Origin: a virus
Taxonomy: Duplodnaviria > Caudoviricetes
DNA: 64,000 bases
Virus record (IMG/VR): IMGVR_UViG_3300009692_000017
Coordinates: 1 to 64,000 of that record
Direction: 5' to 3' (one strand)
Of the stretch, positions 1 through 64,000 are shown piece by piece. Within the stretch, counting starts at the first letter, position 1. Every line of letters begins with the position of its first letter. Made by a program: the position numbers and the translations under genes. Under the pieces are notes generated by a model. That model was given only the letters and a program-made list of their open reading frames with translations, searched no databases and was not told the DNA's origin.

Positions 1-201
1 CGTTAAATGTTCAATTCCTTCTAAACTAGTTAATGATTTATCAGAACAACTCAAATGTGTTATTTGATCTAATGGTTTATTTTGCTTTTTGGCCAACGTT
101 ATTATCGGTGTATCATTATCGTCGTTCCAATCTTCCTCGCCATATGGATCAATGTCTTGTCTACTTAATTGTTCAAATATTTTAAAATTCATTAAATTCA
201 T
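1..201 (-). CDS. Leucine-rich-repeat protein, 5' part (runs off the window); carries the DPYGEEDW tag
   Basis: Manual translation: MNLMNFKIFEQLSRQDIDPYGEEDWNDDNDTPIITLAKKQNKPLDQITHLSCSDKSLTSLEGIEHLT. Near-identical to 20941-21123. Confidence 0.8.
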   Translation of the reverse strand, partial: MNLMNFKIFEQLSRQDIDPYGEEDWNDDNDTPIITLAKKQNKPLDQITHLSCSDKSLTSLEGIEHLT

Positions 202-218
202 TTTATATTTTTTTATTT

Positions 219-2051
219 TTATACTGGCGGAGCTTCTATAATAATGATATTTAAAATTCCATAACCGACAACATAACTATTTTTAGCATATCCCCTAACA
301 TAATAAATTCCGGAGGATAATCCAGTTTCTGTAATACTATAATTTAGTGGTAATTTATATGGTGGTGATTTATGATATACTACACAAGTATCTCCAGTGG
401 TCGGAGATCCGGTATTATTATAACACCATCCAACTTCAGTACACAGAGTTCCCCCATCGCTTACTAGTTGACACGAATATGTTATACTATCAGATGTGGT
501 ACTATATTTTAAAGTATCAACAACAGGCGGAATTGGAGCTAATGTCATAGTATGTCCTGTTGTTCCTGTTCCAGTATAACCATCTATATTAGTAGCAAAA
601 GCTCTATATGAATATTCTTGTAGTGGAGTTAAACCAGTAAGTGTACAATAATATGATCCAACTTTACCGTTTTCATTTGTATAAATAACAGTGTCAGTGA
701 ATGTGTCTGTAATTCCTTCGGCATATTCTATACCTCTATAATCTATTTCCGTATAACCACTCGGTGATCCCGACTTATAACCTGTTGAAATAACTCTACC
801 TAGAATTGACATAGAATAAGATGATATATTTTGACTTCCTATTGTTTCTACAACTGGTGGGGAGTCTGATTTATCTTTTGTAATAAAAGTATCAACAGTA
901 CCATATGATATTCCATTTTTATTTATAGCATATACTTTATAATAATAATTTGTAAGATAAATTAGATTAACTATACTAGTAGAAAATGTTCCGGGTTGAC
1001 CATTCGGTACAGTATCAGCTATTTGTTTTATATTTGGATTAATTGTACTTCCCCAATATATTCCCCATTCTGTTATATTATTTCCTCCATTATCGGTCAC
1101 TGTTCCTTTTACTATAGCGTAATCCATGCCAACATTTTCAGTCGGTGTAGATGATGTAAAAACTATCGGTGGTCTTCCGATTCCGCCATTGGCTAAATTC
1201 TCAGGATCATATATTTTCAAAACAAATTTATTATCATAGTCTTGCATTAAGATAGCTGTTGTATAATTTTTTATATTTATATCGCCACTTATAATTTCAG
1301 CATAAGAATTGCATATACTTCTACGTCTATTATCATCTCTGACTCTATAATAGTCACTTTCTTCATTTATATAAACATCATATAAAATATCAGAAATATC
1401 TTTTAATCCATATATTGTGCTTATACTATTAAACGTCATTTCACTTGTCGAATAAATCTTCAAAGTGACTCCTGTGATATCTGAAGTAGCATTCGTTGAT
1501 AATGTGATAGAATCATCTCCTATAGAATTTATAGTTGTGTCACTTGGAATTCCGTCTGCTGAGACTATCATTCCTAATACAATTTCTTCTGTTGAACTAA
1601 CATTTAAAATAACATTAGATCCATTTGTTAAATCGCCAGTTGGCGGTTTTGTCGGTTTATGTGTCTCAATGACTATATATTCATTCGGAACCAAATCCAC
1701 TATTAAAGTCTTACGTATAATACTGTAAAATATAAAATCCCCCTCAGACAACGGATCTGGGTAAGAACCCGATAATTTAAGATTAACAAATGTGTTTTTT
1801 CTGAAATATTGAGTTAAATCTGTAGTTAATTTTATTAATGTACCCCTAGAGTCTTCTTTTGTTGTTGGATATATATTTGGATTTGGTCTTTGATCATAAT
1901 AGGTTATATCCGTAGTATCTCCACTTGTTATAGTATTATCTAATAAAAAAGAATATCCGCTAAATATATCTTTATTAATTGATATTAGATGATCATATAG
2001 TTTATATTTTATATAATAATTAGAAGTAGTAAATTTGTTGTATTGCATCAA
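219..2051 (-). CDS. Putative virion structural protein with C-terminal fibronectin type III-like repeats
   Basis: Three repeats of the form P.V.T...G.V..GG......G..W/Y....L...T.Y.YRA(F/Y)A.N..G..YG; Thr/Ser/Gly-rich. Confidence 0.6.
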   Translation of the reverse strand: MMQYNKFTTSNYYIKYKLYDHLISINKDIFSGYSFLLDNTITSGDTTDITYYDQRPNPNIYPTTKEDSRGTLIKLTTDLTQYFRKNTFVNLKLSGSYPDPLSEGDFIFYSIIRKTLIVDLVPNEYIVIETHKPTKPPTGDLTNGSNVILNVSSTEEIVLGMIVSADGIPSDTTINSIGDDSITLSTNATSDITGVTLKIYSTSEMTFNSISTIYGLKDISDILYDVYINEESDYYRVRDDNRRRSICNSYAEIISGDINIKNYTTAILMQDYDNKFVLKIYDPENLANGGIGRPPIVFTSSTPTENVGMDYAIVKGTVTDNGGNNITEWGIYWGSTINPNIKQIADTVPNGQPGTFSTSIVNLIYLTNYYYKVYAINKNGISYGTVDTFITKDKSDSPPVVETIGSQNISSYSMSILGRVISTGYKSGSPSGYTEIDYRGIEYAEGITDTFTDTVIYTNENGKVGSYYCTLTGLTPLQEYSYRAFATNIDGYTGTGTTGHTMTLAPIPPVVDTLKYSTTSDSITYSCQLVSDGGTLCTEVGWCYNNTGSPTTGDTCVVYHKSPPYKLPLNYSITETGLSSGIYYVRGYAKNSYVVGYGILNIIIIEAPPV

Positions 2052-2066
2052 AATTTAATTTTTTTT

Positions 2067-3365
2067 TTAATCATTTGGTTCAAATTCAAAAGTTAAACCA
2101 TCGTAATCAAAATACATATTGTCATTGTAATCCACTGGATAAACATAATGCCACGGTCTAGTTGGAGCACTTCCAGCACTAGCATATATATAATTTATAT
2201 TAAAATATTTAGCATAATATGATTCCATCATAGTTTCACCAACATATCCTCTTTCAAAAGTATCTGGAATAGAGTACATTAAATTAGTAAATGAATAATT
2301 AGATTCTGTTGTTCCTGTATGATAATCATTCAATATATAATCCTGTATATGATCTTTTATTACTATATAATTTGGATAACCTGGCGGTTCTATTTCTACA
2401 ATAAATGATTTTATTTCAACGTTTGCCATTTCTGATGTAGAACCAGTTATACTTAATTTTATATAATCATTTATTTTAGCACTAGAACAAATGGTAGAAT
2501 TAGTTTTTATATAAGTATTTATATCAGTTGAACCACTGTGATTAAATATATTGCATTCTGATTCTGTACATCCTTGGACACCAGTTGTTCCTAAATAAAT
2601 AAATTTTGATGTGTCTCCTGTTGCCTTTATCGTGTATGTATGTCCGCTAGTGTCGTAATAATAACTCGGTGTATTTTCATGATACTTTATGTTTACATAT
2701 CCTCCCTCTGATATAGTTCTTCCGCTAAAACCAATATATAAATCAGCATTTCTATTGACTGATATTCTAGCTGCTTGATAATCTGTAAATATTAATCCTG
2801 GAACTATAGAAGTATCAAATAAATTATAATTAAATAAATTTTTTACAATATATCCATGTCCATCTAAAAATTCCTTTTTTTCTTCAATGCCTATATGACC
2901 ACCAATTGGAAATCTATTTCCAATGTTTTTTAAATGAAATTGTTTACCTTTATTATTCCCCAATTTAACATAAGCTTTATATCTCCAAGTAACACCAGTA
3001 TCGGCTAAATCGTCAGTTAAATTAAGATACCCTCTTGGATCTACAGTATAAACATCATTTTGTCTTGTATCTATTTGCGATACTAATAAAACTTTATGGT
3101 TTGTTTTTAAATAAACACCGTCCAATTGATAATATTTTTGTGTTAAATCAATATTTGTTGTGCAACAAATATCTACTTGATTTAAATTAACCATAAAATT
3201 ATTTATAATATCGAATTCATTATACATACAATATATGCAATAATTAGTACCGACCATTAAATTCATATCATAGATATTATCTAACTGATTTACGTATTGA
3301 TAAGTGATACCTGATAAACACTTTTGATATTTAAAATAAACATCGTTTATGTTGAAAACATCCAT
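2067..3365 (-). CDS. Putative virion structural/tail-associated protein
   Basis: TTNIDL...LDGVYLKTNHKVLLVSQIDTRQNDVYTV resembles the IDGV.L..GDRVLV..Q....NGIY motif of phage tail-fibre-type proteins; many [ST]GxT motifs. Confidence 0.5.
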   Translation of the reverse strand: MDVFNINDVYFKYQKCLSGITYQYVNQLDNIYDMNLMVGTNYCIYCMYNEFDIINNFMVNLNQVDICCTTNIDLTQKYYQLDGVYLKTNHKVLLVSQIDTRQNDVYTVDPRGYLNLTDDLADTGVTWRYKAYVKLGNNKGKQFHLKNIGNRFPIGGHIGIEEKKEFLDGHGYIVKNLFNYNLFDTSIVPGLIFTDYQAARISVNRNADLYIGFSGRTISEGGYVNIKYHENTPSYYYDTSGHTYTIKATGDTSKFIYLGTTGVQGCTESECNIFNHSGSTDINTYIKTNSTICSSAKINDYIKLSITGSTSEMANVEIKSFIVEIEPPGYPNYIVIKDHIQDYILNDYHTGTTESNYSFTNLMYSIPDTFERGYVGETMMESYYAKYFNINYIYASAGSAPTRPWHYVYPVDYNDNMYFDYDGLTFEFEPND

Positions 3366-3459
3366 TATATAATTTGGTTTTTAACTATATATAGATTTTT
3401 TAATCATCAAAATGTCATACTAAAAATTAAATATATAAAAAAAAATAAAAAATGGGTTA

Positions 3460-4572
3460 ATGATATTAAATATTAAAAGTTTAACCGATTTGTCTGGTTT
3501 TTATGTTGTTTTTAACAGAACAATAATTAATGAAAAAGATAAAATATATGGAATATCTCATTTAATCGAACATTTAATAGGTCATAATTTCGACGATGAT
3601 ATAATAGAGAATTTTCAGAACGACGGAATAACATGGAATGCTTATACATCACCAACAAATATAGTTTTTTATATGATTGGACTTGATAAATATTTAATAA
3701 AATATAAGGATTTATTTTTAGATAAATTGTTGTACATAGATATAAATGATGATGATTTTATTATTGAAAAAAAATCGTTACTCGAAGAATATACTAGTTT
3801 ATTTAACATACAAAACTCATCGCATGTTTTAAATTTATACAGAAAATTATTTGGTTCTTATAATACTATAGGTAAAAAAGAAGACATAATTGGTATAACT
3901 AAAAAAGATTGTTATGATTATAGATTGGAAAATTATAAATATCCTTCAAAAATAATAAATGTATCTAAAAATTCTATTTTCGATACTGATATGAAATTAA
4001 ATGATTTAGAAAATGATTATCACGTTGATTTTAAAAATGATACCGGAATTACATATGAAAAACATTTCACATTAAATAAATCTTCTATAATATATATGTC
4101 TCCTATAATTCGCGATAATTGGGATTCCGTATTTTTTATAAATTATATTTTATCAAATGGTATTGGTTCAGTTTTGTATAAAAATATAAGAAAGAAAAAT
4201 GGTTTGGCTTATTATATAAAATGTAATATAGATAGAATGAGCGACTTTTCAGGAATTAATGTAATATCAATTGAAACCGAAGACAATAATGTGCCTTATT
4301 TGATTGACAATTTAGATAAAACTTTAAAAAATAAATTATTCCTCACTAAAGAAAAATTCGAAAATGTTAAAAATTCAATAATAAATAAAATTGATACAAT
4401 ATCCATCAATAGATATAACAATATAGATTGTTATATAAAACCAGAAAAATGGTCAATTGAAAAACAAATACATAGAATAACACTTGATGATATTATAGAA
4501 ACATATGATAAATACTTTAATGTTGATTATTTTATTAAAAGCGTGGATAAAGAAGATTTTAGAAAAAAATGA
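3460..4572 (+). CDS. M16 (insulinase-family) zinc peptidase
   Basis: GISHLIEHL (HxxEH), WNAYTS, and downstream LYKNIRKKNGLAYYI typical of M16 C-terminal domains. Confidence 0.85.
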   Translation: MILNIKSLTDLSGFYVVFNRTIINEKDKIYGISHLIEHLIGHNFDDDIIENFQNDGITWNAYTSPTNIVFYMIGLDKYLIKYKDLFLDKLLYIDINDDDFIIEKKSLLEEYTSLFNIQNSSHVLNLYRKLFGSYNTIGKKEDIIGITKKDCYDYRLENYKYPSKIINVSKNSIFDTDMKLNDLENDYHVDFKNDTGITYEKHFTLNKSSIIYMSPIIRDNWDSVFFINYILSNGIGSVLYKNIRKKNGLAYYIKCNIDRMSDFSGINVISIETEDNNVPYLIDNLDKTLKNKLFLTKEKFENVKNSIINKIDTISINRYNNIDCYIKPEKWSIEKQIHRITLDDIIETYDKYFNVDYFIKSVDKEDFRKK

Positions 4573-4673
4573 ATAAAAAATAATAATATATAAGATTAAT
4601 AATAATATATTTTTTTCACTTAAATCGTAGGCTTCTGATTTTTTCTAAAGTATTTTAAAAATGAATTAAAATA

Positions 4674-4829
4674 ATGGAAAACGATAAAGAAAACAAAATT
4701 TCTTTTATATTGCAAAATTTCATTGATGAATTGACAGCTGGTTATGGTATGTCGAATGAGGAAAAGACAAAACTAGAAAAAATGGCAAAAGAAGACCCAA
4801 CTAAATTGTATAATCAAGTTCGTCAATAA
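4674..4829 (+). CDS. Small hypothetical protein (51 aa)
   Basis: Manual ORF MENDKENKISFILQNFIDELTAGYGMSNEEKTKLEKMAKEDPTKLYNQVRQ behind an A-rich leader. Confidence 0.55.
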   Translation: MENDKENKISFILQNFIDELTAGYGMSNEEKTKLEKMAKEDPTKLYNQVRQ

Positions 4830-4857
4830 AAAATTTTTTTATTCCAACACGAATGAT

Positions 4858-4865
4858 TAATTTTG
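4858..4865 (+). promoter_or_regulatory. Bacteroidota-type primary-sigma -7 element (TAnnTTTG)
   Basis: TAATTTTG about 26 nt upstream of 4892. Flanking context (T-run, AT, AATGA) matches the element at 26888. Confidence 0.5.
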
Positions 4866-4891
4866 CATTGTTTATTAAAAATCATTTATAA

Positions 4892-5293
4892 ATGAATTGT
4901 ATTTTTCTTGACGATATAAGAGAACCAAAAGATTCCTTTTTTTACACAAAAGACATAAGATATCTAAAATTAGATTGGATGATTGTTAGATCTTATGATG
5001 AGTTCGTAAAAACAATAAAAAATATAGGTATTGATAAAATTGATATCATCAGTTTTGATCATGACCTGGCTGACGAACATTATGGGCATGAAGAACAGCC
5101 TTGGAGTACAGACGGAATTATAGATTATTTTTCATTTGTTGAAAAAACTGGATATGATTGTGCTAAATGGTTATGTGATTATGCATTGGAAACAAATAAA
5201 AAATTACCAGAAATTTTAATACATTCTTTTAATCATATTGGGGCTGAAAACATTAAACAATATATAAAAAACTTTATAAAATATAATACATGA
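4892..5293 (+). CDS. Cyclic-phosphate-processing receiver-like domain protein
   Basis: IFLDDIREP, VRSYDEFV, ISFDHDL, TGYDCAKWL and IHSFNHIGAENI motifs. Confidence 0.75.
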   Translation: MNCIFLDDIREPKDSFFYTKDIRYLKLDWMIVRSYDEFVKTIKNIGIDKIDIISFDHDLADEHYGHEEQPWSTDGIIDYFSFVEKTGYDCAKWLCDYALETNKKLPEILIHSFNHIGAENIKQYIKNFIKYNT

Positions 5294-5487
5294 AAACGAA
5301 AGAAGATTTCAAATTTCTCATTGGTAAAACAATAGAACAATCAAAACAATTTTTAGAAAAACCATATTTCATAACCATCGTAGAGAATGATGGAAGATCA
5401 ATTTATGCATCATATGAATATTGCCCGCATAGAATTAAAGTTTGTGTGACAAATAGTATTATATCTAGAATAGATGATGTTAGTTAA
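5290..5487 (+). CDS. Small hypothetical protein, weak I78/potato-inhibitor-like pattern
   Basis: LIGKT..., EYCPHRIKVCVTNSIISRI; ATGA overlap with the upstream gene. Confidence 0.4.
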   Translation: MKTKEDFKFLIGKTIEQSKQFLEKPYFITIVENDGRSIYASYEYCPHRIKVCVTNSIISRIDDVS

Positions 5488-5505
5488 ACAAAAAAAAATT
5501 AAAAA

Positions 5506-6012
5506 ATGATAACTGAAAGAATTAATAGACAAATTAAAGGAGTTCAAGAAGTAAGAATCACTGGCGAAGGAATTGAAAGTAGAGTCGTCAGTATACAAGA
5601 AGCTTTAAAAATTTCCGATGAAATGGGACTCGATTTAGTAGAAATATCACCGAACTCTAAACCACCAGTTTGTAAAATAATAAATTATGGAAAACTTTTG
5701 TACGAAAGAAAACAAAGAGAAAAAGAACAAAAACAAAATAATAAAAAAATTAAAATAAAAGAATTGAGATTTACTTATAATACTGGCGAACATGATTTTA
5801 ATTTTAAATTAAATCACGCTATTAATTTCTTGAAAGAAGGACATAAGGTTAAAGCTTTCGTTTTCTTCTCTGGTAGGGAACTAAATTACATAGATGCTGG
5901 TAAACTTCTTCTATTGAAATTTGTCGATTCATTGAATGATGTCGGTAAAGTCGAGGCTATGCCAAAACTTGACGGAAAAAGATTATGGGTTATGATAAAT
6001 CCGAAAAAATAA
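5506..6012 (+). CDS. infC: Translation initiation factor IF-3
   Basis: RINRQI...EVR, LDLVEISPNSKPPVCKIINYGK, KELRF, HDFNFKL, FLKEGHKVK, F.GRE. Confidence 0.95.
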   Translation: MITERINRQIKGVQEVRITGEGIESRVVSIQEALKISDEMGLDLVEISPNSKPPVCKIINYGKLLYERKQREKEQKQNNKKIKIKELRFTYNTGEHDFNFKLNHAINFLKEGHKVKAFVFFSGRELNYIDAGKLLLLKFVDSLNDVGKVEAMPKLDGKRLWVMINPKK

Positions 6013-6069
6013 ACTTCTATATTATTTTTTGATACAAATTAAAAAGCGAAAAAATAATAAATTAGTAAT

Positions 6070-6300
6070 ATGAAATACTTAATATACATAATAAAAGAAA
6101 AGTTTAATATAATATTTGATATTAAGAAAACTTATAAATGTATCGCGTACATAAATGAAAAGGAAAAAGTAGATAAATTAGTAGATACTTTTGAAGTTAA
6201 AGAAGCTTCTGAAAGAAGAGCATTTAAAACCGCCTATGACATATTAAAATTAAAATATAATAATATGGGATTTGATATAAGAATATCTAAAGAAGAATAA
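6070..6300 (+). CDS. Hypothetical protein
   Basis: 76-aa ORF within an operon-like run. Confidence 0.55.
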   Translation: MKYLIYIIKEKFNIIFDIKKTYKCIAYINEKEKVDKLVDTFEVKEASERRAFKTAYDILKLKYNNMGFDIRISKEE

Positions 6301-6302
6301 TT

Positions 6303-6737
6303 ATGGAAAAAGAAGAAAAAAGGATAAATAGACTTAAAAATTGGTTTATAAAAATATTTGATGGTATTGATGTATTAACACAAGATCAACAACTAGCTTT
6401 TGATATATTTAAAATATGTTTATATGATGATAATAATATTAGATATTTAAATTCCAGTAACTCATATAAAAAATATATAGTTAATAAAAAATTCGTTTTA
6501 GATAAAGATGTTAGTACTTTTATTATTTTAGAAAGTGGTAAACTCACAATAATTAATCATACATATAAATACGATATTGAAATACCACAAAACACATCGC
6601 TTAAAATGAATAAAATGTTCGATCGGAAAGTAGAAGAGGATAGATCGATAATGGAAAAAGAAATACTTGGGAATATAACTTCGAGTCTTAATATAGTATT
6701 AACGAATTTTAAAAACAATCTAGAATCAAAATCGTGA
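6303..6737 (+). CDS. Hypothetical protein
   Basis: 144-aa ORF, tightly packed with its neighbours. Confidence 0.65.
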   Translation: MEKEEKRINRLKNWFIKIFDGIDVLTQDQQLAFDIFKICLYDDNNIRYLNSSNSYKKYIVNKKFVLDKDVSTFIILESGKLTIINHTYKYDIEIPQNTSLKMNKMFDRKVEEDRSIMEKEILGNITSSLNIVLTNFKNNLESKS

Positions 6738-7072
6738 AAAAATTCATTATAATTATTTATTTTTTATTTTTATCTTTTTTAAGTTATTCAGCACATCCAT
6801 TTGGTACCACAAAAGTATTTGATTGTAAGGATTTAAATAATGGTTGTGAAATGAAAATATATGCAAAAGCTGAATTGGGAACTATATATTTTTATATGGA
6901 AGATTATGTGGACGGATATGAATTATTTTTATACGATTCGCTAGGGAGAAAATTATTAGAACAAAAAATAGAAAACGAATCTAGTTTTAATAAAGAAAAT
7001 TTAACAAATGGCCTTTTCGTTATAAAAATAACTGATGGTAAAAAAGTATCCACGAAAAGAATTTTAATGTAA
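6734..7072 (+). CDS. Small secreted protein consisting mostly of a T9SS type-A C-terminal sorting domain
   Basis: Signal peptide MKKFIIIIYFLFLSFLSYSA; C-terminus LYDSLGRKLL...NLTNGLFVIKITDGKKVSTKRILM matches the Por/T9SS CTD pattern. Confidence 0.7.
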   Translation: MKKFIIIIYFLFLSFLSYSAHPFGTTKVFDCKDLNNGCEMKIYAKAELGTIYFYMEDYVDGYELFLYDSLGRKLLEQKIENESSFNKENLTNGLFVIKITDGKKVSTKRILM

Positions 7073-7080
7073 ATTCCATT

Positions 7081-7281
7081 CTACTCCCATTCTACATCTT
7101 TTTTATAAGAATTCACGAGTTTTTTAACTAATTCCTCGGATTGTTCTCTGGTCATATTACCAACAGGAATAATGAATTTTAAAATACGTGTCGGTGTAAT
7201 TGGAATGGATTCAGGAATGGGATCATCATTCCAATCTTCTTCACCGTATGGATCAATTTTTAATTTTTCTTCGTTTGTCAT
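7081..7281 (-). CDS. Small protein with an N-terminal DPYGEEDW tag
   Basis: MTNEEKLKIDPYGEEDWNDD...; overlaps the stop of the upstream RNase H-like gene. Confidence 0.7.
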   Translation of the reverse strand: MTNEEKLKIDPYGEEDWNDDPIPESIPITPTRILKFIIPVGNMTREQSEELVKKLVNSYKKDVEWE

Positions 7282-8246
7282 ATTTTTATCTCTTTTTTCA
7301 TCATATCATATAAATGTTTTGGCATAGATTCCTCATCTAATTTCACTAATTTCATATTTCTAATCAATCTTTCATTCATCATATCATCCATAAAGTCATC
7401 TTTTAATCTTTTATATAATTTAATATGTTCTATGATTCTATTTTTGAATTCGATAGAATTGAAATCGATTGGTTCAGGGTAAGTTTCTTTATATAGAGTA
7501 TAAATTTTTATTATTCCGTTTTTTCCAATGCCTCTATCACCTTTCATATAAACTGATTTAATATTATCCTTGTTATGTCCCATTATTTTCATAAATAATT
7601 CAAGTTCTGAGTTTAAATGAGTAACTTTTTTAGATTTGATAAAATTATCTATAAATCTTAAAAAATCTATTTCGTTATTATCTTCGAAAATATCATCGAC
7701 TATATTTTCTTTTATATGTTTAGTTAGTAAGTTATAATACTCTGGCACATATACTCTATCATCCAACATCTTATAGTTATACATGATGTTCATATATCTT
7801 TTATCAATATCGTAGTTCACTAGTTGATAAAGATCGCTATCATTTGACATGATAAAAACAGAATGTCCTTTATCGTTTAGTTTTTTTGTGATATATGAAA
7901 TAACATCATCCCCTTCTAAATTATCAATTTGATATTGAACACAATTTTTCTTTGAAGATATGAATTCTTCTTTAAATCTAGCGAATTCACGATATACAAA
8001 ATCCCAATTTATATTATCGTTTCTTTTACGTGTTCCTTTATATCCCTCAAACAATTCTTTTTTCCAGTTTTTATAACTATCTGAAACAAAATATATCTTA
8101 TCAAAAGGATATAAATTTGTGATATTATTGTAATCTCTTTCTATTACATTATATAATTCAGAATACAGAATTTTATTTTTATGTAGTATATGTACGGATT
8201 TTTGGAGTAAATAATTTGCATCAAAAATCAGGTCAAAATTTATCAT
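7278..8246 (-). CDS. T4 RNase H-like / FEN-type 5'-3' exonuclease
   Basis: IFDANYL, YFVSDS..W...F..YKGTRK, LEGDDVI, IMSNDSDLYQL, G...DNI....GIG. Confidence 0.85.
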   Translation of the reverse strand: MINFDLIFDANYLLQKSVHILHKNKILYSELYNVIERDYNNITNLYPFDKIYFVSDSYKNWKKELFEGYKGTRKRNDNINWDFVYREFARFKEEFISSKKNCVQYQIDNLEGDDVISYITKKLNDKGHSVFIMSNDSDLYQLVNYDIDKRYMNIMYNYKMLDDRVYVPEYYNLLTKHIKENIVDDIFEDNNEIDFLRFIDNFIKSKKVTHLNSELELFMKIMGHNKDNIKSVYMKGDRGIGKNGIIKIYTLYKETYPEPIDFNSIEFKNRIIEHIKLYKRLKDDFMDDMMNERLIRNMKLVKLDEESMPKHLYDMMKKEIKI

Positions 8247-8348
8247 TCATTAGCATTATTTTTTATTTATAAACATTTTAGCATAAAAAGTTTATTTCGT
8301 TTTTATATATAAAACAATAAGTTTATTCTTAAAAAATAATTTAAAAAA

Positions 8349-9293
8349 ATGTTTTATAATATGAGTTTCTATGCTTGGTTAATGAACGGGTGGTATTATG
8401 TTCGTTTTTATTTCAAATCATATTTAACAAATTATTTCAATAAAAAACAAAATAACCCAATTGGAAAAAAAGATTATAATTTAATCTTTTCTGACGAATT
8501 TGATCAACAAATCGATTGGGAAAAATGGAAATCTTGTGAAAAATGGGGATGTATAAGAGACATGGTTATTTTTAAACAATCCCAGGTTACACAGAATAGT
8601 AGTGACGCTATTTTGACATCAGATTTAAATGATGTACAGGATGAACCAAAAGCCAAAACGGGTGGTTTATATAGTTGGAATTCATTCAATACTACATATG
8701 GTTATTTTGAAACAAGAGAAAAATTGGCAATAGGGGGTCTTAGATACTGGCCAGCGTTTTGGTTATGTTCATCCGATAGTTGGCCTCCGGAAATTGATAT
8801 TTTTGAATTGATGGGGGATGATAGTTCTTATTTTACAATGACATTACATTGGAGAAATACATGGACAAATCGAGTCGAAATCGAAAAAATTTATATACAA
8901 ATATATAAAAAATATGGTTATATTTCAAATGATTATGACAAAACCATTAAATTCTTACAACAACCCGAATGGACTCAAGAAAAACAAAATTTTATAGATG
9001 AATTAGAATCTTTAACACCATTAGAACAAAAAGGAAGACGATTGAAATTTCCAAAAAAAGATTTTTTATCTTTGGATTATCACATTTATGCCTGCGAATG
9101 GGAATATAATAAAGTTGTTTGGTATATTGATAATTTACCGGTTTATATTCTAGATAAACACATCCCAGATAAAAATATGCTAGCTTTAATAAATAATAAC
9201 TACGTATATGATAATGAATATGGTCCAGTGCCATCACAACTTCCTATGAGCATTTATTGTGATTATTTTAGAGTCTATGAACCAATCCAATGA
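8349..9293 (+). CDS. Glycoside hydrolase family 16 protein
   Basis: LIFSDEFD, YGYFE.R, WPAFWL, catalytic EIDIFE, YHIYACEW, VWYID, DYFRVY. Confidence 0.88.
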   Translation: MFYNMSFYAWLMNGWYYVRFYFKSYLTNYFNKKQNNPIGKKDYNLIFSDEFDQQIDWEKWKSCEKWGCIRDMVIFKQSQVTQNSSDAILTSDLNDVQDEPKAKTGGLYSWNSFNTTYGYFETREKLAIGGLRYWPAFWLCSSDSWPPEIDIFELMGDDSSYFTMTLHWRNTWTNRVEIEKIYIQIYKKYGYISNDYDKTIKFLQQPEWTQEKQNFIDELESLTPLEQKGRRLKFPKKDFLSLDYHIYACEWEYNKVVWYIDNLPVYILDKHIPDKNMLALINNNYVYDNEYGPVPSQLPMSIYCDYFRVYEPIQ

Positions 9294-9305
9294 CAACAAA
9301 TAAAA

Positions 9306-9587
9306 TTAAATAAAATAAGATACTCTATCGAAATGAGTACCATCATTATCCTCGTATGTATAGAAAATTGTTATGGATTCTAATTTTCCTTTATTTCTGA
9401 TTTTTTGACCGCCTTCAACTATCATATTATCATTTTTATATTTCAATTCTATTCCAGGTTTTTCTCCGAGAATATTCAAAAGATCATTTTTAATTTGACT
9501 GACGCTAATTGAGTTTTCATCGAGTTCTACTAATGACATATAATCATTTATTTGTTTTCTTCTCAATTCAATTATATTATTCATCAT
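9306..9587 (-). CDS. Hypothetical protein
   Basis: 93-aa ORF downstream of the kinase. Confidence 0.6.
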   Translation of the reverse strand: MMNNIIELRRKQINDYMSLVELDENSISVSQIKNDLLNILGEKPGIELKYKNDNMIVEGGQKIRNKGKLESITIFYTYEDNDGTHFDRVSYFI

Positions 9588-9610
9588 TATAAATTATTAT
9601 TTTTTTATAT

Positions 9611-12436
9611 TTAGATTAATTTGTCTATTTTGTTTAAAAAATCTTCTTTATTAAATGGTTTTGATAAAAAATCGTCACAACCCAATCTAAAAGCCTTATT
9701 TTTTTGATCCGGCATAGTTACAGCGGATTCAACTATAATTGGAATTCTCTCATCGTAATTTCTTATTTCTTTTAATATTTCGTAACCATCTATACCCGGT
9801 AAACCAATATCCAGCAATACTAAATCGATATCTTCTTTTTTTATTATATTCAAAACATCATCGTTACCTTCAGTGCATATAAATACTTGAACATTGGTTT
9901 CTAATAGATGGAATTTCATAATTTTCACACTATCCATATCGTCTTCGACAATTAATATTTTTTTCCCAATCAAATTCAATTTTTTGTATTTATTTTTATT
10001 TTTATTTTCTTGAATATAATTTAATGGTTTTATTGTATAAGGAATATTAAAATAAAACAAACTGCCTTTACCTATTTCTGATTTCAATTTAATTTCTTTA
10101 AATCCTAATAATTCTATTAATGATTTCGTTATGGACAATCCTAGACCAGCACCCCTGAATTTATTACCATTTTTATGTAATTGTTTAAATTTGTTAAAAA
10201 TTATTTCTTGATAATCTTTATCTATTCCGATACCAGTATCTTCAACATACATTGTCAAATAATCTTTATTTAAAATATTGTATCCGAATTTAACATAACC
10301 ATTATTCGTGAATTTAATTGCGTTACCTATTAAATTCATTAATATTTGTCTCAATCTATATTTATCTGAATAAATAATAATATTCTTATTAATATCAATA
10401 TCTAAAATAATATCTAATTTTTTATCTCTTATTAATTTAGTATAGCTCATTCTAATATCATCTAATAATTTATTTAATTCGAATTCGATTTTTTCAATTT
10501 TTAATGAATTGGCATCAATTTTGGATATATCAATTATGTCATCAATTAACGCCATTAAAAATTTACCATTTTCAATTATGGTATTAATATAATCATTTCT
10601 TTCCTTTTTTGTCAAATTGTTCGATTTTAATAAATCAGAAAATCCAATAATAGAATTCATTGGTGTCCTAAGATCATGACTCATATTTGCCAAGAATTCT
10701 AATTTCAATTTATCTGATTGTTCAGCTTTTTCTTTAGCTTTTAAAATAATATTTTCGTTTTGTTTACGCATTAAAGCAGTACCAATACTCAAACAAATCC
10801 CCTCAAAAAAATTGATCATATTTTCATTAAAAGAATTTATTTTTTTATTGTTTAATTGTAAAACTCCAAATATGTTTTTATTGATTTTAATCGGGATGAT
10901 GGCAACAGATCCATAACCTTCTAATATACATCTATTTCTAGCATTTATTCTCGAATCGTAGCCATTCATTTTTAAAAATCTTAAATCTAAAAAAGTATTA
11001 TTTGACCAAATACTTCCATTTTTTGTAAAAAATCTATTACAATTTTGATCAATTCTACCGTTTAATATCATACCACAAGTACAATCAAAAATTTGATTAT
11101 CATTTTCGTCTTTACATGTTTTATTTGATATTAAAGAATTCTCCTTGGATATAAAATCTTTTGAAAATCCATATTGAACGAAATATGGATAATCATCATT
11201 GCTTTTTAATCTGATTCCAATTGCATCTATTTCTGTTTGTTCTTGTATCATTTTTATAACATTATCAATCATATCTTTTAAATTTATATCATCATTGAGA
11301 ATGTTCAATATTTTATTAGATAATATTTGAAAATTTTCAGATCTTTTAATATCGGTTATATCGTTTATAACTGTAAATCTATATTTATTTTCCTGTATAT
11401 AAATATTTTCTGAAGATAATAATATTTTTTTAATATCTCCATTTTTAGATTTTAATTCTAAATAAGCTTTAAATATATTACCGTTTTTGTCTGATTTCGA
11501 AATTAATTCTTCAATAATTTCACTTGTAGCTATACCGATTTCTATAGGATTTTTACCTATCACTTCGCTTTTATTATATCCAAATAAATTTTGAAAAGAT
11601 TCATTTACTTCAATATATCTGTGATTTTCTAAATCACTTAAAGCGCATGGACATGGATTCATATAAAACAATTTGGAAAATTTTTCCTCGGATAAATTTA
11701 TCTTCGAAATGTCCTTAGATACACTAAATATAACCGATTTATCGTCCCAAATACCATATGATATTTTTGTTTCAACCGGAATTAAAAAACCTCTTTTAGT
11801 AATAATAGGAACAGGACAAAAATCTACATCACCTGATAACATATCATTAAAATTTTTTAAAGATTCAGATTTCCTATCCTCTGGATGAATCATAAGATGT
11901 GATTTCCCGATAATTTCTTCATAACTATATCCTAGTCTATCTATAGTTGTGGAGTTTGTGTGTATTATAATGCCATTCTGGTCTATGACAAAAAGAAATT
12001 CATCTACTGTGTTGAAAAAAGATTCGTAATTTTGACGCATTTTATTCATTAATGTTTCTGATTTTTTTCTTTCAGTTATATCTTGTATTTGTAAAATATA
12101 ACCATCCAATATATTATCGTTTAATATTGGGGTTATAACAATATCTAATATTTTTATGCCATTATATTTAGTATTATAAAATTTTTTCGCTTTTTCGAAA
12201 TCAAATTCGACTTCTATTTTAACAGATTCTTTATTTTTTATTTTGTTTTTAGCATCTTCTGATATATTCGGATCTTCGAATAATTTAAATTTAAAAATTT
12301 CTTTTCTATCAATTACTCCAAATATATTAATACACGCATCGTTGACAATTAATAATTCACCATTTGAATCATAAAACTCGATTCCCAATGGTGATTGCTC
12401 GAAAATATCATTATATTTTTCGAATAAAGTTTTCAT
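9611..12436 (-). CDS. Hybrid sensor histidine kinase (PAS x3, GAF, HisKA, HATPase, REC)
   Basis: PAS/PAC ends DITERK; H-box FLANMSHDLRTPMN; N-box NLIGNAIKFT; DTGIGI; GAGLGLSI; REC motifs ILIVEDD, LLDIGLP, KPF. Confidence 0.95.
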   Translation of the reverse strand: MKTLFEKYNDIFEQSPLGIEFYDSNGELLIVNDACINIFGVIDRKEIFKFKLFEDPNISEDAKNKIKNKESVKIEVEFDFEKAKKFYNTKYNGIKILDIVITPILNDNILDGYILQIQDITERKKSETLMNKMRQNYESFFNTVDEFLFVIDQNGIIIHTNSTTIDRLGYSYEEIIGKSHLMIHPEDRKSESLKNFNDMLSGDVDFCPVPIITKRGFLIPVETKISYGIWDDKSVIFSVSKDISKINLSEEKFSKLFYMNPCPCALSDLENHRYIEVNESFQNLFGYNKSEVIGKNPIEIGIATSEIIEELISKSDKNGNIFKAYLELKSKNGDIKKILLSSENIYIQENKYRFTVINDITDIKRSENFQILSNKILNILNDDINLKDMIDNVIKMIQEQTEIDAIGIRLKSNDDYPYFVQYGFSKDFISKENSLISNKTCKDENDNQIFDCTCGMILNGRIDQNCNRFFTKNGSIWSNNTFLDLRFLKMNGYDSRINARNRCILEGYGSVAIIPIKINKNIFGVLQLNNKKINSFNENMINFFEGICLSIGTALMRKQNENIILKAKEKAEQSDKLKLEFLANMSHDLRTPMNSIIGFSDLLKSNNLTKKERNDYINTIIENGKFLMALIDDIIDISKIDANSLKIEKIEFELNKLLDDIRMSYTKLIRDKKLDIILDIDINKNIIIYSDKYRLRQILMNLIGNAIKFTNNGYVKFGYNILNKDYLTMYVEDTGIGIDKDYQEIIFNKFKQLHKNGNKFRGAGLGLSITKSLIELLGFKEIKLKSEIGKGSLFYFNIPYTIKPLNYIQENKNKNKYKKLNLIGKKILIVEDDMDSVKIMKFHLLETNVQVFICTEGNDDVLNIIKKEDIDLVLLDIGLPGIDGYEILKEIRNYDERIPIIVESAVTMPDQKNKAFRLGCDDFLSKPFNKEDFLNKIDKLI

Positions 12437-12491
12437 AGTTTAGGACCACTTTTTATCTATATATAAATTCAAGAAAATAAAAATATTAGAT

Positions 12492-13178
12492 ATGAATTTA
12501 ATTGGAATTGACATATCAATAGATTCAACAGGTATGTCATTATTAAGGGATGACGATCTTATTTTATTCAATTTCACAACTCAGAAAAAAAATGTGGGTT
12601 GGATCAAAAAAACAATGGAATATATTGACTATGAATTTATAAATTATACTTATAAAGATATTGAAAACTATACTGAAAACGAAATAATGAAACTTCGAGA
12701 ATACGACTATGTTACTGATTTAATATACAAAAAAATAATTGGAAATGTAAACAAAAAAGAAAAAACTATAATCGCTATTGAAAATTATAATTACGGTCTA
12801 AAAAATACCAATAGTATAGTTGACATAGTTTGTTTCTCGACTCTTCTAAGAATAAAACTATTAACTGTATCGAATTTAGAAAAAATAATATTGATATCTC
12901 CTAAAAGTTTAAAAAAAGAAGTAGCATCAATGGTATATGGTTATAAACTAAACAGAAACGGTAAAAAAATAATAAATAAGAATTTGAATGGTATAGCCGG
13001 TGGAAGTTTTGATAAAAAAGACATGTTGGTGGCTCTTATTGATATGAATATTGAAAATAAATTAACATACATTTTAAATAAATATAAAGAAGATTTATTA
13101 AAAATGAAATCTGTTCCTAAACCATGGGACGATATAATAGATAGTTTTTTTATAATGAAAACTTTAATTGAAAATTAA
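12492..13178 (+). CDS. RuvC/RNase H-fold nuclease (Holliday-junction-resolvase-like)
   Basis: IGIDISIDSTG, IAIENY, P.SLKK, DKKDM, DDIIDSF. Confidence 0.75.
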   Translation: MNLIGIDISIDSTGMSLLRDDDLILFNFTTQKKNVGWIKKTMEYIDYEFINYTYKDIENYTENEIMKLREYDYVTDLIYKKIIGNVNKKEKTIIAIENYNYGLKNTNSIVDIVCFSTLLRIKLLTVSNLEKIILISPKSLKKEVASMVYGYKLNRNGKKIINKNLNGIAGGSFDKKDMLVALIDMNIENKLTYILNKYKEDLLKMKSVPKPWDDIIDSFFIMKTLIEN

Positions 13179-13250
13179 TTTATATTTTTTAATATACAAA
13201 AAACAGCAGATTGATAGAAACCTTTGAACATATTTAATATATATCATATT

Positions 13251-14978
13251 ATGATATTAGATAATCAAATACGAATAAAAATAAATTCGACATCTTTAAA
13301 ACATTATAGAAATCGTGGTTATGATGTCAATAAAAACGATATTATAACAGTAAAAATTGAAGACTTATCTCCATTTTCCACATACAAAATAAATGTAAAA
13401 TGTGATGTCTGCGGAAATGAAAAAATATTACGATATTCGAGTTATTTAAAAAATGTAAAAAATACAGGAATATATTGTTGTTCTAATAAATGTGCATATT
13501 CAATAAAAAATAAAAAAACGTGTTTAGAAAGATACGGAATAGGTGATTATAATAACAAAGAAAAATGTAAAAAAACTTGTTTAGAAAAATATGGTGTAGA
13601 AAACGTATTTCAATGCGATGAAGTTAAAACAAAGATAAAGGAAACAAATTTAGAAAAATACGGCGACGTTAGTCATAATAGAAGTGAAATCGTTAAAATA
13701 AATAAAAAAGAAACCTTTTTAAAAAAATATGGTGTTAGTTGTTATTTAAATTCAGAAGTTCAAAAAGAAAAATCTAAAATTAAAAAATTAGAAAAATTTG
13801 GAAATTTAAATAATCATGGAAAATTAAAAAATACTTTTTTAGAAAAGTATAACACAGATCATCCATCTAAAGTAAAAGAATTTAAAGATAAGAGAATTAA
13901 AAATTATAAAAAAACAATAATAAATAAAATTTTATTAAAATATGACAATATAGGCATGATAAAAGCTGATTTTGATAATGACAAATTCACTTTTAATTGT
14001 GAAAAAGGACATCAGTTTGAAATTAATAGAAATTTATTAAAAAATAGAATAAAATATCATACATTATTATGTACTATTTGTAATCCGATTTCAAGTCATA
14101 TATCTGGACAAGAAATTTTATTCAATAACTATATTGAAGAAATATATAAAAAAGAAATATTATTGAACAATAAAAATATCATAAATCCAATGGAGTTAGA
14201 TATTTATTTACCAGAATTAAAATTAGCATTTGAATTTAACGGTGTGTACTGGCATAACGAATTACACAGAGAAAATAATTATCATTTTAATAAGACAGAA
14301 TTTGCTGAAAAACACGGGATTAAATTAATCCACATTTATGAGGATGATTGGATATATAAACAAAACATCATAAAATCAAGAATACTTAATTTACTGGGGA
14401 AATCTGAAAAAATATACGCTAGAAAATGTAATATAAAAGAGGTATTTGATAATAAATTAATTAAAGATTTCCTTGATAAAAATCATTTACAAGGCAACAT
14501 AAATTCCAAAATAAAAATAGGTTTATTTCATCAAGACGAATTAGTGTCTCTAATGACATTTGGTAATTTAAGAAGATCAATGGGACAAAAAACTATATAT
14601 GGATTTTATGAATTATTAAGATTTTGTAATAAATTGAACACTACTGTTATAGGTGGTTCATCTAAATTGTTCAAATATTTTCTTGACAAATATAATCCAT
14701 TAGAAGTCATTAGTTATGCAGATAGATCTTGGAGTCAAGGAGATTTATATGAGAAGCTGGGATTTAATAAAATCCATAAAACACCACCTAATTATTATTA
14801 TGTAGTAAATGGAATACGTAAGCATAGATTTCAATTTAGAAAAAATATACTAGTAAAAGAAGGATCAGATCCATGTAAAAGTGAACATGAAATAATGTTA
14901 GATAAAGGAATATTTAGAATATATGACTCAGGGCATTTAAAATATTCCTGGAAAAATAATTTAATATATAATAATTAA
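13251..14978 (+). CDS. Free-standing homing-endonuclease-like protein (Zn ribbon, KYG repeats, Vsr/DUF559-like nuclease, GNAT-like C-terminal domain), copy 1
   Basis: VKCDVCG, LEKYG repeats, ELDIYLPELKLAFEFNGVYWH, IHIYEDDW, ISYADRSWS. Start moved to ATG 13251, just after the TAATATATA motif. Confidence 0.75.
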   Translation: MILDNQIRIKINSTSLKHYRNRGYDVNKNDIITVKIEDLSPFSTYKINVKCDVCGNEKILRYSSYLKNVKNTGIYCCSNKCAYSIKNKKTCLERYGIGDYNNKEKCKKTCLEKYGVENVFQCDEVKTKIKETNLEKYGDVSHNRSEIVKINKKETFLKKYGVSCYLNSEVQKEKSKIKKLEKFGNLNNHGKLKNTFLEKYNTDHPSKVKEFKDKRIKNYKKTIINKILLKYDNIGMIKADFDNDKFTFNCEKGHQFEINRNLLKNRIKYHTLLCTICNPISSHISGQEILFNNYIEEIYKKEILLNNKNIINPMELDIYLPELKLAFEFNGVYWHNELHRENNYHFNKTEFAEKHGIKLIHIYEDDWIYKQNIIKSRILNLLGKSEKIYARKCNIKEVFDNKLIKDFLDKNHLQGNINSKIKIGLFHQDELVSLMTFGNLRRSMGQKTIYGFYELLRFCNKLNTTVIGGSSKLFKYFLDKYNPLEVISYADRSWSQGDLYEKLGFNKIHKTPPNYYYVVNGIRKHRFQFRKNILVKEGSDPCKSEHEIMLDKGIFRIYDSGHLKYSWKNNLIYNN

Positions 14979-15862
14979 TGATAGATAAATATAATAACAC
15001 TAAAGATCTTTATTTCACTAAAAAAGTGAGATATAATATTAAAAACAATAAACTCCTGCGTGAAGCAGCCGGCGATAATGATATTGTTAGTGGTTTTCCT
15101 GTCAATAAACAACTGAAGTTTAATGAAGGATTAATGATCAAAGCTATACAAAACGGAATGATTCTTTTAATAGAATATAAGGGAGATAGAGATGATTATA
15201 AATTCGGCAGAGAACGCGTAATATATCCAATGGTTCTTGGTGTTAATAGAAACACTGGAAACATGCTTCTTAGAGGTTGGCATTTAAATGGATGGTCCGT
15301 TCACGAAAAAAGAAACGTTGAAAAAGTGTGGCGTTTATTCAAAACGTCTAATATCATAAGCATGATGTTTGTAGGTGATTTTTTTAGATTACCACCAGTT
15401 GGATATAGATTGAATGATAGAATTATGACCGATCGTATTATTGTTCAAGCTGATTTTAATGCTATAAGAAGAAACCAGCAAAATCTCTTAAACGAAGGTA
15501 AAATAGAATTAGAAGAAGAATCTAAAGTTTCATCAGAAACTAGTAAAGTTGTAAAAATAGATATAAGACCAACAGACACTGAACTAAATCTTAGAGAACC
15601 GTGGTCCAATACGTTAATGGACAAAAATAAAATAGACGATACGAGAATAACAATAATGAAAACCATAATGGGTAACGAATATTTAGCTATTCTTGGAGCT
15701 GTTGGAACTGAAGGCAGAATAACTAAAGTCTTTGAAGATAAAAAACTAATGGGCACATATAAAGTTATAAGAGCCATAATAGGAAAAGAACTATTAAATA
15801 TAAAAATAATAAATGGTCAATATTTATTTAAATTATATCTTTTTAGTAAAGTAATGAAATAA
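14978..15862 (+). CDS. WYL-like domain protein
   Basis: AIQN...I.Y.G...G.R.I.P..LG....GN..LRGW...G.S....WRLFK...I pattern. Confidence 0.6.
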   Translation: MIDKYNNTKDLYFTKKVRYNIKNNKLLREAAGDNDIVSGFPVNKQLKFNEGLMIKAIQNGMILLIEYKGDRDDYKFGRERVIYPMVLGVNRNTGNMLLRGWHLNGWSVHEKRNVEKVWRLFKTSNIISMMFVGDFFRLPPVGYRLNDRIMTDRIIVQADFNAIRRNQQNLLNEGKIELEEESKVSSETSKVVKIDIRPTDTELNLREPWSNTLMDKNKIDDTRITIMKTIMGNEYLAILGAVGTEGRITKVFEDKKLMGTYKVIRAIIGKELLNIKIINGQYLFKLYLFSKVMK

Positions 15863-15870
15863 TATATGAT

Positions 15871-16221
15871 ATGATACACCTAAAAAGAATAAATGAAAAT
15901 ATTAAAGAAAATCCCATAGATATTGATAAACTAAAAAAATATTCTATGGGGATTTCTATTTGTTGTGCAGGTGAATATGGTATGGTTTTCTACAAAGAAT
16001 CAGAAAATCATATTTTTATTTGTCTTGGAGACTCTAACCCGTTCGATGATGAAATGTTAAAAGAATATTTGAAAAATTCTATATCTACTAGTTATAAATA
16101 TTATAATCAAATAAAAGTTACTATAGAAAATGAATGTTATGCTACTGGCGAAGGATGGAAAATATTTGATCCAAAAACTAATGAGTTTAAAGATTGGAAA
16201 TATAAATTTATAATATCTTAA
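15871..16221 (+). CDS. Hypothetical protein with an internal-protein-like N-terminal leader
   Basis: Starts MIHLKRINENIKE. Confidence 0.6.
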   Translation: MIHLKRINENIKENPIDIDKLKKYSMGISICCAGEYGMVFYKESENHIFICLGDSNPFDDEMLKEYLKNSISTSYKYYNQIKVTIENECYATGEGWKIFDPKTNEFKDWKYKFIIS

Positions 16222-16434
16222 AAATCATGAAAAATTTTTTATCAAAATTGACATTTTTGACATTTTTTATTTAATATATACAAATAAAATAGTTTCGTGT
16301 GTTATTGGAAAAAAAATGACTTTTTATTAGTAGCGATTGATAAGGAACAAGAAATTATCCAATCTCAAAGACGTAGAGTCCAAGCGATTTGGACATTAAA
16401 GATTAATCTTTAATAAAAAATAATTATTTATATC

Positions 16435-16812
16435 GTGGCAAAAATTACAAAAACTTATTCGGTAGATCAAAAGATATATGAAGCTTTTGATAATATAACA
16501 GAAGAAAAAAATATAAATAAAAGTTCTTTCATTGAAAATTGTATAAATAAATTTTTAGATGAAAATAATATGGGGTATATAGATAAGGTGTATGTTTCTA
16601 AAGTTGATCCGAGTTATGGTGTAACTATAAAAAGAAAAGATGATACTTTTTATTATTTAAGTGATGGTAGTAAAATATCTATTATTCTTTTTATGCAAAC
16701 TTTTAAAGAAGTCGATCAAGTTGATCCAAATGAATTTTTTAATAATAAAATAGTCAATGACATTGTATCAAAAAAAACAGGATATGATAATTATGAAAAA
16801 TTAAATTCGTAA
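16435..16812 (+). CDS. Ribbon-helix-helix (CopG/MetJ-like) DNA-binding protein
   Basis: N-terminal KTYSVDQKIYEAFD....NINKSSFIENCINKF beta-alpha-alpha pattern; GTG start. Confidence 0.65.
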   Translation: MAKITKTYSVDQKIYEAFDNITEEKNINKSSFIENCINKFLDENNMGYIDKVYVSKVDPSYGVTIKRKDDTFYYLSDGSKISIILFMQTFKEVDQVDPNEFFNNKIVNDIVSKKTGYDNYEKLNS

Positions 16813-16828
16813 AAATTAAAATAAAATA

Positions 16829-16993
16829 TCATAAGTTGTATTTTTTTGCTGCTAACATCTCAGGATATTTATTATAATACCATTTCCAATACCCATCTAA
16901 ATCTTCTGGTAATTCTCTTAAATTCTGATTAGATAAATTTAAGAGATCAATCGCCTTTTTTTCAAATAATTTATATTTCTTAATATATTTCAT
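16829..16993 (-). CDS. Small collapsed LRR-type protein (54 aa), missing from the ORF track
   Basis: Manual ORF MKYIKKYKLFEKKAIDLLNLSNQNLRELPEDLDGYWKWYYNKYPEMLAAKKYNL; contains one LRR-like unit LNLSNQNLRELP. Confidence 0.6.
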   Translation of the reverse strand: MKYIKKYKLFEKKAIDLLNLSNQNLRELPEDLDGYWKWYYNKYPEMLAAKKYNL

Positions 16994-16996
16994 AAA

Positions 16997-17758
16997 TTAT
17001 TTATTTATTTCATTTAATGGATCGAATCTATATTTGAAATAGAAATAGTTATTACCGGTTATGTTGAATTTTTTATCTTGTATTTTCAAAGTTATAAAAG
17101 GATCATTATTTTCATCAGTATTATAACCAAGGACTTCAACAATCTTACCTTCTTTTAAGAATCTTTGTTCTCCAGTTTCTTCGTCTTTTACTAAACAATT
17201 TTGTTTTAGATTTTTATACATACCTGGTTCAGGGATAAAGAAATTATAAACTAATTTATATAAATATTGATTTAATTTCAAATAATATTCTTTATCTATA
17301 TATCCAAATCTAGTGTCACTTAATAATTCAGTATCAAATGTCGGTTTATTATAATTTGAATTAAAATTACGAAAAACTCCAAAAAATTCATTATCCATAA
17401 AATCAAAGGATATATAAACATTCAATTTTAGATTTTCGTTTTCAAATATTCTTAATATTTTTATGTTTTTATATTCGTCTATATCTTCTAAGAATCTATC
17501 GGATTTTCTAGCAAAAACATGATCGTCAGCTATTTCTTTATTCATTTGTTTGATAAGAGTCATTAGATGTGATGTGGTTCCTGCTGTTCTAGCATACATA
17601 TCTACATAAGGATTCGAATCGGGCGAATATATGGATAAACCAGGATCTGTTGCAAAACCATATCCCGGTCCGAAATAACCAACAGCATTATCAATACCCA
17701 ATTGATATTGATTGAATTCAGAAGATTCTTTTATGTATTGTTCGAATTTTGTTAGCAT
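16997..17758 (-). CDS. Hypothetical protein with an internal-protein-like N-terminal leader
   Basis: Starts MLTKFEQYIKES. Confidence 0.7.
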   Translation of the reverse strand: MLTKFEQYIKESSEFNQYQLGIDNAVGYFGPGYGFATDPGLSIYSPDSNPYVDMYARTAGTTSHLMTLIKQMNKEIADDHVFARKSDRFLEDIDEYKNIKILRIFENENLKLNVYISFDFMDNEFFGVFRNFNSNYNKPTFDTELLSDTRFGYIDKEYYLKLNQYLYKLVYNFFIPEPGMYKNLKQNCLVKDEETGEQRFLKEGKIVEVLGYNTDENNDPFITLKIQDKKFNITGNNYFYFKYRFDPLNEINK

Positions 17759-17846
17759 TTAAATAAATTGCATTTTTTTTATATATTAAATATATAAAAT
17801 GAAAAAATAATTTTTATATATATATTCAGAAAAAAAATCATTTAAT

Positions 17847-19961
17847 ATGGATTTTAAAAACATAACGTCATTCGATAGATTTAGAAAAACTTTTGAAGCT
17901 AGTATACCAGACGAATTCAGTAATAAAACAGGATTTGCTGAAAGTCTTGTTGGTAGAGGATTTTTTAGTTTAATTAGATTTTTCAAAGAAGGTATAAATC
18001 TTGGAAGATTAGAATATTTAAAGAGAAAATTAGAAAATGAATATTTTGCTGGATGGTTGAGATTTTGTGCACTTAGAAATATAAATATAAAAAATGGTAC
18101 AATGCCAAAAAAATCACAATCTCAAACTGAAATTGATGATGTACAACAAACCGATGATGAATATAACAGAACTGATGATTCGGCATGCGAAATATTTAAT
18201 TTGGATTACACTCAGTCTAATGTTGCTTATCTAGAACAACTTAAAGTTAGTATAAATAAGTATGTCGATAATCTCGAAAAAAATAAAGACGGAGCTGATA
18301 AAGAAGATTTAGATGATATAAATGATCTCATCGAAAATAATAAGAAAATTCTTAAATACATTGATATAAAATTGAAAATAGATGCAGTTTTCAATTCATT
18401 GTGGACACTTATTAACAATCTTCCAACTGGTATGACTTTCACAACAGAACAAATTACACCATTAAGCGAAAATTTAAATAAAATAAAAGATTTTTTAGAA
18501 GGAGACGCTAAAATTTGTCCAACATATCATTTAGTAAAAAATGAATTAGAATTGATAAAAAAAATAAATTCTTGTACTAATGATGATATTAAATCGTTGT
18601 GTGCAGAAATATTAAAGTTGATTGAAATAACCAATGAGAGATTCAAACAAGACGATGTTTATGATTCAATTAATGAGGAATTTGTAACAAGTAAAATAAA
18701 CACAAAAGTACCGATAATGCAAATACTCGGGGATTCTTTAAATGTTGTATCTGGTGGTACTCATGGAACCGCATCAAATAAAGTTAAACCATACGATTAT
18801 TTAAAAAATATAGGTATAAACAGTGTTGATGAAATTGATTTTAAAGCGTGTAGTGAATTGTGGGCACAGAACGATCCGGAATTTAAAGAAGGCGCAACAG
18901 AACTAGTAAGCATTGATGGGGTTAGAAAAATTCAATATGCCGCATCTAGAATTATTTATAAAAATAAAAGTTACGTAACTGGACACGGTGAAAAATCCAG
19001 GGGATTAGATTATCAAGAAGATTCTAATTTAAGAACAGCGTGGGAGAGAAAAGTGGAAAAATGTAAAGGAGAATGGAGATATTTTATGAATGTGGAAAAA
19101 ATAGATCCATTTAAACAGATGAGTTTACAAGAATCTATAAGAAAAAGAGATACATCCGGTGATGATTTTGTTACAAGAACTAATAGACAAACAAAACCAG
19201 TCGAGGATGCTTCTATAATGGATGAAATCGGATTAAAACTCATTTCAGGAGTTCCAAAAACCGAGGGGAGATTATATGTTTTACAATATGTATATGGGCC
19301 TAATGAAGATTTTGCTTATTTATTGTGTACGGTAATATCTGATAAAGATAGTAGTAAAGATAGATCTTGGTATTTATATTTGGGTAATATAGATATAACA
19401 TCAATCAGAAGAGATAAAATTAATGAAAAACAGGATAAAGATAAATTATTAGAACTCAATAAATATGCTGCATCTATATTTGATACTAGAGACATTTATT
19501 TAAATAAAGGATGTAAGGAATTTAATGATTATTTTAAAATATCCAAAGTTTATAATGGTTATAATGGCAAAAATATAAATAGTTTGATTTTATCAAAAAC
19601 TGATTTTAAAAGAATGTCCAGCGGTGACGTAACATCCCCCTATAAGAGAGCCACAAGACTTTTTTATGTTTATTGTGATCAAAATGGAGGTATCAATGGA
19701 AATTTCGGTGAATCAAAAACACCTTCCAACACACTATTACAAATATTCAACGAAAAAGGAAATTCAGTTAATGGATGTGCATTAACAGGTTTATCAAAAA
19801 ATCCAAATAAAATTGAGACATCAAAAATTGGCGGGATTTATATTTTTAAAACTCCAGACTGGGGAAAAGCTTATTTTAAAAATAATTATGATAAATCTGT
19901 ACTTTACAATAATAAAAATACAGATTTTACAAGAACAATTTTCACCGATGTTACAATGTAA
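17847..19961 (+). CDS. Large hypothetical protein, candidate head-internal protein
   Basis: 704 aa; leader MDFKNITSFDRFRKTFE|A; internal SINE|E. Confidence 0.7.
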   Translation: MDFKNITSFDRFRKTFEASIPDEFSNKTGFAESLVGRGFFSLIRFFKEGINLGRLEYLKRKLENEYFAGWLRFCALRNINIKNGTMPKKSQSQTEIDDVQQTDDEYNRTDDSACEIFNLDYTQSNVAYLEQLKVSINKYVDNLEKNKDGADKEDLDDINDLIENNKKILKYIDIKLKIDAVFNSLWTLINNLPTGMTFTTEQITPLSENLNKIKDFLEGDAKICPTYHLVKNELELIKKINSCTNDDIKSLCAEILKLIEITNERFKQDDVYDSINEEFVTSKINTKVPIMQILGDSLNVVSGGTHGTASNKVKPYDYLKNIGINSVDEIDFKACSELWAQNDPEFKEGATELVSIDGVRKIQYAASRIIYKNKSYVTGHGEKSRGLDYQEDSNLRTAWERKVEKCKGEWRYFMNVEKIDPFKQMSLQESIRKRDTSGDDFVTRTNRQTKPVEDASIMDEIGLKLISGVPKTEGRLYVLQYVYGPNEDFAYLLCTVISDKDSSKDRSWYLYLGNIDITSIRRDKINEKQDKDKLLELNKYAASIFDTRDIYLNKGCKEFNDYFKISKVYNGYNGKNINSLILSKTDFKRMSSGDVTSPYKRATRLFYVYCDQNGGINGNFGESKTPSNTLLQIFNEKGNSVNGCALTGLSKNPNKIETSKIGGIYIFKTPDWGKAYFKNNYDKSVLYNNKNTDFTRTIFTDVTM

Positions 19962-19983
19962 TTAAAAATAAAAAAAATTATGT

Positions 19984-21429
19984 ATGATAAAACTTTCCAA
20001 TATTTTAAATAAAAAATTATATGAAGATGCTGGCGAAACACAAGCACCAGTAGCACAAACCACAACCCATCCTGTTGCGCAGAATCCTGTTGCTGAACCA
20101 CCAAAATTGAAATGTATAGATGATCTAAAAGATAGATATGAAAAAATAATTAAAAAAATATCAGATAAGAAAGGCGGTAAACTTCCGTTATCTTCTGAAA
20201 CTGGAGTAAGATTACAAAAGGACGTTAATATTATAATTAATAATGATAAGACTAATGAAAAATATGAATTAAATTTCGTTGATTTTAAAGAAGATGATAC
20301 TCCTTTATATTCTATTGTCACTAATAATACAAACATGCAGAAACAAATTAAACCATATGTTATTTTAAATGACGAAATTTATCAAAAAGTTAATTTTATT
20401 TATGATGGTTTAAATAAATGGAGGGAAAAAATATCAATCAGTCAAAATCAAGTTGTTAAAACTCCGACGACAGTAAACGCCAATGTACAAAATATTTCAA
20501 AATATTCAGATTTCATAAAAATTTTTGAAATCGAACAACAGCAACAAAAAACAAAAATGACTATTGAAAATTTCGATAATAATTCTTTATCTCAATTCAC
20601 TAATTCAGCTGTATTTGGTAATTATGAAAATTTTAAAGAAATAGCTGCAGCATTAACTGGATTAAAATCCATTAATTCGGATTTATATAATAAACAATAT
20701 AAAGATTTCATTCAGTTAAAAGACAAAATAATACCATCTAGTAAGAAAAATGAATATATTACAAAATGGTATCTCTCAAAATGGAACGAAGATAAACACA
20801 AATACGAAATAATGGACGCTGGTGAAACAATTAAAAATGGTGATGCTATAACTATTAATAAAGAAGTAAAAGCAGATGAAACACCATTTACAGTTAAAGG
20901 ATTTAGAGTCACTAATGTTCAAATCAAAAAACAAGAACAAAAATTATTTGAACAATTAAGTAGACAAGACATTGATCCATATAGTGAAGAAGATTGGGAT
21001 GACGATAATGATACTCCGATAATACAGATAGCTAAAAAGCAAAATAAACCATTAGATCAAATAACACATTTGAGTTGTTCTGATAAATCATTAACTAATT
21101 TAGAAGGAATTGATCATTTAACTAATTTAAGAATATTATATTGTTATAATAATCAATTAACTAGTTTAGAAGGAATTGAACATTTAACTAATTTAAGAGA
21201 ATTATATTGTTATCATAATGAATTAACTAGTTTGGAAGGCATTGAACATTTAACTAATTTAAGAGAATTACATTGTGATAATAATAGATTAACTAGTTTA
21301 GAAGGAATCGAACATTTAACTAATTTAAGAGAATTATATTGTTATAATAATCAATTCACCAATGAATATAAAAATTATTTAAGAACAATAAAATTAAAAT
21401 TAAAAAATTTAAAGATTCTTGAATTTTAA
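19984..21429 (+). CDS. Chimeric protein: unknown N-terminal region fused to a DPYSEEDW tag plus LRR module
   Basis: Leader MIKLSNILNKKLYE|D; C-terminal KLFEQLSRQDIDPYSEEDW followed by 22-aa LRRs (LTSLEGIEHLTNLRELYCYNNQ). Confidence 0.8.
   Translation: MIKLSNILNKKLYEDAGETQAPVAQTTTHPVAQNPVAEPPKLKCIDDLKDRYEKIIKKISDKKGGKLPLSSETGVRLQKDVNIIINNDKTNEKYELNFVDFKEDDTPLYSIVTNNTNMQKQIKPYVILNDEIYQKVNFIYDGLNKWREKISISQNQVVKTPTTVNANVQNISKYSDFIKIFEIEQQQQKTKMTIENFDNNSLSQFTNSAVFGNYENFKEIAAALTGLKSINSDLYNKQYKDFIQLKDKIIPSSKKNEYITKWYLSKWNEDKHKYEIMDAGETIKNGDAITINKEVKADETPFTVKGFRVTNVQIKKQEQKLFEQLSRQDIDPYSEEDWDDDNDTPIIQIAKKQNKPLDQITHLSCSDKSLTNLEGIDHLTNLRILYCYNNQLTSLEGIEHLTNLRELYCYHNELTSLEGIEHLTNLRELHCDNNRLTSLEGIEHLTNLRELYCYNNQFTNEYKNYLRTIKLKLKNLKILEF
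21091..21354 (+). repeat. Four tandem 66-nt repeats encoding 22-aa LRRs
   Basis: Unit ttaactagtttagaaggaattgaacatttaactaatttaagagaattatattgttataataatcaa, with variation mainly at the xCxxNx positions. Confidence 0.9.
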
Positions 21430-21488
21430 TATAAATATTAATTTTTATAAATAAAAACTTTCATTCAAAACCTAAATATACTCGATAT

Positions 21489-22265
21489 ATGATTTACATT
21501 TTATCGAATATATTTTTTGGACACCCAAAACTTTCAAAATATCAAATAGATTATTTTGATAATTATTTTTTACCAATGGTAATAAAAAACAAACCAGAAA
21601 AAATTATAATAACTGGAAATATATTCTATAATACAAATTTAGTTTCTTTTAAACTTTTAAACGATGTTATTTCTATTTTTAGTAATATATCCGATATAAC
21701 AATTGTTGAAATAATAGAAAATGATTATTGTTTTCAAATTTTAGAAGATTGTGGTAATTTGAATGATAATCAATACAGAGGAAATATAATAAATAATAAA
21801 TGGGCCGGTGGAGATTCTTACGTGGGTGAAAATATTGACGTAACCAAATTTGAACCGTTTTCATTATTTCATTTTTCAAAGGAAAATAAAGAAAAAATAG
21901 GATTTCATGTAATTCAAGACGATAAAATAAAATTCATTGAAAATAATTACACTCCTAGATTCGTTGAATATAATATTAATTCATTAGAAGATTTAAATAT
22001 AAACATAAATAATGATTTTATAGATTTAACAATAAATAGTGAATTAATATTGAAACCCGAGTATAAAAATAAAATAGATATATTCTTGAATAATAATTCA
22101 TTCAATAACGTCTTCTATACTGAAAAAAATGAAACTGAAAAAGTTAAAATTAAAAATAATGATATTAGAAATATTTTAATCGATAATATAGATGATAATC
22201 TAAAAGAAGAATTGAATGAAATATTTCACATCTATGACGACGATAAAAATCAAAAATCAAGATGA
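21489..22265 (+). CDS. T4 gp47/Mre11-SbcD-like metallophosphoesterase-fold protein with degenerate metal ligands
   Basis: IYILSNIFFG where DxH is expected; YF..YFLP; IIITGNIFY where GDxxD is expected; FIENNYTPRF as in gp47-like C-terminal regions. Confidence 0.6.
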   Translation: MIYILSNIFFGHPKLSKYQIDYFDNYFLPMVIKNKPEKIIITGNIFYNTNLVSFKLLNDVISIFSNISDITIVEIIENDYCFQILEDCGNLNDNQYRGNIINNKWAGGDSYVGENIDVTKFEPFSLFHFSKENKEKIGFHVIQDDKIKFIENNYTPRFVEYNINSLEDLNININNDFIDLTINSELILKPEYKNKIDIFLNNNSFNNVFYTEKNETEKVKIKNNDIRNILIDNIDDNLKEELNEIFHIYDDDKNQKSR

Positions 22266-22825
22266 TTAAAATAGCTATATTTGCTTCTGGTAATGGTTCA
22301 AATACTCAACGTATTTACGAATATTTTAAAAATAATGATTCAGTCCAAATCGAATTAATATTATGTAATAACTCAAATGCAGGAGTTATCAATAGATGTA
22401 AAGAACTAAAAATTAAATATATAATTTTTGATAAATTTGATTTAAATTCAAATAAAGTAATTGATTACTTAAAATTTTATAGAATTGATTTTATCGTTCT
22501 AGCTGGATTTTTATTATTGATACCTGGTCATATCATCAAAGAGTTCAATAAAAAAATTATAAACATTCATCCGGCTTTATTACCAAAATACGGTGGTAAA
22601 AATATGTACGGTATGAAAGTTCACGAATCCGTTATAAATAATAAAGAAAAGGAATCAGGAATAACAATTCACTTCGTAAATGAAAATTACGATGAAGGCG
22701 ATATTATTTTTCAAAAGAGTTGTTCAATAGAAGAAAAAGACACATCTCTCGCGTTATCTTCTAAAATACACGAACTAGAATATCAATATTTTCCAAAAAT
22801 AATAGAAGAAATAATATTTCAATAA
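22262..22825 (+). CDS. purN: Phosphoribosylglycinamide formyltransferase
   Basis: IAIFASGNGSN, IVLAGFL, INIHPALLPKYGG, SGITIHFVNENYDEG. Confidence 0.95.
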   Translation: MIKIAIFASGNGSNTQRIYEYFKNNDSVQIELILCNNSNAGVINRCKELKIKYIIFDKFDLNSNKVIDYLKFYRIDFIVLAGFLLLIPGHIIKEFNKKIINIHPALLPKYGGKNMYGMKVHESVINNKEKESGITIHFVNENYDEGDIIFQKSCSIEEKDTSLALSSKIHELEYQYFPKIIEEIIFQ

Positions 22826-22893
22826 ACATAAATAGTTTGGACTATTTTTATTTAATATATATGCTACATACATATAAATATTCGTAATTTAAT

Positions 22894-24348
22894 ATGCTAC
22901 TAACAAAAGAAGTAAAAATAAAAATCAAACAACCGAATATGAAATACTATTTGGATTTAGGTTATAATGTGAGATATGGTGATGTTATTACTATAAGTCC
23001 GGATAAATTACCGAAGTTTTCCAGAGAAATTGTTGAAGTTAAATGTGATATTTGTGGCAAGATTAAAAAACTAAAATATTTTGTATATTATAAAAATTTT
23101 TTAAAATATAATTTTTATTGTTGTTCACAAAAATGTTGTCAAACAAAAGTAACTATGACAAATAATAAAAAATATGGATGTGATAGACCGATACAAAATA
23201 AAGAAATAAGAAAAAAATTAGAAGATACTTGTTTAACTAGATATGGTTTCGTTATACCATCTATGAACAATGATATAATAGAAAAAAATAAAAATAAATA
23301 TATTTTAAGATTATTGAAAAAATATGATTATTTGAAAATTGATCATATACATGATCATATTGCTAATTTTAAATGTGATCAAAATAAAGAACATAATTTT
23401 GATATCAATTTTGCTTTACTTGGCACTAGAATAAAATATAAAACTATAATTTGTACAATATGTAATCCTCTTAATTCTTCATTCATAAGTGGAAGAGAAT
23501 TACAATTGCAAGATTTTTTAAAAAAAAATTATGATAAAAAAATAATATTAAATTCTAAAAATATTATAAAACCAAATGAAATTGATATTTATTTGCCGGA
23601 TTTAAAACTAGCTTTTGAATTTGATGGAGTTTATTGGCATAACGAATTATATAAAGATAAAAATTATCATTTATATAAAACTAACGCGTGTGAAAAATGC
23701 GGAATTAAATTAATCCACGTTTTTGAGGATGATTGGTTATATAAACAAGATATAGTTAAATCTAGAATTTTAAATCTTTTAGGAAAATCAAATAAAATAT
23801 ACGCTAGAAAATGCGAAATAAAAGAAATTGATAATAACGAACTCGTGAAATTATTTTTAAATTCTAATCATATTCAAGGTTTCGTCGGCTCAAAAATTAA
23901 AATTGGTTTGTTTTATAATAAAGAATTAGTTTCTATAATGACATTTGGTAATCTTAGAAAACCAATGAATCAAAAATCATCTGAAGGATCCTACGAAATG
24001 TTGAGATTTTGTAATAAATTAAACACTAATGTTATCGGTGGAGCTAGTCGTTTATTTAAATATTTTATCGATACTTATAAACCGAATGAAGTTATTAGTT
24101 ACGCCGATAGAAGTTGGTCTACGGGTCATTTATACGAAATATTAGGTTTTAAAATAGAACACAAAACTCAACCAAATTATTATTATGTTATAAATGACGT
24201 TAGAAAACATAGATTTGGTTTTAGAAAAGACAAATTAATAAAAGAAGGAGCAGATCCAAATAAAACTGAACACGAAATAATGTTAGAAAAAAATATATAT
24301 AGAATATATGATTCTGGACATCTAAAATATAAAATAGTTTATGCTTAA
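22894..24348 (+). CDS. Free-standing homing-endonuclease-like protein, copy 2 (overlaps the terminase start)
   Basis: VKCDICG, KKYG, EIDIYLPDLKLAFEFDGVYWH, YARKC, NHIQG, EMLRFCNKLN, ISYADRSWS. Confidence 0.75.
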   Translation: MLLTKEVKIKIKQPNMKYYLDLGYNVRYGDVITISPDKLPKFSREIVEVKCDICGKIKKLKYFVYYKNFLKYNFYCCSQKCCQTKVTMTNNKKYGCDRPIQNKEIRKKLEDTCLTRYGFVIPSMNNDIIEKNKNKYILRLLKKYDYLKIDHIHDHIANFKCDQNKEHNFDINFALLGTRIKYKTIICTICNPLNSSFISGRELQLQDFLKKNYDKKIILNSKNIIKPNEIDIYLPDLKLAFEFDGVYWHNELYKDKNYHLYKTNACEKCGIKLIHVFEDDWLYKQDIVKSRILNLLGKSNKIYARKCEIKEIDNNELVKLFLNSNHIQGFVGSKIKIGLFYNKELVSIMTFGNLRKPMNQKSSEGSYEMLRFCNKLNTNVIGGASRLFKYFIDTYKPNEVISYADRSWSTGHLYEILGFKIEHKTQPNYYYVINDVRKHRFGFRKDKLIKEGADPNKTEHEIMLEKNIYRIYDSGHLKYKIVYA

Positions 24349-24781
24349 AAATTTTTTACGAGAAATAATATACTTCCTGATTGAACTTATTGAAAAAATT
24401 GAATATAAAAATAATAATTTTGACGAAAAAGATCCTCTTAAAAAAATAATGAATTTTTTTCCAATAGAAGATATGTTAGTCGAAACCGACTACGGCTTTG
24501 TCCCTATTGAAGAAATTAATTTAACACAACCATACAGGATACACGAATTAATACTAGAAAACGGAATAAAACTAAATTGTGCCGATGTTCATGCTGTTTT
24601 CTGTGAAGGACATATTATTAAGTATGTTGACGATTTAACATTAGATGATATAGTTTTAACTAAAACAGGACCTTCTAAAGTAAAATCAATTAAAAAAACG
24701 AAATCTAAAGTATCCATGTTCGATTTATCAATAAAATCAAATGAACATAGTTATTATACCAACGATATATTAAGCCTCAAT
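24341..24781 (+). mobile_element. Split intein C-fragment (Hint domain lacking block A)
   Basis: VETDYGF, block B-like LNCADVH, block F VSMFDLSI, block G YYTNDILSLN followed by +1 Thr; no N-terminal Cys. Confidence 0.8.
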
Positions 24782-26611
24782 ACGATCTCGGCCGCCATAG
24801 TAATATTGCAATTCGTCTTGTTCAATACGGATAAGAGTATTATGATAGTTGCCAATAAATCAGAAACAGTGAAAGAAATAATTAGAAAAATAAAGGATAT
24901 ATATAAGTTATTGCCGTTTTTCTTAAAAGTTGGAGTCACTAATTGGAATGAAAAAACAATAGCCTTTGAAAATAATAGTAGGGTTCAAACTCAAGCCAGA
25001 TCACCAGAACCGGCTATTGGTTTTGCGATAGATTTATTATATCTAGATGAGTTTGCTAAAGTCCCATCTAATATTATACGTCGATATTATGGTGCTGTAG
25101 TACCAACAGTATCGTCCATTGAGAATTCAAAGATTATAATTACTTCAACACCGGAAGGTTATAATTTATTTTGGGAATTATTAACCGATGCTGAAAGGCC
25201 AAAAGAAGATCCAAGATGGAATAAGTATCAACCCATGAGAATTTATTGGCATCAAGTTAAAGGTAGAAGAGATACAAAAATATTATTCTTAGAAAATAAA
25301 CTCAAACAATTTAATTTAACAAAAGATGAAATAATAGATCAACTTAAAAACTTAGGATATGTTATGTATTCGAAAAGATTGGATAATGAAAATTGGGATT
25401 TGATAAAATTTTTTGAAGATGATGAAAAAACACAAAGAGAAAATAGTAGTATTGACAATATAAGGCAAATTAGAATAAATGATGTTGTACCATTACCTGA
25501 AATTTGTAGAATAACAAATTGGCAAGAAGAACAAACAGGTCTTATTGGAGGAGAATCCATGTTTAATCAAGAATATGAAATTCAATTCATAACTGACGAT
25601 AAATTATTATTTGATAGTGTTATGTTTGAAAATTTCATGAATGATCAATATGAATTTGAAACTCCATATTTAGATATATTCGATAAAAAAATGAAGTTAC
25701 CATATACTAGTTTGAAATTTGTTAAAGATAAACCAGAATTGTTTGATTTACCTAAAGCCAAAGATTATTATATTACTATTGGAATAGATTTAGCAGAAGG
25801 TCTTGGATTAGATTATAGTGTATTTAACATATTTAGATTAATGATGAAAGATGAAAAAAACATACAACGCAGAAAAGAAATTATAAATAATAAATATGAT
25901 TTATTTAAATTAGAACAAATAGGAATATTTAGAAATAATGTATATTCAATGGACGAAATGGCTCACATTTTATATCTATTGGTATTTGAAGTATTCGATC
26001 CAGAGAAAGTTAAAATTGTTTTAGAAATGAATAAAAATCTAGGTAATGATTTAATAAATAATATGCGTCACGTTTTTAATGACAATAATAATTTTATGGA
26101 TGCCATATTCGCTAGATATATTCAAAAAGAAAGTGATAAAAAAACTAAAATTGGATTATTAATAGGACATAATAAAAAATTATTATTAAAGGATTTTCAA
26201 GATGCGATCAAAAAAGACAATATGATTTTACATAATGAAAGTACTATAATAGAACTTAAATCATTCTCAAAAAAAGAAACCCCTGGTGGTGATTTAACAT
26301 TTAGATCTGAAACAGGCAATGACGATTGTGTAATGTCACTTGTCAATCTGGCTAGTATATTTGATAATGTTTGTTATAAAGATATGGTCGATTCTTATTC
26401 TGAGAGTTTAAGTGATAGAGAAAAATCTTTAATGATACAATTTTTAAATATGAAAGATGATGGTACGATTATCGATTATGGCACTATGACCGGTGCTCAC
26501 AAAAGATTTTACCCTAAAATAAAACCAGATATAAAACCAATATCTTTCACAAGTCCATTCAATGAAAAATCAGGTTCCTTGAAAAATCCTTTCGAGAGAA
26601 AATATTTTTAA
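24341..26611 (+). CDS. Large terminase subunit (gp17-like), C-terminal extein preceded by a split-intein C-fragment
   Basis: After YYTNDILSLN the ORF reads TISAA...IVANK...LPFFLK...ENNS, Walker B LYLDEFA, IITSTPEG, FNQEY, nuclease IGIDLAEGLGLDYS and GNDDCVMS. No N-terminal RQxGK. Confidence 0.9.
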   Translation: MLKNFLREIIYFLIELIEKIEYKNNNFDEKDPLKKIMNFFPIEDMLVETDYGFVPIEEINLTQPYRIHELILENGIKLNCADVHAVFCEGHIIKYVDDLTLDDIVLTKTGPSKVKSIKKTKSKVSMFDLSIKSNEHSYYTNDILSLNTISAAIVILQFVLFNTDKSIMIVANKSETVKEIIRKIKDIYKLLPFFLKVGVTNWNEKTIAFENNSRVQTQARSPEPAIGFAIDLLYLDEFAKVPSNIIRRYYGAVVPTVSSIENSKIIITSTPEGYNLFWELLTDAERPKEDPRWNKYQPMRIYWHQVKGRRDTKILFLENKLKQFNLTKDEIIDQLKNLGYVMYSKRLDNENWDLIKFFEDDEKTQRENSSIDNIRQIRINDVVPLPEICRITNWQEEQTGLIGGESMFNQEYEIQFITDDKLLFDSVMFENFMNDQYEFETPYLDIFDKKMKLPYTSLKFVKDKPELFDLPKAKDYYITIGIDLAEGLGLDYSVFNIFRLMMKDEKNIQRRKEIINNKYDLFKLEQIGIFRNNVYSMDEMAHILYLLVFEVFDPEKVKIVLEMNKNLGNDLINNMRHVFNDNNNFMDAIFARYIQKESDKKTKIGLLIGHNKKLLLKDFQDAIKKDNMILHNESTIIELKSFSKKETPGGDLTFRSETGNDDCVMSLVNLASIFDNVCYKDMVDSYSESLSDREKSLMIQFLNMKDDGTIIDYGTMTGAHKRFYPKIKPDIKPISFTSPFNEKSGSLKNPFERKYF

Positions 26612-26760
26612 ATATTTTTTATTTTTTTTATTTCTCCTTTACCGTTACAGATCTCGCATTTTCCATCTTTAGTATATCCACTCCCATCACACACAGGGCA
26701 TAAAAATATCTTTATTTCTTCTTTTTTAACTTTATCGTTTGACTTATCGGGAGATTCCAT
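26608..26760 (-). CDS. Small DnaJ-type zinc-finger protein (50 aa), missing from the ORF track
   Basis: Manual ORF MESPDKSNDKVKKEEIKIFLCPVCDGSGYTKDGKCEICNGKGEIKKIKNI with two CxxCxGxG motifs. Confidence 0.7.
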   Translation of the reverse strand: MESPDKSNDKVKKEEIKIFLCPVCDGSGYTKDGKCEICNGKGEIKKIKNI

Positions 26761-26887
26761 TTTTTAATTATTTTTTAAACAAAATGAATTTTTGTTTATA
26801 TATTAAATATAAAATTCATTTTTAATAACGATAGTGTTCATTGATAAATTATTTTGAGAAAAATTTTTTTATATCGAATAAATGACG

Positions 26888-26895
26888 TATCTTTG
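26888..26895 (+). promoter_or_regulatory. Bacteroidota-type -7 promoter element driving the non-coding locus
   Basis: cgTATCTTTGta matches TAnnTTTG. Confidence 0.65.
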
Positions 26896-26900
26896 TATAG

Positions 26901-27587
26901 TCAAAATGATAAAAGAGTTCTTTTTCAAAATTGAGATAAATAAATCTATTAGTCCATAGAATGACTAATACTGAAAAGCGAGATAATTTCAACCTAATAG
27001 TAGGCATATAAATAGATTTATTAGTTCTAAAAACGCTCTTTGTTACTATGATGGCGCTTCAAGCTTAATACAACGAATGTTGTCCCTGAAAGTAGAGTTC
27101 TTTGAAAGATTGAAAAAATAATTTGTGGCAGAAAAAGAGATAGCCATTCTCTAATGCACTGTAATCCATTACTGGGAAGTGTGGCGCAGTTTTTACAAGT
27201 TTCTAGTCATAAACCTGAACGTCTGCCAAGGTTGGCCAACCTTGATCGTCGTAAGAACCAGACAAATCGTTATATATACGACAGATGGCTGTATCTGGTT
27301 GGAGGAAAAAATCCTCCCAATCACTCCCAATGGGAGTAAAATCCGATAGTTGATCGCTTCGGATGATTGTGGGTGAAGAATGATCGAAATTCGAGGATTG
27401 TGAGTAATCTGAAATCTCACCAAATTATTTTTTACTTTCATATTAGATTGGTTTAACTCAGTGATGAGTTAGATGATTTAAACCGAAGTAGGTCTTCAGA
27501 AAGCCGAAAAGGGAGTGATCTTCAAAAGCAAAAGCTACCAATTCTATGAGCGTAGTCCCAAATTTATTAATCTGCTGCAGATGGGAC
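26901..27587 (+). ncRNA. Candidate large structured non-coding RNA(s), family unassigned
   Basis: GC well above the surroundings and no credible ORF. Perfect long stems 26939-26950/27011-27022 and 27113-27125/27421-27433, many internal hairpins, two boxA-like motifs, flanked by a promoter and a terminator. Confidence 0.7.
27094..27107 (+). promoter_or_regulatory. boxA-like antitermination element (another copy at 26914-26928)
   Basis: AGAGTTCTTTGAAA and AGAGTTCTTTTTCAA; resembles rrn leader boxA (GUUCUUUGAAA-type). Confidence 0.55.
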
Positions 27588-27624
27588 ATAAAAAAACCGG
27601 ATTGAAAAATCCGGTTTTTTTATG
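27587..27624. terminator. Bidirectional intrinsic terminator
   Basis: cataaaaaaaccggat-tgaaaa-atccggtttttttatg perfect inverted repeat with T/A tails, between converging units. Confidence 0.85.
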
Positions 27625-27641
27625 CTCATTTTTATCATAGA

Positions 27642-28499
27642 TTATTGTATAAAATCTTTATATTTTTTTAAACTTTCTTTTATTGGGTATTTAATTGGAG
27701 TTTTTAATATTACACTATTCTTTTTAAATCTATTAATTTCATTATCTGTTACCAAATAAGTATCTAATTGTAGAGGGAAAGTACTTATTCTATCTATTAT
27801 TATTCTATATAATTCATCATCAGTTTTTCTTAATAATTCGTCAAAAAACATTTGAGCGTCATTAGCATAATCAATGTTCTTTGGATCATCATCATAAAAA
27901 CTAACTTTTTTATACCAATCCTGTTTTATAGATACAAATTTGCCATCTTTTATTTTTAAACCAACCAAATGTTCAAGTAAAACGAAAACTTTTCTTTTAT
28001 AATCGGTACCCATTCTCATTCCTTCACCTACAAAAAATATTTTACTTATTTCTATGCCTATTTTTTTCAACTCCAAACGTAATTTGTTGATGACATTAAC
28101 ATGATTTTTTTGATTTGATCTAGCTGTTAAAAGACCTATATCAGTGAATTTATTATATCTTAAATGTTCTATGTTATGAGAAAGTACATCTATTTCTCTT
28201 TTATCTAATATTTCTTTTCTAACCAAAGGAATAAAAGATATTCCAAATCTTTCTATATTTTCACTTCCTGATTTTTTCTTAATAATATCAAATAATTCTT
28301 CACTAATATAATATGTTTGACCGTTATATTCTAGTGGATGATCATCTTTTTTAAATTTACCATTAGATATTAATGAAAATTCTAATTGATTTAATATAAT
28401 AAGAGGTTTATATGGTTTTTCTTTATCTATTATCCATATATCATCATTCTTAATATTCCAAAGAACTCCATCCAAATCAAACATTGCAATATCCCTCAT
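27642..28499 (-). CDS. HAD-superfamily phosphatase-like protein
   Basis: Motif I FDLDGVLW, motif II LLTAR, motif IV FYDDDPKN. Confidence 0.7.
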   Translation of the reverse strand: MRDIAMFDLDGVLWNIKNDDIWIIDKEKPYKPLIILNQLEFSLISNGKFKKDDHPLEYNGQTYYISEELFDIIKKKSGSENIERFGISFIPLVRKEILDKREIDVLSHNIEHLRYNKFTDIGLLTARSNQKNHVNVINKLRLELKKIGIEISKIFFVGEGMRMGTDYKRKVFVLLEHLVGLKIKDGKFVSIKQDWYKKVSFYDDDPKNIDYANDAQMFFDELLRKTDDELYRIIIDRISTFPLQLDTYLVTDNEINRFKKNSVILKTPIKYPIKESLKKYKDFIQ

Positions 28500-28563
28500 A
28501 CTTCGCTATATATTTTTTTATGTATCTCTTTCATCTATTAAATTTTTAATTTTTTTTTATTAT

Positions 28564-28617
28564 TTACGTCCAATCTTCATCCTCAAAAGGATCAATAATA
28601 GTTTTTAGATTTTCCAT
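28564..28617 (-). CDS. 17-aa micropeptide carrying a variant tag (IIDPFEDEDW)
   Basis: MENLKTIIDPFEDEDWT*, directly downstream of a TAATATATA motif. Confidence 0.45.
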   Translation of the reverse strand: MENLKTIIDPFEDEDWT

Positions 28618-28659
28618 CCTATGTTTTTTATACATATATATTAAAAAAAAATCTCCATT

Positions 28660-28983
28660 TTAAAATGGAGATTTGAAATTAGGTAATTTATAATTTGATG
28701 GGTTAAAGTTTTTGGTCAAATTACCGATATTTCCCATGTTAGGCATCTTTTGATTCTTATCTTGTTCTTCATGATGTTTCTTTTCGTTTTCATTTTTTTC
28801 ATTCAACAATTTAATATATCTTTCAAATTCATAATAAGGCCATGTATCTACAACAGTAGTTGGCATTCTAAGTTGATTCATGAATTCAAATTTATTACCT
28901 GTCAAATTTTCCCAAGAAACTGTAAAAACAGTAAAAATGTTTTTTTCAATCTCTTGAATTTTATTTCTTTGAGATTCTGTCAA
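28660..28983 (-). CDS. gp51-like baseplate hub assembly protein (possibly a frameshift extension of the upstream ORF)
   Basis: FEFMNQLRM....DTWPYYEFERYIKLLNE pattern; TTG start overlapping the upstream ORF. Confidence 0.55.
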   Translation of the reverse strand: MTESQRNKIQEIEKNIFTVFTVSWENLTGNKFEFMNQLRMPTTVVDTWPYYEFERYIKLLNEKNENEKKHHEEQDKNQKMPNMGNIGNLTKNFNPSNYKLPNFKSPF

Positions 28984-29902
28984 GTAAACTAGAACCTGGT
29001 TTGAAGATACTTGAGGCCCCCTTGGGAAACGTCATGTCCGTGTGGACCTCCTCACCACACACAGGACAATTAATTTTCAATTCTTTTATGCCATATAACA
29101 TTTTACCAACAACTTCATCTAAAAACAAGAAAGTATCCATATCTAAATTTTTAAATTCCTCTTCTTTTGCCTTAATACCGTCTTCTGAAATAGTTTTTCT
29201 ATCCCATAATGTAAAAGGAATTATTTTTAAAAATGACACATTCGGTGTTTTTTCAGATTGTACCTTATCCTTTATGTTCTTAAAGAATATTTCTTGAATA
29301 CTAATACACGGTGGAGCCAATTTATAAATTTTTTCGTTAATATTGAAGTCAAACGTTCTATCAACTTTATTAAAGAATTGTTCCAGATCTTTATCCATTT
29401 CATAATTAACAAATGTTTTTGGACAATCCGTACCTACTGTAGCACGAAATTGAATCTTAAATTCATGTTTACAATTACTACACGTGGCATCTTTTGCTAA
29501 ATTACTGTTTTTTTGAAACGTTAATTCACGAATCATAAAAATTAAAAACAATCTATCATTATCTTTTAAATCTTTATACGTACCCATCATTCCACCAGGA
29601 TGCTTGATTTTTACACATCGAGACAACATTTCATTCATTTTTTCAGTTACATCAAGGTAATTGTTATCATCTATCGACGAATAAGCTTGCACTTCAGAAA
29701 CTGAAGCTGCTCTAATCATAACAGTTGTGCCTGGTTTATAGAATATACCAGCAGGTAATACACTTAAATCGACAGTAATATAATTTATAGTATTACCATA
29801 TTGATTATCAAATTGTTTTTCTGTAGTGATGTTAACTTGTGGTTTTGTTGATTCGGATATAAATTTCTCTAATGCGTCCTTTTTATTTTCTTTTTCTTCC
29901 AT
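28961..29902 (-). CDS. gp26-like baseplate hub/tail assembly protein
   Basis: LP.G.FY, IRAA.V.E, DRLFLIFMIRELTF, two CxxC motifs (CSNC, CPVCG). Confidence 0.65.
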   Translation of the reverse strand: MEEKENKKDALEKFISESTKPQVNITTEKQFDNQYGNTINYITVDLSVLPAGIFYKPGTTVMIRAASVSEVQAYSSIDDNNYLDVTEKMNEMLSRCVKIKHPGGMMGTYKDLKDNDRLFLIFMIRELTFQKNSNLAKDATCSNCKHEFKIQFRATVGTDCPKTFVNYEMDKDLEQFFNKVDRTFDFNINEKIYKLAPPCISIQEIFFKNIKDKVQSEKTPNVSFLKIIPFTLWDRKTISEDGIKAKEEEFKNLDMDTFLFLDEVVGKMLYGIKELKINCPVCGEEVHTDMTFPKGASSIFKPGSSLLDRISKK

Positions 29903-29996
29903 AAAATAAGTATTTTTTATTAGTATATATTAAAGAAGGTTTGGCCCGTTAAAAAATATCTATAAACTTGAACTTTGATTTTCAATATATAATTAT

Positions 29997-31355
29997 GTGA
30001 TTTTAAGTGAAGAAATAAAAGTAAGATGTAATTCTAAAAATTTTAAACATTTTAATGAATTAGGATATGATGTGAAAATTAACGAATATTTTCAAGTAAA
30101 AATAAAAGATTTATCCAAAAATTCTCATACTAAAATATTTGTAAAATGTGATATTTGTGGTGATATAAAAAATATCACTTATTTTTCGTATTGTAGAAAC
30201 ATTAATAATGGGAATTTATACACTTGTTATAAATGCAGTAAAATTAAATCAAAAAAGACTTCTTTAGATAAATATGGTGTAGAGTATCCAATACAATTAG
30301 AAAATATAAAACAAAAGAGAGAAAAAAACAATATTGAAAAATATGGTGTTGACTATCCGTCTAAATTGAAAGAAAATATAGATAAATGTAAAAAAACTAA
30401 GTTAGAAAAATACGGTAATGAAAATTACGTTAATATAGAAAAAGCTAAAGAAACTAAATTAGAAAAATACGGTAATGAAAATTATGTCAATATTGAAAAA
30501 ATAAAAAAAACTAATTTAGAAAAATATGGATGTGAAAACGTTTTTCAAAACAACGAAATTAAAAATAAAAAAATAAAAACATTTATTAAGAATTACGGTG
30601 TTGATAACTATAGCAAATCAGAAATTTATAAAAATAAAAAAAATAAATTTATTTTAGATAAATATGAAAATATAAATATTCTTGAATCCAATAATGATAT
30701 CATTACTTTCATATGTGATTGTGAAAAAGATCACTTATACGACATAAATATTAATGTTTTGAGAAATAGAATAATATACAAAACAATCTTATGTACTGTT
30801 TGTAATCCTGTCAATTCATACACCAATAGCGGACACGAAATACAATTACAAAATTTTATAAAAGAAAATTATAAAGATGATATAATTTTAAATAACAGAG
30901 ATTTAATTGGTAAAGAATTAGATATATATTTACCAAAAATAAAAATAGCTTTTGAATTTAATGGTTTATATTGGCACTGTGAACTGAATAAAGAAAAAAA
31001 TTATCATCTAAATAAAACAGAAACATGTGAAAATTTGGGAATAAAATTAATTCATATCTACGAAGATGAATGGGTGAATGATGAAGATAAAATAAAAACA
31101 AAAATATTAAATATATTAAAAAATAATAAACCATCCAGTATAGAAGAATTAGAATTTATCGATATTTACAAAATAAAAAAATTAAAAAATGAAATTTTAT
31201 GTGAGGTGGATAGATCATGGTCAAACGGATCAGAATTAGAAGAATTGGATTTTAAATTAATAGAAAAAATAAAACCAGAATATCGTTTTATAGATAAAGA
31301 AAATAAAATTAAAATTTGGAATAGCGGTTATCTGAAATATATTAAATATATTTAA
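29997..31355 (+). CDS. Free-standing homing-endonuclease-like protein, copy 3 (shortened C-terminal domain)
   Basis: VKCDICG, LEKYGNENYVNIEK x2, ELDIYLPKIKIAFEFNGLYWH. Lacks the YARKC...RFCNK segment but keeps DRSWS. Confidence 0.7.
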   Translation: MILSEEIKVRCNSKNFKHFNELGYDVKINEYFQVKIKDLSKNSHTKIFVKCDICGDIKNITYFSYCRNINNGNLYTCYKCSKIKSKKTSLDKYGVEYPIQLENIKQKREKNNIEKYGVDYPSKLKENIDKCKKTKLEKYGNENYVNIEKAKETKLEKYGNENYVNIEKIKKTNLEKYGCENVFQNNEIKNKKIKTFIKNYGVDNYSKSEIYKNKKNKFILDKYENINILESNNDIITFICDCEKDHLYDININVLRNRIIYKTILCTVCNPVNSYTNSGHEIQLQNFIKENYKDDIILNNRDLIGKELDIYLPKIKIAFEFNGLYWHCELNKEKNYHLNKTETCENLGIKLIHIYEDEWVNDEDKIKTKILNILKNNKPSSIEELEFIDIYKIKKLKNEILCEVDRSWSNGSELEELDFKLIEKIKPEYRFIDKENKIKIWNSGYLKYIKYI

Positions 31356-31379
31356 CGATATTAATTTTTGTAACATTTT

Positions 31380-31577
31380 TTATAAAATCCACTCAATATC
31401 TATTCTTTTATGTTTATGCCAACAATAATTATCATTACAAAATCTAATTGACCATTCGTAATGTCCCAACTTAATCATCACATTTTTAAAAAAAGATAAA
31501 AATTGATAATGACAAGAATATGTAGTTTGTTCATTATTTCTATTAAGTACCGGATATATTTGATAATTTTGTTTCAT
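31380..31577 (-). CDS. Small hypothetical protein
   Basis: MKQNYQIYPVL...; ATG 31577 preferred to the longer overlapping call. Confidence 0.45.
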   Translation of the reverse strand: MKQNYQIYPVLNRNNEQTTYSCHYQFLSFFKNVMIKLGHYEWSIRFCNDNYCWHKHKRIDIEWIL

Positions 31578-31590
31578 TCTTCTATATGAA

Positions 31591-32214
31591 TTAAAATTCG
31601 CTGCTAGCACCAGAACCACCAAATTCTCCTTCGCCTATACTTTTTGGCGCAAAAATATACAAGTCTTTATTCACTTTGTGACAAACATGAATTCCGATAT
31701 TTTTATCCGATAATTTATATTCCTTGCCCTTCATATTTTTGGTATCTTTTAAAACCACAACATAGTCAAAATCACTTAATAAATTACCGGAATATATTAT
31801 ATAAAATTCAGTTTCTTCTCTTTTATTTAAATCACTAATTTTAATCAAATGTGAATCAGGAAAAGGTTTTGATGCTGCATATGTACTACCAAAAAATCTA
31901 GTTTTAAACCATATATATTTTGTTCCGTTTGGAACTATAATATTAGTCAAATGTTTAGTATCGTCCTCATATTCATAACTATGTTCAGCAACTATAAATC
32001 CTCCATTCAAAATTAAAGTAAAATCTTCACCTTCAGCGTATAAATTATATTCTTTAAATTGTTGATCAGCTATCACTTCACTCTTAATATGATCTGCCAC
32101 ACCAGTATTAAAGATAGCATCAGCCGCAATTGCACCACCTAATGCTAGTCCTGTACCTAAAAGAGCACCTTTCCATCCCAGTTTTTCATTATATTCTTCA
32201 AAATCTGTTATCAT
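31591..32214 (-). CDS. Hypothetical protein with an internal-protein-like leader and a hydrophobic helix
   Basis: MITDFEEYNE|KLGWKGALLGTGLALGGAIAA; Gly-rich C-terminus. Confidence 0.7.
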   Translation of the reverse strand: MITDFEEYNEKLGWKGALLGTGLALGGAIAADAIFNTGVADHIKSEVIADQQFKEYNLYAEGEDFTLILNGGFIVAEHSYEYEDDTKHLTNIIVPNGTKYIWFKTRFFGSTYAASKPFPDSHLIKISDLNKREETEFYIIYSGNLLSDFDYVVVLKDTKNMKGKEYKLSDKNIGIHVCHKVNKDLYIFAPKSIGEGEFGGSGASSEF

Positions 32215-32273
32215 ATTCTTATATTAATTTTTTAAATATATTCTTATATATTAATTTTTAATATGAAAATAAA

Positions 32274-32303
32274 AAAAAGAGGTGAATTTCTCCGCCTCTT
32301 TTG
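32274..32303. terminator. Intrinsic terminator after the tail-tube/HNH unit
   Basis: aaaaaagaggtg-aatttctc-cgcctctttt hairpin with A/T tails. Confidence 0.6.
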
Positions 32304-32312
32304 ATTGTTATA

Positions 32313-33185
32313 TTAATATTTATTTTTAGATAAATTATCAAATGCCCACAAAGGTTGTAAATTTTCTAAAGCACACACTACCTTTATATCTGTATTATCT
32401 GGAAAATTCGCAACAGCTTTTATATGATCTATGTGCCAATCACCATGATTATCCCATGACATACCTTCAGTAAAAAGAGATTGAATGTGATTTTTTAAAT
32501 CAAGTGCAGAATACCCCAACATATTTATTGTATGCGCCTCCTTCGGAGTATTAAGCCTTTTAAGTGTCGAATATAAAACTGAACGCCAAGCTATTACATG
32601 TGGATTATCATTACGATATTTGTAATATTTTTCCCTGTTTTCTACTTTATATACTTTTATGTATTCTCTCATCTCTTCACGATGATCATCTCTATATTTA
32701 TCAAGGTAATCCTTTATTTTTTCCTTGTTTTTTGGATCATTACGATATTCAGCTTTCTTTTTTAATATTTTTTCTCTATTTTCAATATGATATTCTTTTT
32801 TACGCTCTAATATTTCTTCACGTTTTTCTTCATACCTATTCTTATCATATTCTTTTTGTTTTTCTTTAAAACCAGGTACTTCTTTATATTTTTTTTGAAT
32901 ATCTTTGACGCATTCTTTACACTCTTTTCTATGTCCATCTGAGGTTCCTCTTTTTATATGAAAATCATTTATATTTTTTTCAATTCCACAAACACGACAA
33001 ATTTTAAGACCTTCCGTTTTAATTTCTTTTAGAGAATCTATCTCTTTTCTTTTTTCTTTATCGTTATATAATTTATTACAACATTCTTTACATTCATTAC
33101 GACGACCATCCTTCATTTTGTCATTTTTCGTAAAACACTCCACATTTTTTAGTTTTCCACAAACTCTACATAATTTATTTTCCAT
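32313..33185 (-). CDS. HNH homing endonuclease with two N-terminal CxxC...CKEC zinc modules
   Basis: CRVCG...CKEC x2; GMSWDNHGDWHIDHIKAV...LENLQPLWAFDNLSK. Confidence 0.85.
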   Translation of the reverse strand: MENKLCRVCGKLKNVECFTKNDKMKDGRRNECKECCNKLYNDKEKRKEIDSLKEIKTEGLKICRVCGIEKNINDFHIKRGTSDGHRKECKECVKDIQKKYKEVPGFKEKQKEYDKNRYEEKREEILERKKEYHIENREKILKKKAEYRNDPKNKEKIKDYLDKYRDDHREEMREYIKVYKVENREKYYKYRNDNPHVIAWRSVLYSTLKRLNTPKEAHTINMLGYSALDLKNHIQSLFTEGMSWDNHGDWHIDHIKAVANFPDNTDIKVVCALENLQPLWAFDNLSKNKY

Positions 33186-33298
33186 AATCTTTTCCTCTCA
33201 ATAATCCTGGCTATTTTTTAGCAAAAATATAAGACTTATATAGTCTTATATTTTATAAGTTTAAAATAATTTATTATTTTTATTTAGTCTAAATAAAA

Positions 33299-33892
33299 TT
33301 AGTAATAAAAATCTTCCCAGTAGTCACAAGCGAAGGTTGCGCTTAGGTCGTGAATTTCTGTTACTGATGACCAGTCGATATCTTCCCAACCAGTGAAGCT
33401 TGTTACCATAGCGTTATGCCAAATAACACGTCTTATAACAAGACCTTCTTTATCGTGGACGTCGATTGTAACCATTCCGACGAGATTCCCTTTATAATTT
33501 AGTTGTCCTGTCTCGTTATTCCATAGTAAATCATACCAGTCTTTTATAGCTCTAAAAACAGGAACTCTACCGGCCACAACACCACTTGAGTTTTGTGAAA
33601 CATTAACAGATTCATTTAAATTGAATTTAATAGTTTGGTCTGTTAAATGTGTTTGATTAGGTAATGTTGGATAGATTCTTGTTGAATATTTAAATCTTTG
33701 TTCCTTGACATCTATTTTCGGATATGTTGGTAACGGAACACTAGTGGCATTTTCAATCAAAATTGATCTAATCCCCTCTAAATTAGCCAATACCAAAGGC
33801 GGAAGATCTATTTGGATTTCGAATAAACTTTTATAAATAGGTTCCCAAATGTTCATTGCTGTTGTTACGTTTGTAAAATGTGCTAAACCCAT
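33299..33892 (-). CDS. Tail tube protein (gp19-like)
   Basis: EPIYKSLFEI, W.DL.WN.ETG, D..G...R, F..DYWED; lies downstream of the sheath gene. Confidence 0.8.
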   Translation of the reverse strand: MGLAHFTNVTTAMNIWEPIYKSLFEIQIDLPPLVLANLEGIRSILIENATSVPLPTYPKIDVKEQRFKYSTRIYPTLPNQTHLTDQTIKFNLNESVNVSQNSSGVVAGRVPVFRAIKDWYDLLWNNETGQLNYKGNLVGMVTIDVHDKEGLVIRRVIWHNAMVTSFTGWEDIDWSSVTEIHDLSATFACDYWEDFYY

Positions 33893-33936
33893 ATTTTCTG
33901 TTATTATTTTTTATTTTTTTATTTTCCCTTTAATAT

Positions 33937-34071
33937 TATATATTAATATTATCTTCGCTCCTCTGATATATATATTAATATTTTTTTCTATTTTTTCTAT
34001 TAAATTTATATATTAATCTTTCATTTTCATTTTTTTAAGATTATTCTCTTAACTATTAGGTGTATATATTA
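33937..34071 (-). promoter_or_regulatory. Cluster of four TAATATATA late-promoter-like motifs upstream of the tail tube gene
   Basis: tatatatta on + at 33937, 33969, 34007 and 34063. Confidence 0.55.
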
Positions 34072-34127
34072 AAATTAAAACTTTATATTTTTTATATTCT
34101 ATAAGAGAGTAAGAAACACTTATATTT

Positions 34128-35666
34128 ATGAATAATAATGTAGAAATTATAATAAAAGAAAATGGACCGTCTGGGAGAATGTATTTAGAGAAATATGTTA
34201 TGAAAAATCATATTGATATCTATAACGACATTATATCTTTTTGTAATGATAATGATTTAAAAGAACTGTCATTTAAAGAAAAAGTATATCATTATGTTAA
34301 TGATATTAAAGAAATTGTGTTATGTAAAAATCCGAATTGTAATAATAAAACAAGATTTAAAAATTCAACATTAGGATATGGTAATTATTGTTCCATTCAA
34401 TGTATAAGTAGTGATCCCAATATTAAAGCGATTAAAGAAAAGAAATCATATGAAAAATATGGAACTAAGGCACCAGCGATGAATAAACGGGTTAAAGATA
34501 AAATGATTAATACAAATAATAATAGATATGGCGGAAATAGTCCATTAAATAATAAAGATATTATCGAAAAGTCCTTAAAATCTTTTCGAAAAACAAAAAT
34601 AAATAAAAATTTAGAAAAATATAAAAACTATAAAAACTTACAAATACTAGGTGTAGATTATGATAACAAAACATTTAAATTTAAATGTGATAAGAATCAT
34701 GTATTTGATATAGATATGAATCTATTTAGAAATAGAAATAAAATAGATACAGTAATATGTACAGTTTGCAATCCCGTAAGTTCTTTTAGTAATAGTGGTC
34801 ATGAGTTGCAATTTAGAAAATATATTGAAGACACGTATAAAGAAGAAATATTATATAACGATAGAAATATAATAGGTAAAGAAATAGATATTTACCTACC
34901 AAAATTGATGTTGGGTTTTGAATTTAATGAAGTTTATTGGCATAATGAATTACACAAACCAAATAATTTTCATTTAGATAAAACGGTACTATGTGAGAAA
35001 AATAAAATAAAATTAATACATGTATATCAAGACGATTGGTTGTATAAACAAAACATAGTTAAATCCAGAATTCTAAATCTTCTTGGTAAATCGGAAAGAA
35101 TAATGGCTAGGAAATGTATAATAAAAGAAATTGATGATAATGATTTGGTTAGAGAATTCCTAGATCAAAATCACTTACAGGGATTTGTTGGTTCTAAAAT
35201 TAAAATTGGTTTATTTTTCAAAAATGTATTAGTTTCTTTAATGACGTTTGGGGATCTTAGGAAATTAATGGGTCAAAAATCTTTAGATGGATCATATGAA
35301 ATGTTACGATTTTGTAATAAATTGAACAATAACGTTATCGGAGGAGCTAGTCGTTTATTCAAATATTTCATCGATCACTATGAACCGAAAGAAGTAATAA
35401 GTTATGCTGATCGTAGTTGGTCATCTGGTAATTTATATGAAAATCTAGGATTTAAATTAATTCATAAAACACAACCAAATTATTATTATGTTACAAATGA
35501 CGGTATAAGAAAACATAGATTTGAATTCAGAAAAGACGTTTTAATTAGACAAGGATTCGATCCAAATAAAACTGAACACGAAATAATGTTAGAACGCAAA
35601 ATTTATAGAATATACGACTCGGGACATTTAAAATATAAATACGAAAACAAAAAAAAGGAGACCTAA
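34128..35666 (+). CDS. Free-standing homing-endonuclease-like protein, copy 4 (between sheath and tube, opposite strand)
   Basis: CKNPNC...YCSIQC, EKYG, EIDIYLPKLMLGFEFNEVYWH, MARKC, NHLQG, ISYADRSWS. Confidence 0.75.
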   Translation: MNNNVEIIIKENGPSGRMYLEKYVMKNHIDIYNDIISFCNDNDLKELSFKEKVYHYVNDIKEIVLCKNPNCNNKTRFKNSTLGYGNYCSIQCISSDPNIKAIKEKKSYEKYGTKAPAMNKRVKDKMINTNNNRYGGNSPLNNKDIIEKSLKSFRKTKINKNLEKYKNYKNLQILGVDYDNKTFKFKCDKNHVFDIDMNLFRNRNKIDTVICTVCNPVSSFSNSGHELQFRKYIEDTYKEEILYNDRNIIGKEIDIYLPKLMLGFEFNEVYWHNELHKPNNFHLDKTVLCEKNKIKLIHVYQDDWLYKQNIVKSRILNLLGKSERIMARKCIIKEIDDNDLVREFLDQNHLQGFVGSKIKIGLFFKNVLVSLMTFGDLRKLMGQKSLDGSYEMLRFCNKLNNNVIGGASRLFKYFIDHYEPKEVISYADRSWSSGNLYENLGFKLIHKTQPNYYYVTNDGIRKHRFEFRKDVLIRQGFDPNKTEHEIMLERKIYRIYDSGHLKYKYENKKKET

Positions 35667-35680
35667 AGTCTCCTTTTTTA
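35651..35680. terminator. Bidirectional intrinsic terminator
   Basis: aaaaaaggagac-ctaaa-gtctcctttttt, between converging genes. Confidence 0.8.
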
Positions 35681-35698
35681 ATTATATACAACATTCAA

Positions 35699-38600
35699 TT
35701 ATGCTGGGGAAAATCCTTTTGATGAGATTGTTCCTTTTTTGAGAATTGTAATATTATTTACAATTATACCCATTCCCTTTATGATTTCCACATACGTATC
35801 AAGCACACCCATTTGTAGATCAATTATATAATCGGTGTTATTTGTTTTGTCACATACGTTTTTGAAATCGTAGAGTGCGTTGGTATCTAGAAGTTCTTTG
35901 CAGATTTGATCAGCTCTGAATTTTATTTCAGCTCTAATTTCAGGTGTATTAAATCTCCAATGATAGTTGAGTAACATATCATATAGTCTATTTTCGAGTT
36001 CAATAAGAACTTCTCTGGAGTGCATATAGCTAAGTGAAGAAATTGGAAATACTTGAGCAGTGCTTTCAGAGTTTATATTATATCCTCTATTAAGAGAATA
36101 TACAATTGGATTGGCTCCCATAGCATAGAAGTTTTCTAGATCTTCATTAGTAAATCTCATTTCTGTTGCAGAAATGTCTTTTATTTTTGAAAATTGAGGA
36201 CCAGCTATAATTTGCCACGGATAAGAACTACCGAGTTCACCTGTGAATTTTGCCATATAGGCTTTAGCTGCCTTGGCAGCTGGTGGAATGAATTTAGTAT
36301 TATCGTTAACATCTTTTACATATGGGAAGAAATAACCAACAGTTGACATACCAACACCGTTTCCAAAACTATATAAGAAGTTAGGGTTGAGATCTGGATT
36401 ACCACCTTCTTTGATGTATTCAGTATTAATTGTTCTATCATCATTTATAAAACTTGGATTTATTGATGTTTTGAATTGTCTGACGCTTGGCATATTAATG
36501 AATCCAAGACAGTTCAATTTAGCACCACAGAGATCAACATATTCTTGTTTAGAATTTGAAGTTAAACCCAGTCCAAACGAATCCACTAAATATCTCCAAG
36601 TGATTCTATTTTTATTAACAAGTCCTTTAGCCAAGTTTGTTGATTTATCAATAACACTCATGATTGAATCTAATCTAGCGTCTGTTCCATTTGGAATAGA
36701 ATCTGGATGTATTACGAATGGATCTAATGTTACACCATAATATTCATCAAAGTAATTATCGATTGATTTATATGCAGTAGTTTGATAATCCGGAGTTAAT
36801 GTGGAACCAGAATTATTCCAAATTTTAATAGGACCATCTGCATATAAAATTTTCAATGATGTATTTACAGTATCGCCAACAGTATTTATGATTTTTACCA
36901 ATTTTCTTGGTTGTTCACCATTTAGATAACCTTGGCCTGGCGCATCATAGTATGATGTATCATAATAACCTTCGAGGTACCAACCTTTTGTTATTTCACT
37001 ATATCTTGTTTTATCAACATAAATATAATATGTGTTTGTAAGATCGGTTATGCTGCTATAATTTTCGATTTCTAAAGTTTGTTTCATATTTTCTTTATCT
37101 GAATGTACTGATAATTTATAATCATATAATGGCCAATTTAATGGATTTATTTGCACAGGATCTGATGTTGGATCATTTAATAAAAATTGTGTTATTAAAT
37201 TTTTATTTTCATCAATGTACATTTTCAAATAATAAATATTTGTTGTTTCTCCTGTATCATTATTTTTATAAAACCAATCTAGATTGTTTATTTCACCATT
37301 ATAATAACCCAAATAGAAATTTGAATATTTTGCGGCTACTCCGAAGTCTATTCCTAATCCTGTCATTGGATATACTGGTTTTTCTGTTGTCATTATTGTT
37401 GATATTTTAGCTGATACACCGGTTGGTAGTACGAATTCATTATCAACATAATATATTATGAATTTTCCATTATTACAATAATCTGCTGGTATGTAACTCA
37501 CGCCATCGAAATAAATTACAATTTTTGCATTTTCTGTTGTAGTGCTTTCAAAAATGAAATAATTATCGTCTATATTATATTTATAACCATTTTTATAATT
37601 AATAATTGCTGATTTTCCTAATAAAATTTTAGATTCCATTTCAGCAAACACCTTTTGAAGTCTTAATTTATCATAATCCGAATAAATTGTCGAACCACTA
37701 GTTCCTTGGAATGTTAAGATTAAAGACGTGGATGTAGTAGTACATAATATTGTGTAATCATCCATCGATTGATAATATCTATATCCTGATGAAGTCGTAG
37801 TTACACCAGTATAATATGATGTTGTTTCGTCATCGTTCCATGTGTGTTTAATACTACATAAAATTATTGTATTTTCATTACTTAATAAATAATTTGGAGC
37901 ACTTGGTGTTGTTCCAACAGATGCAGTACCAGTTAAAACGTGAGATGTAGATGAATCTGTACTTAAATAAACAACATCAATTCTACTTTGAGTTGTTCCT
38001 GAACTTGTACCTGAACCCAGAACAAAAGGACTAAAGAAGATTTTTTCTGAATTCAATTGGTATTGAGTTTCACCGATTTGATACGTATAACCTGATACAT
38101 CATCGATCAATTTATTTTTAATTGAATAAATAAATGTATTTGTGGTTCCTGATGAAGTTATTCCAGATAATGGATCACCATCATGAGATCCAGAAATTGT
38201 TATTGATGTATTTCCAGTATTTATGATATAATATGGAGTTAAACTATCAATTATACCAAAAGATCTATTGAAATAAATAACATCACCTATTTCTGTTGTA
38301 CCCGAAACAATACTCGTGTTAGTTGTCAATACCCCAGTTGATGAATCTATTGCATTTATTTTATATGTATAATTATAATTTACGCCATTTGCTAATTCTG
38401 GATAAATATTAGTATACCAATTTGTATATGCGGCTGTTCTGCCTGATAACCATCCTGGAGTTGAAATCATATTTACAGCATAATTACCAAAAACATTTCC
38501 GGGACTATCTAAATAAGTTTGTTCGTAATCCAAAATTTCACTAAAGGTTCCTTTATATGACATGAAATTTAAAGATTTTTTATCAGTACCGACTAATGTC

Positions 38601-39565
38601 GAACCAATTAAATCGATAGCACCTTTTGGATAATCAGCATTCAATAGGGCATCTTCATTATAATAACAGAAAATTCCAGTTTTTTCAGTAGATGAGTTGA
38701 TGACGTTTTTAATGTATAGATCTCTACCATTCATATCTTTGAAATTTGGTATTAAACTAACATCGTAATATGCAACAACATTGACCAATCTATCATTAAC
38801 AAAATCTTGAATATTGGATTTTATCAAACCTTTAGTATTAAAATATGTTCCCCAATATGGATCAGTACTGAGTTTAACGTAATCTGTCCAATCACCATAA
38901 ACCGCCAAAACGCTAATCATATAATCAGAAATATAATCTTTAGGATTCATAAATAGAGGAACTTTATCGGCCCCATTATACCAACTCTCCGCTGTAACAT
39001 CAAATCCTGTTATAGCTGACTTAAACATAAAAAGAGTGAACTTTTTATCTCCCATATTTGTTAAATGGAGAATGTCATGGGATGGATCTGGTTGATTAAT
39101 TGGATTATCGGCAAATTCTTCATCAACAATATCCATAAATGATTCTGTATCTCTTTCCCAGAAATCTTGTCTATTGAAAAATCTTTCGTATGGAGCCGTA
39201 TTTTTAGGACCGTTATCATATTGTGAAGAAACTGATATAGATTCCCATTGTAATAGGTCTCTATTAGGATCGGTTTTTAATAAATTTAAAGCCCAAATTG
39301 GTCCTTTTTGTAACATGTCTAATACAGTTCTATGAAAGTAAGACCCTTTATTTTCCAAATTTTTATCAACTGGTCCATAAGTCGACTCAAAATCCACAGG
39401 ACTATCTATTCTAACTGGCTTGTTTATAGGTCCTTTTTTTGAGAAACCAGGTACTAAATTAATCAAAACTTCTTGAATCGGTAGTTCAATTATTGATTGA
39501 TCAATTTCATTAATAAAAATGCCTGGTCGTTTGTATTTACCTAAATCTTTGTTACTTACTGGCAT
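35699..39565 (-). CDS. Tail sheath protein (gp18-like) with a large central insertion
   Basis: N-terminal RPGIFINEIDQS, GFSKKGP.N.P; C-terminal PWQIIAGP, NPI, LSYMHSREVLI, FNTPEIR, CDKTNNT, DTYVE. Confidence 0.92.
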   Translation of the reverse strand: MPVSNKDLGKYKRPGIFINEIDQSIIELPIQEVLINLVPGFSKKGPINKPVRIDSPVDFESTYGPVDKNLENKGSYFHRTVLDMLQKGPIWALNLLKTDPNRDLLQWESISVSSQYDNGPKNTAPYERFFNRQDFWERDTESFMDIVDEEFADNPINQPDPSHDILHLTNMGDKKFTLFMFKSAITGFDVTAESWYNGADKVPLFMNPKDYISDYMISVLAVYGDWTDYVKLSTDPYWGTYFNTKGLIKSNIQDFVNDRLVNVVAYYDVSLIPNFKDMNGRDLYIKNVINSSTEKTGIFCYYNEDALLNADYPKGAIDLIGSTLVGTDKKSLNFMSYKGTFSEILDYEQTYLDSPGNVFGNYAVNMISTPGWLSGRTAAYTNWYTNIYPELANGVNYNYTYKINAIDSSTGVLTTNTSIVSGTTEIGDVIYFNRSFGIIDSLTPYYIINTGNTSITISGSHDGDPLSGITSSGTTNTFIYSIKNKLIDDVSGYTYQIGETQYQLNSEKIFFSPFVLGSGTSSGTTQSRIDVVYLSTDSSTSHVLTGTASVGTTPSAPNYLLSNENTIILCSIKHTWNDDETTSYYTGVTTTSSGYRYYQSMDDYTILCTTTSTSLILTFQGTSGSTIYSDYDKLRLQKVFAEMESKILLGKSAIINYKNGYKYNIDDNYFIFESTTTENAKIVIYFDGVSYIPADYCNNGKFIIYYVDNEFVLPTGVSAKISTIMTTEKPVYPMTGLGIDFGVAAKYSNFYLGYYNGEINNLDWFYKNNDTGETTNIYYLKMYIDENKNLITQFLLNDPTSDPVQINPLNWPLYDYKLSVHSDKENMKQTLEIENYSSITDLTNTYYIYVDKTRYSEITKGWYLEGYYDTSYYDAPGQGYLNGEQPRKLVKIINTVGDTVNTSLKILYADGPIKIWNNSGSTLTPDYQTTAYKSIDNYFDEYYGVTLDPFVIHPDSIPNGTDARLDSIMSVIDKSTNLAKGLVNKNRITWRYLVDSFGLGLTSNSKQEYVDLCGAKLNCLGFINMPSVRQFKTSINPSFINDDRTINTEYIKEGGNPDLNPNFLYSFGNGVGMSTVGYFFPYVKDVNDNTKFIPPAAKAAKAYMAKFTGELGSSYPWQIIAGPQFSKIKDISATEMRFTNEDLENFYAMGANPIVYSLNRGYNINSESTAQVFPISSLSYMHSREVLIELENRLYDMLLNYHWRFNTPEIRAEIKFRADQICKELLDTNALYDFKNVCDKTNNTDYIIDLQMGVLDTYVEIIKGMGIIVNNITILKKGTISSKGFSPA

Positions 39566-39713
39566 ATTTTTTTAAATTATTTTTTATACGTCTAATATAT
39601 TAGACATATTTTTGTTCTTTTTATACTATATATATTATTACAAAACTCATTTTTTATCAATTTTTGAACTGAGAAATAAGAAGATCTCCATCTTTTCAGT
39701 TAAAAATGAGAAA

Positions 39714-39748
39714 ATAAAAAAACCTATCATTTATTTGATAGGTTTTTG
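39714..39748. terminator. Intrinsic terminator
   Basis: aaaaacctatca-tttatt-tgataggttttt. Confidence 0.75.
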
Positions 39749-39752
39749 ATTT

Positions 39753-40382
39753 TTATCCTCTATCTGGCGGCAAATTAATATCTACATCATTGTGTAATGG
39801 ATCATCATATCGGACGCGTGTAGAATGTCTTCCGCAGGCTTTGTCTGCGGCTATCTCTTCATCTGATTTTAATCCTACTGCCATCTGAAAATGACGTGTT
39901 ATATCTTCTCCAAAAAGTGTGTCCATTTCTTTTCGAAATTCTATTAATATTTTTTTAACGATAATTTTCTCTTCGTTTTTTAATGTTTTTATCACTTCTC
40001 TTATAAATGAATCATAATACAAAGAGACTGCCGTCATGTCTATAAAATTTACATCGCCCTTTTCTTTTAGGTCATACAAACATTGTTTTATTTCTGGGTT
40101 TCTCTCTAATATATTGGAGTCAATTGCATCTATTTCTTTCTTATATTTTTTAAGTATTTTGCTCATTTTTATATATTTAAACAATCCTTTGAATGGATAA
40201 TTTTGCCAAGATCGAGACCATCCGCCACCACTTTTGTTACCAGTCCCAAATTTTGCATATCTAGTATTTAACCATAATAAAAATATTAAAATTGGAATTG
40301 TGCCTAAAGAAACAAATCCTATTATTTCTTCGTTTAACAATTCATCCTGATTAAATTTTTCGTAAGTTTTTAAATTTTTCAT
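39753..40382 (-). CDS. Membrane-anchored hypothetical protein with an internal-protein-like leader
   Basis: MKNLKTYEKFNQDELLNE|E followed by hydrophobic IIGFVSLGTIPILIFLLWL. Confidence 0.7.
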   Translation of the reverse strand: MKNLKTYEKFNQDELLNEEIIGFVSLGTIPILIFLLWLNTRYAKFGTGNKSGGGWSRSWQNYPFKGLFKYIKMSKILKKYKKEIDAIDSNILERNPEIKQCLYDLKEKGDVNFIDMTAVSLYYDSFIREVIKTLKNEEKIIVKKILIEFRKEMDTLFGEDITRHFQMAVGLKSDEEIAADKACGRHSTRVRYDDPLHNDVDINLPPDRG

Positions 40383-40444
40383 ATTTCCGTTTTTTTTTTT
40401 AAGGATATATATTAATAAAAAAAATCATTTTTATATATACCAAC

Positions 40445-41374
40445 ATGAGTAAATGTCCTTTCTGTAAAAATAGAATAAATCGATATGATGGCGGACATAT
40501 TTATAGGTGTAATAAAAACATGCATATATGGAACAAAAGGGATGTTAAATATGAATATTTGGTTTATAATTTTCCAATTATAAGTAAGAAGAATATTTTG
40601 TTTGATGAATATGTAGTTAAAAATAAAAGTCTTCCTGATATAAAAAAAGAATATATTATAAGTTATAGAAATATATTATTTTTATTGGATTATTTTGGTA
40701 TAAAAAAAAGAACTCCGAGTGTTAGTTCGAAACAAATATCAATAAAAAAATACAAAAAAACATGTCTCCAAAAATATGGAGTTGATAATGTATCAAAACT
40801 ACAATCTATAAAAGACGAAAAAAAACATAAAAAATCTTATATAGTTAAAGATAAATATAAATTCGAAAAATTGTATAATTTCTTTATTTCTAACGAAATA
40901 AATACGATAAATCAAACAGATATAAAAATAAAAAAGGATATTAAAAAATTACGCAAAGAATATTATCATTACTGGTTGAATTTAAACGACGAACAAAAAG
41001 ATTACATGATAAGTAAAAAATCTTTTTTAGAATCACGATTATCTTCATGTTTAGATAATTTGAACATAACATATATTAAAAGATTTATGATCGGTGGAAA
41101 ATTTTTCGATTTTAAAATTAATAATTCATATTTATTAATAGATGTAAATAGTGATTTCTGGCACGCAAATCCTTCAATTTATAAAGAAAATGATAAACTT
41201 AATTTTCCATTTGGCAAAATTAAGGCAAAAATAATATGGAATAGAGATAAATATAAACTAGAAATATCTGAAAGTTATGGATATAAATTAATATATATAT
41301 GGGAACAAGATATAAAAGATCTAAACGATTTTGAATTAATTCAATATATAATAGATAAATTGGAAAATCGATAA
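40445..41374 (+). CDS. Vsr/DUF559-like endonuclease protein with a KYG repeat (divergent relative of the expanded family)
   Basis: CPFC, LQKYGVDNVSK, FDFKI...IDVNSDFWHANP, GYKLIYIWEQD. Confidence 0.7.
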   Translation: MSKCPFCKNRINRYDGGHIYRCNKNMHIWNKRDVKYEYLVYNFPIISKKNILFDEYVVKNKSLPDIKKEYIISYRNILFLLDYFGIKKRTPSVSSKQISIKKYKKTCLQKYGVDNVSKLQSIKDEKKHKKSYIVKDKYKFEKLYNFFISNEINTINQTDIKIKKDIKKLRKEYYHYWLNLNDEQKDYMISKKSFLESRLSSCLDNLNITYIKRFMIGGKFFDFKINNSYLLIDVNSDFWHANPSIYKENDKLNFPFGKIKAKIIWNRDKYKLEISESYGYKLIYIWEQDIKDLNDFELIQYIIDKLENR

Positions 41375-41382
41375 TAAATAAA

Positions 41383-42003
41383 ATGAAACGTAAATACCCA
41401 AGAACTTGGCATTTGCCAGGATCTCCAGGATGTACATCAGATGATAAAATACATAAAGATATTACTTTTTTTGATGGAAAAGAGATTGTTATTAGTGAAA
41501 AGATGGACGGTGAGTCTTGTACAATGATGTCTGATTGTATATATGCCAGATCACCAGATTCGCAAGATCACCCTTCGCGTCATTGGGTTAAAGGATTATG
41601 GGGGAAAATAAGATATAATATACCACCCGATTGGAAAATTTGTGGAGAAAATTTATATGCCGCACATTCTTTACATTATAAAAATCTACCGACGTATTTT
41701 ATGGTATTTTCAATATGGGATGAAAATGATGTTTGTTTATCATGGGACGATACTGTTACTTTTTGTGATTTTCTTGAATTAGAACACGTTCCTGTTTTAT
41801 GGAGAGGAAATTATGATGAAGATTTTATTAAAAATTTTAAAATAAATACTGAAACTCAAGAAGGATTCGTTATCAGATTGGCTGATAGTTTTCATTTTAA
41901 TGATTTTGAAAAATCAGTTGTTAAATGGGTTAGAAAAAATCATGTTATATCAGATGATCATTGGATGTATAAAAAAATAATACCCAATGAATTAAAACCA
42001 TAA
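41383..42003 (+). CDS. RNA ligase family nucleotidyltransferase
   Basis: KYPRTWHLP, motif I EKMDG, GENL, F.VFSIW, VP.L, EGFVIR, K.VR. Confidence 0.85.
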   Translation: MKRKYPRTWHLPGSPGCTSDDKIHKDITFFDGKEIVISEKMDGESCTMMSDCIYARSPDSQDHPSRHWVKGLWGKIRYNIPPDWKICGENLYAAHSLHYKNLPTYFMVFSIWDENDVCLSWDDTVTFCDFLELEHVPVLWRGNYDEDFIKNFKINTETQEGFVIRLADSFHFNDFEKSVVKWVRKNHVISDDHWMYKKIIPNELKP

Positions 42004-42060
42004 AAATATCTTGGCATAATAATTGTTGTTAATAATATTAAAAAAAAAAATAAAAAATTT

Positions 42061-43155
42061 ATGAAAAAGTTATTTTATTTACTGTGTGCTTTGACTTTAA
42101 TATCTTGTGCACCTAAACCAAATAAAGCAATAGTTGGAAATTCAGAATATAAACATGTTTATATAGACAGTAAATCCCATTCATATTTAGTCGATGATAA
42201 TGAAAACATAGTCGATGTAGATAGTTTTTCATATACAAATAAATCAAATAAAACGTATTATGATGAATATTTATTCAACCAAAATGATAGTAATGACTGT
42301 ATAAATAATATAAATATAACTATTTACCCGAGTTATCCTATTGATAATTGGTATACTACACCTTATTATGGATATTCATATTACTCATATTATGGTTTTA
42401 ATTTCGGATATTGGCCTTATTATCCATATTCTTCTTTATATTATTATAATTTTGGTTGGCCTTATTATTATCCTTATTATTATCCTTATTATTTTTATCC
42501 ATATCATTACCCATATTATTATGGACATAGATATCCTCATCAATATTTTCCTCACCAAGGATTGAACACATATCATGATCGAAGATATTCTAATGACGGA
42601 TTTCCCATTAAAAATAATAGAAATATTCAAAATAAAACTAAAGATTATATAAAACAAAGAACAAATGCCCCGAAATATAATAGAGAAACAATTCAAAATT
42701 ATTCTTCACAATCATATAGAAAATCCAAAAGCAGTAAGGAATATCATTCACCGAAGAATTCGATGTATAATCAAAGAGGGAAAACTATAAATAATGAAAG
42801 AATCAATTCTTCAAATTCGGTGCAGAGATCATCAATACAAAGAACCAATGGTCAAAATGGAAATCCAGCATATAGATCAAACCCAACGCAAAGAACAACT
42901 GGTCAAACTATAAATCCAGCATATAGATCAAACTCAATGCAAAGAACAACTAATAGACAAAATCCAGCATATATTGAACAAAGAAGTGGTTCTAGTAGAT
43001 CATATTCAACACCATATTCTACTCCCAGCAGAATTAATTCAGGAGCATCTTATTCGACACCTAGAAATTCACCTAGTAATTTTGGAGGTGGAGGAATGAG
43101 ACATAGTAGTGGAATGGGAGGTGGAGGAACAAAAAGTTCTGGAGGTAGAAGATAA
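42061..43155 (+). CDS. Lipoprotein with a Tyr/Pro-rich core and a disordered Ser/Arg/Gly tail
   Basis: Lipobox LISC after a hydrophobic signal; YYPYYYP run; NPAY repeats; GGG/SSGGRR end. Confidence 0.7.
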   Translation: MKKLFYLLCALTLISCAPKPNKAIVGNSEYKHVYIDSKSHSYLVDDNENIVDVDSFSYTNKSNKTYYDEYLFNQNDSNDCINNINITIYPSYPIDNWYTTPYYGYSYYSYYGFNFGYWPYYPYSSLYYYNFGWPYYYPYYYPYYFYPYHYPYYYGHRYPHQYFPHQGLNTYHDRRYSNDGFPIKNNRNIQNKTKDYIKQRTNAPKYNRETIQNYSSQSYRKSKSSKEYHSPKNSMYNQRGKTINNERINSSNSVQRSSIQRTNGQNGNPAYRSNPTQRTTGQTINPAYRSNSMQRTTNRQNPAYIEQRSGSSRSYSTPYSTPSRINSGASYSTPRNSPSNFGGGGMRHSSGMGGGGTKSSGGRR

Positions 43156-43163
43156 ATACTATA

Positions 43164-44549
43164 TTAAAATTCAGCATTTTTTGGTGTTCTGGGGAATGGT
43201 ATTACATCCCGGATGTTTGACATTCCAGTAACAAAAAGCATAAGACGTTCCAAACCAAGGCCGAATCCGGAATGAGGAACAGTTCCAAATTTTCTTGTGT
43301 CTATGTACCACCATAGTTCTTTTTCTGATATATTTAATTCTTTAATACGTTCAATTAATAATTCGAGTCTTTCTTCTCTTTGACTACCACCGATAATTTC
43401 TCCAATTTTTGGAAAAAGAATGTCCATTGCCCTGACTGTTTTTCCGTCATCGTTTATTCTCATGTAAAAAGCTTTAATATTTTTTGGATATTCCGTTAAA
43501 ATAACAGGTTTTCCAAAATGATCGACTAGATAACATTCGTGTTCTGATTTTAAATCATCGCCCCATTCTATTGGAAATTCCCATTTTTGGTTTGATGATT
43601 TAAGAATATTAATAGCATTAGTGTAAGTTAATCTTTGAAAATTTTCTGAAAAAACGTTTTGTAATCTATTAATTAATTCTTTATCATACATGTCATTTAG
43701 AAATTGAATATCATCATAACAATTGTCGATTATGTATTTTATCAAGAATTTAAGAAAATCTTCGGCTAAATCCATGTTATCATTTATATCATAAAATGCC
43801 ATTTCTGGTTCAATCATCCAGAATTCGGCTAGATGTCTATGAGTATTTGAATTTTCAGCTCGAAATGTTGGTCCAAATGTATATACTTGTGATAAAGACA
43901 TCGCTGCTAGTTCAGCTTCAAGTTGTCCACTTACAGTCAATTTTGTTTTTTTTCCAAAAAAATCCTGACTGTAATCAACATCACCATTTTTCATAAGGGG
44001 AATATTTTTTTCATCAAATGTTGTTACACGAAACATTTCACCGGCTCCTTCAGCATCAGAACCTGTTATAATTGGTGTATGAATGTAAAAGAAACCGTGA
44101 TCATTAAAATATTTATGTATGGCGTATGATATAGAGTGACGAATTCTTAAAATAGCACCAAATGTATTTGTACGAAATCTGAGATGTGAAATTTCACGAA
44201 GAAATTCCAAGGAGTGCCCTTTTTTTTGGAGGGGATATGTATTTGGATCAGCAGAACCGTAAATTTCTATTTTATCTGCTTGTATTTCAACTTTTTGTTT
44301 ATAACCATCAGATTCGACCAATTTTCCTATTACAGAAATAGAACTGCCTGTTGTAATATTTTTCAAAATATCGTGAGAAAATTTCGCAATATCAATAACG
44401 ATTTGTATATTTTTTAATGTTGAACCGTCGTTTAAAGAAATAAAGATAATATTTTTATTTTCTCTTTTTGTGCGAACCCAACCTTTAACTATTATTAATT
44501 TTTCAAATTCTTTTGATTTTAGTAAATCGACAATTCTTATATATTTCAT
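43164..44549 (-). CDS. asnS: Asparaginyl-tRNA synthetase
   Basis: [77 protein letters not shown]. Confidence 0.97.
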
Positions 44550-44859
44550 TATTTTTTATTAATTTTTTATTATATTATATTCTTAATATTTAAGTTTTGT
44601 TTAATAAAAAATTGAAATTTAGTTATTGGACTCTAATAAAAGAATATATAATAAAAAAAAACAAATCATGTCCAGTGCATATACTTATATTTTTGATGAT
44701 AATGAATGTAACAGAGATTTGATTATAAAACAAATATCAATTTCTAAAATTTGAATGATTAAAAATAACATTTTATAAATATAAATTCTTGTCAAATTTG
44801 GCTATATGAAAAATAGAATAGATGATTTTTTATATATAAACTAAAAGAAATTATAAAAA

Positions 44860-47052
44860 ATGGCTTCAAAAAAATATATTAGTTTAGATAATAATATTTT
44901 ATTAGAATGGGAATATGATAGCACAAATGTAAGTGAAAATTATCAAATATGGTCTGACTTATCAAAAGGTTCAAGAAATTTTATTTCTACTACCAATATA
45001 AACAATGTTGATCATAGTTTGTTTGTGATTGATACTGCTCAGAAAAAATTTAGCAAAGTTGATCCAACCAAATTTAATTTTTTGAAAATTCAAAATTATC
45101 ACACTGCTCCGATATCGTATGATAAAGTCACATTATATTTCCCTAACGACTATAATTTTGGAGTATATTATGGATTTCTTTTAAAAATATCATCATATGA
45201 TATTTTTAATCGTAATAAATATCAATTATCTAATTACTACTACGACAAATCTCAAATACAAACGATAAACAATAATATAGAATATGCCGACTCATTAATT
45301 TCTTTGGGTATTCCTTTCATGTACAATCAAAAAGAATGGAGTAAATATATTAGTTTTTATGTGCCCAGTGTCTATAATGTTGCTATTGATAGAATAATAA
45401 GTGAAAATGTTAATAAGGTCACACCGAACAGTATAAATGATTATTTAACTAATGGAGTTGGATTAAGTTCCACTTCACCAATATATTTGGAATTTTCTTT
45501 CATAACATCTAAACAAGTAGTTTTTGATATACCGTATTATTATATGGGTGATATTATAAAAACATCAATAACTTCACAAACCGAATATCAAGATTTAGGT
45601 GTTATTATTCAGGAATCTACTCAAGGAGATTTTTTTGAAATTTATGGATATTATAACAATTCATCTGGAAATATACAAAACTTCGTAAAAGAAATCGAAG
45701 ATAAAGGAGGTAGAGTAAATATTGAATATATAGTAACTTTATACGAAGAAAACATTAGTACTTTCCCTATAACATTTTTAGTTACTGACAATTTTGATCA
45801 AAAAATAGAATATCGTCCAATTATAAAATATTCAAATACAACAGCGGCTATTGATGTTGAAATGAAAATTATTAATTTAGTTGATAATGTTAGTTATAGT
45901 AGATTCGCTAGTGTAGGATTGACTACAAATTTATTAAAATATGGTAAAAAATTATCAAAACTAGATGTCGGAAATTTATATAGTCCAAAAATTTATAATT
46001 ATAAATATGATAAAACTTATGATAATTTAAAAACCAGTTCTAATGTAACTGATGTTAATATAATAAAAGTACCTTTTCCTATTCTAATAGACCTATACAA
46101 AATTTTAGCAAATAATTATAATCCCAATATTTCTAGTGATTATAAAAGTATGGGATTATTGAATATAATATTAACACCATTCGATAATATTATAAAATTT
46201 CAAATAGCTAAACAAGATACTCCTAACGGACCAATAATTCCTTATAATTTGAGTGAGATATTATTAAATTCAAAATTAAATCTATCTTTTGTTTCAGATA
46301 CAAAGAATATAGAAAAGGACGTTTATTATCAAACAGATGAAAATAAATTCGATAAAGGTATAGTTGTTTTTAAAGTAAATCAAGAAGACATACCTATATT
46401 GAAACAAATGAATAAAGAAAAATCTGATAATTTTTATATAATTCTAACATCTAATAAAACAAAAACTCTTTTATATTCCGGAAAATTTAAAATATTTGAA
46501 AATTTGAAATTTTTGGCGACTACAAACGTTTTAACTGGAACAACAATAACATCAGCAGATAATACATTAGCTAATTACACATCCACTTCAACAACAAATC
46601 AAACAAACAATACATCGTCAAATAACGAAATAATAACAGCTATATCTAGTTCTGCAGCTGGGTTGAATGCAATTGTCCCGCCGCAGTTCGACTCCAATGG
46701 GATTCCAATAATACAAAGCGATTCTGTGACTTTTTTGGATTATTATAGAAATTTAATATTATGGTTAAAAGCAGGTATTACTGAAGAACAGATTAATGAA
46801 GTAATTAACAATTTGAATAATATTGGAGTTAATTTTAATTACGCTTATCAAACCCCAACGTCAACAGGACCGACAATAATAGTATTGGAACAAGTAGAAG
46901 TAGAGAAAATTCAAAAAATAAATTTAATTCCAAATATTGTTAATATAAAGGAATTAAGATTGGATTTCGGTTGGAAAAAAACTTCAGATAAAATATACGA
47001 CTTTAATCAATTCGAAACTCTAATTACTGGTACTACTACAGCAGTCAATTAA
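44860..47052 (+). CDS. Large hypothetical protein, probably virion structural
   Basis: 730 aa, beta-rich; preceded by a TTTATATATA motif; TGTT motifs. Confidence 0.55.
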   Translation: MASKKYISLDNNILLEWEYDSTNVSENYQIWSDLSKGSRNFISTTNINNVDHSLFVIDTAQKKFSKVDPTKFNFLKIQNYHTAPISYDKVTLYFPNDYNFGVYYGFLLKISSYDIFNRNKYQLSNYYYDKSQIQTINNNIEYADSLISLGIPFMYNQKEWSKYISFYVPSVYNVAIDRIISENVNKVTPNSINDYLTNGVGLSSTSPIYLEFSFITSKQVVFDIPYYYMGDIIKTSITSQTEYQDLGVIIQESTQGDFFEIYGYYNNSSGNIQNFVKEIEDKGGRVNIEYIVTLYEENISTFPITFLVTDNFDQKIEYRPIIKYSNTTAAIDVEMKIINLVDNVSYSRFASVGLTTNLLKYGKKLSKLDVGNLYSPKIYNYKYDKTYDNLKTSSNVTDVNIIKVPFPILIDLYKILANNYNPNISSDYKSMGLLNIILTPFDNIIKFQIAKQDTPNGPIIPYNLSEILLNSKLNLSFVSDTKNIEKDVYYQTDENKFDKGIVVFKVNQEDIPILKQMNKEKSDNFYIILTSNKTKTLLYSGKFKIFENLKFLATTNVLTGTTITSADNTLANYTSTSTTNQTNNTSSNNEIITAISSSAAGLNAIVPPQFDSNGIPIIQSDSVTFLDYYRNLILWLKAGITEEQINEVINNLNNIGVNFNYAYQTPTSTGPTIIVLEQVEVEKIQKINLIPNIVNIKELRLDFGWKKTSDKIYDFNQFETLITGTTTAVN

Positions 47053-47056
47053 AATA

Positions 47057-48001
47057 TTAAGTTTTTCCAATATATAAACCGTTTCTAAAATATAAAGTCC
47101 ATGTGCCTCCACCATCTTTAGCTACAACAATATTTTCAGTGATTCCAAAATCTATCATGCTAGAAACAAAGGATATTAAATATTCCTTACCGATCGTCAT
47201 TGCACCATTAGCAGAATATGTTGTGAAACCACTCAATTTATATCCTGTACTACCAATTGTCGTTGTATCTCCAGAATGTACTAAATACATTCCAAAAACT
47301 GATTGATCGTATCTTTCTTCAATCTTCAAAATTCCAGTTGTAGTCATCCATGAATTTATCCAATTATTTAACAAAGAACCATCGGCATCATATTTATTTA
47401 TTGTTATTTGTGTCAATATACCGAAAATTGTATCATTCGAATTTATTTTACCATTCGATGGTATCGGATTCATGCCATCATATATCCATCTACGTGTAGC
47501 GCATCCATAACCTCCATTTAATCCATCTATTCCTGAAGACCCAGAAGGTCCATTAGTCCCAGATGTGCCATTTATACCGGAAGACCCATTCGCACCAGAA
47601 CTACCAGACGTTCCAGATGATCCAGAACTACCAGAAGAACCAGATTCACCATTAGAACCGCTTTTACCGGAAGAACCATTTATACCTGAACTACCAGACA
47701 TTCCAGATGAACCATCTATTCCCGAAGTCCCATCATTACCAGATGTCCCAGATATACCATTTTTTCCGGAAGTACCAGATGTTCCTGATCTACCAGAAGA
47801 ACCGTAAAACCAACCATCAACGCCAGATGAGCCAGATGTTGATCCTGATGTTGAACCAGTATCACTAAATATCAAATAATACCATTCACAATCATTTTTC
47901 TTCTCCCAATAACCACTTCCATTTCTACCGAAATAAATAAATCCATATTCTGGACAACCAATGTCCCACGGATTTATTAATTGTATTTTACTAAAACTCA
48001 T
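47057..48001 (-). CDS. Ser/Gly triplet-repeat (collagen-like GxS) fibre/decoration protein, paralog A
   Basis: (G-S/T-S)n tracts; shares the N-terminus MSFSKIQLINP.DIGCPE.G.IYFGR with 48008-49324. Confidence 0.7.
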   Translation of the reverse strand: MSFSKIQLINPWDIGCPEYGFIYFGRNGSGYWEKKNDCEWYYLIFSDTGSTSGSTSGSSGVDGWFYGSSGRSGTSGTSGKNGISGTSGNDGTSGIDGSSGMSGSSGINGSSGKSGSNGESGSSGSSGSSGTSGSSGANGSSGINGTSGTNGPSGSSGIDGLNGGYGCATRRWIYDGMNPIPSNGKINSNDTIFGILTQITINKYDADGSLLNNWINSWMTTTGILKIEERYDQSVFGMYLVHSGDTTTIGSTGYKLSGFTTYSANGAMTIGKEYLISFVSSMIDFGITENIVVAKDGGGTWTLYFRNGLYIGKT

Positions 48002-48007
48002 TAAATT

Positions 48008-49324
48008 TTATATTATTTTTATTGATGTCTTGCAATTCCATAATCCTCCCCCGGACACGTTAAACAAAATTTGAATATTACTACCGTTCATATTAACAAT
48101 TATTGATGCATTAGTCACGTTTCCTCCCACTTCAACGTATGTATTTCCAGTGTAATTTAAATTTGTACTATTCCAAACCGATATTATATTCCCAGCTTTT
48201 AATGTTTCACCACTAGATATATAATAATCCAAAAATAGGGAACTACCATTTGATTTAGGAAAAGATGATATAATAAAATTCCCAAAAGTTGCTCCTGTTA
48301 TTGAAGATTGATAAATCTCACTGATACCTGAACTTCCATCTTTTCCGCTACTACCGCTAGATCCACTTATTCCACTAGATCCAGTTATTCCACTAGTACC
48401 ACTTGTTCCTCCTCTTCCACTAGTACCACCGGTTCCTCCTCTTCCACTGGTACCACTTGTCCCAGAAGATCCATTTATACTAATTCCAGAAGAACCTGAA
48501 GTACCGTCTATACCTTTTCCACTAGGCACAAAAGAAATTAAATAACTTTTATTTAAAATAGTGTTTCCGCTTGCACTATATGAAGTAAAACCACTTATTT
48601 GATGTATAAAAATAGCCGGATAATCCGAAGTATTTATTGTTTGTCCTGATATAATATCATACAACCCGAAATAACACAAATTATCAAATGATTCTATTTT
48701 CAATATACCACTTTTCCAATTCTCTAACCATTCACTAACATAGGTATCATCAGCGTCCCAATCATTCAATCTTAAATATGTGATATCTTTTAAATCACCA
48801 AATGATGCATTAAAAACCCCCTTTATTGAAGGATCAGTGCCATAAATCCATCTTCTTGCTGATCCACCGTAACCTCCACTAAAACCGGAAGAACCACTAC
48901 TACCATAAAAATTGCCATCTTTACCGGATGAACCGGAAGAACCAGCAATTCCTGATGATCCACTACTACCAGAACTTCCAGTATTCCCGCTAGTTCCATT
49001 AGAACCAGATTTTCCACTAGAACCACTTTCACCTGAAGAACCATCTAATCCAGAAGTTCCATCTTCACCAGATGTCCCTGAAGTGCCTGCTTTTCCAGAT
49101 GTTCCTGAAGTTCCAGATTTCCCAGATGATCCATAAAAAGAACCGTCAATACCAGATGATCCTGACGTTGATCCAGATCCAATTTCGACCCATGTGATGT
49201 AACTAATATAGCAATTCGATGTTTTTTCCCAATACCCTAAATTATCTCTTCCGAAATAAATATATCCCGATTCAGGACAACCAATATCCATTGGATTTAT
49301 TAATTGTATTTTACTAAAACTCAC
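48008..49324 (-). CDS. Ser/Gly triplet-repeat fibre/decoration protein, paralog B
   Basis: Two (GSS/GTS)n tracts; shared GGYG..RRWIY and YLISFV segments. Confidence 0.7.
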   Translation of the reverse strand: MSFSKIQLINPMDIGCPESGYIYFGRDNLGYWEKTSNCYISYITWVEIGSGSTSGSSGIDGSFYGSSGKSGTSGTSGKAGTSGTSGEDGTSGLDGSSGESGSSGKSGSNGTSGNTGSSGSSGSSGIAGSSGSSGKDGNFYGSSGSSGFSGGYGGSARRWIYGTDPSIKGVFNASFGDLKDITYLRLNDWDADDTYVSEWLENWKSGILKIESFDNLCYFGLYDIISGQTINTSDYPAIFIHQISGFTSYSASGNTILNKSYLISFVPSGKGIDGTSGSSGISINGSSGTSGTSGRGGTGGTSGRGGTSGTSGITGSSGISGSSGSSGKDGSSGISEIYQSSITGATFGNFIISSFPKSNGSSLFLDYYISSGETLKAGNIISVWNSTNLNYTGNTYVEVGGNVTNASIIVNMNGSNIQILFNVSGGGLWNCKTSIKII

Positions 49325-49444
49325 TTATAAATCATTTTATTCCTATATATAAAAAATAAAATAGTATAAATAGTATTAGTCAAATAAATTAAACAAAACA
49401 TATTTTTTTATAATATAAAATGTGACAAAAAATAATAAAAATGA

Positions 49445-49496
49445 ATGAAAAAACTCTTATCAATGTCCTCATTTAAGTACCGGAGGAATGTTCCTC
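49445..49496 (+). pseudogene. Frameshifted relic of a glycosyltransferase 5' end
   Basis: Reads MKKLLS, then in a shifted frame CPHLSTGGM; compare MKKLLSIIPHCSTGGLP of 52016-55405. Confidence 0.55.
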
Positions 49497-49646
49497 TACG
49501 TGTCAAATATTCATGCCTCATTGTTTCTTGTAGAAAAGAATTAAGAAAAAATACGATAAATTAATGAAAAATTATGGAATGAATTTATTACAAAATAAAA
49601 AGGAATCAATTATATTTACCGGATATTAGAAAGATTTCTTCCTATT

Positions 49647-51815
49647 TTATACTATTAAATTATTTTTCACAATCGCTTCAATTACCATATCGGGCGTAAT
49701 CAATTTCGAACACTCGAACATTTTATCTGTTCCTTTTCTTCCCGGACACCATTGCCAATCGCCTTTATTAAATTCGTATCTAGTGTCATTAAAGCAACCA
49801 AAACAAACATTATCTTGTTTATAAAATTCTTTATATCCGCCTAGTCTGATACAATTAGTCTGAAATTCACAAAAAGGTTTGCTAAATCCTGATATCATAA
49901 TTACTTTTTTACCCAATGCCCAGGATATCCAACTTAAACCGCTGCCAATTGATATCATAAATTCTGAATGATAAATCTGATTCAATCTTTTTTCGAGTGG
50001 CTGTTCACCTGTTTCATTTATAATGTTTCTTAATATTGTTCCTTGTTTACTTATAACAACTACTTTTAATCCTTTACTATTTAAATAATCAACAATCATC
50101 TGCCATCCTTTCGGATAATGCCAATGTTTAGCGTCAGCAGTTGAATGTTCAGCTATAACAACATACTTATTTTCAAATTTAAATGGTTTTTCTTTTTTCG
50201 GGATTGTAATTCTAGGAACAATTTCTTTGTATTTTAATCCTAATATGTCACTAGCAGTTTGTTGTAATGGAATTGTTCTGTAATCATTTGGATGCTGATT
50301 TCTATCACCACCCCATGGTGGCTCAAACCAACCCAAATCATAAGAAGCGTATACATTATCTACATTAGTACCTGGATTGATAAATATAATTTTATCATAT
50401 TCTTTTTTGAACAGTTCGTATAAATTATTATAGATAGAGCAATAAACTATACAGTCGTGTTTTATTCTAAACTCTTCGACATATGGTATCCATGCCAATG
50501 TGTCTCCTATAGAACTGCTATGGAAAGAAATGAGAACGTTTTTACCGGTAGCATCGAATTCGAATTCTTTATTATCATCACCGCTTACTAATATTTTCCA
50601 ATTTTTGAAATATTTTATATTGGGTCTTGCCCATCTATTAGAAGTCAAATCTATTCCATAAACGCATCTCTCATTATCTATAAAATCCACGTGTACTTTT
50701 TTTTCTTTCAAACATTTCATCTCAAAAAAAGCACCTCCATTAAAATTCACATTATATGTCATTTTTGGTTCTATATGATTTTTTCCAATAACATTACTAT
50801 TTTCATATGAATTTATGACGTGATTTCTCATATCTTCCCTAGTAAAATTATTTTGAACAGATATGACAAAATTATAGAAATCTTCTAATTGTTTGACTAT
50901 AACAGACCAATCATATTTTTTTGATGTGGACAAAGCTAAATTTTTGTAATGATCATAATTATTTATTACTTTTGTTATCTTGTTTTTAACATCTACTGAA
51001 TTTCTCACACATTTCACAAGTCCGTCTAATGGAGTCTTCCCTTCATATGTCCCTACTACAGGTATACCGCAAGATAAGGATTCCAATAGAGTTAAATTAG
51101 GATGTCCAGCTTCTAACTCGGATGGATGTAAGAAAATAGTATGATCATTATAAATATCGACAAGTTCTCTTTCAGTTGGGTCTTTAATAAATTTCAATTT
51201 ATCATATTTTAATAGATCGGAGTTAGCGTTAAAGAAATTATTGTTATTTTCTGGTCCAACTATAGTTATTTCTAATCCTAATTCCATAGCAGCTTCTATG
51301 GAATATTTAAAACCCTTCCTATCACTTCTAGAATCATTTGCATAACCATTATTAGCGACACATAATAATTTGTGTTTATCGTGATATACATTTTTATTTA
51401 CATATATGGATGTATCTACACCGTGTGGAAGATGAAATAATTTATCGGTGGTATCAAAAAAATCGACTAGATACTCAGCATATGTAATAGAAGCGACTGA
51501 TTTTTTAATCGCCGATAAATTATTTGAAAAGGTTGGTGATTGTTTACCGTATCTGACCACGTGGTGATCATGTATAGAAAAAATATAAGGAGTTTTAAAA
51601 TTATTCCAAGATTCTATCGCTTGATTTGCAGCATGAAAATGCACAATATCATATTTTAATCCGTTATTATCAAATAATTCCCAAGGAAATACTACGTCTA
51701 CAGTATGTCCTAATTTTTCTAATTGTAATTTATAATTCCATATAACTTTTTCTATTGCTCCCCATGATTTTGGTGGTATTTCAATAGCACCTAAATTTAT
51801 TTGTGCAATCTTCAT
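49647..51815 (-). CDS. Fusion of a GT4-like glycosyltransferase and an autotransporter O-heptosyltransferase-like (Aah/TibC-like) domain
   Basis: N-terminal IPPKSWGAIEKVI, PHGVD, EAGHPNLTLLESLSCG.PV; C-terminal SSSIGDTLAW.PY, PLQQTA.DILGL, K.WHYPKGWQ, IGSGLSW.SW, ISGFS, CFGC...WCP...FECS. Confidence 0.8.
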   Translation of the reverse strand: MKIAQINLGAIEIPPKSWGAIEKVIWNYKLQLEKLGHTVDVVFPWELFDNNGLKYDIVHFHAANQAIESWNNFKTPYIFSIHDHHVVRYGKQSPTFSNNLSAIKKSVASITYAEYLVDFFDTTDKLFHLPHGVDTSIYVNKNVYHDKHKLLCVANNGYANDSRSDRKGFKYSIEAAMELGLEITIVGPENNNNFFNANSDLLKYDKLKFIKDPTERELVDIYNDHTIFLHPSELEAGHPNLTLLESLSCGIPVVGTYEGKTPLDGLVKCVRNSVDVKNKITKVINNYDHYKNLALSTSKKYDWSVIVKQLEDFYNFVISVQNNFTREDMRNHVINSYENSNVIGKNHIEPKMTYNVNFNGGAFFEMKCLKEKKVHVDFIDNERCVYGIDLTSNRWARPNIKYFKNWKILVSGDDNKEFEFDATGKNVLISFHSSSIGDTLAWIPYVEEFRIKHDCIVYCSIYNNLYELFKKEYDKIIFINPGTNVDNVYASYDLGWFEPPWGGDRNQHPNDYRTIPLQQTASDILGLKYKEIVPRITIPKKEKPFKFENKYVVIAEHSTADAKHWHYPKGWQMIVDYLNSKGLKVVVISKQGTILRNIINETGEQPLEKRLNQIYHSEFMISIGSGLSWISWALGKKVIMISGFSKPFCEFQTNCIRLGGYKEFYKQDNVCFGCFNDTRYEFNKGDWQWCPGRKGTDKMFECSKLITPDMVIEAIVKNNLIV

Positions 51816-52012
51816 TATATATCATATTCTTTTTTATAATCCTCTAAAGTACACCAATGAGGAATAATCATAGTATGTTCCAATTTTTTATTTTGTAATT
51901 TACATTCATATTCATATATAGGAAAGTCATCGTCTAATGGTTTTCCTTTAATGACGTTTGGACAATTGAAACAATATGTGTTAATTATTTTAGAATTTGT
52001 TATTTTTATCAT
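51815..52012 (-). CDS. Small Cys-rich hypothetical protein
   Basis: CFNCP...EC...IPHWCTL; translationally coupled to both glycosyltransferases. Confidence 0.55.
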   Translation of the reverse strand: MIKITNSKIINTYCFNCPNVIKGKPLDDDFPIYEYECKLQNKKLEHTMIIPHWCTLEDYKKEYDI

Positions 52013-52015
52013 ACT

Positions 52016-55000
52016 TTATTTTTCCTTTTCTATAAATTTTCCATTTTCTTTTAAAAATTTAATATTGTTTTGATTAACGTTAAATTTCTGAATATTTATA
52101 GTTGTATTTGTTTTAGAATCAATAAAATTTGCAGTTATATTATAATTGTCATTATTATTTAATGTTATTTTATTAAAATAATAACTTCTACTTTTAATAA
52201 AATGAGTGCTTTCATTTTTAACTCCGTTATTATCGTATTCAAAAATAATTCTTCTATCATCTTTATCGTTGGACGAATTGAACCATATAACAAAACTATT
52301 TTCATCATTTTCAACAGGTAATATACTCAAATATTCGACTCCTGAAAATAAATTTATATTTTCATTATTAAATAATTTAGTTTCGTCTGTTTTTTCTATT
52401 ATTAAATCATTTGAATAATTTATTAATTTTTTATAAAAATAATTTTCTAGAAAATTATGAGATCCTATTTTCTGACATTCTTCGTTGAATTTTTCAGGAT
52501 TTCTTATGTTTTTAAAATGTTTCATGTAAAAATCGGTTTTAACTATGAAAAAAACGCTCTTTAATAACTTCATATCTCCTTCGTCGTACAACATAAAATA
52601 ACCATTTTTATTTTCAGAATCTATTCTATTACACAAATCTTGAATTTTTGATAAATTATTTTCGTTAAATATAAAATCATAACTCACTGATATTATTTTA
52701 TCATAACCGATTTGATTGGCGAATCTTATAGAATTCTCTATGTTATTTAAAACTGTTAAAGATTGATTCAGATTTGATTTAGTTTGTAACTTATTTAAAT
52801 TTATTTCTATTCTTCCTTCTGAAATATTTGACCAATAAAAATTATATAAAGAATGTTCTATGAGTGGGTTATATGAATCATACATATAATAATCTACTTT
52901 ATCTTGAAGTTTTTTAGAAACTGGATAATGTGAGCATAATAATATTTTTTTATTTGTTTTTTTAATATTATCTATGCACTTTTCAGTAATCTCCTCTTTT
53001 ATTTTTGTATCAGGAAATGTCATTATTAAAAATAAATCATTAGAACTTTCAAAAGTCTTTTGAATTTTATTTCTAAGTATTAATTCCTTAGTGAAATTAA
53101 TACTTCCGTTTTGATATTCAACTGAATATCCTTTGAAATTAGGATCTGTTTTATAATGATTGACTCCAAGAGCTATCCAATTTATAAAATTATTATTATC
53201 AAATATCATATTATCGGTTTTAAATATGATATCTTGAGTTTCTATATTCCTAACAATAATGTCGAACTTTGTACTTATTTTTCCATTATATGGTAAATAT
53301 AGTTTATTTTCATCTATTTTATAATCTATGTTAAATTGATCTTCGATAACATCTACTTCTTGAAAATCAATGTTTTTTATTTCTTCTACGCTTACATCAC
53401 CGGTGATTTTGAAATCTTCCTTTATTCCATTAATATCTACCTTTTTAGTGAAAAGAAATTCATCTTTATAAGAAAAATCGAAAAATATACTTCCGTGTTT
53501 ATTATATTCATATATTACTATCCACATTGGATTGCGCGGAGATAATAGTGTTTTAACACTGTAAATAATATTTCGTTTACTATCATGAACAGTTATTCCT
53601 ATATCGTTTATATCTTGTTGAAAAAAGTCGCTTAAACAAAAATAAAATTTTTGATCATCTTCGTTGAACTCAACAATAATATCTTTTTCGTTTTTATCTT
53701 TAACTAAAGATTCATTATTTTTTAATAAAAAATGTTGAACATTTTCTCCCTGTATTGTAGATTGACCTTCAATTTGGTTTGTCAATCTTGGAGCAATTCC
53801 TTTACGTGAAAATTTAAACATATCAATATATAAAAGATCTGTTACATCCCACGGTAAGGTTTCATAGGATCTTAAAATAAAATCTTTTACTATTTTTGGA
53901 AACATGATGCATTGAATACCTATAATTTTATTTGTTATATACATCCAATCTATATCTAATTTTTCTACTATATCAGATACCATTTCGCCTGTTCTTAGAT
54001 TCCTATTATCACCATATGACATATAATGAATATTTTTACTAATTATATAATCACATGATCCAAATACTTTATCTACAAATTCATCAATAGGCACATTAAG
54101 AGTACAGTCTGATTCTAATATCATTAGAAAATCTATATCATCAGTGAATTCAGTAAAAATAGCCTTTTTAAATGATTCATAATTGCCGTAATGTGGGCCT
54201 CTCAGAGAATATGCTCCAATGCGTCCAACGTCCCAAGGTCGAGCACAGAAATCAACAGGTAGTTTTCCGGTAAATCTTTTGTTTATATGTTGAACATAAT
54301 CTATTCCGTATTTTGGTAATTGTTCTAATTCTTTAATTGATCTTGATTTTCTATCGTCCTCTTCTAATAATAAATGTACAGCTCTTATTTTATATTTTTT
54401 TTCTATTAGTGGATTACTTTTCCATGGTAATGTTTTTCTTTCAAATAGAAAATTTTTTATCAATCCTGCATCTATATCAACATCACCATTAAGATAATGT
54501 ATCGTTTCCTCAGTATCATATTTTCTATTATATACATCCAGTGGAAATAAAAATTGTGGTATTTGATGTTCTAAAGCTTCTTTAATAACTAAGGGATTCA
54601 GTTCTTTGTTCCATCTAAATCCCATTGATGTGAATAAAAATAGATCACAAGCATCTAAAAACACATCCACGTCATCTCTCTCATTCCAAAGAATACAGTT
54701 TTTTGGTTTATTTTTTAACAAAGGTCTCCAATAATCTTGAAAATTGTCTGCTTGATTTCCTATAAAATGAAATTTTACAGGCATATCTGACATTTTTCTA
54801 GCTATTTCGAAAGCGTATGCTTGATTTTTTCTTGGAGTAAAAAGACCTACGTTAACAATGTGTTTATATTTTGGATCCAGTCCTAAATTCTTCATGGAAT
54901 CTATTTTCCTAATTGGTTCTATAGGAATTTTTTCTACTGGATATTCAATAACTTCCGATGGTATTCCAAATTTATTAAATTTAAAACAATTATATTGAGA

Positions 55001-55405
55001 AACAAACAAAAATTTATCAGGAAAAAATATTTTTTCATCAACGTTAAAATCAGAAGAATGTGTGGTTTCGAATATTTTATATGACCTATTAGGATTATAT
55101 ATTTTACTAGCTATTTCAAAACTCATATTAAAAAGTTCTGGAATTTCCTCCAAATGAATGAAATCTGGTTTTATTTTATCTATTATTTCTAATATTTCTT
55201 CTTTATTTGAGCCTAGAGTGAAAAAATGATCTGGTTTAAGTAATTTTTTCAATCTGTTTTTTTGAATAACAAATATGTCTGAATAATTATTGTATTCAAC
55301 TACATAAACATCAAAATCATTTTTTATTAATTCAATTCTCTTAACAAGCACTTGAGGAAGCCCTCCTGTACTACAATGTGGAATGATACTTAATAATTTT
55401 TTCAT
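52016..55405 (-). CDS. Multi-domain glycosyltransferase (N-terminal GT4-like domain plus further GT-like domains)
   Basis: PHCSTGGLPQ, NVGLFTPRKNQ, DLFLFTS...ELNPLVIKEAL; middle HYGNY...ILESDC; C-terminal LCSHYPV...YMYDSYN. Confidence 0.75.
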   Translation of the reverse strand: MKKLLSIIPHCSTGGLPQVLVKRIELIKNDFDVYVVEYNNYSDIFVIQKNRLKKLLKPDHFFTLGSNKEEILEIIDKIKPDFIHLEEIPELFNMSFEIASKIYNPNRSYKIFETTHSSDFNVDEKIFFPDKFLFVSQYNCFKFNKFGIPSEVIEYPVEKIPIEPIRKIDSMKNLGLDPKYKHIVNVGLFTPRKNQAYAFEIARKMSDMPVKFHFIGNQADNFQDYWRPLLKNKPKNCILWNERDDVDVFLDACDLFLFTSMGFRWNKELNPLVIKEALEHQIPQFLFPLDVYNRKYDTEETIHYLNGDVDIDAGLIKNFLFERKTLPWKSNPLIEKKYKIRAVHLLLEEDDRKSRSIKELEQLPKYGIDYVQHINKRFTGKLPVDFCARPWDVGRIGAYSLRGPHYGNYESFKKAIFTEFTDDIDFLMILESDCTLNVPIDEFVDKVFGSCDYIISKNIHYMSYGDNRNLRTGEMVSDIVEKLDIDWMYITNKIIGIQCIMFPKIVKDFILRSYETLPWDVTDLLYIDMFKFSRKGIAPRLTNQIEGQSTIQGENVQHFLLKNNESLVKDKNEKDIIVEFNEDDQKFYFCLSDFFQQDINDIGITVHDSKRNIIYSVKTLLSPRNPMWIVIYEYNKHGSIFFDFSYKDEFLFTKKVDINGIKEDFKITGDVSVEEIKNIDFQEVDVIEDQFNIDYKIDENKLYLPYNGKISTKFDIIVRNIETQDIIFKTDNMIFDNNNFINWIALGVNHYKTDPNFKGYSVEYQNGSINFTKELILRNKIQKTFESSNDLFLIMTFPDTKIKEEITEKCIDNIKKTNKKILLCSHYPVSKKLQDKVDYYMYDSYNPLIEHSLYNFYWSNISEGRIEINLNKLQTKSNLNQSLTVLNNIENSIRFANQIGYDKIISVSYDFIFNENNLSKIQDLCNRIDSENKNGYFMLYDEGDMKLLKSVFFIVKTDFYMKHFKNIRNPEKFNEECQKIGSHNFLENYFYKKLINYSNDLIIEKTDETKLFNNENINLFSGVEYLSILPVENDENSFVIWFNSSNDKDDRRIIFEYDNNGVKNESTHFIKSRSYYFNKITLNNNDNYNITANFIDSKTNTTINIQKFNVNQNNIKFLKENGKFIEKEK

Positions 55406-55594
55406 CTATTAATTTTTTCTTTTTTTATCAATTTATAGTTTTTCCATTTTTTATTGCTGAAAAATCCTAAACTACACCCTAAAGATTCAATTACAGATTT
55501 TCTAGTTTCAAAAATTAATTCTATTCCATTTGGATCTTCAATGTAATATCTCGTAGCGTCTGGATTAGATATACCTAATTTTTTTCCTTTTCTT
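55402..55594 (-). pseudogene. Startless remnant resembling the C-terminal DNA-binding part of a homing endonuclease
   Basis: Open frame RKGKKLGISNPDATRYYIEDPNGIELIF...KINR*; the nearby ATG is out of frame. Confidence 0.35.
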
Positions 55595-55700
55595 CATACC
55601 TGAATTTTTAAGTTATATATTGATTAATAGGAGATGTTTATTTTTATTCAACTAAAATCAGAGAAGAAAATTAATATATAGCATAAAATAATATATTAAA

Positions 55701-56789
55701 TTGATTTTGAAATTTAAACTATTTGAAGGTAAATATGACAGAATTAGTGGAATTTCTGTAGACGAAATATGGAAAATAATCAAAATCACGAAAGTTTTAT
55801 ATGATTTAAAAGTACCTTGTTTAAGTTGTGATGAACTGGGTTACATAGAAAAAGAAATCGATTACAGTTTCTCTAGTCCAGTGGAATATGACTTAATATT
55901 AAAGATTAAAAGAGATAAAGTATTTAGAAAAGAAGGATTTTATATTGATGGTTCAAGTGATGATATAGAAGGAATTATTTTTATAGAATTGGTAATAGAT
56001 CCAGATAAAGAACCTAATTGTTATAATGAATTAAATTCATTTCTTCAAGAAACGATTAGACATGAAATAGAACATTTAACACATGGAGGATATAACAGAA
56101 TAGAAGATAGACCCGATCCAGATAAAACAATGAAAATTAGAATTGCGTTGAATAAAGCAAATGTAAAAGGAGATTTTGTTAATTCTTATAAATATTATTT
56201 ATTAGAAGATGAATTAGGACCTCTAGTTCATGGAATGTATAGAAAAGCCAAAACAGATAAAAAACCAATTACAACTATATTTAATCAATTTTTATCAATA
56301 ATGGAAGAAGAGGGGATAATTAATAAAGAAAAAAGAAAATTAGTTTATAAAGAATGGGTTAAATACGCTAAAAAGGTTTTACCGCATGCAAAATACGAAT
56401 CATATGAAGAGAAAGATTTGGATTATAGAGAAATAAAAGAAAATTCTAAATTTAAGCTTCCTATAGGAACACATGTTATTGTTAAAAATTGGTATGGAAT
56501 AGAAAGATTTAGAAATAAAATTGGAATAGTCATAGGTTATCATAAATCTTATGATGATTGTTTTCTAGTCAAGTTTGATGAAATATTTTATCCCAATAGT
56601 GTGTTGCGTCTTTATCAACACAGTGGTGGTAATAGTATGGAAGACCCAACAAAAAGATCTCGATATTTTAATAAAGCCGAAATAGAACCAATTGATAAAG
56701 ACATGGTGGAAGAAATAAAGAGAAAAATAGAAGAAAGAAGATTGAAAATGTTGGACGTAGATCCATATGGTGAAGAAAACTGGGAATGA
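55701..56789 (+). CDS. Putative zinc metalloprotease-like protein with an internal-protein-like leader and a C-terminal DPYGEENW tag
   Basis: MILKFKLFE|G; TIRHEIEHLTH (HExxH) with downstream EDE; ends LDVDPYGEENWE*. Confidence 0.65.
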   Translation: MILKFKLFEGKYDRISGISVDEIWKIIKITKVLYDLKVPCLSCDELGYIEKEIDYSFSSPVEYDLILKIKRDKVFRKEGFYIDGSSDDIEGIIFIELVIDPDKEPNCYNELNSFLQETIRHEIEHLTHGGYNRIEDRPDPDKTMKIRIALNKANVKGDFVNSYKYYLLEDELGPLVHGMYRKAKTDKKPITTIFNQFLSIMEEEGIINKEKRKLVYKEWVKYAKKVLPHAKYESYEEKDLDYREIKENSKFKLPIGTHVIVKNWYGIERFRNKIGIVIGYHKSYDDCFLVKFDEIFYPNSVLRLYQHSGGNSMEDPTKRSRYFNKAEIEPIDKDMVEEIKRKIEERRLKMLDVDPYGEENWE

Positions 56790-56823
56790 TAGTGTTACAA
56801 ATCCAAATATTGGAAGATTTGAT

Positions 56824-57207
56824 TTATTTTAATAATTTAATAAGATCTTCAGTTAAAATTGATATTAATTTTTTGCCTCCAATTTCAACATCCGGAATAT
56901 TTTTTATAACTGAAAAAGTTGCATTACCATCTATCTCTAACTTTTCAATGTGTTCTTTTAACATTTCATCATGGGAATAGTGTTGTTTTAAATTATCTAA
57001 AAAGGATTTCAAATTAAATCCTTTTTTATTATTATATTTGATCATCTGAAGTTCGTTGCTTTGACGCTCAATAAGTATATACCACAACTTCTGTTTAGAA
57101 ATTTTTATTTTTTCTAAAAAATTATAAGCTGAAGAAGCCTTTGTGTTTTTTGGCATTTTAGCCAAATGACCATGCAAATGTATTAAATCATCTTTATTAT
57201 CTTCCAT
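56824..57207 (-). CDS. Hypothetical protein
   Basis: 127-aa ORF with an upstream TTTATATATA motif. Confidence 0.65.
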   Translation of the reverse strand: MEDNKDDLIHLHGHLAKMPKNTKASSAYNFLEKIKISKQKLWYILIERQSNELQMIKYNNKKGFNLKSFLDNLKQHYSHDEMLKEHIEKLEIDGNATFSVIKNIPDVEIGGKKLISILTEDLIKLLK

Positions 57208-57366
57208 TAAACTATTAAATTTAATTTATTTGTATATATATAAACGATAATGTCATAAATGTCTAAAATAATTTCAAAATTATTTAAACATATAGTTTAA
57301 CTGAATTATCAGAAACATTAAAATGAGCCAATATATCTTGGAATATTTTCAAATAGATCTTCCATA

Positions 57367-57624
57367 TTAGTTACTATGTTTATTATAATATTTATCTACT
57401 GTATAATTATAAAAATTTCTTAATATTAGTTGAGATTCTATTCCCCACACGAGTAAATTTTTAAATAAATTAATGAAGTCATTTACTGTATCATTCCTCC
57501 TTGTGTATTCAGGCATAGTTTTATTAATTAATTCATTTTCATAATCAAAATGAATATTAGGATCATCATCTTTTCTATGTTTTAGATCATAAATCTCTTT
57601 TATTTGGGATTCTCTTTCTATCAT
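57367..57624 (-). CDS. Hypothetical protein (possibly baseplate-associated)
   Basis: 85-aa ORF in a minus-strand run downstream of the gp6-like gene. Confidence 0.5.
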   Translation of the reverse strand: MIERESQIKEIYDLKHRKDDDPNIHFDYENELINKTMPEYTRRNDTVNDFINLFKNLLVWGIESQLILRNFYNYTVDKYYNKHSN

Positions 57625-57661
57625 TTATTATAAATATTTCTTTTTTTTCTATTTACGATTT

Positions 57662-57841
57662 TTAAAATTCATTAAAGTGTTTGAGAATATTTATTTCTGA
57701 ATCATCGTCATCTTCTTCTTCTAATTCTAAATCTATATCAGTTATCATAGATGATTTTATTTTAATATGATCTTTTGTTGGAGGTCCCCCTTCATATTCA
57801 AATAAAAAATCTTCATATTTCAATATTTTTTTATGTATCAT
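57662..57841 (-). CDS. Small acidic protein (59 aa) with an internal-protein-like leader, missing from the ORF track
   Basis: Manual ORF MIHKKILKYEDFLFEYEGGPPTKDHIKIKSSMITDIDLELEEEDDDDSEINILKHFNEF. Confidence 0.6.
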   Translation of the reverse strand: MIHKKILKYEDFLFEYEGGPPTKDHIKIKSSMITDIDLELEEEDDDDSEINILKHFNEF

Positions 57842-57881
57842 TTTTCATTTGAAATCCATAGATTTCAGTAATTATTTATTT

Positions 57882-58355
57882 TTAATCACCGTAATAATGA
57901 CTGTATTTATCGTCATCATCTTTATTATTTTTACTTATCCATTTACCGTCTTTCCAAACCCTATTACCGTAATCGTCATATCCACCGCGAGAGTATCCAG
58001 TACCATATGTTGTTGTATCTTTTTTTCTATGTTTTCCAAAATTCTGCTTATCTCTGGCTTTATGTTTCACATAACCAGCATAAGGCCATACTTCCATCCA
58101 ATTCTTGTCTTCTTTTTTAAATATTGAATAATTTGGATCTTGATAAGTATCCCATGCTTTAAAAATATCCGTTAATAATTCTGTAGATATTTCTATTTTG
58201 TATTCTTTTAATTTTTTTGAAAGGATATCAAATTTCATTTCATCATTGATTTTTAATTTGATAATTATTTCATGAACAGCCCATCTTAATTTATCGTTAG
58301 GATCAAAAGATGCCAGTTCTTCATTTAAAACTAAAAATTCTTGATATATTAACAT
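57882..58355 (-). CDS. Hypothetical protein with an internal-protein-like leader
   Basis: Likely start MLIYQEFLVLNE|E at 58355, directly after TTTATATATA. Confidence 0.65.
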   Translation of the reverse strand: MLIYQEFLVLNEELASFDPNDKLRWAVHEIIIKLKINDEMKFDILSKKLKEYKIEISTELLTDIFKAWDTYQDPNYSIFKKEDKNWMEVWPYAGYVKHKARDKQNFGKHRKKDTTTYGTGYSRGGYDDYGNRVWKDGKWISKNNKDDDDKYSHYYGD

Positions 58356-58479
58356 GTAACTATATATAAATTTTTTCTTTTCTTTTTTTATATTAATTAT
58401 TCTAAATATCATTATAAATCAATAAAATTAAACTTTTATCTACAGAATAAATATAAGATAAAAAAAATAATAAATACTT

Positions 58480-58671
58480 ATGGAACTAACAGCTTATTGT
58501 ATGAAAACAAAACAAAAAAATGTACCATTTGTGGGAAAACCAGAATTATCAAAAACAACAAGAGGTGGATACATCTTAAAGGGAGTGGATAAAGATGGCA
58601 ATAAAATGAGTGCTATTATATCAAAAGAAAAAGCTGATGAGGCTATCAGATTAAATTTAGTAATAGAATAA
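58480..58671 (+). CDS. Small basic DUF5679-like protein
   Basis: TAYCMKTK...T.RGG...KG...GNKM; stand-alone unit with its own terminator. Confidence 0.55.
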   Translation: MELTAYCMKTKQKNVPFVGKPELSKTTRGGYILKGVDKDGNKMSAIISKEKADEAIRLNLVIE

Positions 58672-58687
58672 AAAATAAAATTTTTTT

Positions 58688-58720
58688 AATCCCATATAAA
58701 ATATTATATGGGATTTTTTT
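58688..58720 (+). terminator. Intrinsic terminator
   Basis: aatcccatataa-aata-ttatatgggatt followed by a T-run. Confidence 0.75.
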
Positions 58721-58818
58721 GTTATAAAAATATGGTGGAGAAAATTCTAATATATAAAAATAAAAAAATATTATGATAAATAAAACTAAAGTGTCGAAAA
58801 AGAAACATTAAGATAGAA

Positions 58819-60384
58819 ATGATTTTAACAAAAACAGTAACGGTTAGACCTAATTCAAAAACTTTATCTTTTTATAAAAAATTAGGATATGAGTGTACGA
58901 TGTACACTAAATTGATTATTCCTGTTGAACATTTAACAAAAGGTTCACATCAAATAATAGATGTGAAATGTGATTATTGTGGAACTGAAAAAAAATTAGA
59001 TTATAATAGTTATTGGAGAAATACAAAACATTTAACTATTCCATATTCGTGTTCTGAAAAATGTGGAATGGAAAAAAGAAATAAAACTAATTTAAAAAAA
59101 TATGGTTTTGAAAATGTATTTGAAAATGAAGAAATAAAAAATAAAATCAAACTATCTTATATTAATAATTTAGGAGTTGAACATCCATCAAAAAGTATTG
59201 AGATACAAAATAATATAAAGAATACTAATTTAGAGAAATATGGATATACGTGTTCATTATTAAATGAAGATATAAAAGAAAAATATGAAAAAACAAATTT
59301 AGAAAAATATGGTGTAAAAAATCCTTTTCAAAATGAAAAATCTAAAAATACAAAAAAAAATAATATTATTTATAAATACAAAGATAAAGGTTTGATTGAT
59401 ATTCAAAATAAAAAATATATTTTAAAGTGTGATAATGGGCATTTAATATATTTGGATAAAAATATATTTCATAACAGAATAAAATTAAAAACAATTTTAT
59501 GTAACATATGTAATCCTATTGGCGATTATCATAGAAGTGGTTTAGAAACTGGATTAAGCGATTTTATTAAAATGAATTATGATGGTATAATAAAATTGAA
59601 TAAAAAATTTAGTTATCAAGAAATTGATATTTTTTTACCAGAAATAAAATTAGGTTTTGAATTTAATGGCGTCTATTGGCACAATGAATTGTATAAATCA
59701 AATGATTATCATTTGAATAAAACTGAATTTTTTGAAAGTAAAGGAATTAAGTTAATTCATATCTATGAAGATGATTGGTTATATAAACAAGATATAGTTA
59801 AATCTAGAATATTAAATTTTCTCTATAAATCAAATAAAATATTTGCAAGAAAATGCAAAATAAAAGAAATTAATAACAATAAATTAATTAAAGATTTTTT
59901 AGAAAAAAATCATATTCAAGGATTTGTTGGATCCATGTTTAAAATTGGACTTTTTTATAACAATGAACTAGTTTCTTTAATGACCTTTGGACAGTTAAGA
60001 AAATCAATGGGTCAAAAATCAACAGAAGGATCATACGAAATGTTGCGTTTTTGCAACAAATTAAACACTAACGTCGTTGGTGGAGCTAGTCGTTTATTTA
60101 AGTATTTTATTCGAAAATATAAACCAAAAGAAATTACTAGTTACGCTGATAGGAGTTGGTCATCAGGAGAACTATACGAAAAACTCGGTTTTAAATTAGT
60201 CCATAAAACAAAACCAAATTATTATTATGTAATAGACCGAACTAGAAAATATAGATATAATTTCAGAAAAGATAAACTTATAAAAGAAGGATACGATCCA
60301 TCTAAAACTGAACACGAAATAATGCTAGAAAAAAGAATTTTTAGAATATATGATAGTGGTAGTTTAAAATACTCTTTTACTTAA
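58819..60384 (+). CDS. Free-standing homing-endonuclease-like protein, copy 5 (convergent with the gp6-like gene)
   Basis: VKCDYCG, LEKYG repeats, EIDIFLPEIKLGFEFNGVYWH, FARKC, NHIQG, ITSYADRSWS. Confidence 0.75.
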   Translation: MILTKTVTVRPNSKTLSFYKKLGYECTMYTKLIIPVEHLTKGSHQIIDVKCDYCGTEKKLDYNSYWRNTKHLTIPYSCSEKCGMEKRNKTNLKKYGFENVFENEEIKNKIKLSYINNLGVEHPSKSIEIQNNIKNTNLEKYGYTCSLLNEDIKEKYEKTNLEKYGVKNPFQNEKSKNTKKNNIIYKYKDKGLIDIQNKKYILKCDNGHLIYLDKNIFHNRIKLKTILCNICNPIGDYHRSGLETGLSDFIKMNYDGIIKLNKKFSYQEIDIFLPEIKLGFEFNGVYWHNELYKSNDYHLNKTEFFESKGIKLIHIYEDDWLYKQDIVKSRILNFLYKSNKIFARKCKIKEINNNKLIKDFLEKNHIQGFVGSMFKIGLFYNNELVSLMTFGQLRKSMGQKSTEGSYEMLRFCNKLNTNVVGGASRLFKYFIRKYKPKEITSYADRSWSSGELYEKLGFKLVHKTKPNYYYVIDRTRKYRYNFRKDKLIKEGYDPSKTEHEIMLEKRIFRIYDSGSLKYSFT

Positions 60385-62212
60385 TACTTACACCGGTCCA
60401 TATTATATTAATAGTAGAAAGTCCATTTATCGTGGGAATGTCACTATAATATATACCATTTCTATCATACCATCCGCCTCGTAAAATAGCAAATTCATTT
60501 TTATCAGCTACTATATCGCCTTGAACTGGATCTAATCCGAGAGTTTTATTAATGTCGTATCTATCTGGAAATGTCGTAGTTGGTGGTAATAAAGAAGTAT
60601 CGTTTGTATTTGGAACATTTGAATTTTCAACTCTTATATTTCTATCTCTATGATAATCTTCATTTTTTTTACACACAAAATCTAAATTAATACTATCTAC
60701 GTCAGATATTCCGTCTTTTATTTTAGTTATCAAATCAGATTTAACTATCCTATCATATCTATTGTTGTTAACAAAATAATCAGATACGATGGATATTATT
60801 TTATTTCTTATATTGTCTTCAAAATCGGTGTTGAATCTTCTAACATAAATGTTAACTATGTATCTTGATATAATTGGATCTATTATTTTAACATTTGTTG
60901 TCATCGATAGTATTCCCAATAATTTAAGATAGTCTAATACTTTGTTTTTTTCGTTTTCATCTAGATAAAATGCATCAAACGGTATATTGAAATAATTATA
61001 ATCATTTATGAAATAATTTTTTACATCGGGTATCAAATACAAATAAATGATATTATTAGTCACTGTTGGAAAGTATTGTTTTAAATTTTCTATAATTTTA
61101 TCTCTATTTTTTACATTTTGACCAAATGTTTCTGTTATAAATTGATTGATATAGAAATTATTATTTAAATTACTATCATCCAATGTATTATATGCGTTTA
61201 TAAGAGAAAAAAGATTCAATTTTTTTAATTGATAGATGAATTGTTCTGGAGTTGCCAAAACAAAATTACGTGAAACATGTGGTATAACATTTCTTGTGAA
61301 TATTTTATTTTCTTTATTTGAACCAAAAGTTATATCATTTTCGATAAATATGTCAAACAAAGTGTCCATGTCCAATAATTCACCATTACCATCGTAAACT
61401 GAATCAATAAAAGTAAAATCGTTTGCTTTATTATTTAGTATATTTCCGTTTTTACCATCAGATAATAAATATCTGACAGTTATTGTTGATCCTATTTCAG
61501 GAACAAATCCAAAATCGCCTGTTCCAAAATAAATATCCAACCCTCCATTAAAACCAGTCCTAGAATAAAAAGCATATTCAAAAGGTAACATATCATATAA
61601 ATGTGCTTTTGAATTTAATAAAATACCGTTGTAGAAAACAGCGAAATTAAAGTTTTCAATGTTATTTAATCCTGTTACGTTAACACTATATGATTGATTT
61701 TTTACACCTCGTCCGGTAAAACTTGTAATTTCATATTTGCCTTGTATTACATTTAAAGGTATTGTCATATTTGATGTGATATCATATATCACGTATTCCG
61801 AACCAAGGATTATATTATAGTATAAACTGTTTGTCTTATTTTTAATCGCCGTTCTATTATTTATTTTCATTTTACTCCCGCTGATTTGATTGGCGATATC
61901 TATACCAACTTTTAATTTTAAATTAATTGTTCCAGTCGCTGATATGGGTCTTGTTGGATTATGACCACTAATACGGGCTAAATTGTTTATAATTCTTTCG
62001 TCAGTTGCTGAATCTATTGACAATTGATTAACTGAATTTTTGTTATAAATTAAATTATGTAAAAATAATTCCTTATCCAACTTAATAATTTGACCATATG
62101 GTGAAGCTTCTGAAAACAAAATATCTGATTTAGAATAGGTGTTTTGTAACCACGCTTTTATTTGATTGCTGAGTCTATCATATTGCGTTTCTATGAAACT
62201 AAAAATTGGCAT
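60377..62212 (-). CDS. Baseplate wedge subunit (gp6-like)
   Basis: IDSAT...NLARISGHNP.R.ISATG, IYFGTGDFG..P, I.VRYL.SDG..GN, LATPEQF. Confidence 0.85.
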   Translation of the reverse strand: MPIFSFIETQYDRLSNQIKAWLQNTYSKSDILFSEASPYGQIIKLDKELFLHNLIYNKNSVNQLSIDSATDERIINNLARISGHNPTRPISATGTINLKLKVGIDIANQISGSKMKINNRTAIKNKTNSLYYNIILGSEYVIYDITSNMTIPLNVIQGKYEITSFTGRGVKNQSYSVNVTGLNNIENFNFAVFYNGILLNSKAHLYDMLPFEYAFYSRTGFNGGLDIYFGTGDFGFVPEIGSTITVRYLLSDGKNGNILNNKANDFTFIDSVYDGNGELLDMDTLFDIFIENDITFGSNKENKIFTRNVIPHVSRNFVLATPEQFIYQLKKLNLFSLINAYNTLDDSNLNNNFYINQFITETFGQNVKNRDKIIENLKQYFPTVTNNIIYLYLIPDVKNYFINDYNYFNIPFDAFYLDENEKNKVLDYLKLLGILSMTTNVKIIDPIISRYIVNIYVRRFNTDFEDNIRNKIISIVSDYFVNNNRYDRIVKSDLITKIKDGISDVDSINLDFVCKKNEDYHRDRNIRVENSNVPNTNDTSLLPPTTTFPDRYDINKTLGLDPVQGDIVADKNEFAILRGGWYDRNGIYYSDIPTINGLSTINIIWTGVSIK

Positions 62213-62262
62213 GATATTTTTTTATTTTTATATATTAAATTTCACACATTGTAATCAATGAT

Positions 62263-62931
62263 TCATTTTAAAATATTATCTTTCAATGTTTCACCAATTG
62301 TTTGAACCAATGTATCTAATCCGGATTTTTCTATATCTATATTTTTACCGTTTATATTAAAGGTTAAAATGAAGTCATTTTTTCCTTCTTTTTTTATGAA
62401 TAATTCTACTTCTTCTGATGTGTTCACATTTAATACAAAATGAAATGATAAACTTTTACACGGCATCACTTTCATTTTTGGTTCGTATTTAAATCCAGTT
62501 AAAGATATGTCCTTAACGTTTTCTTTATTAAACCAATCATTGACAACAAAAGATGGATGTTTTATGAACTCAGATAATATTTTTATATTATTACCAAATT
62601 CATTATTTTTAATGACATTTTCCCATTGATTTTTAAAATCGTTTATATTATCAATGATTTTCATTTTATATTGACAATTAATATCAAATAAATATTTGAA
62701 GAAATTTTGTCCCTCTTTATTAGGTACAATATATTCTTTTTCTTTATCTACTACAAATAATAATTTTGTATATAATATCACATTTGATTCAGTGAATAAT
62801 CTATTGAAAAATATTATAAGTCTGAGGACACCGTCCTTTTCTTCATAAACCGAATCTGAGAATTGAATTTCACTTCCTCTCATAACATCTTTTATTGCTG
62901 TTTCTATTTCTCTTATTGAAATTTTGGTCAT
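62263..62931 (-). CDS. Hypothetical protein
   Basis: 222-aa ORF. Confidence 0.65.
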   Translation of the reverse strand: MTKISIREIETAIKDVMRGSEIQFSDSVYEEKDGVLRLIIFFNRLFTESNVILYTKLLFVVDKEKEYIVPNKEGQNFFKYLFDINCQYKMKIIDNINDFKNQWENVIKNNEFGNNIKILSEFIKHPSFVVNDWFNKENVKDISLTGFKYEPKMKVMPCKSLSFHFVLNVNTSEEVELFIKKEGKNDFILTFNINGKNIDIEKSGLDTLVQTIGETLKDNILK

Positions 62932-62946
62932 TTTATTTATTTTTTT

Positions 62947-63780
62947 TTAATCTCCCCCATCTAGTTGATTTAGACGTTGCAAAGAATAATTGTAATTGTC
63001 AATATCTTTTTTCTTATTTTTTTTAGAATTTTTAGGTGAAAATAAAAATAGATGATGACTAGTCATAAAGGTGTCATAAATACCAGTATAATCTATTATT
63101 CTTCTTAACCTTATATTATAAATGTTTTCTAATTTATTAGATGTTGCGAATCTATGAAGGGATTTATAATTTCTTATTTCATCTCTTTCGTATCCGGGTT
63201 GTTCATCTTCCCATGTCTCTTCCCCATATGGATCTATATTCACGTAAGTATTTAAAATTTCTTTTGTTTTTTTATCCTTTATGGTACCTGAAAAATCTAT
63301 TAATGTTATATCTTGATAATCTAATATGTTTAAATCTGTTATAATCCCGTCATTTTTAATTTTATCTATAAATGATTTTATATTTCTTCTATCTCCGATA
63401 ATAGCATATATGTGTTGTCTAAAGTTATCATTTCTAAAATCTTCAGATAATTCTCTCATTTTTTTTCTGATTAATTTTCTTCTCGCGATTGGAAAAAATA
63501 TTGTAATAAGTAAATTCATCACACTAAAAGAATTTATTATATAACCGGCTGATGACAAATATTTTTTCCAATCGGGTCCTAAAATTTGAATTAATAATAT
63601 TGAAAAAGCAATAAACATCATTGCGAAAGAACCGTTACACGCCAAAAGATACATTTTTCTTAAAAATTGTTCTTTTTTTTGAAAACTCAAATTTTTCAAA
63701 TATAATTTTATTTTATCTCCAACATCAGAAATTATTCCTTCGTTTAAGAAATCATCATATTTTAATAAATGTTCATCCAT
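62947..63780 (-). CDS. Membrane protein with an internal-protein-like leader and an internal DPYGEETW tag
   Basis: MDEHLLKYDDFLNE|G; two hydrophobic segments; VNIDPYGEETWEDE. Confidence 0.7.
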   Translation of the reverse strand: MDEHLLKYDDFLNEGIISDVGDKIKLYLKNLSFQKKEQFLRKMYLLACNGSFAMMFIAFSILLIQILGPDWKKYLSSAGYIINSFSVMNLLITIFFPIARRKLIRKKMRELSEDFRNDNFRQHIYAIIGDRRNIKSFIDKIKNDGIITDLNILDYQDITLIDFSGTIKDKKTKEILNTYVNIDPYGEETWEDEQPGYERDEIRNYKSLHRFATSNKLENIYNIRLRRIIDYTGIYDTFMTSHHLFLFSPKNSKKNKKKDIDNYNYSLQRLNQLDGGD

Positions 63781-63782
63781 TT

Positions 63783-64000
63783 TTATCTTTTATTTTTTAA
63801 TCCATATTTTCTGTAATTGTCATTATAGTCATTCAGTCCATAATCATATTCACTTTTAATTATCCTTTTTTCTTTATTTTTAATCCCTATAACTATTGAA
63901 TTGTCCAGGAAATCTTTAATATAGTTTATTTTTCTCAATCTAATATTATAATATCTCGATATATTATTTCCCAATCTATCAATTTTCAACACATTCACAT
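63783..64000 (-). CDS. 3' end of an upstream gene, probably a paralog of 62947-63780
   Basis: YYNIRLRKINY...EYDYGL parallels IYNIRLRRIIDY...NYNYSL. Confidence 0.5.
   Translation of the reverse strand, partial: VNVLKIDRLGNNISRYYNIRLRKINYIKDFLDNSIVIGIKNKEKRIIKSEYDYGLNDYNDNYRKYGLKNKR

Follow-up and report, generated by a model that had tools for sequence, protein, structure and literature searches.

A nearly invariant eight-residue peptide with the core D-P-Y-G-E-E-x-W (DPYGEExW) occurs in six copies in the window, i.e. the whole 64,000-nucleotide stretch of DNA analysed, which makes up the first 64 kb of a contig 92,276 bp long. In a clade of giant bacteriophages, about one protein in ten carries the peptide at an end or in a linker, these proteins being otherwise unrelated. 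The peptide has the look of a signal for sorting or processing proteins that is so far undescribed. The motif is far in excess of chance, is portable among unrelated proteins, and is associated both with an N-terminal leader and with fragments of virion proteins. The reading that we prefer, with a probability of roughly 0.38, is that of a portable peptide for docking, connected with head assembly and recognised by a putative lineage-specific reader.

Abundance and conservation of the peptide

A six-frame scan of the window recovered exactly six motif copies, in the same ORFs that an earlier note on this DNA had named. For the whole contig, the strict pattern DP[YF].[ED][ED].W gives 17 matches in 16 ORFs against an analytic expectation of 0.0012, and neither 300 residue shuffles nor 100 second-order Markov DNA shuffles produced a single match. 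Chance occurrence or a low-complexity artefact is therefore ruled out, and the comparison with a shuffled background, which the earlier note had proposed as one way of refuting its own claim, places the motif far above that background. In LR756501, a 735-kb relative, 106 matches were found against 0 for the reversed pattern. DPYGE is the top enriched 5-mer of this genome (89 genes, compared with 0.14 expected), and the tag is borne by 85 of 994 genes, or about 9%, according to our own gene calls. These calls were made with a crude ORF caller (first ATG, GTG or TTG, greedy non-overlap), so the N-terminal positions are approximate; gene, leader and membrane calls all come from simple custom scripts. 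The carriers occupy most of the 30 25-kb bins of LR756501, often arranged as tandem arrays, with no clustering at the head module at 72-78 kb. The tag is also present on genes of at least 29 related metagenomic contigs. It is absent from LR745206, AP019524, LR756504, LR756502 and LR756500, the five huge or jumbo phage genomes scanned. Cellular genomes (185,579 species representatives, 596 Gb) gave 72 single matches, with never more than one chance-level copy per locus, and so there is no sign of host proteins sharing the motif.

The fuller consensus is [KR][KR][VI][FIY][ST]x[LE]-D-P-Y-G-E-E-x-W-[DEN][DE]. In 122 copies, collected with a search pattern that permitted alternatives at the Y, G and first-E positions, Y is found in 121, G in 116 and the first E in 121. 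The LR756501 copies match all seven fixed positions in 98 cases, six in 10 cases and five in 2 cases. Every synonymous codon is used among the copies and the third-codon positions vary; variation is limited to synonymous sites and the x position. The earlier proposal that the copies use different codons and are under selection as a peptide agrees with these data: selection acts on the peptide. The motif codons of LR756501 are moderately biased to CCT, TAC and GGT (TAC 74% versus 35% and CCT 66% versus 34% genome-wide). Seven near-invariant residues are more typical of an enzyme recognition site, and in this respect they speak against docking.

The motif had been described as position-independent, and the 122 copies are indeed distributed over the extreme C-terminus (51), internal or inter-module positions (49) and positions behind an N-terminal leader (22). 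All 51 C-terminal copies sit 0-7 residues from the stop codon; in 38 of them the stop lies two residues past Trp with no membrane segment after it, and two natural C-terminal copies stop exactly at Trp. The leader and LDPYGEENW do not vary across a family of 7 orthologs that share 34-61% identity, and no other part is as well conserved. For a 213-aa carrier of this family, AlphaFold2 models the core with a pLDDT above 90, and residues 1-17 and 200-213, which are the leader and the tag, form the only low-confidence parts (below 50). For this one modelled family, the tag is conserved though it is not predicted as folded.

Carriers and their architecture

When the motif is masked, BLASTP at E<1e-5 sorts 99 carriers into 90 components, and none of these has more than 3 members. 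This rules out a single paralogous gene family, the other outcome that the earlier note had named as fatal to its claim. The Pfam domains across the carriers include LRR, deaminase, CCA/polyA polymerase-HD, GNAT, methyltransferase and S77. The view that the carriers are mostly unrelated therefore stands for the whole set, but it needs correction within the window, where two of the six are LRR paralogs. The first of these (1..201, minus strand) is the N-terminal 67 aa of an LRR protein truncated by the contig end, in which the leader MNLMNFKIFEQL is followed by the motif (127..150, minus strand). It is paralogous to contig ORF 81657-82214 and to the LRR part of the third carrier, a 481-aa fusion protein (19984..21429, plus strand). 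In the latter, a 320-aa N-terminal part is joined to an LRR domain (Pfam LRR_4, E 4.5e-21) by the remnant leader KLFEQLSRQ and then the motif, here DPYSEEDW with Ser for Gly, which lies at this internal junction (20974..20997, plus strand).

The second carrier (7081..7281, minus strand) is a 66-aa protein with DPYGEEDW at residue 10 (7231..7254, minus strand). It is a portal-fragment paralog: over residues 35-66 it shares 47% identity with the T4-like portal of LR756501 (residues 280-311). Its syntenic counterpart in LR756501 is a mosaic of portal fragments, 173 aa long, whose motif lies in a loop. The fourth copy, DPFEDEDW (28570..28593, minus strand), is the most degenerate among all motif copies and belongs to a putative micro-ORF of 23 aa, or 17 aa from the second Met (28564..28635, minus strand), which lies about 25 nt downstream of a TTTTTAATATATA box. 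This ORF may be a relic of a lost carrier. The idea that these two micropeptides act as competitors is not supported, since one is a portal-fragment paralog with a much longer ortholog and the other is degenerate.

The fifth carrier (55701..56789, plus strand) is an HExxH protein arranged as a leader (M/L)ILKFKLFEG, the HExxH domain (about residues 10-236), a beta-rich SH3-like module, a basic helix and the C-terminal tag DPYGEENW, which is placed one residue ahead of the stop codon (56760..56783, plus strand). Among its HExxH-family homologs, 11 of 12 end after the HExxH domain without a tag. The homolog P0016 has the motif and a different domain, while P0021 and P0025 carry the same SH3-like-plus-tag module behind a different N-domain. 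The sixth carrier (62947..63780, minus strand) has the leader MDEHLLKYDDFLNEG, hydrophobic membrane-like segments and an internal DPYGEETW at residue 183 of 277 (63211..63234, minus strand). It is paralogous to the adjoining ORF, a seventh carrier on the minus strand (contig 63783-64721), whose C-terminal part lies in the window (63783..64000) and whose motif DPYGEEDW (contig 64065-64088, minus strand) is just beyond it.

Membrane-like segments occur in 10 of the 85 LR756501 carriers (about 12%) and in 105 of 994 genes genome-wide, i.e. at the background level. In the membrane carriers the motif adjoins Lys/Arg-rich segments, which we read as the probable cytoplasmic side. Integral membrane proteins would be an odd capsid cargo, a point against docking at the head.

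Leader, head proteins and known signals

The leader M[ILV][KT]x[FY]xx[FY]xE resembles the T4 CTS as quoted in a passage of PMC8442874. It is present in 83 of 994 LR756501 genes and on 34 of the 85 carriers (OR 11.7, p 6e-18), in line with the internal-protein-like leaders noticed earlier on the window carriers. Even carriers with only C-terminal copies have it in 10 of 36 cases, versus 49 of 909 non-carriers. The N-terminal motif copies follow a separate leader, which terminates in [LIF]-x-E. Membrane-like proteins account for 2 of the 83 genes with a leader, compared with 103 of the 911 without.

The head genes of LR756501 encode a T4-type portal, a gp23-type capsid protein and an S77 protease-scaffold fusion; the scaffold contains repeats of 'EYIAE', a sequence similar to the last part of the T4 CTS. 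The tag is found on 9 of 17 fragment paralogs of portal, protease-scaffold, capsid or sheath (OR 12.4, p 3.7e-6), and a free-standing S77 protease domain ends in DPYGEENWSE. A promoter-like box found before head genes is not enriched upstream of carriers (19/85 versus 180/860); that it is no commoner there than before other genes is a further observation against head docking.

As to the reader, the destination and any cleavage, we infer the following. The tag would be an exposed, unstructured, portable docking peptide that one lineage-specific reader would recognise. In this phage clade, over 100 accessory proteins that are unrelated and evolve fast would have acquired it at the C-terminus, at the N-terminus behind the leader, or in linkers between modules. 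The pathway served would most likely be head assembly, where the tag, jointly with the T4-CTS-like leader, would direct cargo as well as assembly factors to the core of the prohead or the inside of the capsid. The models for this are the T4 CTS, the propeptide at the C-terminus of prohead proteases in giant phages, and the encapsulin cargo-loading peptides. After docking, the tag may be clipped by a C39-like cysteine peptidase and trimmed by an M14 carboxypeptidase, both encoded in the motif-dense neighbourhood.

The T4 CTS ends in a prohead-protease site, L/I-x-E, and is removed in the head; DPYGEExW contains G-E-E instead. According to passages of PMC8442874 and PMC7411985, the CTS is a short portable N-terminal peptide of IPI-III and Alt that sends unrelated proteins to the prohead core, and this leader alone is enough for encapsidation, so a second signal is not obviously needed. 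Our system shares with T4 a short portable peptide, head genes of the gp20/gp21/gp23 type and carriers enriched for a CTS-like leader. On the other hand, the T4 CTS is strictly N-terminal, about 10 aa long and bounded by the prohead-protease site, whereas DPYGEExW is C-terminal or internal in 100 of 122 copies, is acidic and aromatic, has an unrelated sequence and marks about 9% of the genes rather than a handful. With only 22 copies near the N-terminus, the tag is not itself a CTS of the T4 type.

The HK97 protease has a C-terminal targeting propeptide. Likewise, the C-terminal propeptide of SPN3US gp245 targets the prohead protease, as a passage of PMC7411985 states, and encapsulin cargo-loading peptides are described in a part of PMC11866011 as short terminal peptides that load cargo into an HK97-fold shell. 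Like these signals, the tag can be terminal and outside the folded domain, as at the end of the LR756501 S77 domain and in the one modelled family. Unlike them, with their few cargos encoded by genes beside the shell gene, it has an unrelated sequence and more than 100 carriers genome-wide; as the carriers are spread and not at the head module, encapsulin-type cargo adjacent to a shell gene does not describe them. The tag also recalls sortase LPXTG, PEP-CTERM and T9SS CTD signals, in which a single machine reads one terminal signal on many unrelated proteins, but those precede a transmembrane helix or are 70-100-aa secretion domains. The stop codon shortly past Trp and the lack of a hydrophobic helix rule out a sortase/exosortase-type signal.

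The sister phage LR745206 uses a different leader, MK[YH]LKx[YF]xxFE, and a different C-terminal tag, [ILV]RDxKIxx[IL][LI], with 33 copies, 25 of which are within 12 aa of the stop. Two of these tag carriers are capsid-protein fragments. The phage's own leader is found on 0 of the 33 carriers, which means that the two signals do not necessarily act in one pathway.

Alternative readings and implications

It is possible, though we hold it to be less probable than docking, that the motif is a recognition or cleavage site of the C39-like peptidase, with the M14 enzyme trimming the acidic residues past Trp and polyprotein-like precursors being cut at each motif. Gene fusion or fission at the motif would then be neutral. 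In favour of this reading, the motif marks module boundaries, the same modules occurring either fused or as separate genes that end right past it. In multi-copy proteins the motif follows each small beta-rich module; for example, a 1233-aa LR756501 protein has four copies. The near invariance of seven residues and the two copies that finish exactly at Trp also agree with processing. The C39-like cysteine peptidase (contig 80695-81261, minus strand; Pfam Peptidase_C39_2, E 4e-13, with a match to Peptidase_C70 at only E 0.008) bears its own leader, and its Cys31 and His122 do not vary among 13 sequences. The M14/AstE-AspA-like carboxypeptidase (contig 77703-78557, minus strand) shares 79% identity with the corresponding protein of LR756501. 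The two genes are 3-5 kb apart, and their synteny around proteins with several motifs is conserved across four genomes that bear the motif; close homologs are absent from the four motif-free huge phage genomes tested, where the sole match is a 30-bit C39 hit in LR756504; this linkage consists of neighbourhood and presence or absence over only seven genomes. However, cutting at the 51 copies nearest the stop would free almost nothing, yet these are equally invariant, and the C39 homologs (at most 41% identity) in 33 other viral loci are accompanied by neither DPYGEExW nor any other recurrent peptide.

Double-glycine leader systems likewise combine a conserved short peptide with a C39-like peptidase encoded nearby, and the peptidase here has the catalytic Cys and His. 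But Gly-Gly, as in classical C39 substrates, is missing from the motif; the single Gly between Tyr and Glu (116/122) and the location of most copies away from the N-terminus rule out a double-glycine leader, which would be N-terminal and end in Gly-Gly, Gly-Ala or Gly-Ser, and distant C39 homologs are found in phage loci that lack the motif. Papain-like effector proteases can have 7-residue sites with Pro, an aromatic residue, Gly and Trp, all of which DPYGEExW contains, and this too is consistent with a processing site. The AvrRpt2-type cleavage site is given as PxFGxW in a passage of PMC3661340; DPYGEExW departs from it, as its aromatic residue directly follows Pro and three residues separate Gly from Trp.

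We consider it unlikely that the motif is an adaptor handle tethering variable binding modules and enzymes to one non-capsid cytoplasmic hub of phage or host, with a protease/unfoldase, chaperone, ribosome or membrane site as candidate hubs. The modules would be LRR, SH3/Tudor-like barrels, zinc ribbons and mimics of virion-protein surfaces, in an architecture like that of bacterial protease adaptors with their C-terminal tails, or of substrate-receptor families with their boxes. The carriers are indeed mostly protein-binding modules and ORFans that evolve fast in syntenic slots; one of them is 34% identical to its ortholog versus 60-78% for neighbouring genes, and Foldseek finds in the core of the modelled carrier a weak resemblance to tandem Tudor/SH3-like barrels (E 0.02-0.1, not significant). 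The Lys/Arg-rich segments beside the motif, the background share of membrane-like carriers and the leaderless tag carriers of LR745206 point in the same direction. The single chance-level matches in cellular genomes argue against such a handle, which also leaves the enrichment on head-protein and sheath fragments and the leader association unexplained.

Quite unlikely, in our judgement, is a zip-code system peculiar to the largest known phages, in which lineage-specific terminal tags, DPYGEExW here and [ILV]RDxKIxx[IL][LI] in the sister clade, would route about a tenth of the proteome through a dedicated machine. In the present clade this machine would consist of a leader-bearing C39-like cysteine (trans)peptidase and an M14 trimmer, which would cut or covalently attach more than 100 modules in or at the assembling head. 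One enzyme would handle many proteins, as sortase does for surface proteins, and among those routed would be enzymes, membrane anchors, modular effectors and proteins that mimic the surfaces of portal, capsid and sheath. It is very improbable that the motif is a 24-nt recombination junction with no dedicated reader, spread by illegitimate or short-homology recombination and tolerated as an acidic linker or solubility tail: its position exactly at shuffled module junctions, the tandem arrays and a codon bias that fits copy-and-paste spread favour this, but variation spares the fixed residues, degenerate copies are almost absent, the motif is invariant in orthologs only 34% identical overall, where a neutral linker would decay, and the sister clade evolved a different terminal tag at the same position.

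To our knowledge, portable head-loading signals, the class to which a docking peptide for head assembly would belong, are known from T4 and a few other phages, and for a handful of proteins only. In LR756501, the largest phage genome on record, one near-invariant peptide tags about 9% of the genes, and in the sister clade it is replaced by a different one. The tagged fragment paralogs of portal, capsid, protease and sheath are a puzzle in their own right. If the reader were found, more than 100 present ORFans would gain a shared fate, be it packaging, ejection into the host, processing or tethering; the tag and its reader would form a compact pair that is easily tested in vitro, and they would explain how huge phages shuffle and deploy their accessory modules.

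Abundance of the motif and its phage clade

The earlier note had placed six copies of an acidic tag, here written as D-P-Y-G-E-E-x-W, in the window, and each was found at its position; the whole source contig (92,276 bp), of which the window makes up the first 64 kb, holds 17 copies in 16 open reading frames (ORFs). The further expectation that the motif would exceed background was borne out for the contig, with 17 copies against 0.0012 expected and none in 300 residue shuffles or 100 second-order Markov DNA shuffles. The 735-kb relative LR756501 was fetched whole and its ORFs were called by a simple script. A back-translated DNA pattern gave 106 copies in this genome and the reversed pattern none; the ORF set contains 105 copies in 90 ORFs, and of the 994 genes in the non-overlapping set 85 have the motif, with 100 copies in all. 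No 5-mer of the proteome is more enriched than DPYGE (89 genes compared with 0.14 expected). The same DNA pattern gave no copy in LR745206, PTm1, LR756504, LR756502 or LR756500. Among the IMG/VR viral contigs at least 145 stretches match it, and the 80 matches listed fall on 29 contigs with 12 dataset numbers. The listed loci gave 233 six-frame motif matches, overlapping loci not being de-duplicated, and in 66 of them a stop lies within four residues past the Trp. A scan of prokaryotes, with a single genome per species for 185,579 species, gave just 72 matches, each isolated and none sharing a locus with another, and hence no sign of a host protein family with the motif. The distribution over phages together with the near-absence from prokaryote genomes marks the motif as a trait of one huge-phage clade. 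A full-text literature search for 'DPYGEE' found no phage paper, as judged by title and abstract.

The contig has a G+C content of 26% and is largely syntenic with LR756501. The T4-type large terminase encoded in the window shares 74% identity with that of LR756501 and LR756503, which are records from uncultured phages with a length of 735,411 bp; identity falls to 39-42% for three records of 634-642 kb and to about 32% for Tenacibaculum phage PTm1. The window also encodes a tail sheath homolog of 1288 aa, 65% identical to the 1285-aa one of LR756501; for the C-terminal part of this homolog there is a small paralog with a Pfam Phage_sheath_1C match. Other window products are a weak match to a T4 baseplate protein, collagen-like proteins, large glycosyltransferases, a hybrid histidine kinase (PAS-GAF-HisKA-HATPase-REC; 9611-12436, minus strand), a cREC receiver (4892-5293, plus), IF3 (5506-6012, plus), a class II (D/K/N-type) aminoacyl-tRNA synthetase (43164-44549, minus) and an M16 peptidase (3460-4572, plus). 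The M16 peptidase was dropped as a lineage-specific reader of the motif, since LR745206, which lacks the motif, also has it, at 42% identity. Ribosomal protein S21 is encoded at contig 83556-83756. Interspersed among the terminase, baseplate and sheath genes are five 450-580-aa paralogs with Pfam DUF7487 (13224-14978, 22894-24348, 29997-31355, 34128-35666 and 58819-60384, all plus strand), whose sole relatives in LR756501 and LR745206 are far shorter (255 and 125 aa). A 112-aa ORF (window 6734-7072, plus) has a sub-threshold match to a T9SS C-terminal sorting domain (Por_Secre_tail, 24.6 bits; cut-off 27), which hints weakly at a host from the Bacteroidota.

A TTTTTAATATATA box, which may be a phage promoter, precedes the start codons of the portal, protease-scaffold and TerL genes by 20-35 nt. 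Non-structural genes have it as well, and it is not enriched before the genes carrying the motif. One such box (window 28636-28660, minus) follows a terminator-like hairpin and precedes a micro-ORF with a degenerate motif copy (28564-28635, minus). In LR756501, ATATATA lies 15-110 nt upstream of 208 of the 994 genes.

Placement, carriers and predicted fold

The copies of the contig and LR756501 were pooled (122 copies; search pattern with D, P and W fixed and alternatives allowed elsewhere). At the unfixed positions Y is present in 121 copies, as is the first E; 116 copies have G, and the second E is found in all 122; x is mostly D, N or E, and the two residues past W are mostly acidic or Asn. 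Over the seven fixed positions, 98 copies in LR756501 match all 7, 10 match 6 and 2 match 5. All synonymous codons occur, with a moderate preference for CCT, TAC and GGT. The motif is free in its placement: 51 copies lie within seven residues of the stop codon, 49 are internal and 22 are near the N-terminus. The stop falls two residues past W in 38 of the 51 C-terminal copies. The sequence ahead of the C-terminal copies follows a consensus too, though a weaker one, K-R-[VI]-[FIY]-[ST]-x-[LE].

The carriers had been described as mostly unrelated, and this holds: with the motif masked, 99 carriers separate into 90 BLASTP components. Their Pfam domains include LRR, cytidine deaminase with CCA/polyA polymerase and HD, GNAT, methyltransferase, nucleotidyltransferase and zinc ribbons, or there is none. 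Many carriers begin with the pattern M-[ILV]-[KT]-x-[FY]-x-x-[FY]-x-E, here called the leader. Their modular construction can be followed in the window HExxH protein (55701-56789, plus), where an SH3-like module and the motif come after the HExxH domain, while 11 of 12 homologs stop directly after that domain and have no tag. The homolog P0016 continues with IDPYNEEIW and then a different domain, and the SH3-like-plus-tag module of the window protein recurs, 93% identical, in P0021 and P0025, where another motif copy joins it to a different N-terminal domain. Similarly, ORF 19984-21429 is a fusion in which another module is followed by an entire leader-motif-LRR gene. Carriers in syntenic slots diverge much faster than their neighbours; for example, one is 34% identical to its ortholog between flanks of 60-78%. 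The leader-bearing HExxH domain itself (residues about 10-236) represents a family with no Pfam match, and Foldseek against the PDB gave nothing significant for it, the best rows including selecase and IrrE-type metallopeptidases at E > 0.2.

The motif can be conserved without being part of the predicted fold. In a seven-member ortholog family of contig ORF 87216-87857 (34-61% identity) both the leader and LDPYGEENW are invariant. The AlphaFold2 model of this ORF has a core with pLDDT above 90, while residues 1-17 (leader) and 200-213 (tag) are below 50. Since the fold, in this one family, does not explain the invariance, a linear motif read by another molecule is indicated. In the AlphaFold model of 55701-56789 the C-terminal extension is of low confidence, with no alignment depth over the tag. 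Foldseek of the two models against the PDB gave no match at E<=0.001.

The leader and tagged virion-protein fragments

The leader is close to the T4 capsid-targeting sequence in the form quoted in PMC8442874. As described in passages of PMC8442874 and PMC7411985, T4 internal proteins enter the prohead core by means of this sequence, which is later removed by the prohead protease. The leader pattern was found in 83 of the 994 LR756501 genes and in 34 of the 85 carriers (OR 11.7, p 6e-18), and in 0 of 615 internal control windows. The enrichment persists in carriers with solely C-terminal copies (10/36 compared with 49/909), and membrane-like proteins make up 2 of 83 proteins with the leader compared with 103 of 911 without it. 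The head genes of LR756501 comprise a portal of T4 type, a capsid protein of gp23 type and an S77 protease that is fused to a scaffold rich in repeats; in this scaffold 'EYIAE', similar to the end of the T4 sequence, recurs about a dozen times. From the likeness to the T4 sequence, the enrichment and these head genes we infer that the leader is a capsid-targeting sequence. Tenacibaculum phage PTm1 was dropped as a cultured model for the leader, with the pattern in only 3 of 300 ORFs.

The motif also marks pieces of virion proteins. LR756501 and the contig contain 17 small fragment paralogs of the portal, protease-scaffold, capsid protein and sheath, about 30-47% identical to the full-length genes, and 9 of the 17 carry the tag (OR 12.4, p 3.7e-6). 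Examples of the paralogs are found in LR756501 at 48028-48549, 11314-11850, 145891-146127, 552409-552918 and 553796-554236, and the 66-aa window ORF 7081-7281 belongs to the tagged ones. Among the tagged fragments are a free-standing S77 protease domain with the tag at its end, a permuted mosaic of portal segments in which a loop is replaced by the motif, three capsid-protein pieces and two sheath C-terminal pieces.

A different tag was found in the motif-free sister phage LR745206. This phage has its own leader, MK[YH]LKx[YF]xxFE, and a C-terminal tag, [ILV]RDxKIxx[IL][LI], that occurs 33 times, with 25 of these copies no more than 12 residues from the stop. Elsewhere this pattern has 2 matches in LR756501 and 1 in the contig, none C-terminal. 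The carriers of this tag include two fragments of the capsid protein and many proteins with small modules rich in beta structure; the sister phage leader is absent from all 33.

Docking, processing and other readings

We estimate a chance of roughly 85% that the motif serves as a linear signal of some kind that is read in trans. Our tentative preference is for a docking tag linked to the assembly of the head, on account of the association with the leader, of the tag on virion-protein fragments and on a protease domain, and of known capsid-targeting peptides at either terminus. Against this stand the membrane-like carriers (about 12%, equal to the genome background), the absence of a link between the tag and the leader of the sister phage, and the seven invariant residues, which are more like an enzyme site than a docking site.

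A cleavage site is a less likely reading, which accounts for the junction positions, the apparently neutral fusion and fission and two peptidases, whereas it leaves the 51 copies at the very protein ends unexplained. These peptidases are encoded in a motif-dense region beyond the window: a C39-like cysteine peptidase (contig 80695-81261, minus), with Cys31 and His122 invariant in 13 homologs and a leader-like N-terminus on those of the phage clade, and an M14/AstE-AspA-like carboxypeptidase (contig 77703-78557, minus), whose LR756501 counterpart is 79% identical and whose relatives among solved structures are uncharacterised metallopeptidases. Both genes lie 3-5 kb apart around multi-motif proteins, and the order glycosyltransferase, S21, ThyA, carriers, 63-aa ORF, C39, multi-motif protein, M14, zinc-ribbon protein, metallophosphoesterase is kept in four motif-bearing genomes. 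Among five complete huge phage genomes, a close C39 ortholog was seen in LR756501 only, and so was M14; LR756504 has one 30-bit C39 match. In the viral-contig searches single C39-like and M14 sequences found nothing and alignments were needed. C39 was rejected as a general predictor of the motif: of 35 viral C39 loci, 2 have the motif (14 and 8 copies), and these encode the closest homologs, at 45-46% identity. In the remaining 33, with more distant homologs, there is no motif copy and no other prominent recurrent 5-mer, so the link is suggestive only, as is a role of C39 and M14 as motif processors. When the C39-like peptidase was co-folded with a motif segment of 40 residues, the score was 0.00 with 'no answer', which speaks neither for nor against binding.

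It is possible that docking and cleavage are combined, in which case the carrier would dock first and be clipped afterwards. Recognition by a hub unrelated to the capsid is doubtful, and slightly more so than cleavage; a recombination junction that no reader recognises is very improbable.

The motif behaves like the T4 capsid-targeting sequence, the targeting propeptides of proteases, the cargo-loading peptides of encapsulins and C-terminal sorting signals, although it fully shares the defining features of none of them. We place it with the portable terminal targeting or processing peptides, among which it stands out by its scale, by its free position, by the different tag that replaces it in the sister lineage and by its presence on fragments of structural proteins.

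Follow-up and report, generated by a model that had tools for sequence, protein, structure and literature searches.

The window analysed here, a stretch of 64,000 nucleotides (positions 1 to 64,000 of the virus record IMGVR_UViG_3300009692_000017), comes from a huge phage and carries, 3′ of the terminase gene, a genuine cluster of structured RNA genes. At its center lies a core RNA of about 320 nt, whose fold is supported by covariation among homologs from viral and metagenome contigs, and which is preceded by a host-type boxA in an arrangement reminiscent of a host rRNA operon. We suggest that the locus is probably an operon that supplies the phage with stable, untranslated RNAs and is arranged like a host rRNA operon, combining boxA antitermination and processing at flanking stems with a core RNA that acts in trans.

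A Non-coding Locus Downstream of the Terminase Gene

The virus record comprises 92,276 bases and is about 13% complete. Its TerL gene occupies 24341-26611, and the locus under study (26888-27624) follows as a non-coding stretch of raised GC content, with values of 0.35-0.43 over 27000-27499 versus 0.17-0.30 in the flanks; the 735-kb phage LR756501 has a syntenic locus, also 3′ of its TerL. The longest ORF within the locus, at 27193-27441 on the minus strand, encodes 82 aa, and the longest on the plus strand 61 aa; these ORFs are not kept in the related locus L003, where only a 52-aa minus-strand ORF is seen. The GC profile and the ORF list bear out the original prediction of a GC-elevated island without a credible ORF, and every sequence element that it had named was found in its place (Table 1).

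The island was also said to be bounded by a promoter and a strong terminator, and both are present. The upstream bound is TATCTTTG, which we take to belong to the Bacteroidota-type promoter class, and L003, L004, L005, L047 and L107 retain the surrounding block GTATCTTTGTAT and, upstream of it, a run rich in T. Downstream lies the one terminator-like site found (shuffles gave a mean of 0.6); it has 17 pairs and a T tail and matches itself on the opposite strand. Folding energy alone does not discriminate between the strands (z = -3.55 for the plus strand and -6.10 for the minus strand, relative to shuffles).

Table 1. Features of the RNA locus, in coordinates of the window.
Feature	Position	Strand	Basis
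Promoter -7 element TATCTTTG, presumed Bacteroidota-type	26888-26895	+	Sequence; block kept in relatives
Degenerate boxA-like string, window-specific	26914-26934	+	Absent at the same place in L003, L004
Module A, ~60-nt conserved unit (26951-27010) in perfect 12-bp stem 26939-26950/27011-27022	26939-27022	+	nhmmer
Module C, short conserved element GGCGCTT..AAGCT.AATACA....TGTCCCT	27049-27090	+	By eye, common to L004, L065, L107
boxA, GTTCTTTGAAA at 27097-27107, then GATTG, directly 5′ of P1	27094-27112	+	Exact match
Core RNA, ~320 nt	27113-27433	+	Alignment of 29 sequences
P1	27113-27125/27421-27433	+	Perfect 13 bp, covaries
P2	27128-27130/27155-27157	+	Core structure model
P3	27136-27141/27147-27152	+	Core structure model
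Pseudoknot, GCCA/TGGC	27143-27146/27286-27289	+	Covariation
P5, GNRA hairpin	about 27170-27181	+	Core structure model
P6	27207-27217/27370-27383	+	Core structure model
P7, palindromic hairpin	27225-27247	+	Covariation
P8	27256-27262/27294-27300	+	Core structure model
P9	27301-27306/27312-27317	+	Core structure model
Variable hairpin	27323-27337	+	Alignment
P10	27341-27363	+	Core structure model
P11	27400-27420	+	Core structure model
Module F (third block)	27436-27586	+	First ~115 nt align with L111
Module F hairpin, GNRA-capped, inside stem GGTTTAA/TTTAAACC	27454-27471	+	L111 pairwise alignment
Module F conserved string CTTCAGAAAG	27494-27503	+	
Intrinsic terminator, palindromic	27587-27624	.	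Shared with convergent minus-strand gene 27642-28499

Structure and Covariation of the Core RNA

The core RNA folds into twelve helices and has a pseudoknot between a loop and an internal loop. It also carries a tetraloop of the GNRA type, which reads GGGA in the window and GAAA in the majority of sequences, as well as a palindromic hairpin whose loop hardly varies. Pair counts were made on 29 aligned members and 60 pairs, with 500 shuffles and slid-partner controls. Paired cells amount to 97.4%, as opposed to 79.1 in the shuffles, and compensatory changes on both sides are seen in 43 of the 60 pairs, against 28.9 in shuffles and 8-14 with slid partners; none of the 500 shuffles reached the observed covariation, which agrees with the functional structured RNA proposed originally. 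RNAalifold likewise gives both-side changes in 39 of 56 pairs. Three pairs are conserved as wobble pairs (U-G in 28/29 and 29/29 sequences, G-U in 24/29), which fixes the RNA strand as plus, and the tRNAs adjoining the core RNA are all on its strand. The family was collected by exact conserved words, and the invariance of these words is therefore partly built in.

Several of the pairings first proposed from the window are confirmed. The long closing stem (P1) is a perfect helix in which two pairs changed on both sides in four of nine sequences, and the palindrome, AACCAGA/TCTGGTT and GGAGGA/TCCTCC are all supported by covariation. The suspected contact between the loop TAGCCAT and ATGGCTG corresponds to the pseudoknot of Table 1, all four pairs of which covary. 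By contrast, TGGCAGA/TCTGCCA is not kept in relatives, and covariation favors the pairing of GCA with TGC in P2. For ACTCCCA/TGGGAGT, which lies in a variable hairpin, both-side changes were seen among operon-type relatives in an alignment by eye, but the helix lies outside the counted structure.

Distribution, tRNA Arrays and Presence in RNA Libraries

The core family amounts to 47 sources with 35 distinct core sequences, and its conservation extends over phages that differ in promoter type and in habitat, the samples being from gut, rumen and wastewater. Loci from the motif scan were confirmed by nhmmer in 24/24 metagenome and 9/9 new viral cases. When a genome collection was scanned, 33 stretches were returned with an estimated chance yield of ~28, and only L034 proved real by nhmmer; the motif match in L013, inside coding sequence, was also due to chance. 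Same-strand tRNA arrays enclose the core RNA in 25 of the 35 distinct sequences, with the flanking tRNAs at 16-91 nt from it in many loci, and no tRNA was found in the window itself. One copy each is present in G000, LR756501 and a complete 553-kb phage. L111, a 152-kb contig from a close relative, has the operon and lacks the core, which is dispensable there. In the window, the core is followed on its 3′ side by an RNA module, the terminator and then a convergent gene; together with the tRNA-array setting and the single copy, this points to action in trans rather than as a gene leader.

Of 77 words sampled from the locus, a fraction of 0.88-0.91 occurs in each of six metatranscriptome runs, which stem from five studies and have library sizes of 127-463 million letters. 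We conclude that the core RNA is real, expressed and trans-acting, where expression means the presence of words in RNA libraries, which can hold carried-over DNA, and trans action is deduced from the setting.

An rRNA-Operon-Like Layout with Host-Type boxA

The boxA directly 5′ of P1 has its counterpart in a Bacteroidales rRNA operon, where the same motif occurs ~100 nt before the 16S and again just before the 23S, and where the 16S processing-stem strand lies directly 3′ of the boxA in the leader; a Flavobacterium has a one-base variant in the spacer, before the 23S. Sense copies of the motif number 24 in 15,670 nt of phage operons, versus 10 in 222,674 nt elsewhere (34-fold enrichment), and related phage operons have it 5′ of each RNA module. 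A host-type boxA, as expected of an rRNA-operon-type unit, was found both in the leader and ahead of the individual products, and the proposed layout is reflected in the observed order of promoter, boxA, flanking stem and RNA. Of the two boxA copies originally proposed, the one before P1 stands, given the rRNA-operon match and the enrichment, while the upstream copy at 26914 is degenerate and not conserved, and is missing among the 26 listed near-matches to the 11-mer GTTCTTTGAAA (six at ≤1 mismatch).

The string GTTCTTTG is found 12-16 nt before the core in 9/10 operon-type loci. It resembles the promoter -7 element, and the site before the core in L034 reads GTATCTTTG; some “boxA” sites could therefore be internal promoters. 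As outlined in one account, boxA together with NusB-uS10 has a role in rrn antitermination and folding, and phages make use of host Nus factors via boxA, for example at the lambda nut site (PMC10931766).

Accessory Modules

Beyond the core, the operon holds several further unnamed RNA modules. For module A, nhmmer finds 13 sources at E ≤1e-18, the window among them; a motif scan had given 70 stretches, mostly by chance, of which nhmmer keeps these 13 sources and a weak L140. Both-side changes in 3/20 predicted pairs (11 sequences) suggest that module A is mostly sequence-conserved. The perfect stem originally described around its ~60-nt unit (stem 1) holds, and at the corresponding position every homolog has a flanking stem whose sequence differs. 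In module F, CCTTCAGAAAG is kept in L003, L004, L005 and L107, and the GUGA hairpin that had been noted in this third block is corroborated in L111 by compensatory changes and a retained GNRA loop; the GTCCCA/TGGGAC helix was found in the window only and is not conserved. No consensus structure was predicted for module F from a 7-row alignment, in which the L111 row was a mischosen stretch.

Proposed Mechanism and Alternative Explanations

We propose that transcription would start at the Bacteroidota-type promoter at 26888, and that the nascent RNA, through its host-type boxA (27097), most likely attracts NusB/NusE together with the antitermination complex of rrn. RNA polymerase could then cross the long structured untranslated stretch without Rho termination and with folding assisted, and the modules would be freed by cuts at stem 1 and P1, presumably by RNase III; where the RNA sits among tRNA genes, tRNA processing enzymes would release it. 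P1 is AU-rich and, at 13 bp, short for a classic RNase III site, which counts against the processing step. The main product would be the single-copy ~320-nt RNA, acting in trans as a folded RNA. Since tRNA genes accompany the core in so many sequences, it most likely serves the phage take-over of translation or tRNA metabolism, the target being a conjecture of ours, and it may also be a self-associating particle. The link to translation is drawn entirely from neighboring genes.

One further proposal bears solely on function and can coexist with the operon model, namely that the core RNA is a self-assembling RNA-only particle, a dimer or larger, like OLE, ROOL and GOLLD, with the P7 loop as the kissing contact. 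The core of this loop, GGCC, is self-complementary, and its sole variants among the 29 sequences, GGTC and GGCT, are, in our enumeration of the 12 single changes, the two that keep self-pairing via G-U; the core also has a conserved GNRA loop, and ROOL and GOLLD, which lie near tRNA islands, are described as making kissing-loop cages (bioRxiv 10.1101/2024.12.08.627333). However, there are only two variant types, both of them C-to-T transitions, the core is far below ROOL and GOLLD in size, and the models of these two families gave no match at E ≤10 on 26700-27750 or at E ≤1 in 17 loci, so that we consider self-assembly unlikely. It is distinctly unlikely that the RNA is a decoy or sponge against a host defense or factor (a tRNA-directed nuclease, or a ribosomal or RNA-binding protein) made in bulk via the rRNA mode. 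Phage tRNA genes are thought partly to replace depleted host tRNAs, and the high-output rRNA-type layout, the adjoining tRNA genes and the dispensability in one relative, as is often the case for accessory counter-defense genes, would all suit such a role, but no defense or partner gene is linked to the core here, and 20-nt blocks that are invariant across phages of different promoter types would require a target conserved across host phyla.

A ribozyme for RNA or tRNA processing, or a diverged RNase P, tmRNA, SRP RNA or group I intron, would fit with the long invariant single-stranded junctions GACGTAAGAA, CTGTATC and TGAATAATG, the pseudoknotted core and the setting inside tRNA arrays. We give this quite a low chance, as all Rfam families stay below threshold in the window and on the core in 10 loci, none of these families turns up on the core in sensitive scans, ARAGORN reports no tmRNA, and the helix order presumably does not fit that of RNase P. 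A cis-acting, riboswitch-like leader for a downstream gene, as proposed for manA, appears very improbable. It would draw on the sub-threshold manA matches discussed below and on the classification of manA as a 5′-UTR riboswitch candidate in the account of PMC2864571; yet the core is followed by an RNA module and a terminator with the next gene on the opposite strand, it lies between tRNA genes in 25/35 sequences, it has a closing stem around it and boxA on its 5′ side, and even true manA adjoins a same-strand tRNA (within 12 nt) in 12/114 loci. As for the locus having no functional RNA at all, being instead a spacer with structure by chance or an overlooked gene for a small protein, both strands do fold better than shuffles and the 82-aa minus-strand ORF exists, but plus-strand covariation, the conserved G-U pairs, the conservation across promoter types and habitats, and the fact that the ORFs are not kept in L003 all stand against it; covariation has already refuted this reading, unless the alignment is an artifact, and its probability is negligible.

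The core RNA itself is found in two settings, the rRNA-like operon and the tRNA arrays, and each of them favors an RNA that is processed and acts in trans. The host-type boxA and flanking stems define a transcription logic that is tractable via Nus factors and RNase III, and the presence of the single-copy RNA in metatranscriptomes makes its ends and abundance measurable on public data. A wider scenario, which we offer tentatively and somewhat doubt, is that Bacteroidota huge phages maintain a private rRNA-like operon that hijacks Nus/boxA and mass-produces up to about eight structured RNAs (modules A-H, none in Rfam), with the core RNA and manA forming one superfamily of trans-acting, tRNA-linked phage RNAs that act on the translation apparatus or as an RNA particle.

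Comparison with Known RNAs and Operons

Scanned with cmscan against Rfam, as the original prediction had suggested, the window has no family at gathering score and 10 loci have only tRNAs, with manA (RF01745) appearing below threshold. The proposed absence of tRNA, tmRNA and RNase P is in line with the Rfam scans and ARAGORN, and SRP RNA and group I/II introns gave no match in the window, while the same tools do pick up tRNAs as well as group I introns when run on related loci. Matches to STnc370, L20 leader and AgrB at 27520-27664 reflect the terminator hairpin and not family membership, and a resemblance between RNase P and two conserved strings was set aside, the strand order being wrong and an Rfam match lacking. 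A literature search, supplements excluded, returned no paper on the core RNA or on a function of manA. The core RNA can be placed as a well-supported new large structured RNA beside ROOL, GOLLD and manA among phage RNAs of unknown function. ROOL and GOLLD are described as abundant, with complex folds and function unknown (bioRxiv 10.1101/2024.12.08.627333). The core shares with them phage origin, proximity to tRNA islands and a complex pseudoknotted fold, but differs in having no Rfam sequence or structure match to them and in its ~320 nt, as opposed to roughly 580 and over 800.

The relation to manA is closer. Of 18 permissively searched sources, 14 gave a sub-threshold match of the manA model to the core, with bit scores of 19.0 in the window and 32.1 in the best of the other 17 sources, compared to a gathering score of 55.2 and to 181.6 bits for the true manA in P-SSM2. 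In every matching source the alignment falls on the same elements (L061 serves as the example), and the reverse comparison of R2, a model of the core, with P-SSM2 agrees. In this reverse comparison the manA site ranks first in its locus at 10.1 bits (E ~0.01), with a further 9.0-bit match elsewhere in the locus, so the reciprocal match is weak; using model R1, which leaves out P2/P3, the reciprocal comparison fails, as the site scores 4.8 bits (E 0.72) and ranks fourth of 22 matches. In two of the three cyanophage genomes searched, manA was not found. Both RNAs are phage-borne, and the elements they share are a short helix that surrounds the internal loop CTGAATAA / TAAG and is capped by a hairpin (P2/P3 of the core), the sequence GACGTAA at a junction, a helix enclosing a further hairpin (P8) and, corresponding to P9, a hairpin whose loop is of the TAA...AAT type. 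Judged from these sequence models, the core appears to be a new RNA and a larger relative of manA, its novelty being tempered by the consistent sub-threshold matches.

There are also differences. The core is ~130 nt longer, has P1, P6, P10 and P11 and is closed differently: in the window its ends are joined by P1 and P6 in place of the manA closing helix GGGAG/CTCCC, which cmscan pairs in L051 and L047 and leaves out in L061. For operon-type sequences this closing helix and a P5-bulge/CACCC pairing were rejected on reading the alignment, the words being used by local hairpins. The core pseudoknot covaries, whereas the candidate manA pseudoknot, which would pair GGCA with TGCC, offers no covariation test, as neither word varies among 99 sequences. 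Unlike manA, which is marine and which PMC2864571 presents as a candidate riboswitch of 5′ UTRs, the core comes from gut, rumen and wastewater and lies in tRNA arrays or an rRNA-like operon, followed in the window by a terminator and a convergent gene. The link, if true, would overturn the standing cis-regulatory reading of manA.

With regard to transcription, comparison is possible with three known systems. The tRNA gene cluster of phage T4 yields small stable RNAs of unknown function that are co-transcribed with the tRNAs, and by this description the core resembles them as a small stable RNA beside phage tRNAs. The boxA of the lambda nut site offers a likeness in the use of host Nus factors by a phage, at least as the source cited above presents it, but it serves mRNA operons together with the protein N. 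The leader and spacer of the rRNA operon have the same order of parts and boxA words equal to those of a Bacteroidales operon; the phage products, however, match no rRNA in Rfam, the phage stems measure 12-13 bp, and the phage operon is modular, with relatives carrying up to ~8 different modules.

A conserved pseudoknotted RNA in an operon-like phage locus

The locus contains a real, conserved and pseudoknotted phage RNA, the core RNA, set within a transcription unit resembling an rRNA operon, and the route of its production can reasonably be inferred. The outward features named in the original prediction were borne out: all of its sequence strings are present, GC content is raised (0.35-0.43 against 0.17-0.30 around the locus), there is no credible ORF (the longest has 82 aa), and one strong terminator stands at the locus end. 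Neither tRNA nor tmRNA occurs anywhere in the window, and no Rfam family reaches its gathering score there. Either strand of the locus folds more stably than its shuffled versions (z -3.55 for plus, -6.10 for minus), so that folding energy alone decides nothing.

Relatives were gathered by exact-word scans, the words being taken from the blocks with the highest conservation, and came from viral contigs, one Bacteroidales MAG contig and 24 metagenome contigs; among 33 stretches from the genome-collection scan, that on the Bacteroidales MAG contig was the one real case. An nhmmer profile confirmed 24/24 metagenome loci and 9/9 new loci from a scan with the 3' block. While this way of searching itself makes the scan words invariant, the 3'-word scan also found members with differing 5' words. 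The core RNA is thereby present in 47 sources (35 distinct sequences), with one copy each in G000, LR756501 and a complete 553-kb phage. All sampled locus words were present in 14 DNA runs, which belong to 9 studies and cover habitats such as sludge, wastewater, bioreactor, groundwater and sediment, and six metatranscriptome runs from 5 studies, with small libraries of 127-463 million letters, contained 0.88-0.91 of 77 locus words, a measure of word presence to which carried-over DNA could contribute.

The fold covaries among homologs. From 29 full-length core sequences RNAalifold predicted 56 pairs, 39 with changes on both sides; the structure counted, with the pseudoknot added, comprises 60 pairs in 12 helices. 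Paired cells amount to 97.4% against 79.1% in shuffles, both-side changes affect 43 pairs, where shuffles give 28.9 and a shift of the partners by 1-3 columns gives 8-14, and the covariation score reaches 0.561, compared with 0.210; none of 500 shuffles equalled any observed value. The suspected kissing loop or pseudoknot, between the P3 hairpin loop and the P8 internal loop, proved right, since all four of its pairs covary (GCCA/TGGC, GAAG/CTTC, GATG/CATC, GACA/TGTC and AGCA/TGCT across sequences). The predicted long-range stem enclosing the core, P1, covaries in a 9-sequence alignment; the TGGCAGA/TCTGCCA helix had to be abandoned, as it is not kept in relatives and a 3-bp GCA/TGC closes P3 instead. 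The plus strand is fixed by kept wobble pairs (U-G in 28/29 and 29/29 sequences, G-U in 24/29) and is also the strand of all tRNAs adjoining the core. The long junctions are invariant, the GNRA tetraloop is GAAA in most sequences and GGGA in the window, and the P7 palindromic loop is near-invariant, its only variants (GGTC and GGCT) keeping self-pairing through G-U.

Modular operons, boxA and tRNA arrays

The virus record has 92,276 bases, the window being its first 64 kb, and since CheckV rates the record as 13% complete the source phage is huge. The locus lies directly after the large terminase gene, and the next gene is convergent to it; LR756501, a 735-kb uncultured phage named a megaphage in PMC9723777, shares this arrangement, its non-coding locus being longer (~1130 nt). 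On either side of the terminase-RNA region lies a DUF7487 protein.

Ten of the 35 distinct core sequences are of this operon type, with no tRNA nearby, and in these the locus is modular: modules B, C, D, F, G and H occur in differing sets among the relatives, the window's own set being A, C, core and F. Module A, 60 nt within a flanking stem, was found by nhmmer in 13 sources, window counted, and is mostly sequence-conserved (both-side changes at 3/20 pairs). Module F, originally predicted as a third structured block, aligns with L111, a close relative of LR756501, and its GNRA hairpin shows compensatory changes. The L111 operon has boxA and the start of P1; a short hairpin stands in place of the core RNA, no copy of which was found across the 152-kb L111 fragment. 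Modules other than the core had no Rfam match at E 1 or below. Module H contains the string GAGGAAAGTGAG, reminiscent of P4 in RNase P, but matches none of the RNase P models.

Of the two boxA-like copies originally pointed out, the second (27097) matches rRNA boxA, while the first (26914) is degenerate and lacks conservation. The second site is the window's single exact copy of GTTCTTTGAAA, and the window as a whole shows no excess of near-matches (6, with 4.9 expected). In the ten operon-type loci taken together, the boxA word GTTCTTTG has 24 sense copies in 15,670 nt of operon against 10 in 222,674 nt elsewhere (34-fold), and it stands 12-16 nt before the core in nine. A rival reading is that some of these sites are weak promoters, GTTCTTTG being one base away from the promoter element TATCTTTG at 26888. 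Given this one-base difference, and because L034, the tenth operon-type locus, has GTATCTTTG ahead of its core, such sites may switch between boxA and internal promoter. The reading as boxA draws on the rRNA operon of one Bacteroidales genome, in which ATAGTTCTTTGAAAATATTG lies ~100 nt before 16S and is followed directly by a strand of the 16S processing stem, and AAAGTTCTTTGACATATTG lies in the spacer directly before 23S; a Flavobacterium spacer has a one-base variant, GTTCATTGACATATTG. The phage motif is thus, judged by sequence, the rRNA boxA of the host phylum, and its placement relative to a flanking stem is the same. NusB-uS10 is described as binding boxA, the resulting complex blocking Rho and aiding rRNA folding (PMC10931766), and by analogy we infer that the phage operon would employ this machinery.

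The core RNA lies within tRNA arrays in 25 of the 35 distinct sequences, every tRNA there being on its strand and flanking tRNAs approaching to 16-36 nt. Among the 21 array sequences with a downstream tRNA in the available stretch, the nearest is most often Met (CAT; 11 sequences), followed by Ser (5) and Asn (2), with one sequence each for Lys, Val and Gln. Promoters in these phages are of the TTGACA/TATAAT type, so that the core RNA crosses host groups. Introns, unusual tRNAs and a repeated word in the arrays are listed in the table.

Features of the locus and its relatives (plain coordinates, window; L-numbers, related contigs or loci; L003, locus in LR756501)
Feature	Location	Strand	Remarks
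Large terminase gene	24341-26611		Pfam Terminase_6N, E 4.1e-9
Zinc-ribbon ORF	26608-26760	-	50 aa, CxxC; between TerL and RNA operon; kept in LR756501 (L003 2702-2872)
Pseudoknot	27143-27146 with 27286-27289	+	GCCA/TGGC
Next gene	27642-28499		
DUF7487 proteins	22894-24348; 29997-31355		
L111 operon	L111 about 8230-9200	-	
Modules B, D, G, H	L004 1630-2000; L003 3200-3540, 3990-4140; L005; L047	L004 -	Each after a boxA; conserved in related operons
Group I introns RF00028	L061 747-938, 1686-1859, 2547-2729; L066 427-601; L060 664-846		52.9-69.2 bits (gathering score 50); among tRNA genes beside core RNA in several phage contigs
Four-base-anticodon tRNA (ttcg)	L008 448-529		ARAGORN
tRNA-Sec-like match	L069 899-977		39.7 bits (gathering score 47); in phage tRNA array
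ATAGTGA..(5-6 nt)..TAG.TTTACATAG	L009-L012, 3' of core (e.g. L010 5900-6100)		Repeated before tRNA genes and in tRNA-array spacers
manA with tRNA 0-12 nt away	L179, L227, L272, L262, L156, L247, L224, L168, L192, L158, L255, L203	tRNA same as manA	Marine viral contigs

Relation to known RNAs

As these RNAs have been described, ROOL and GOLLD resemble the core RNA in being phage-borne and associated with tRNA islands, but in the Rfam scans neither matched it in sequence or fold. A closer comparison is with manA (RF01745), which has been put forward as a candidate riboswitch located in the 5' UTRs of genes from cyanophages and marine sources (PMC2864571; PMC9964418). In permissive Rfam scans manA matched the core at 19.0 bits (E 0.022) in the window and at up to 24.5 bits in two of three further loci, and in a 44.5-kb search, where the top match had 32.1 bits (E 1.2e-4), it matched 11 of 14 loci. 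Every score falls far short of 55.2 bits, the gathering threshold; for comparison, the genuine manA of phage P-SSM2 reaches 181.6 bits. The alignment is consistent and takes in the internal loop CTGAATAA/TAAG together with its hairpin, the junction GACGTAA, a helix with inner hairpin and the last hairpin. In the reverse direction, a core model without P2/P3 failed, and one with P2/P3 ranked the manA site first at a weak 10.1 bits (E ~0.01), with a 9.0-bit match elsewhere. The core RNA and manA are thus probably distant relatives, a matter of kinship and not of membership.

Among 114 marine manA loci, 18 have a tRNA, within 1 kb in 14 and within 12 nt in 12, on the same strand in all checked; those adjoining (0-12 nt) are Asn, Gly or Asp 3' of manA and Thr 5' of it. 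A purely cis-regulatory role for manA sits badly with this adjacency, which a processed stand-alone RNA fits better than a leader. Not represented in Rfam, the core RNA is best classed as a novel variant that is akin to manA but larger.
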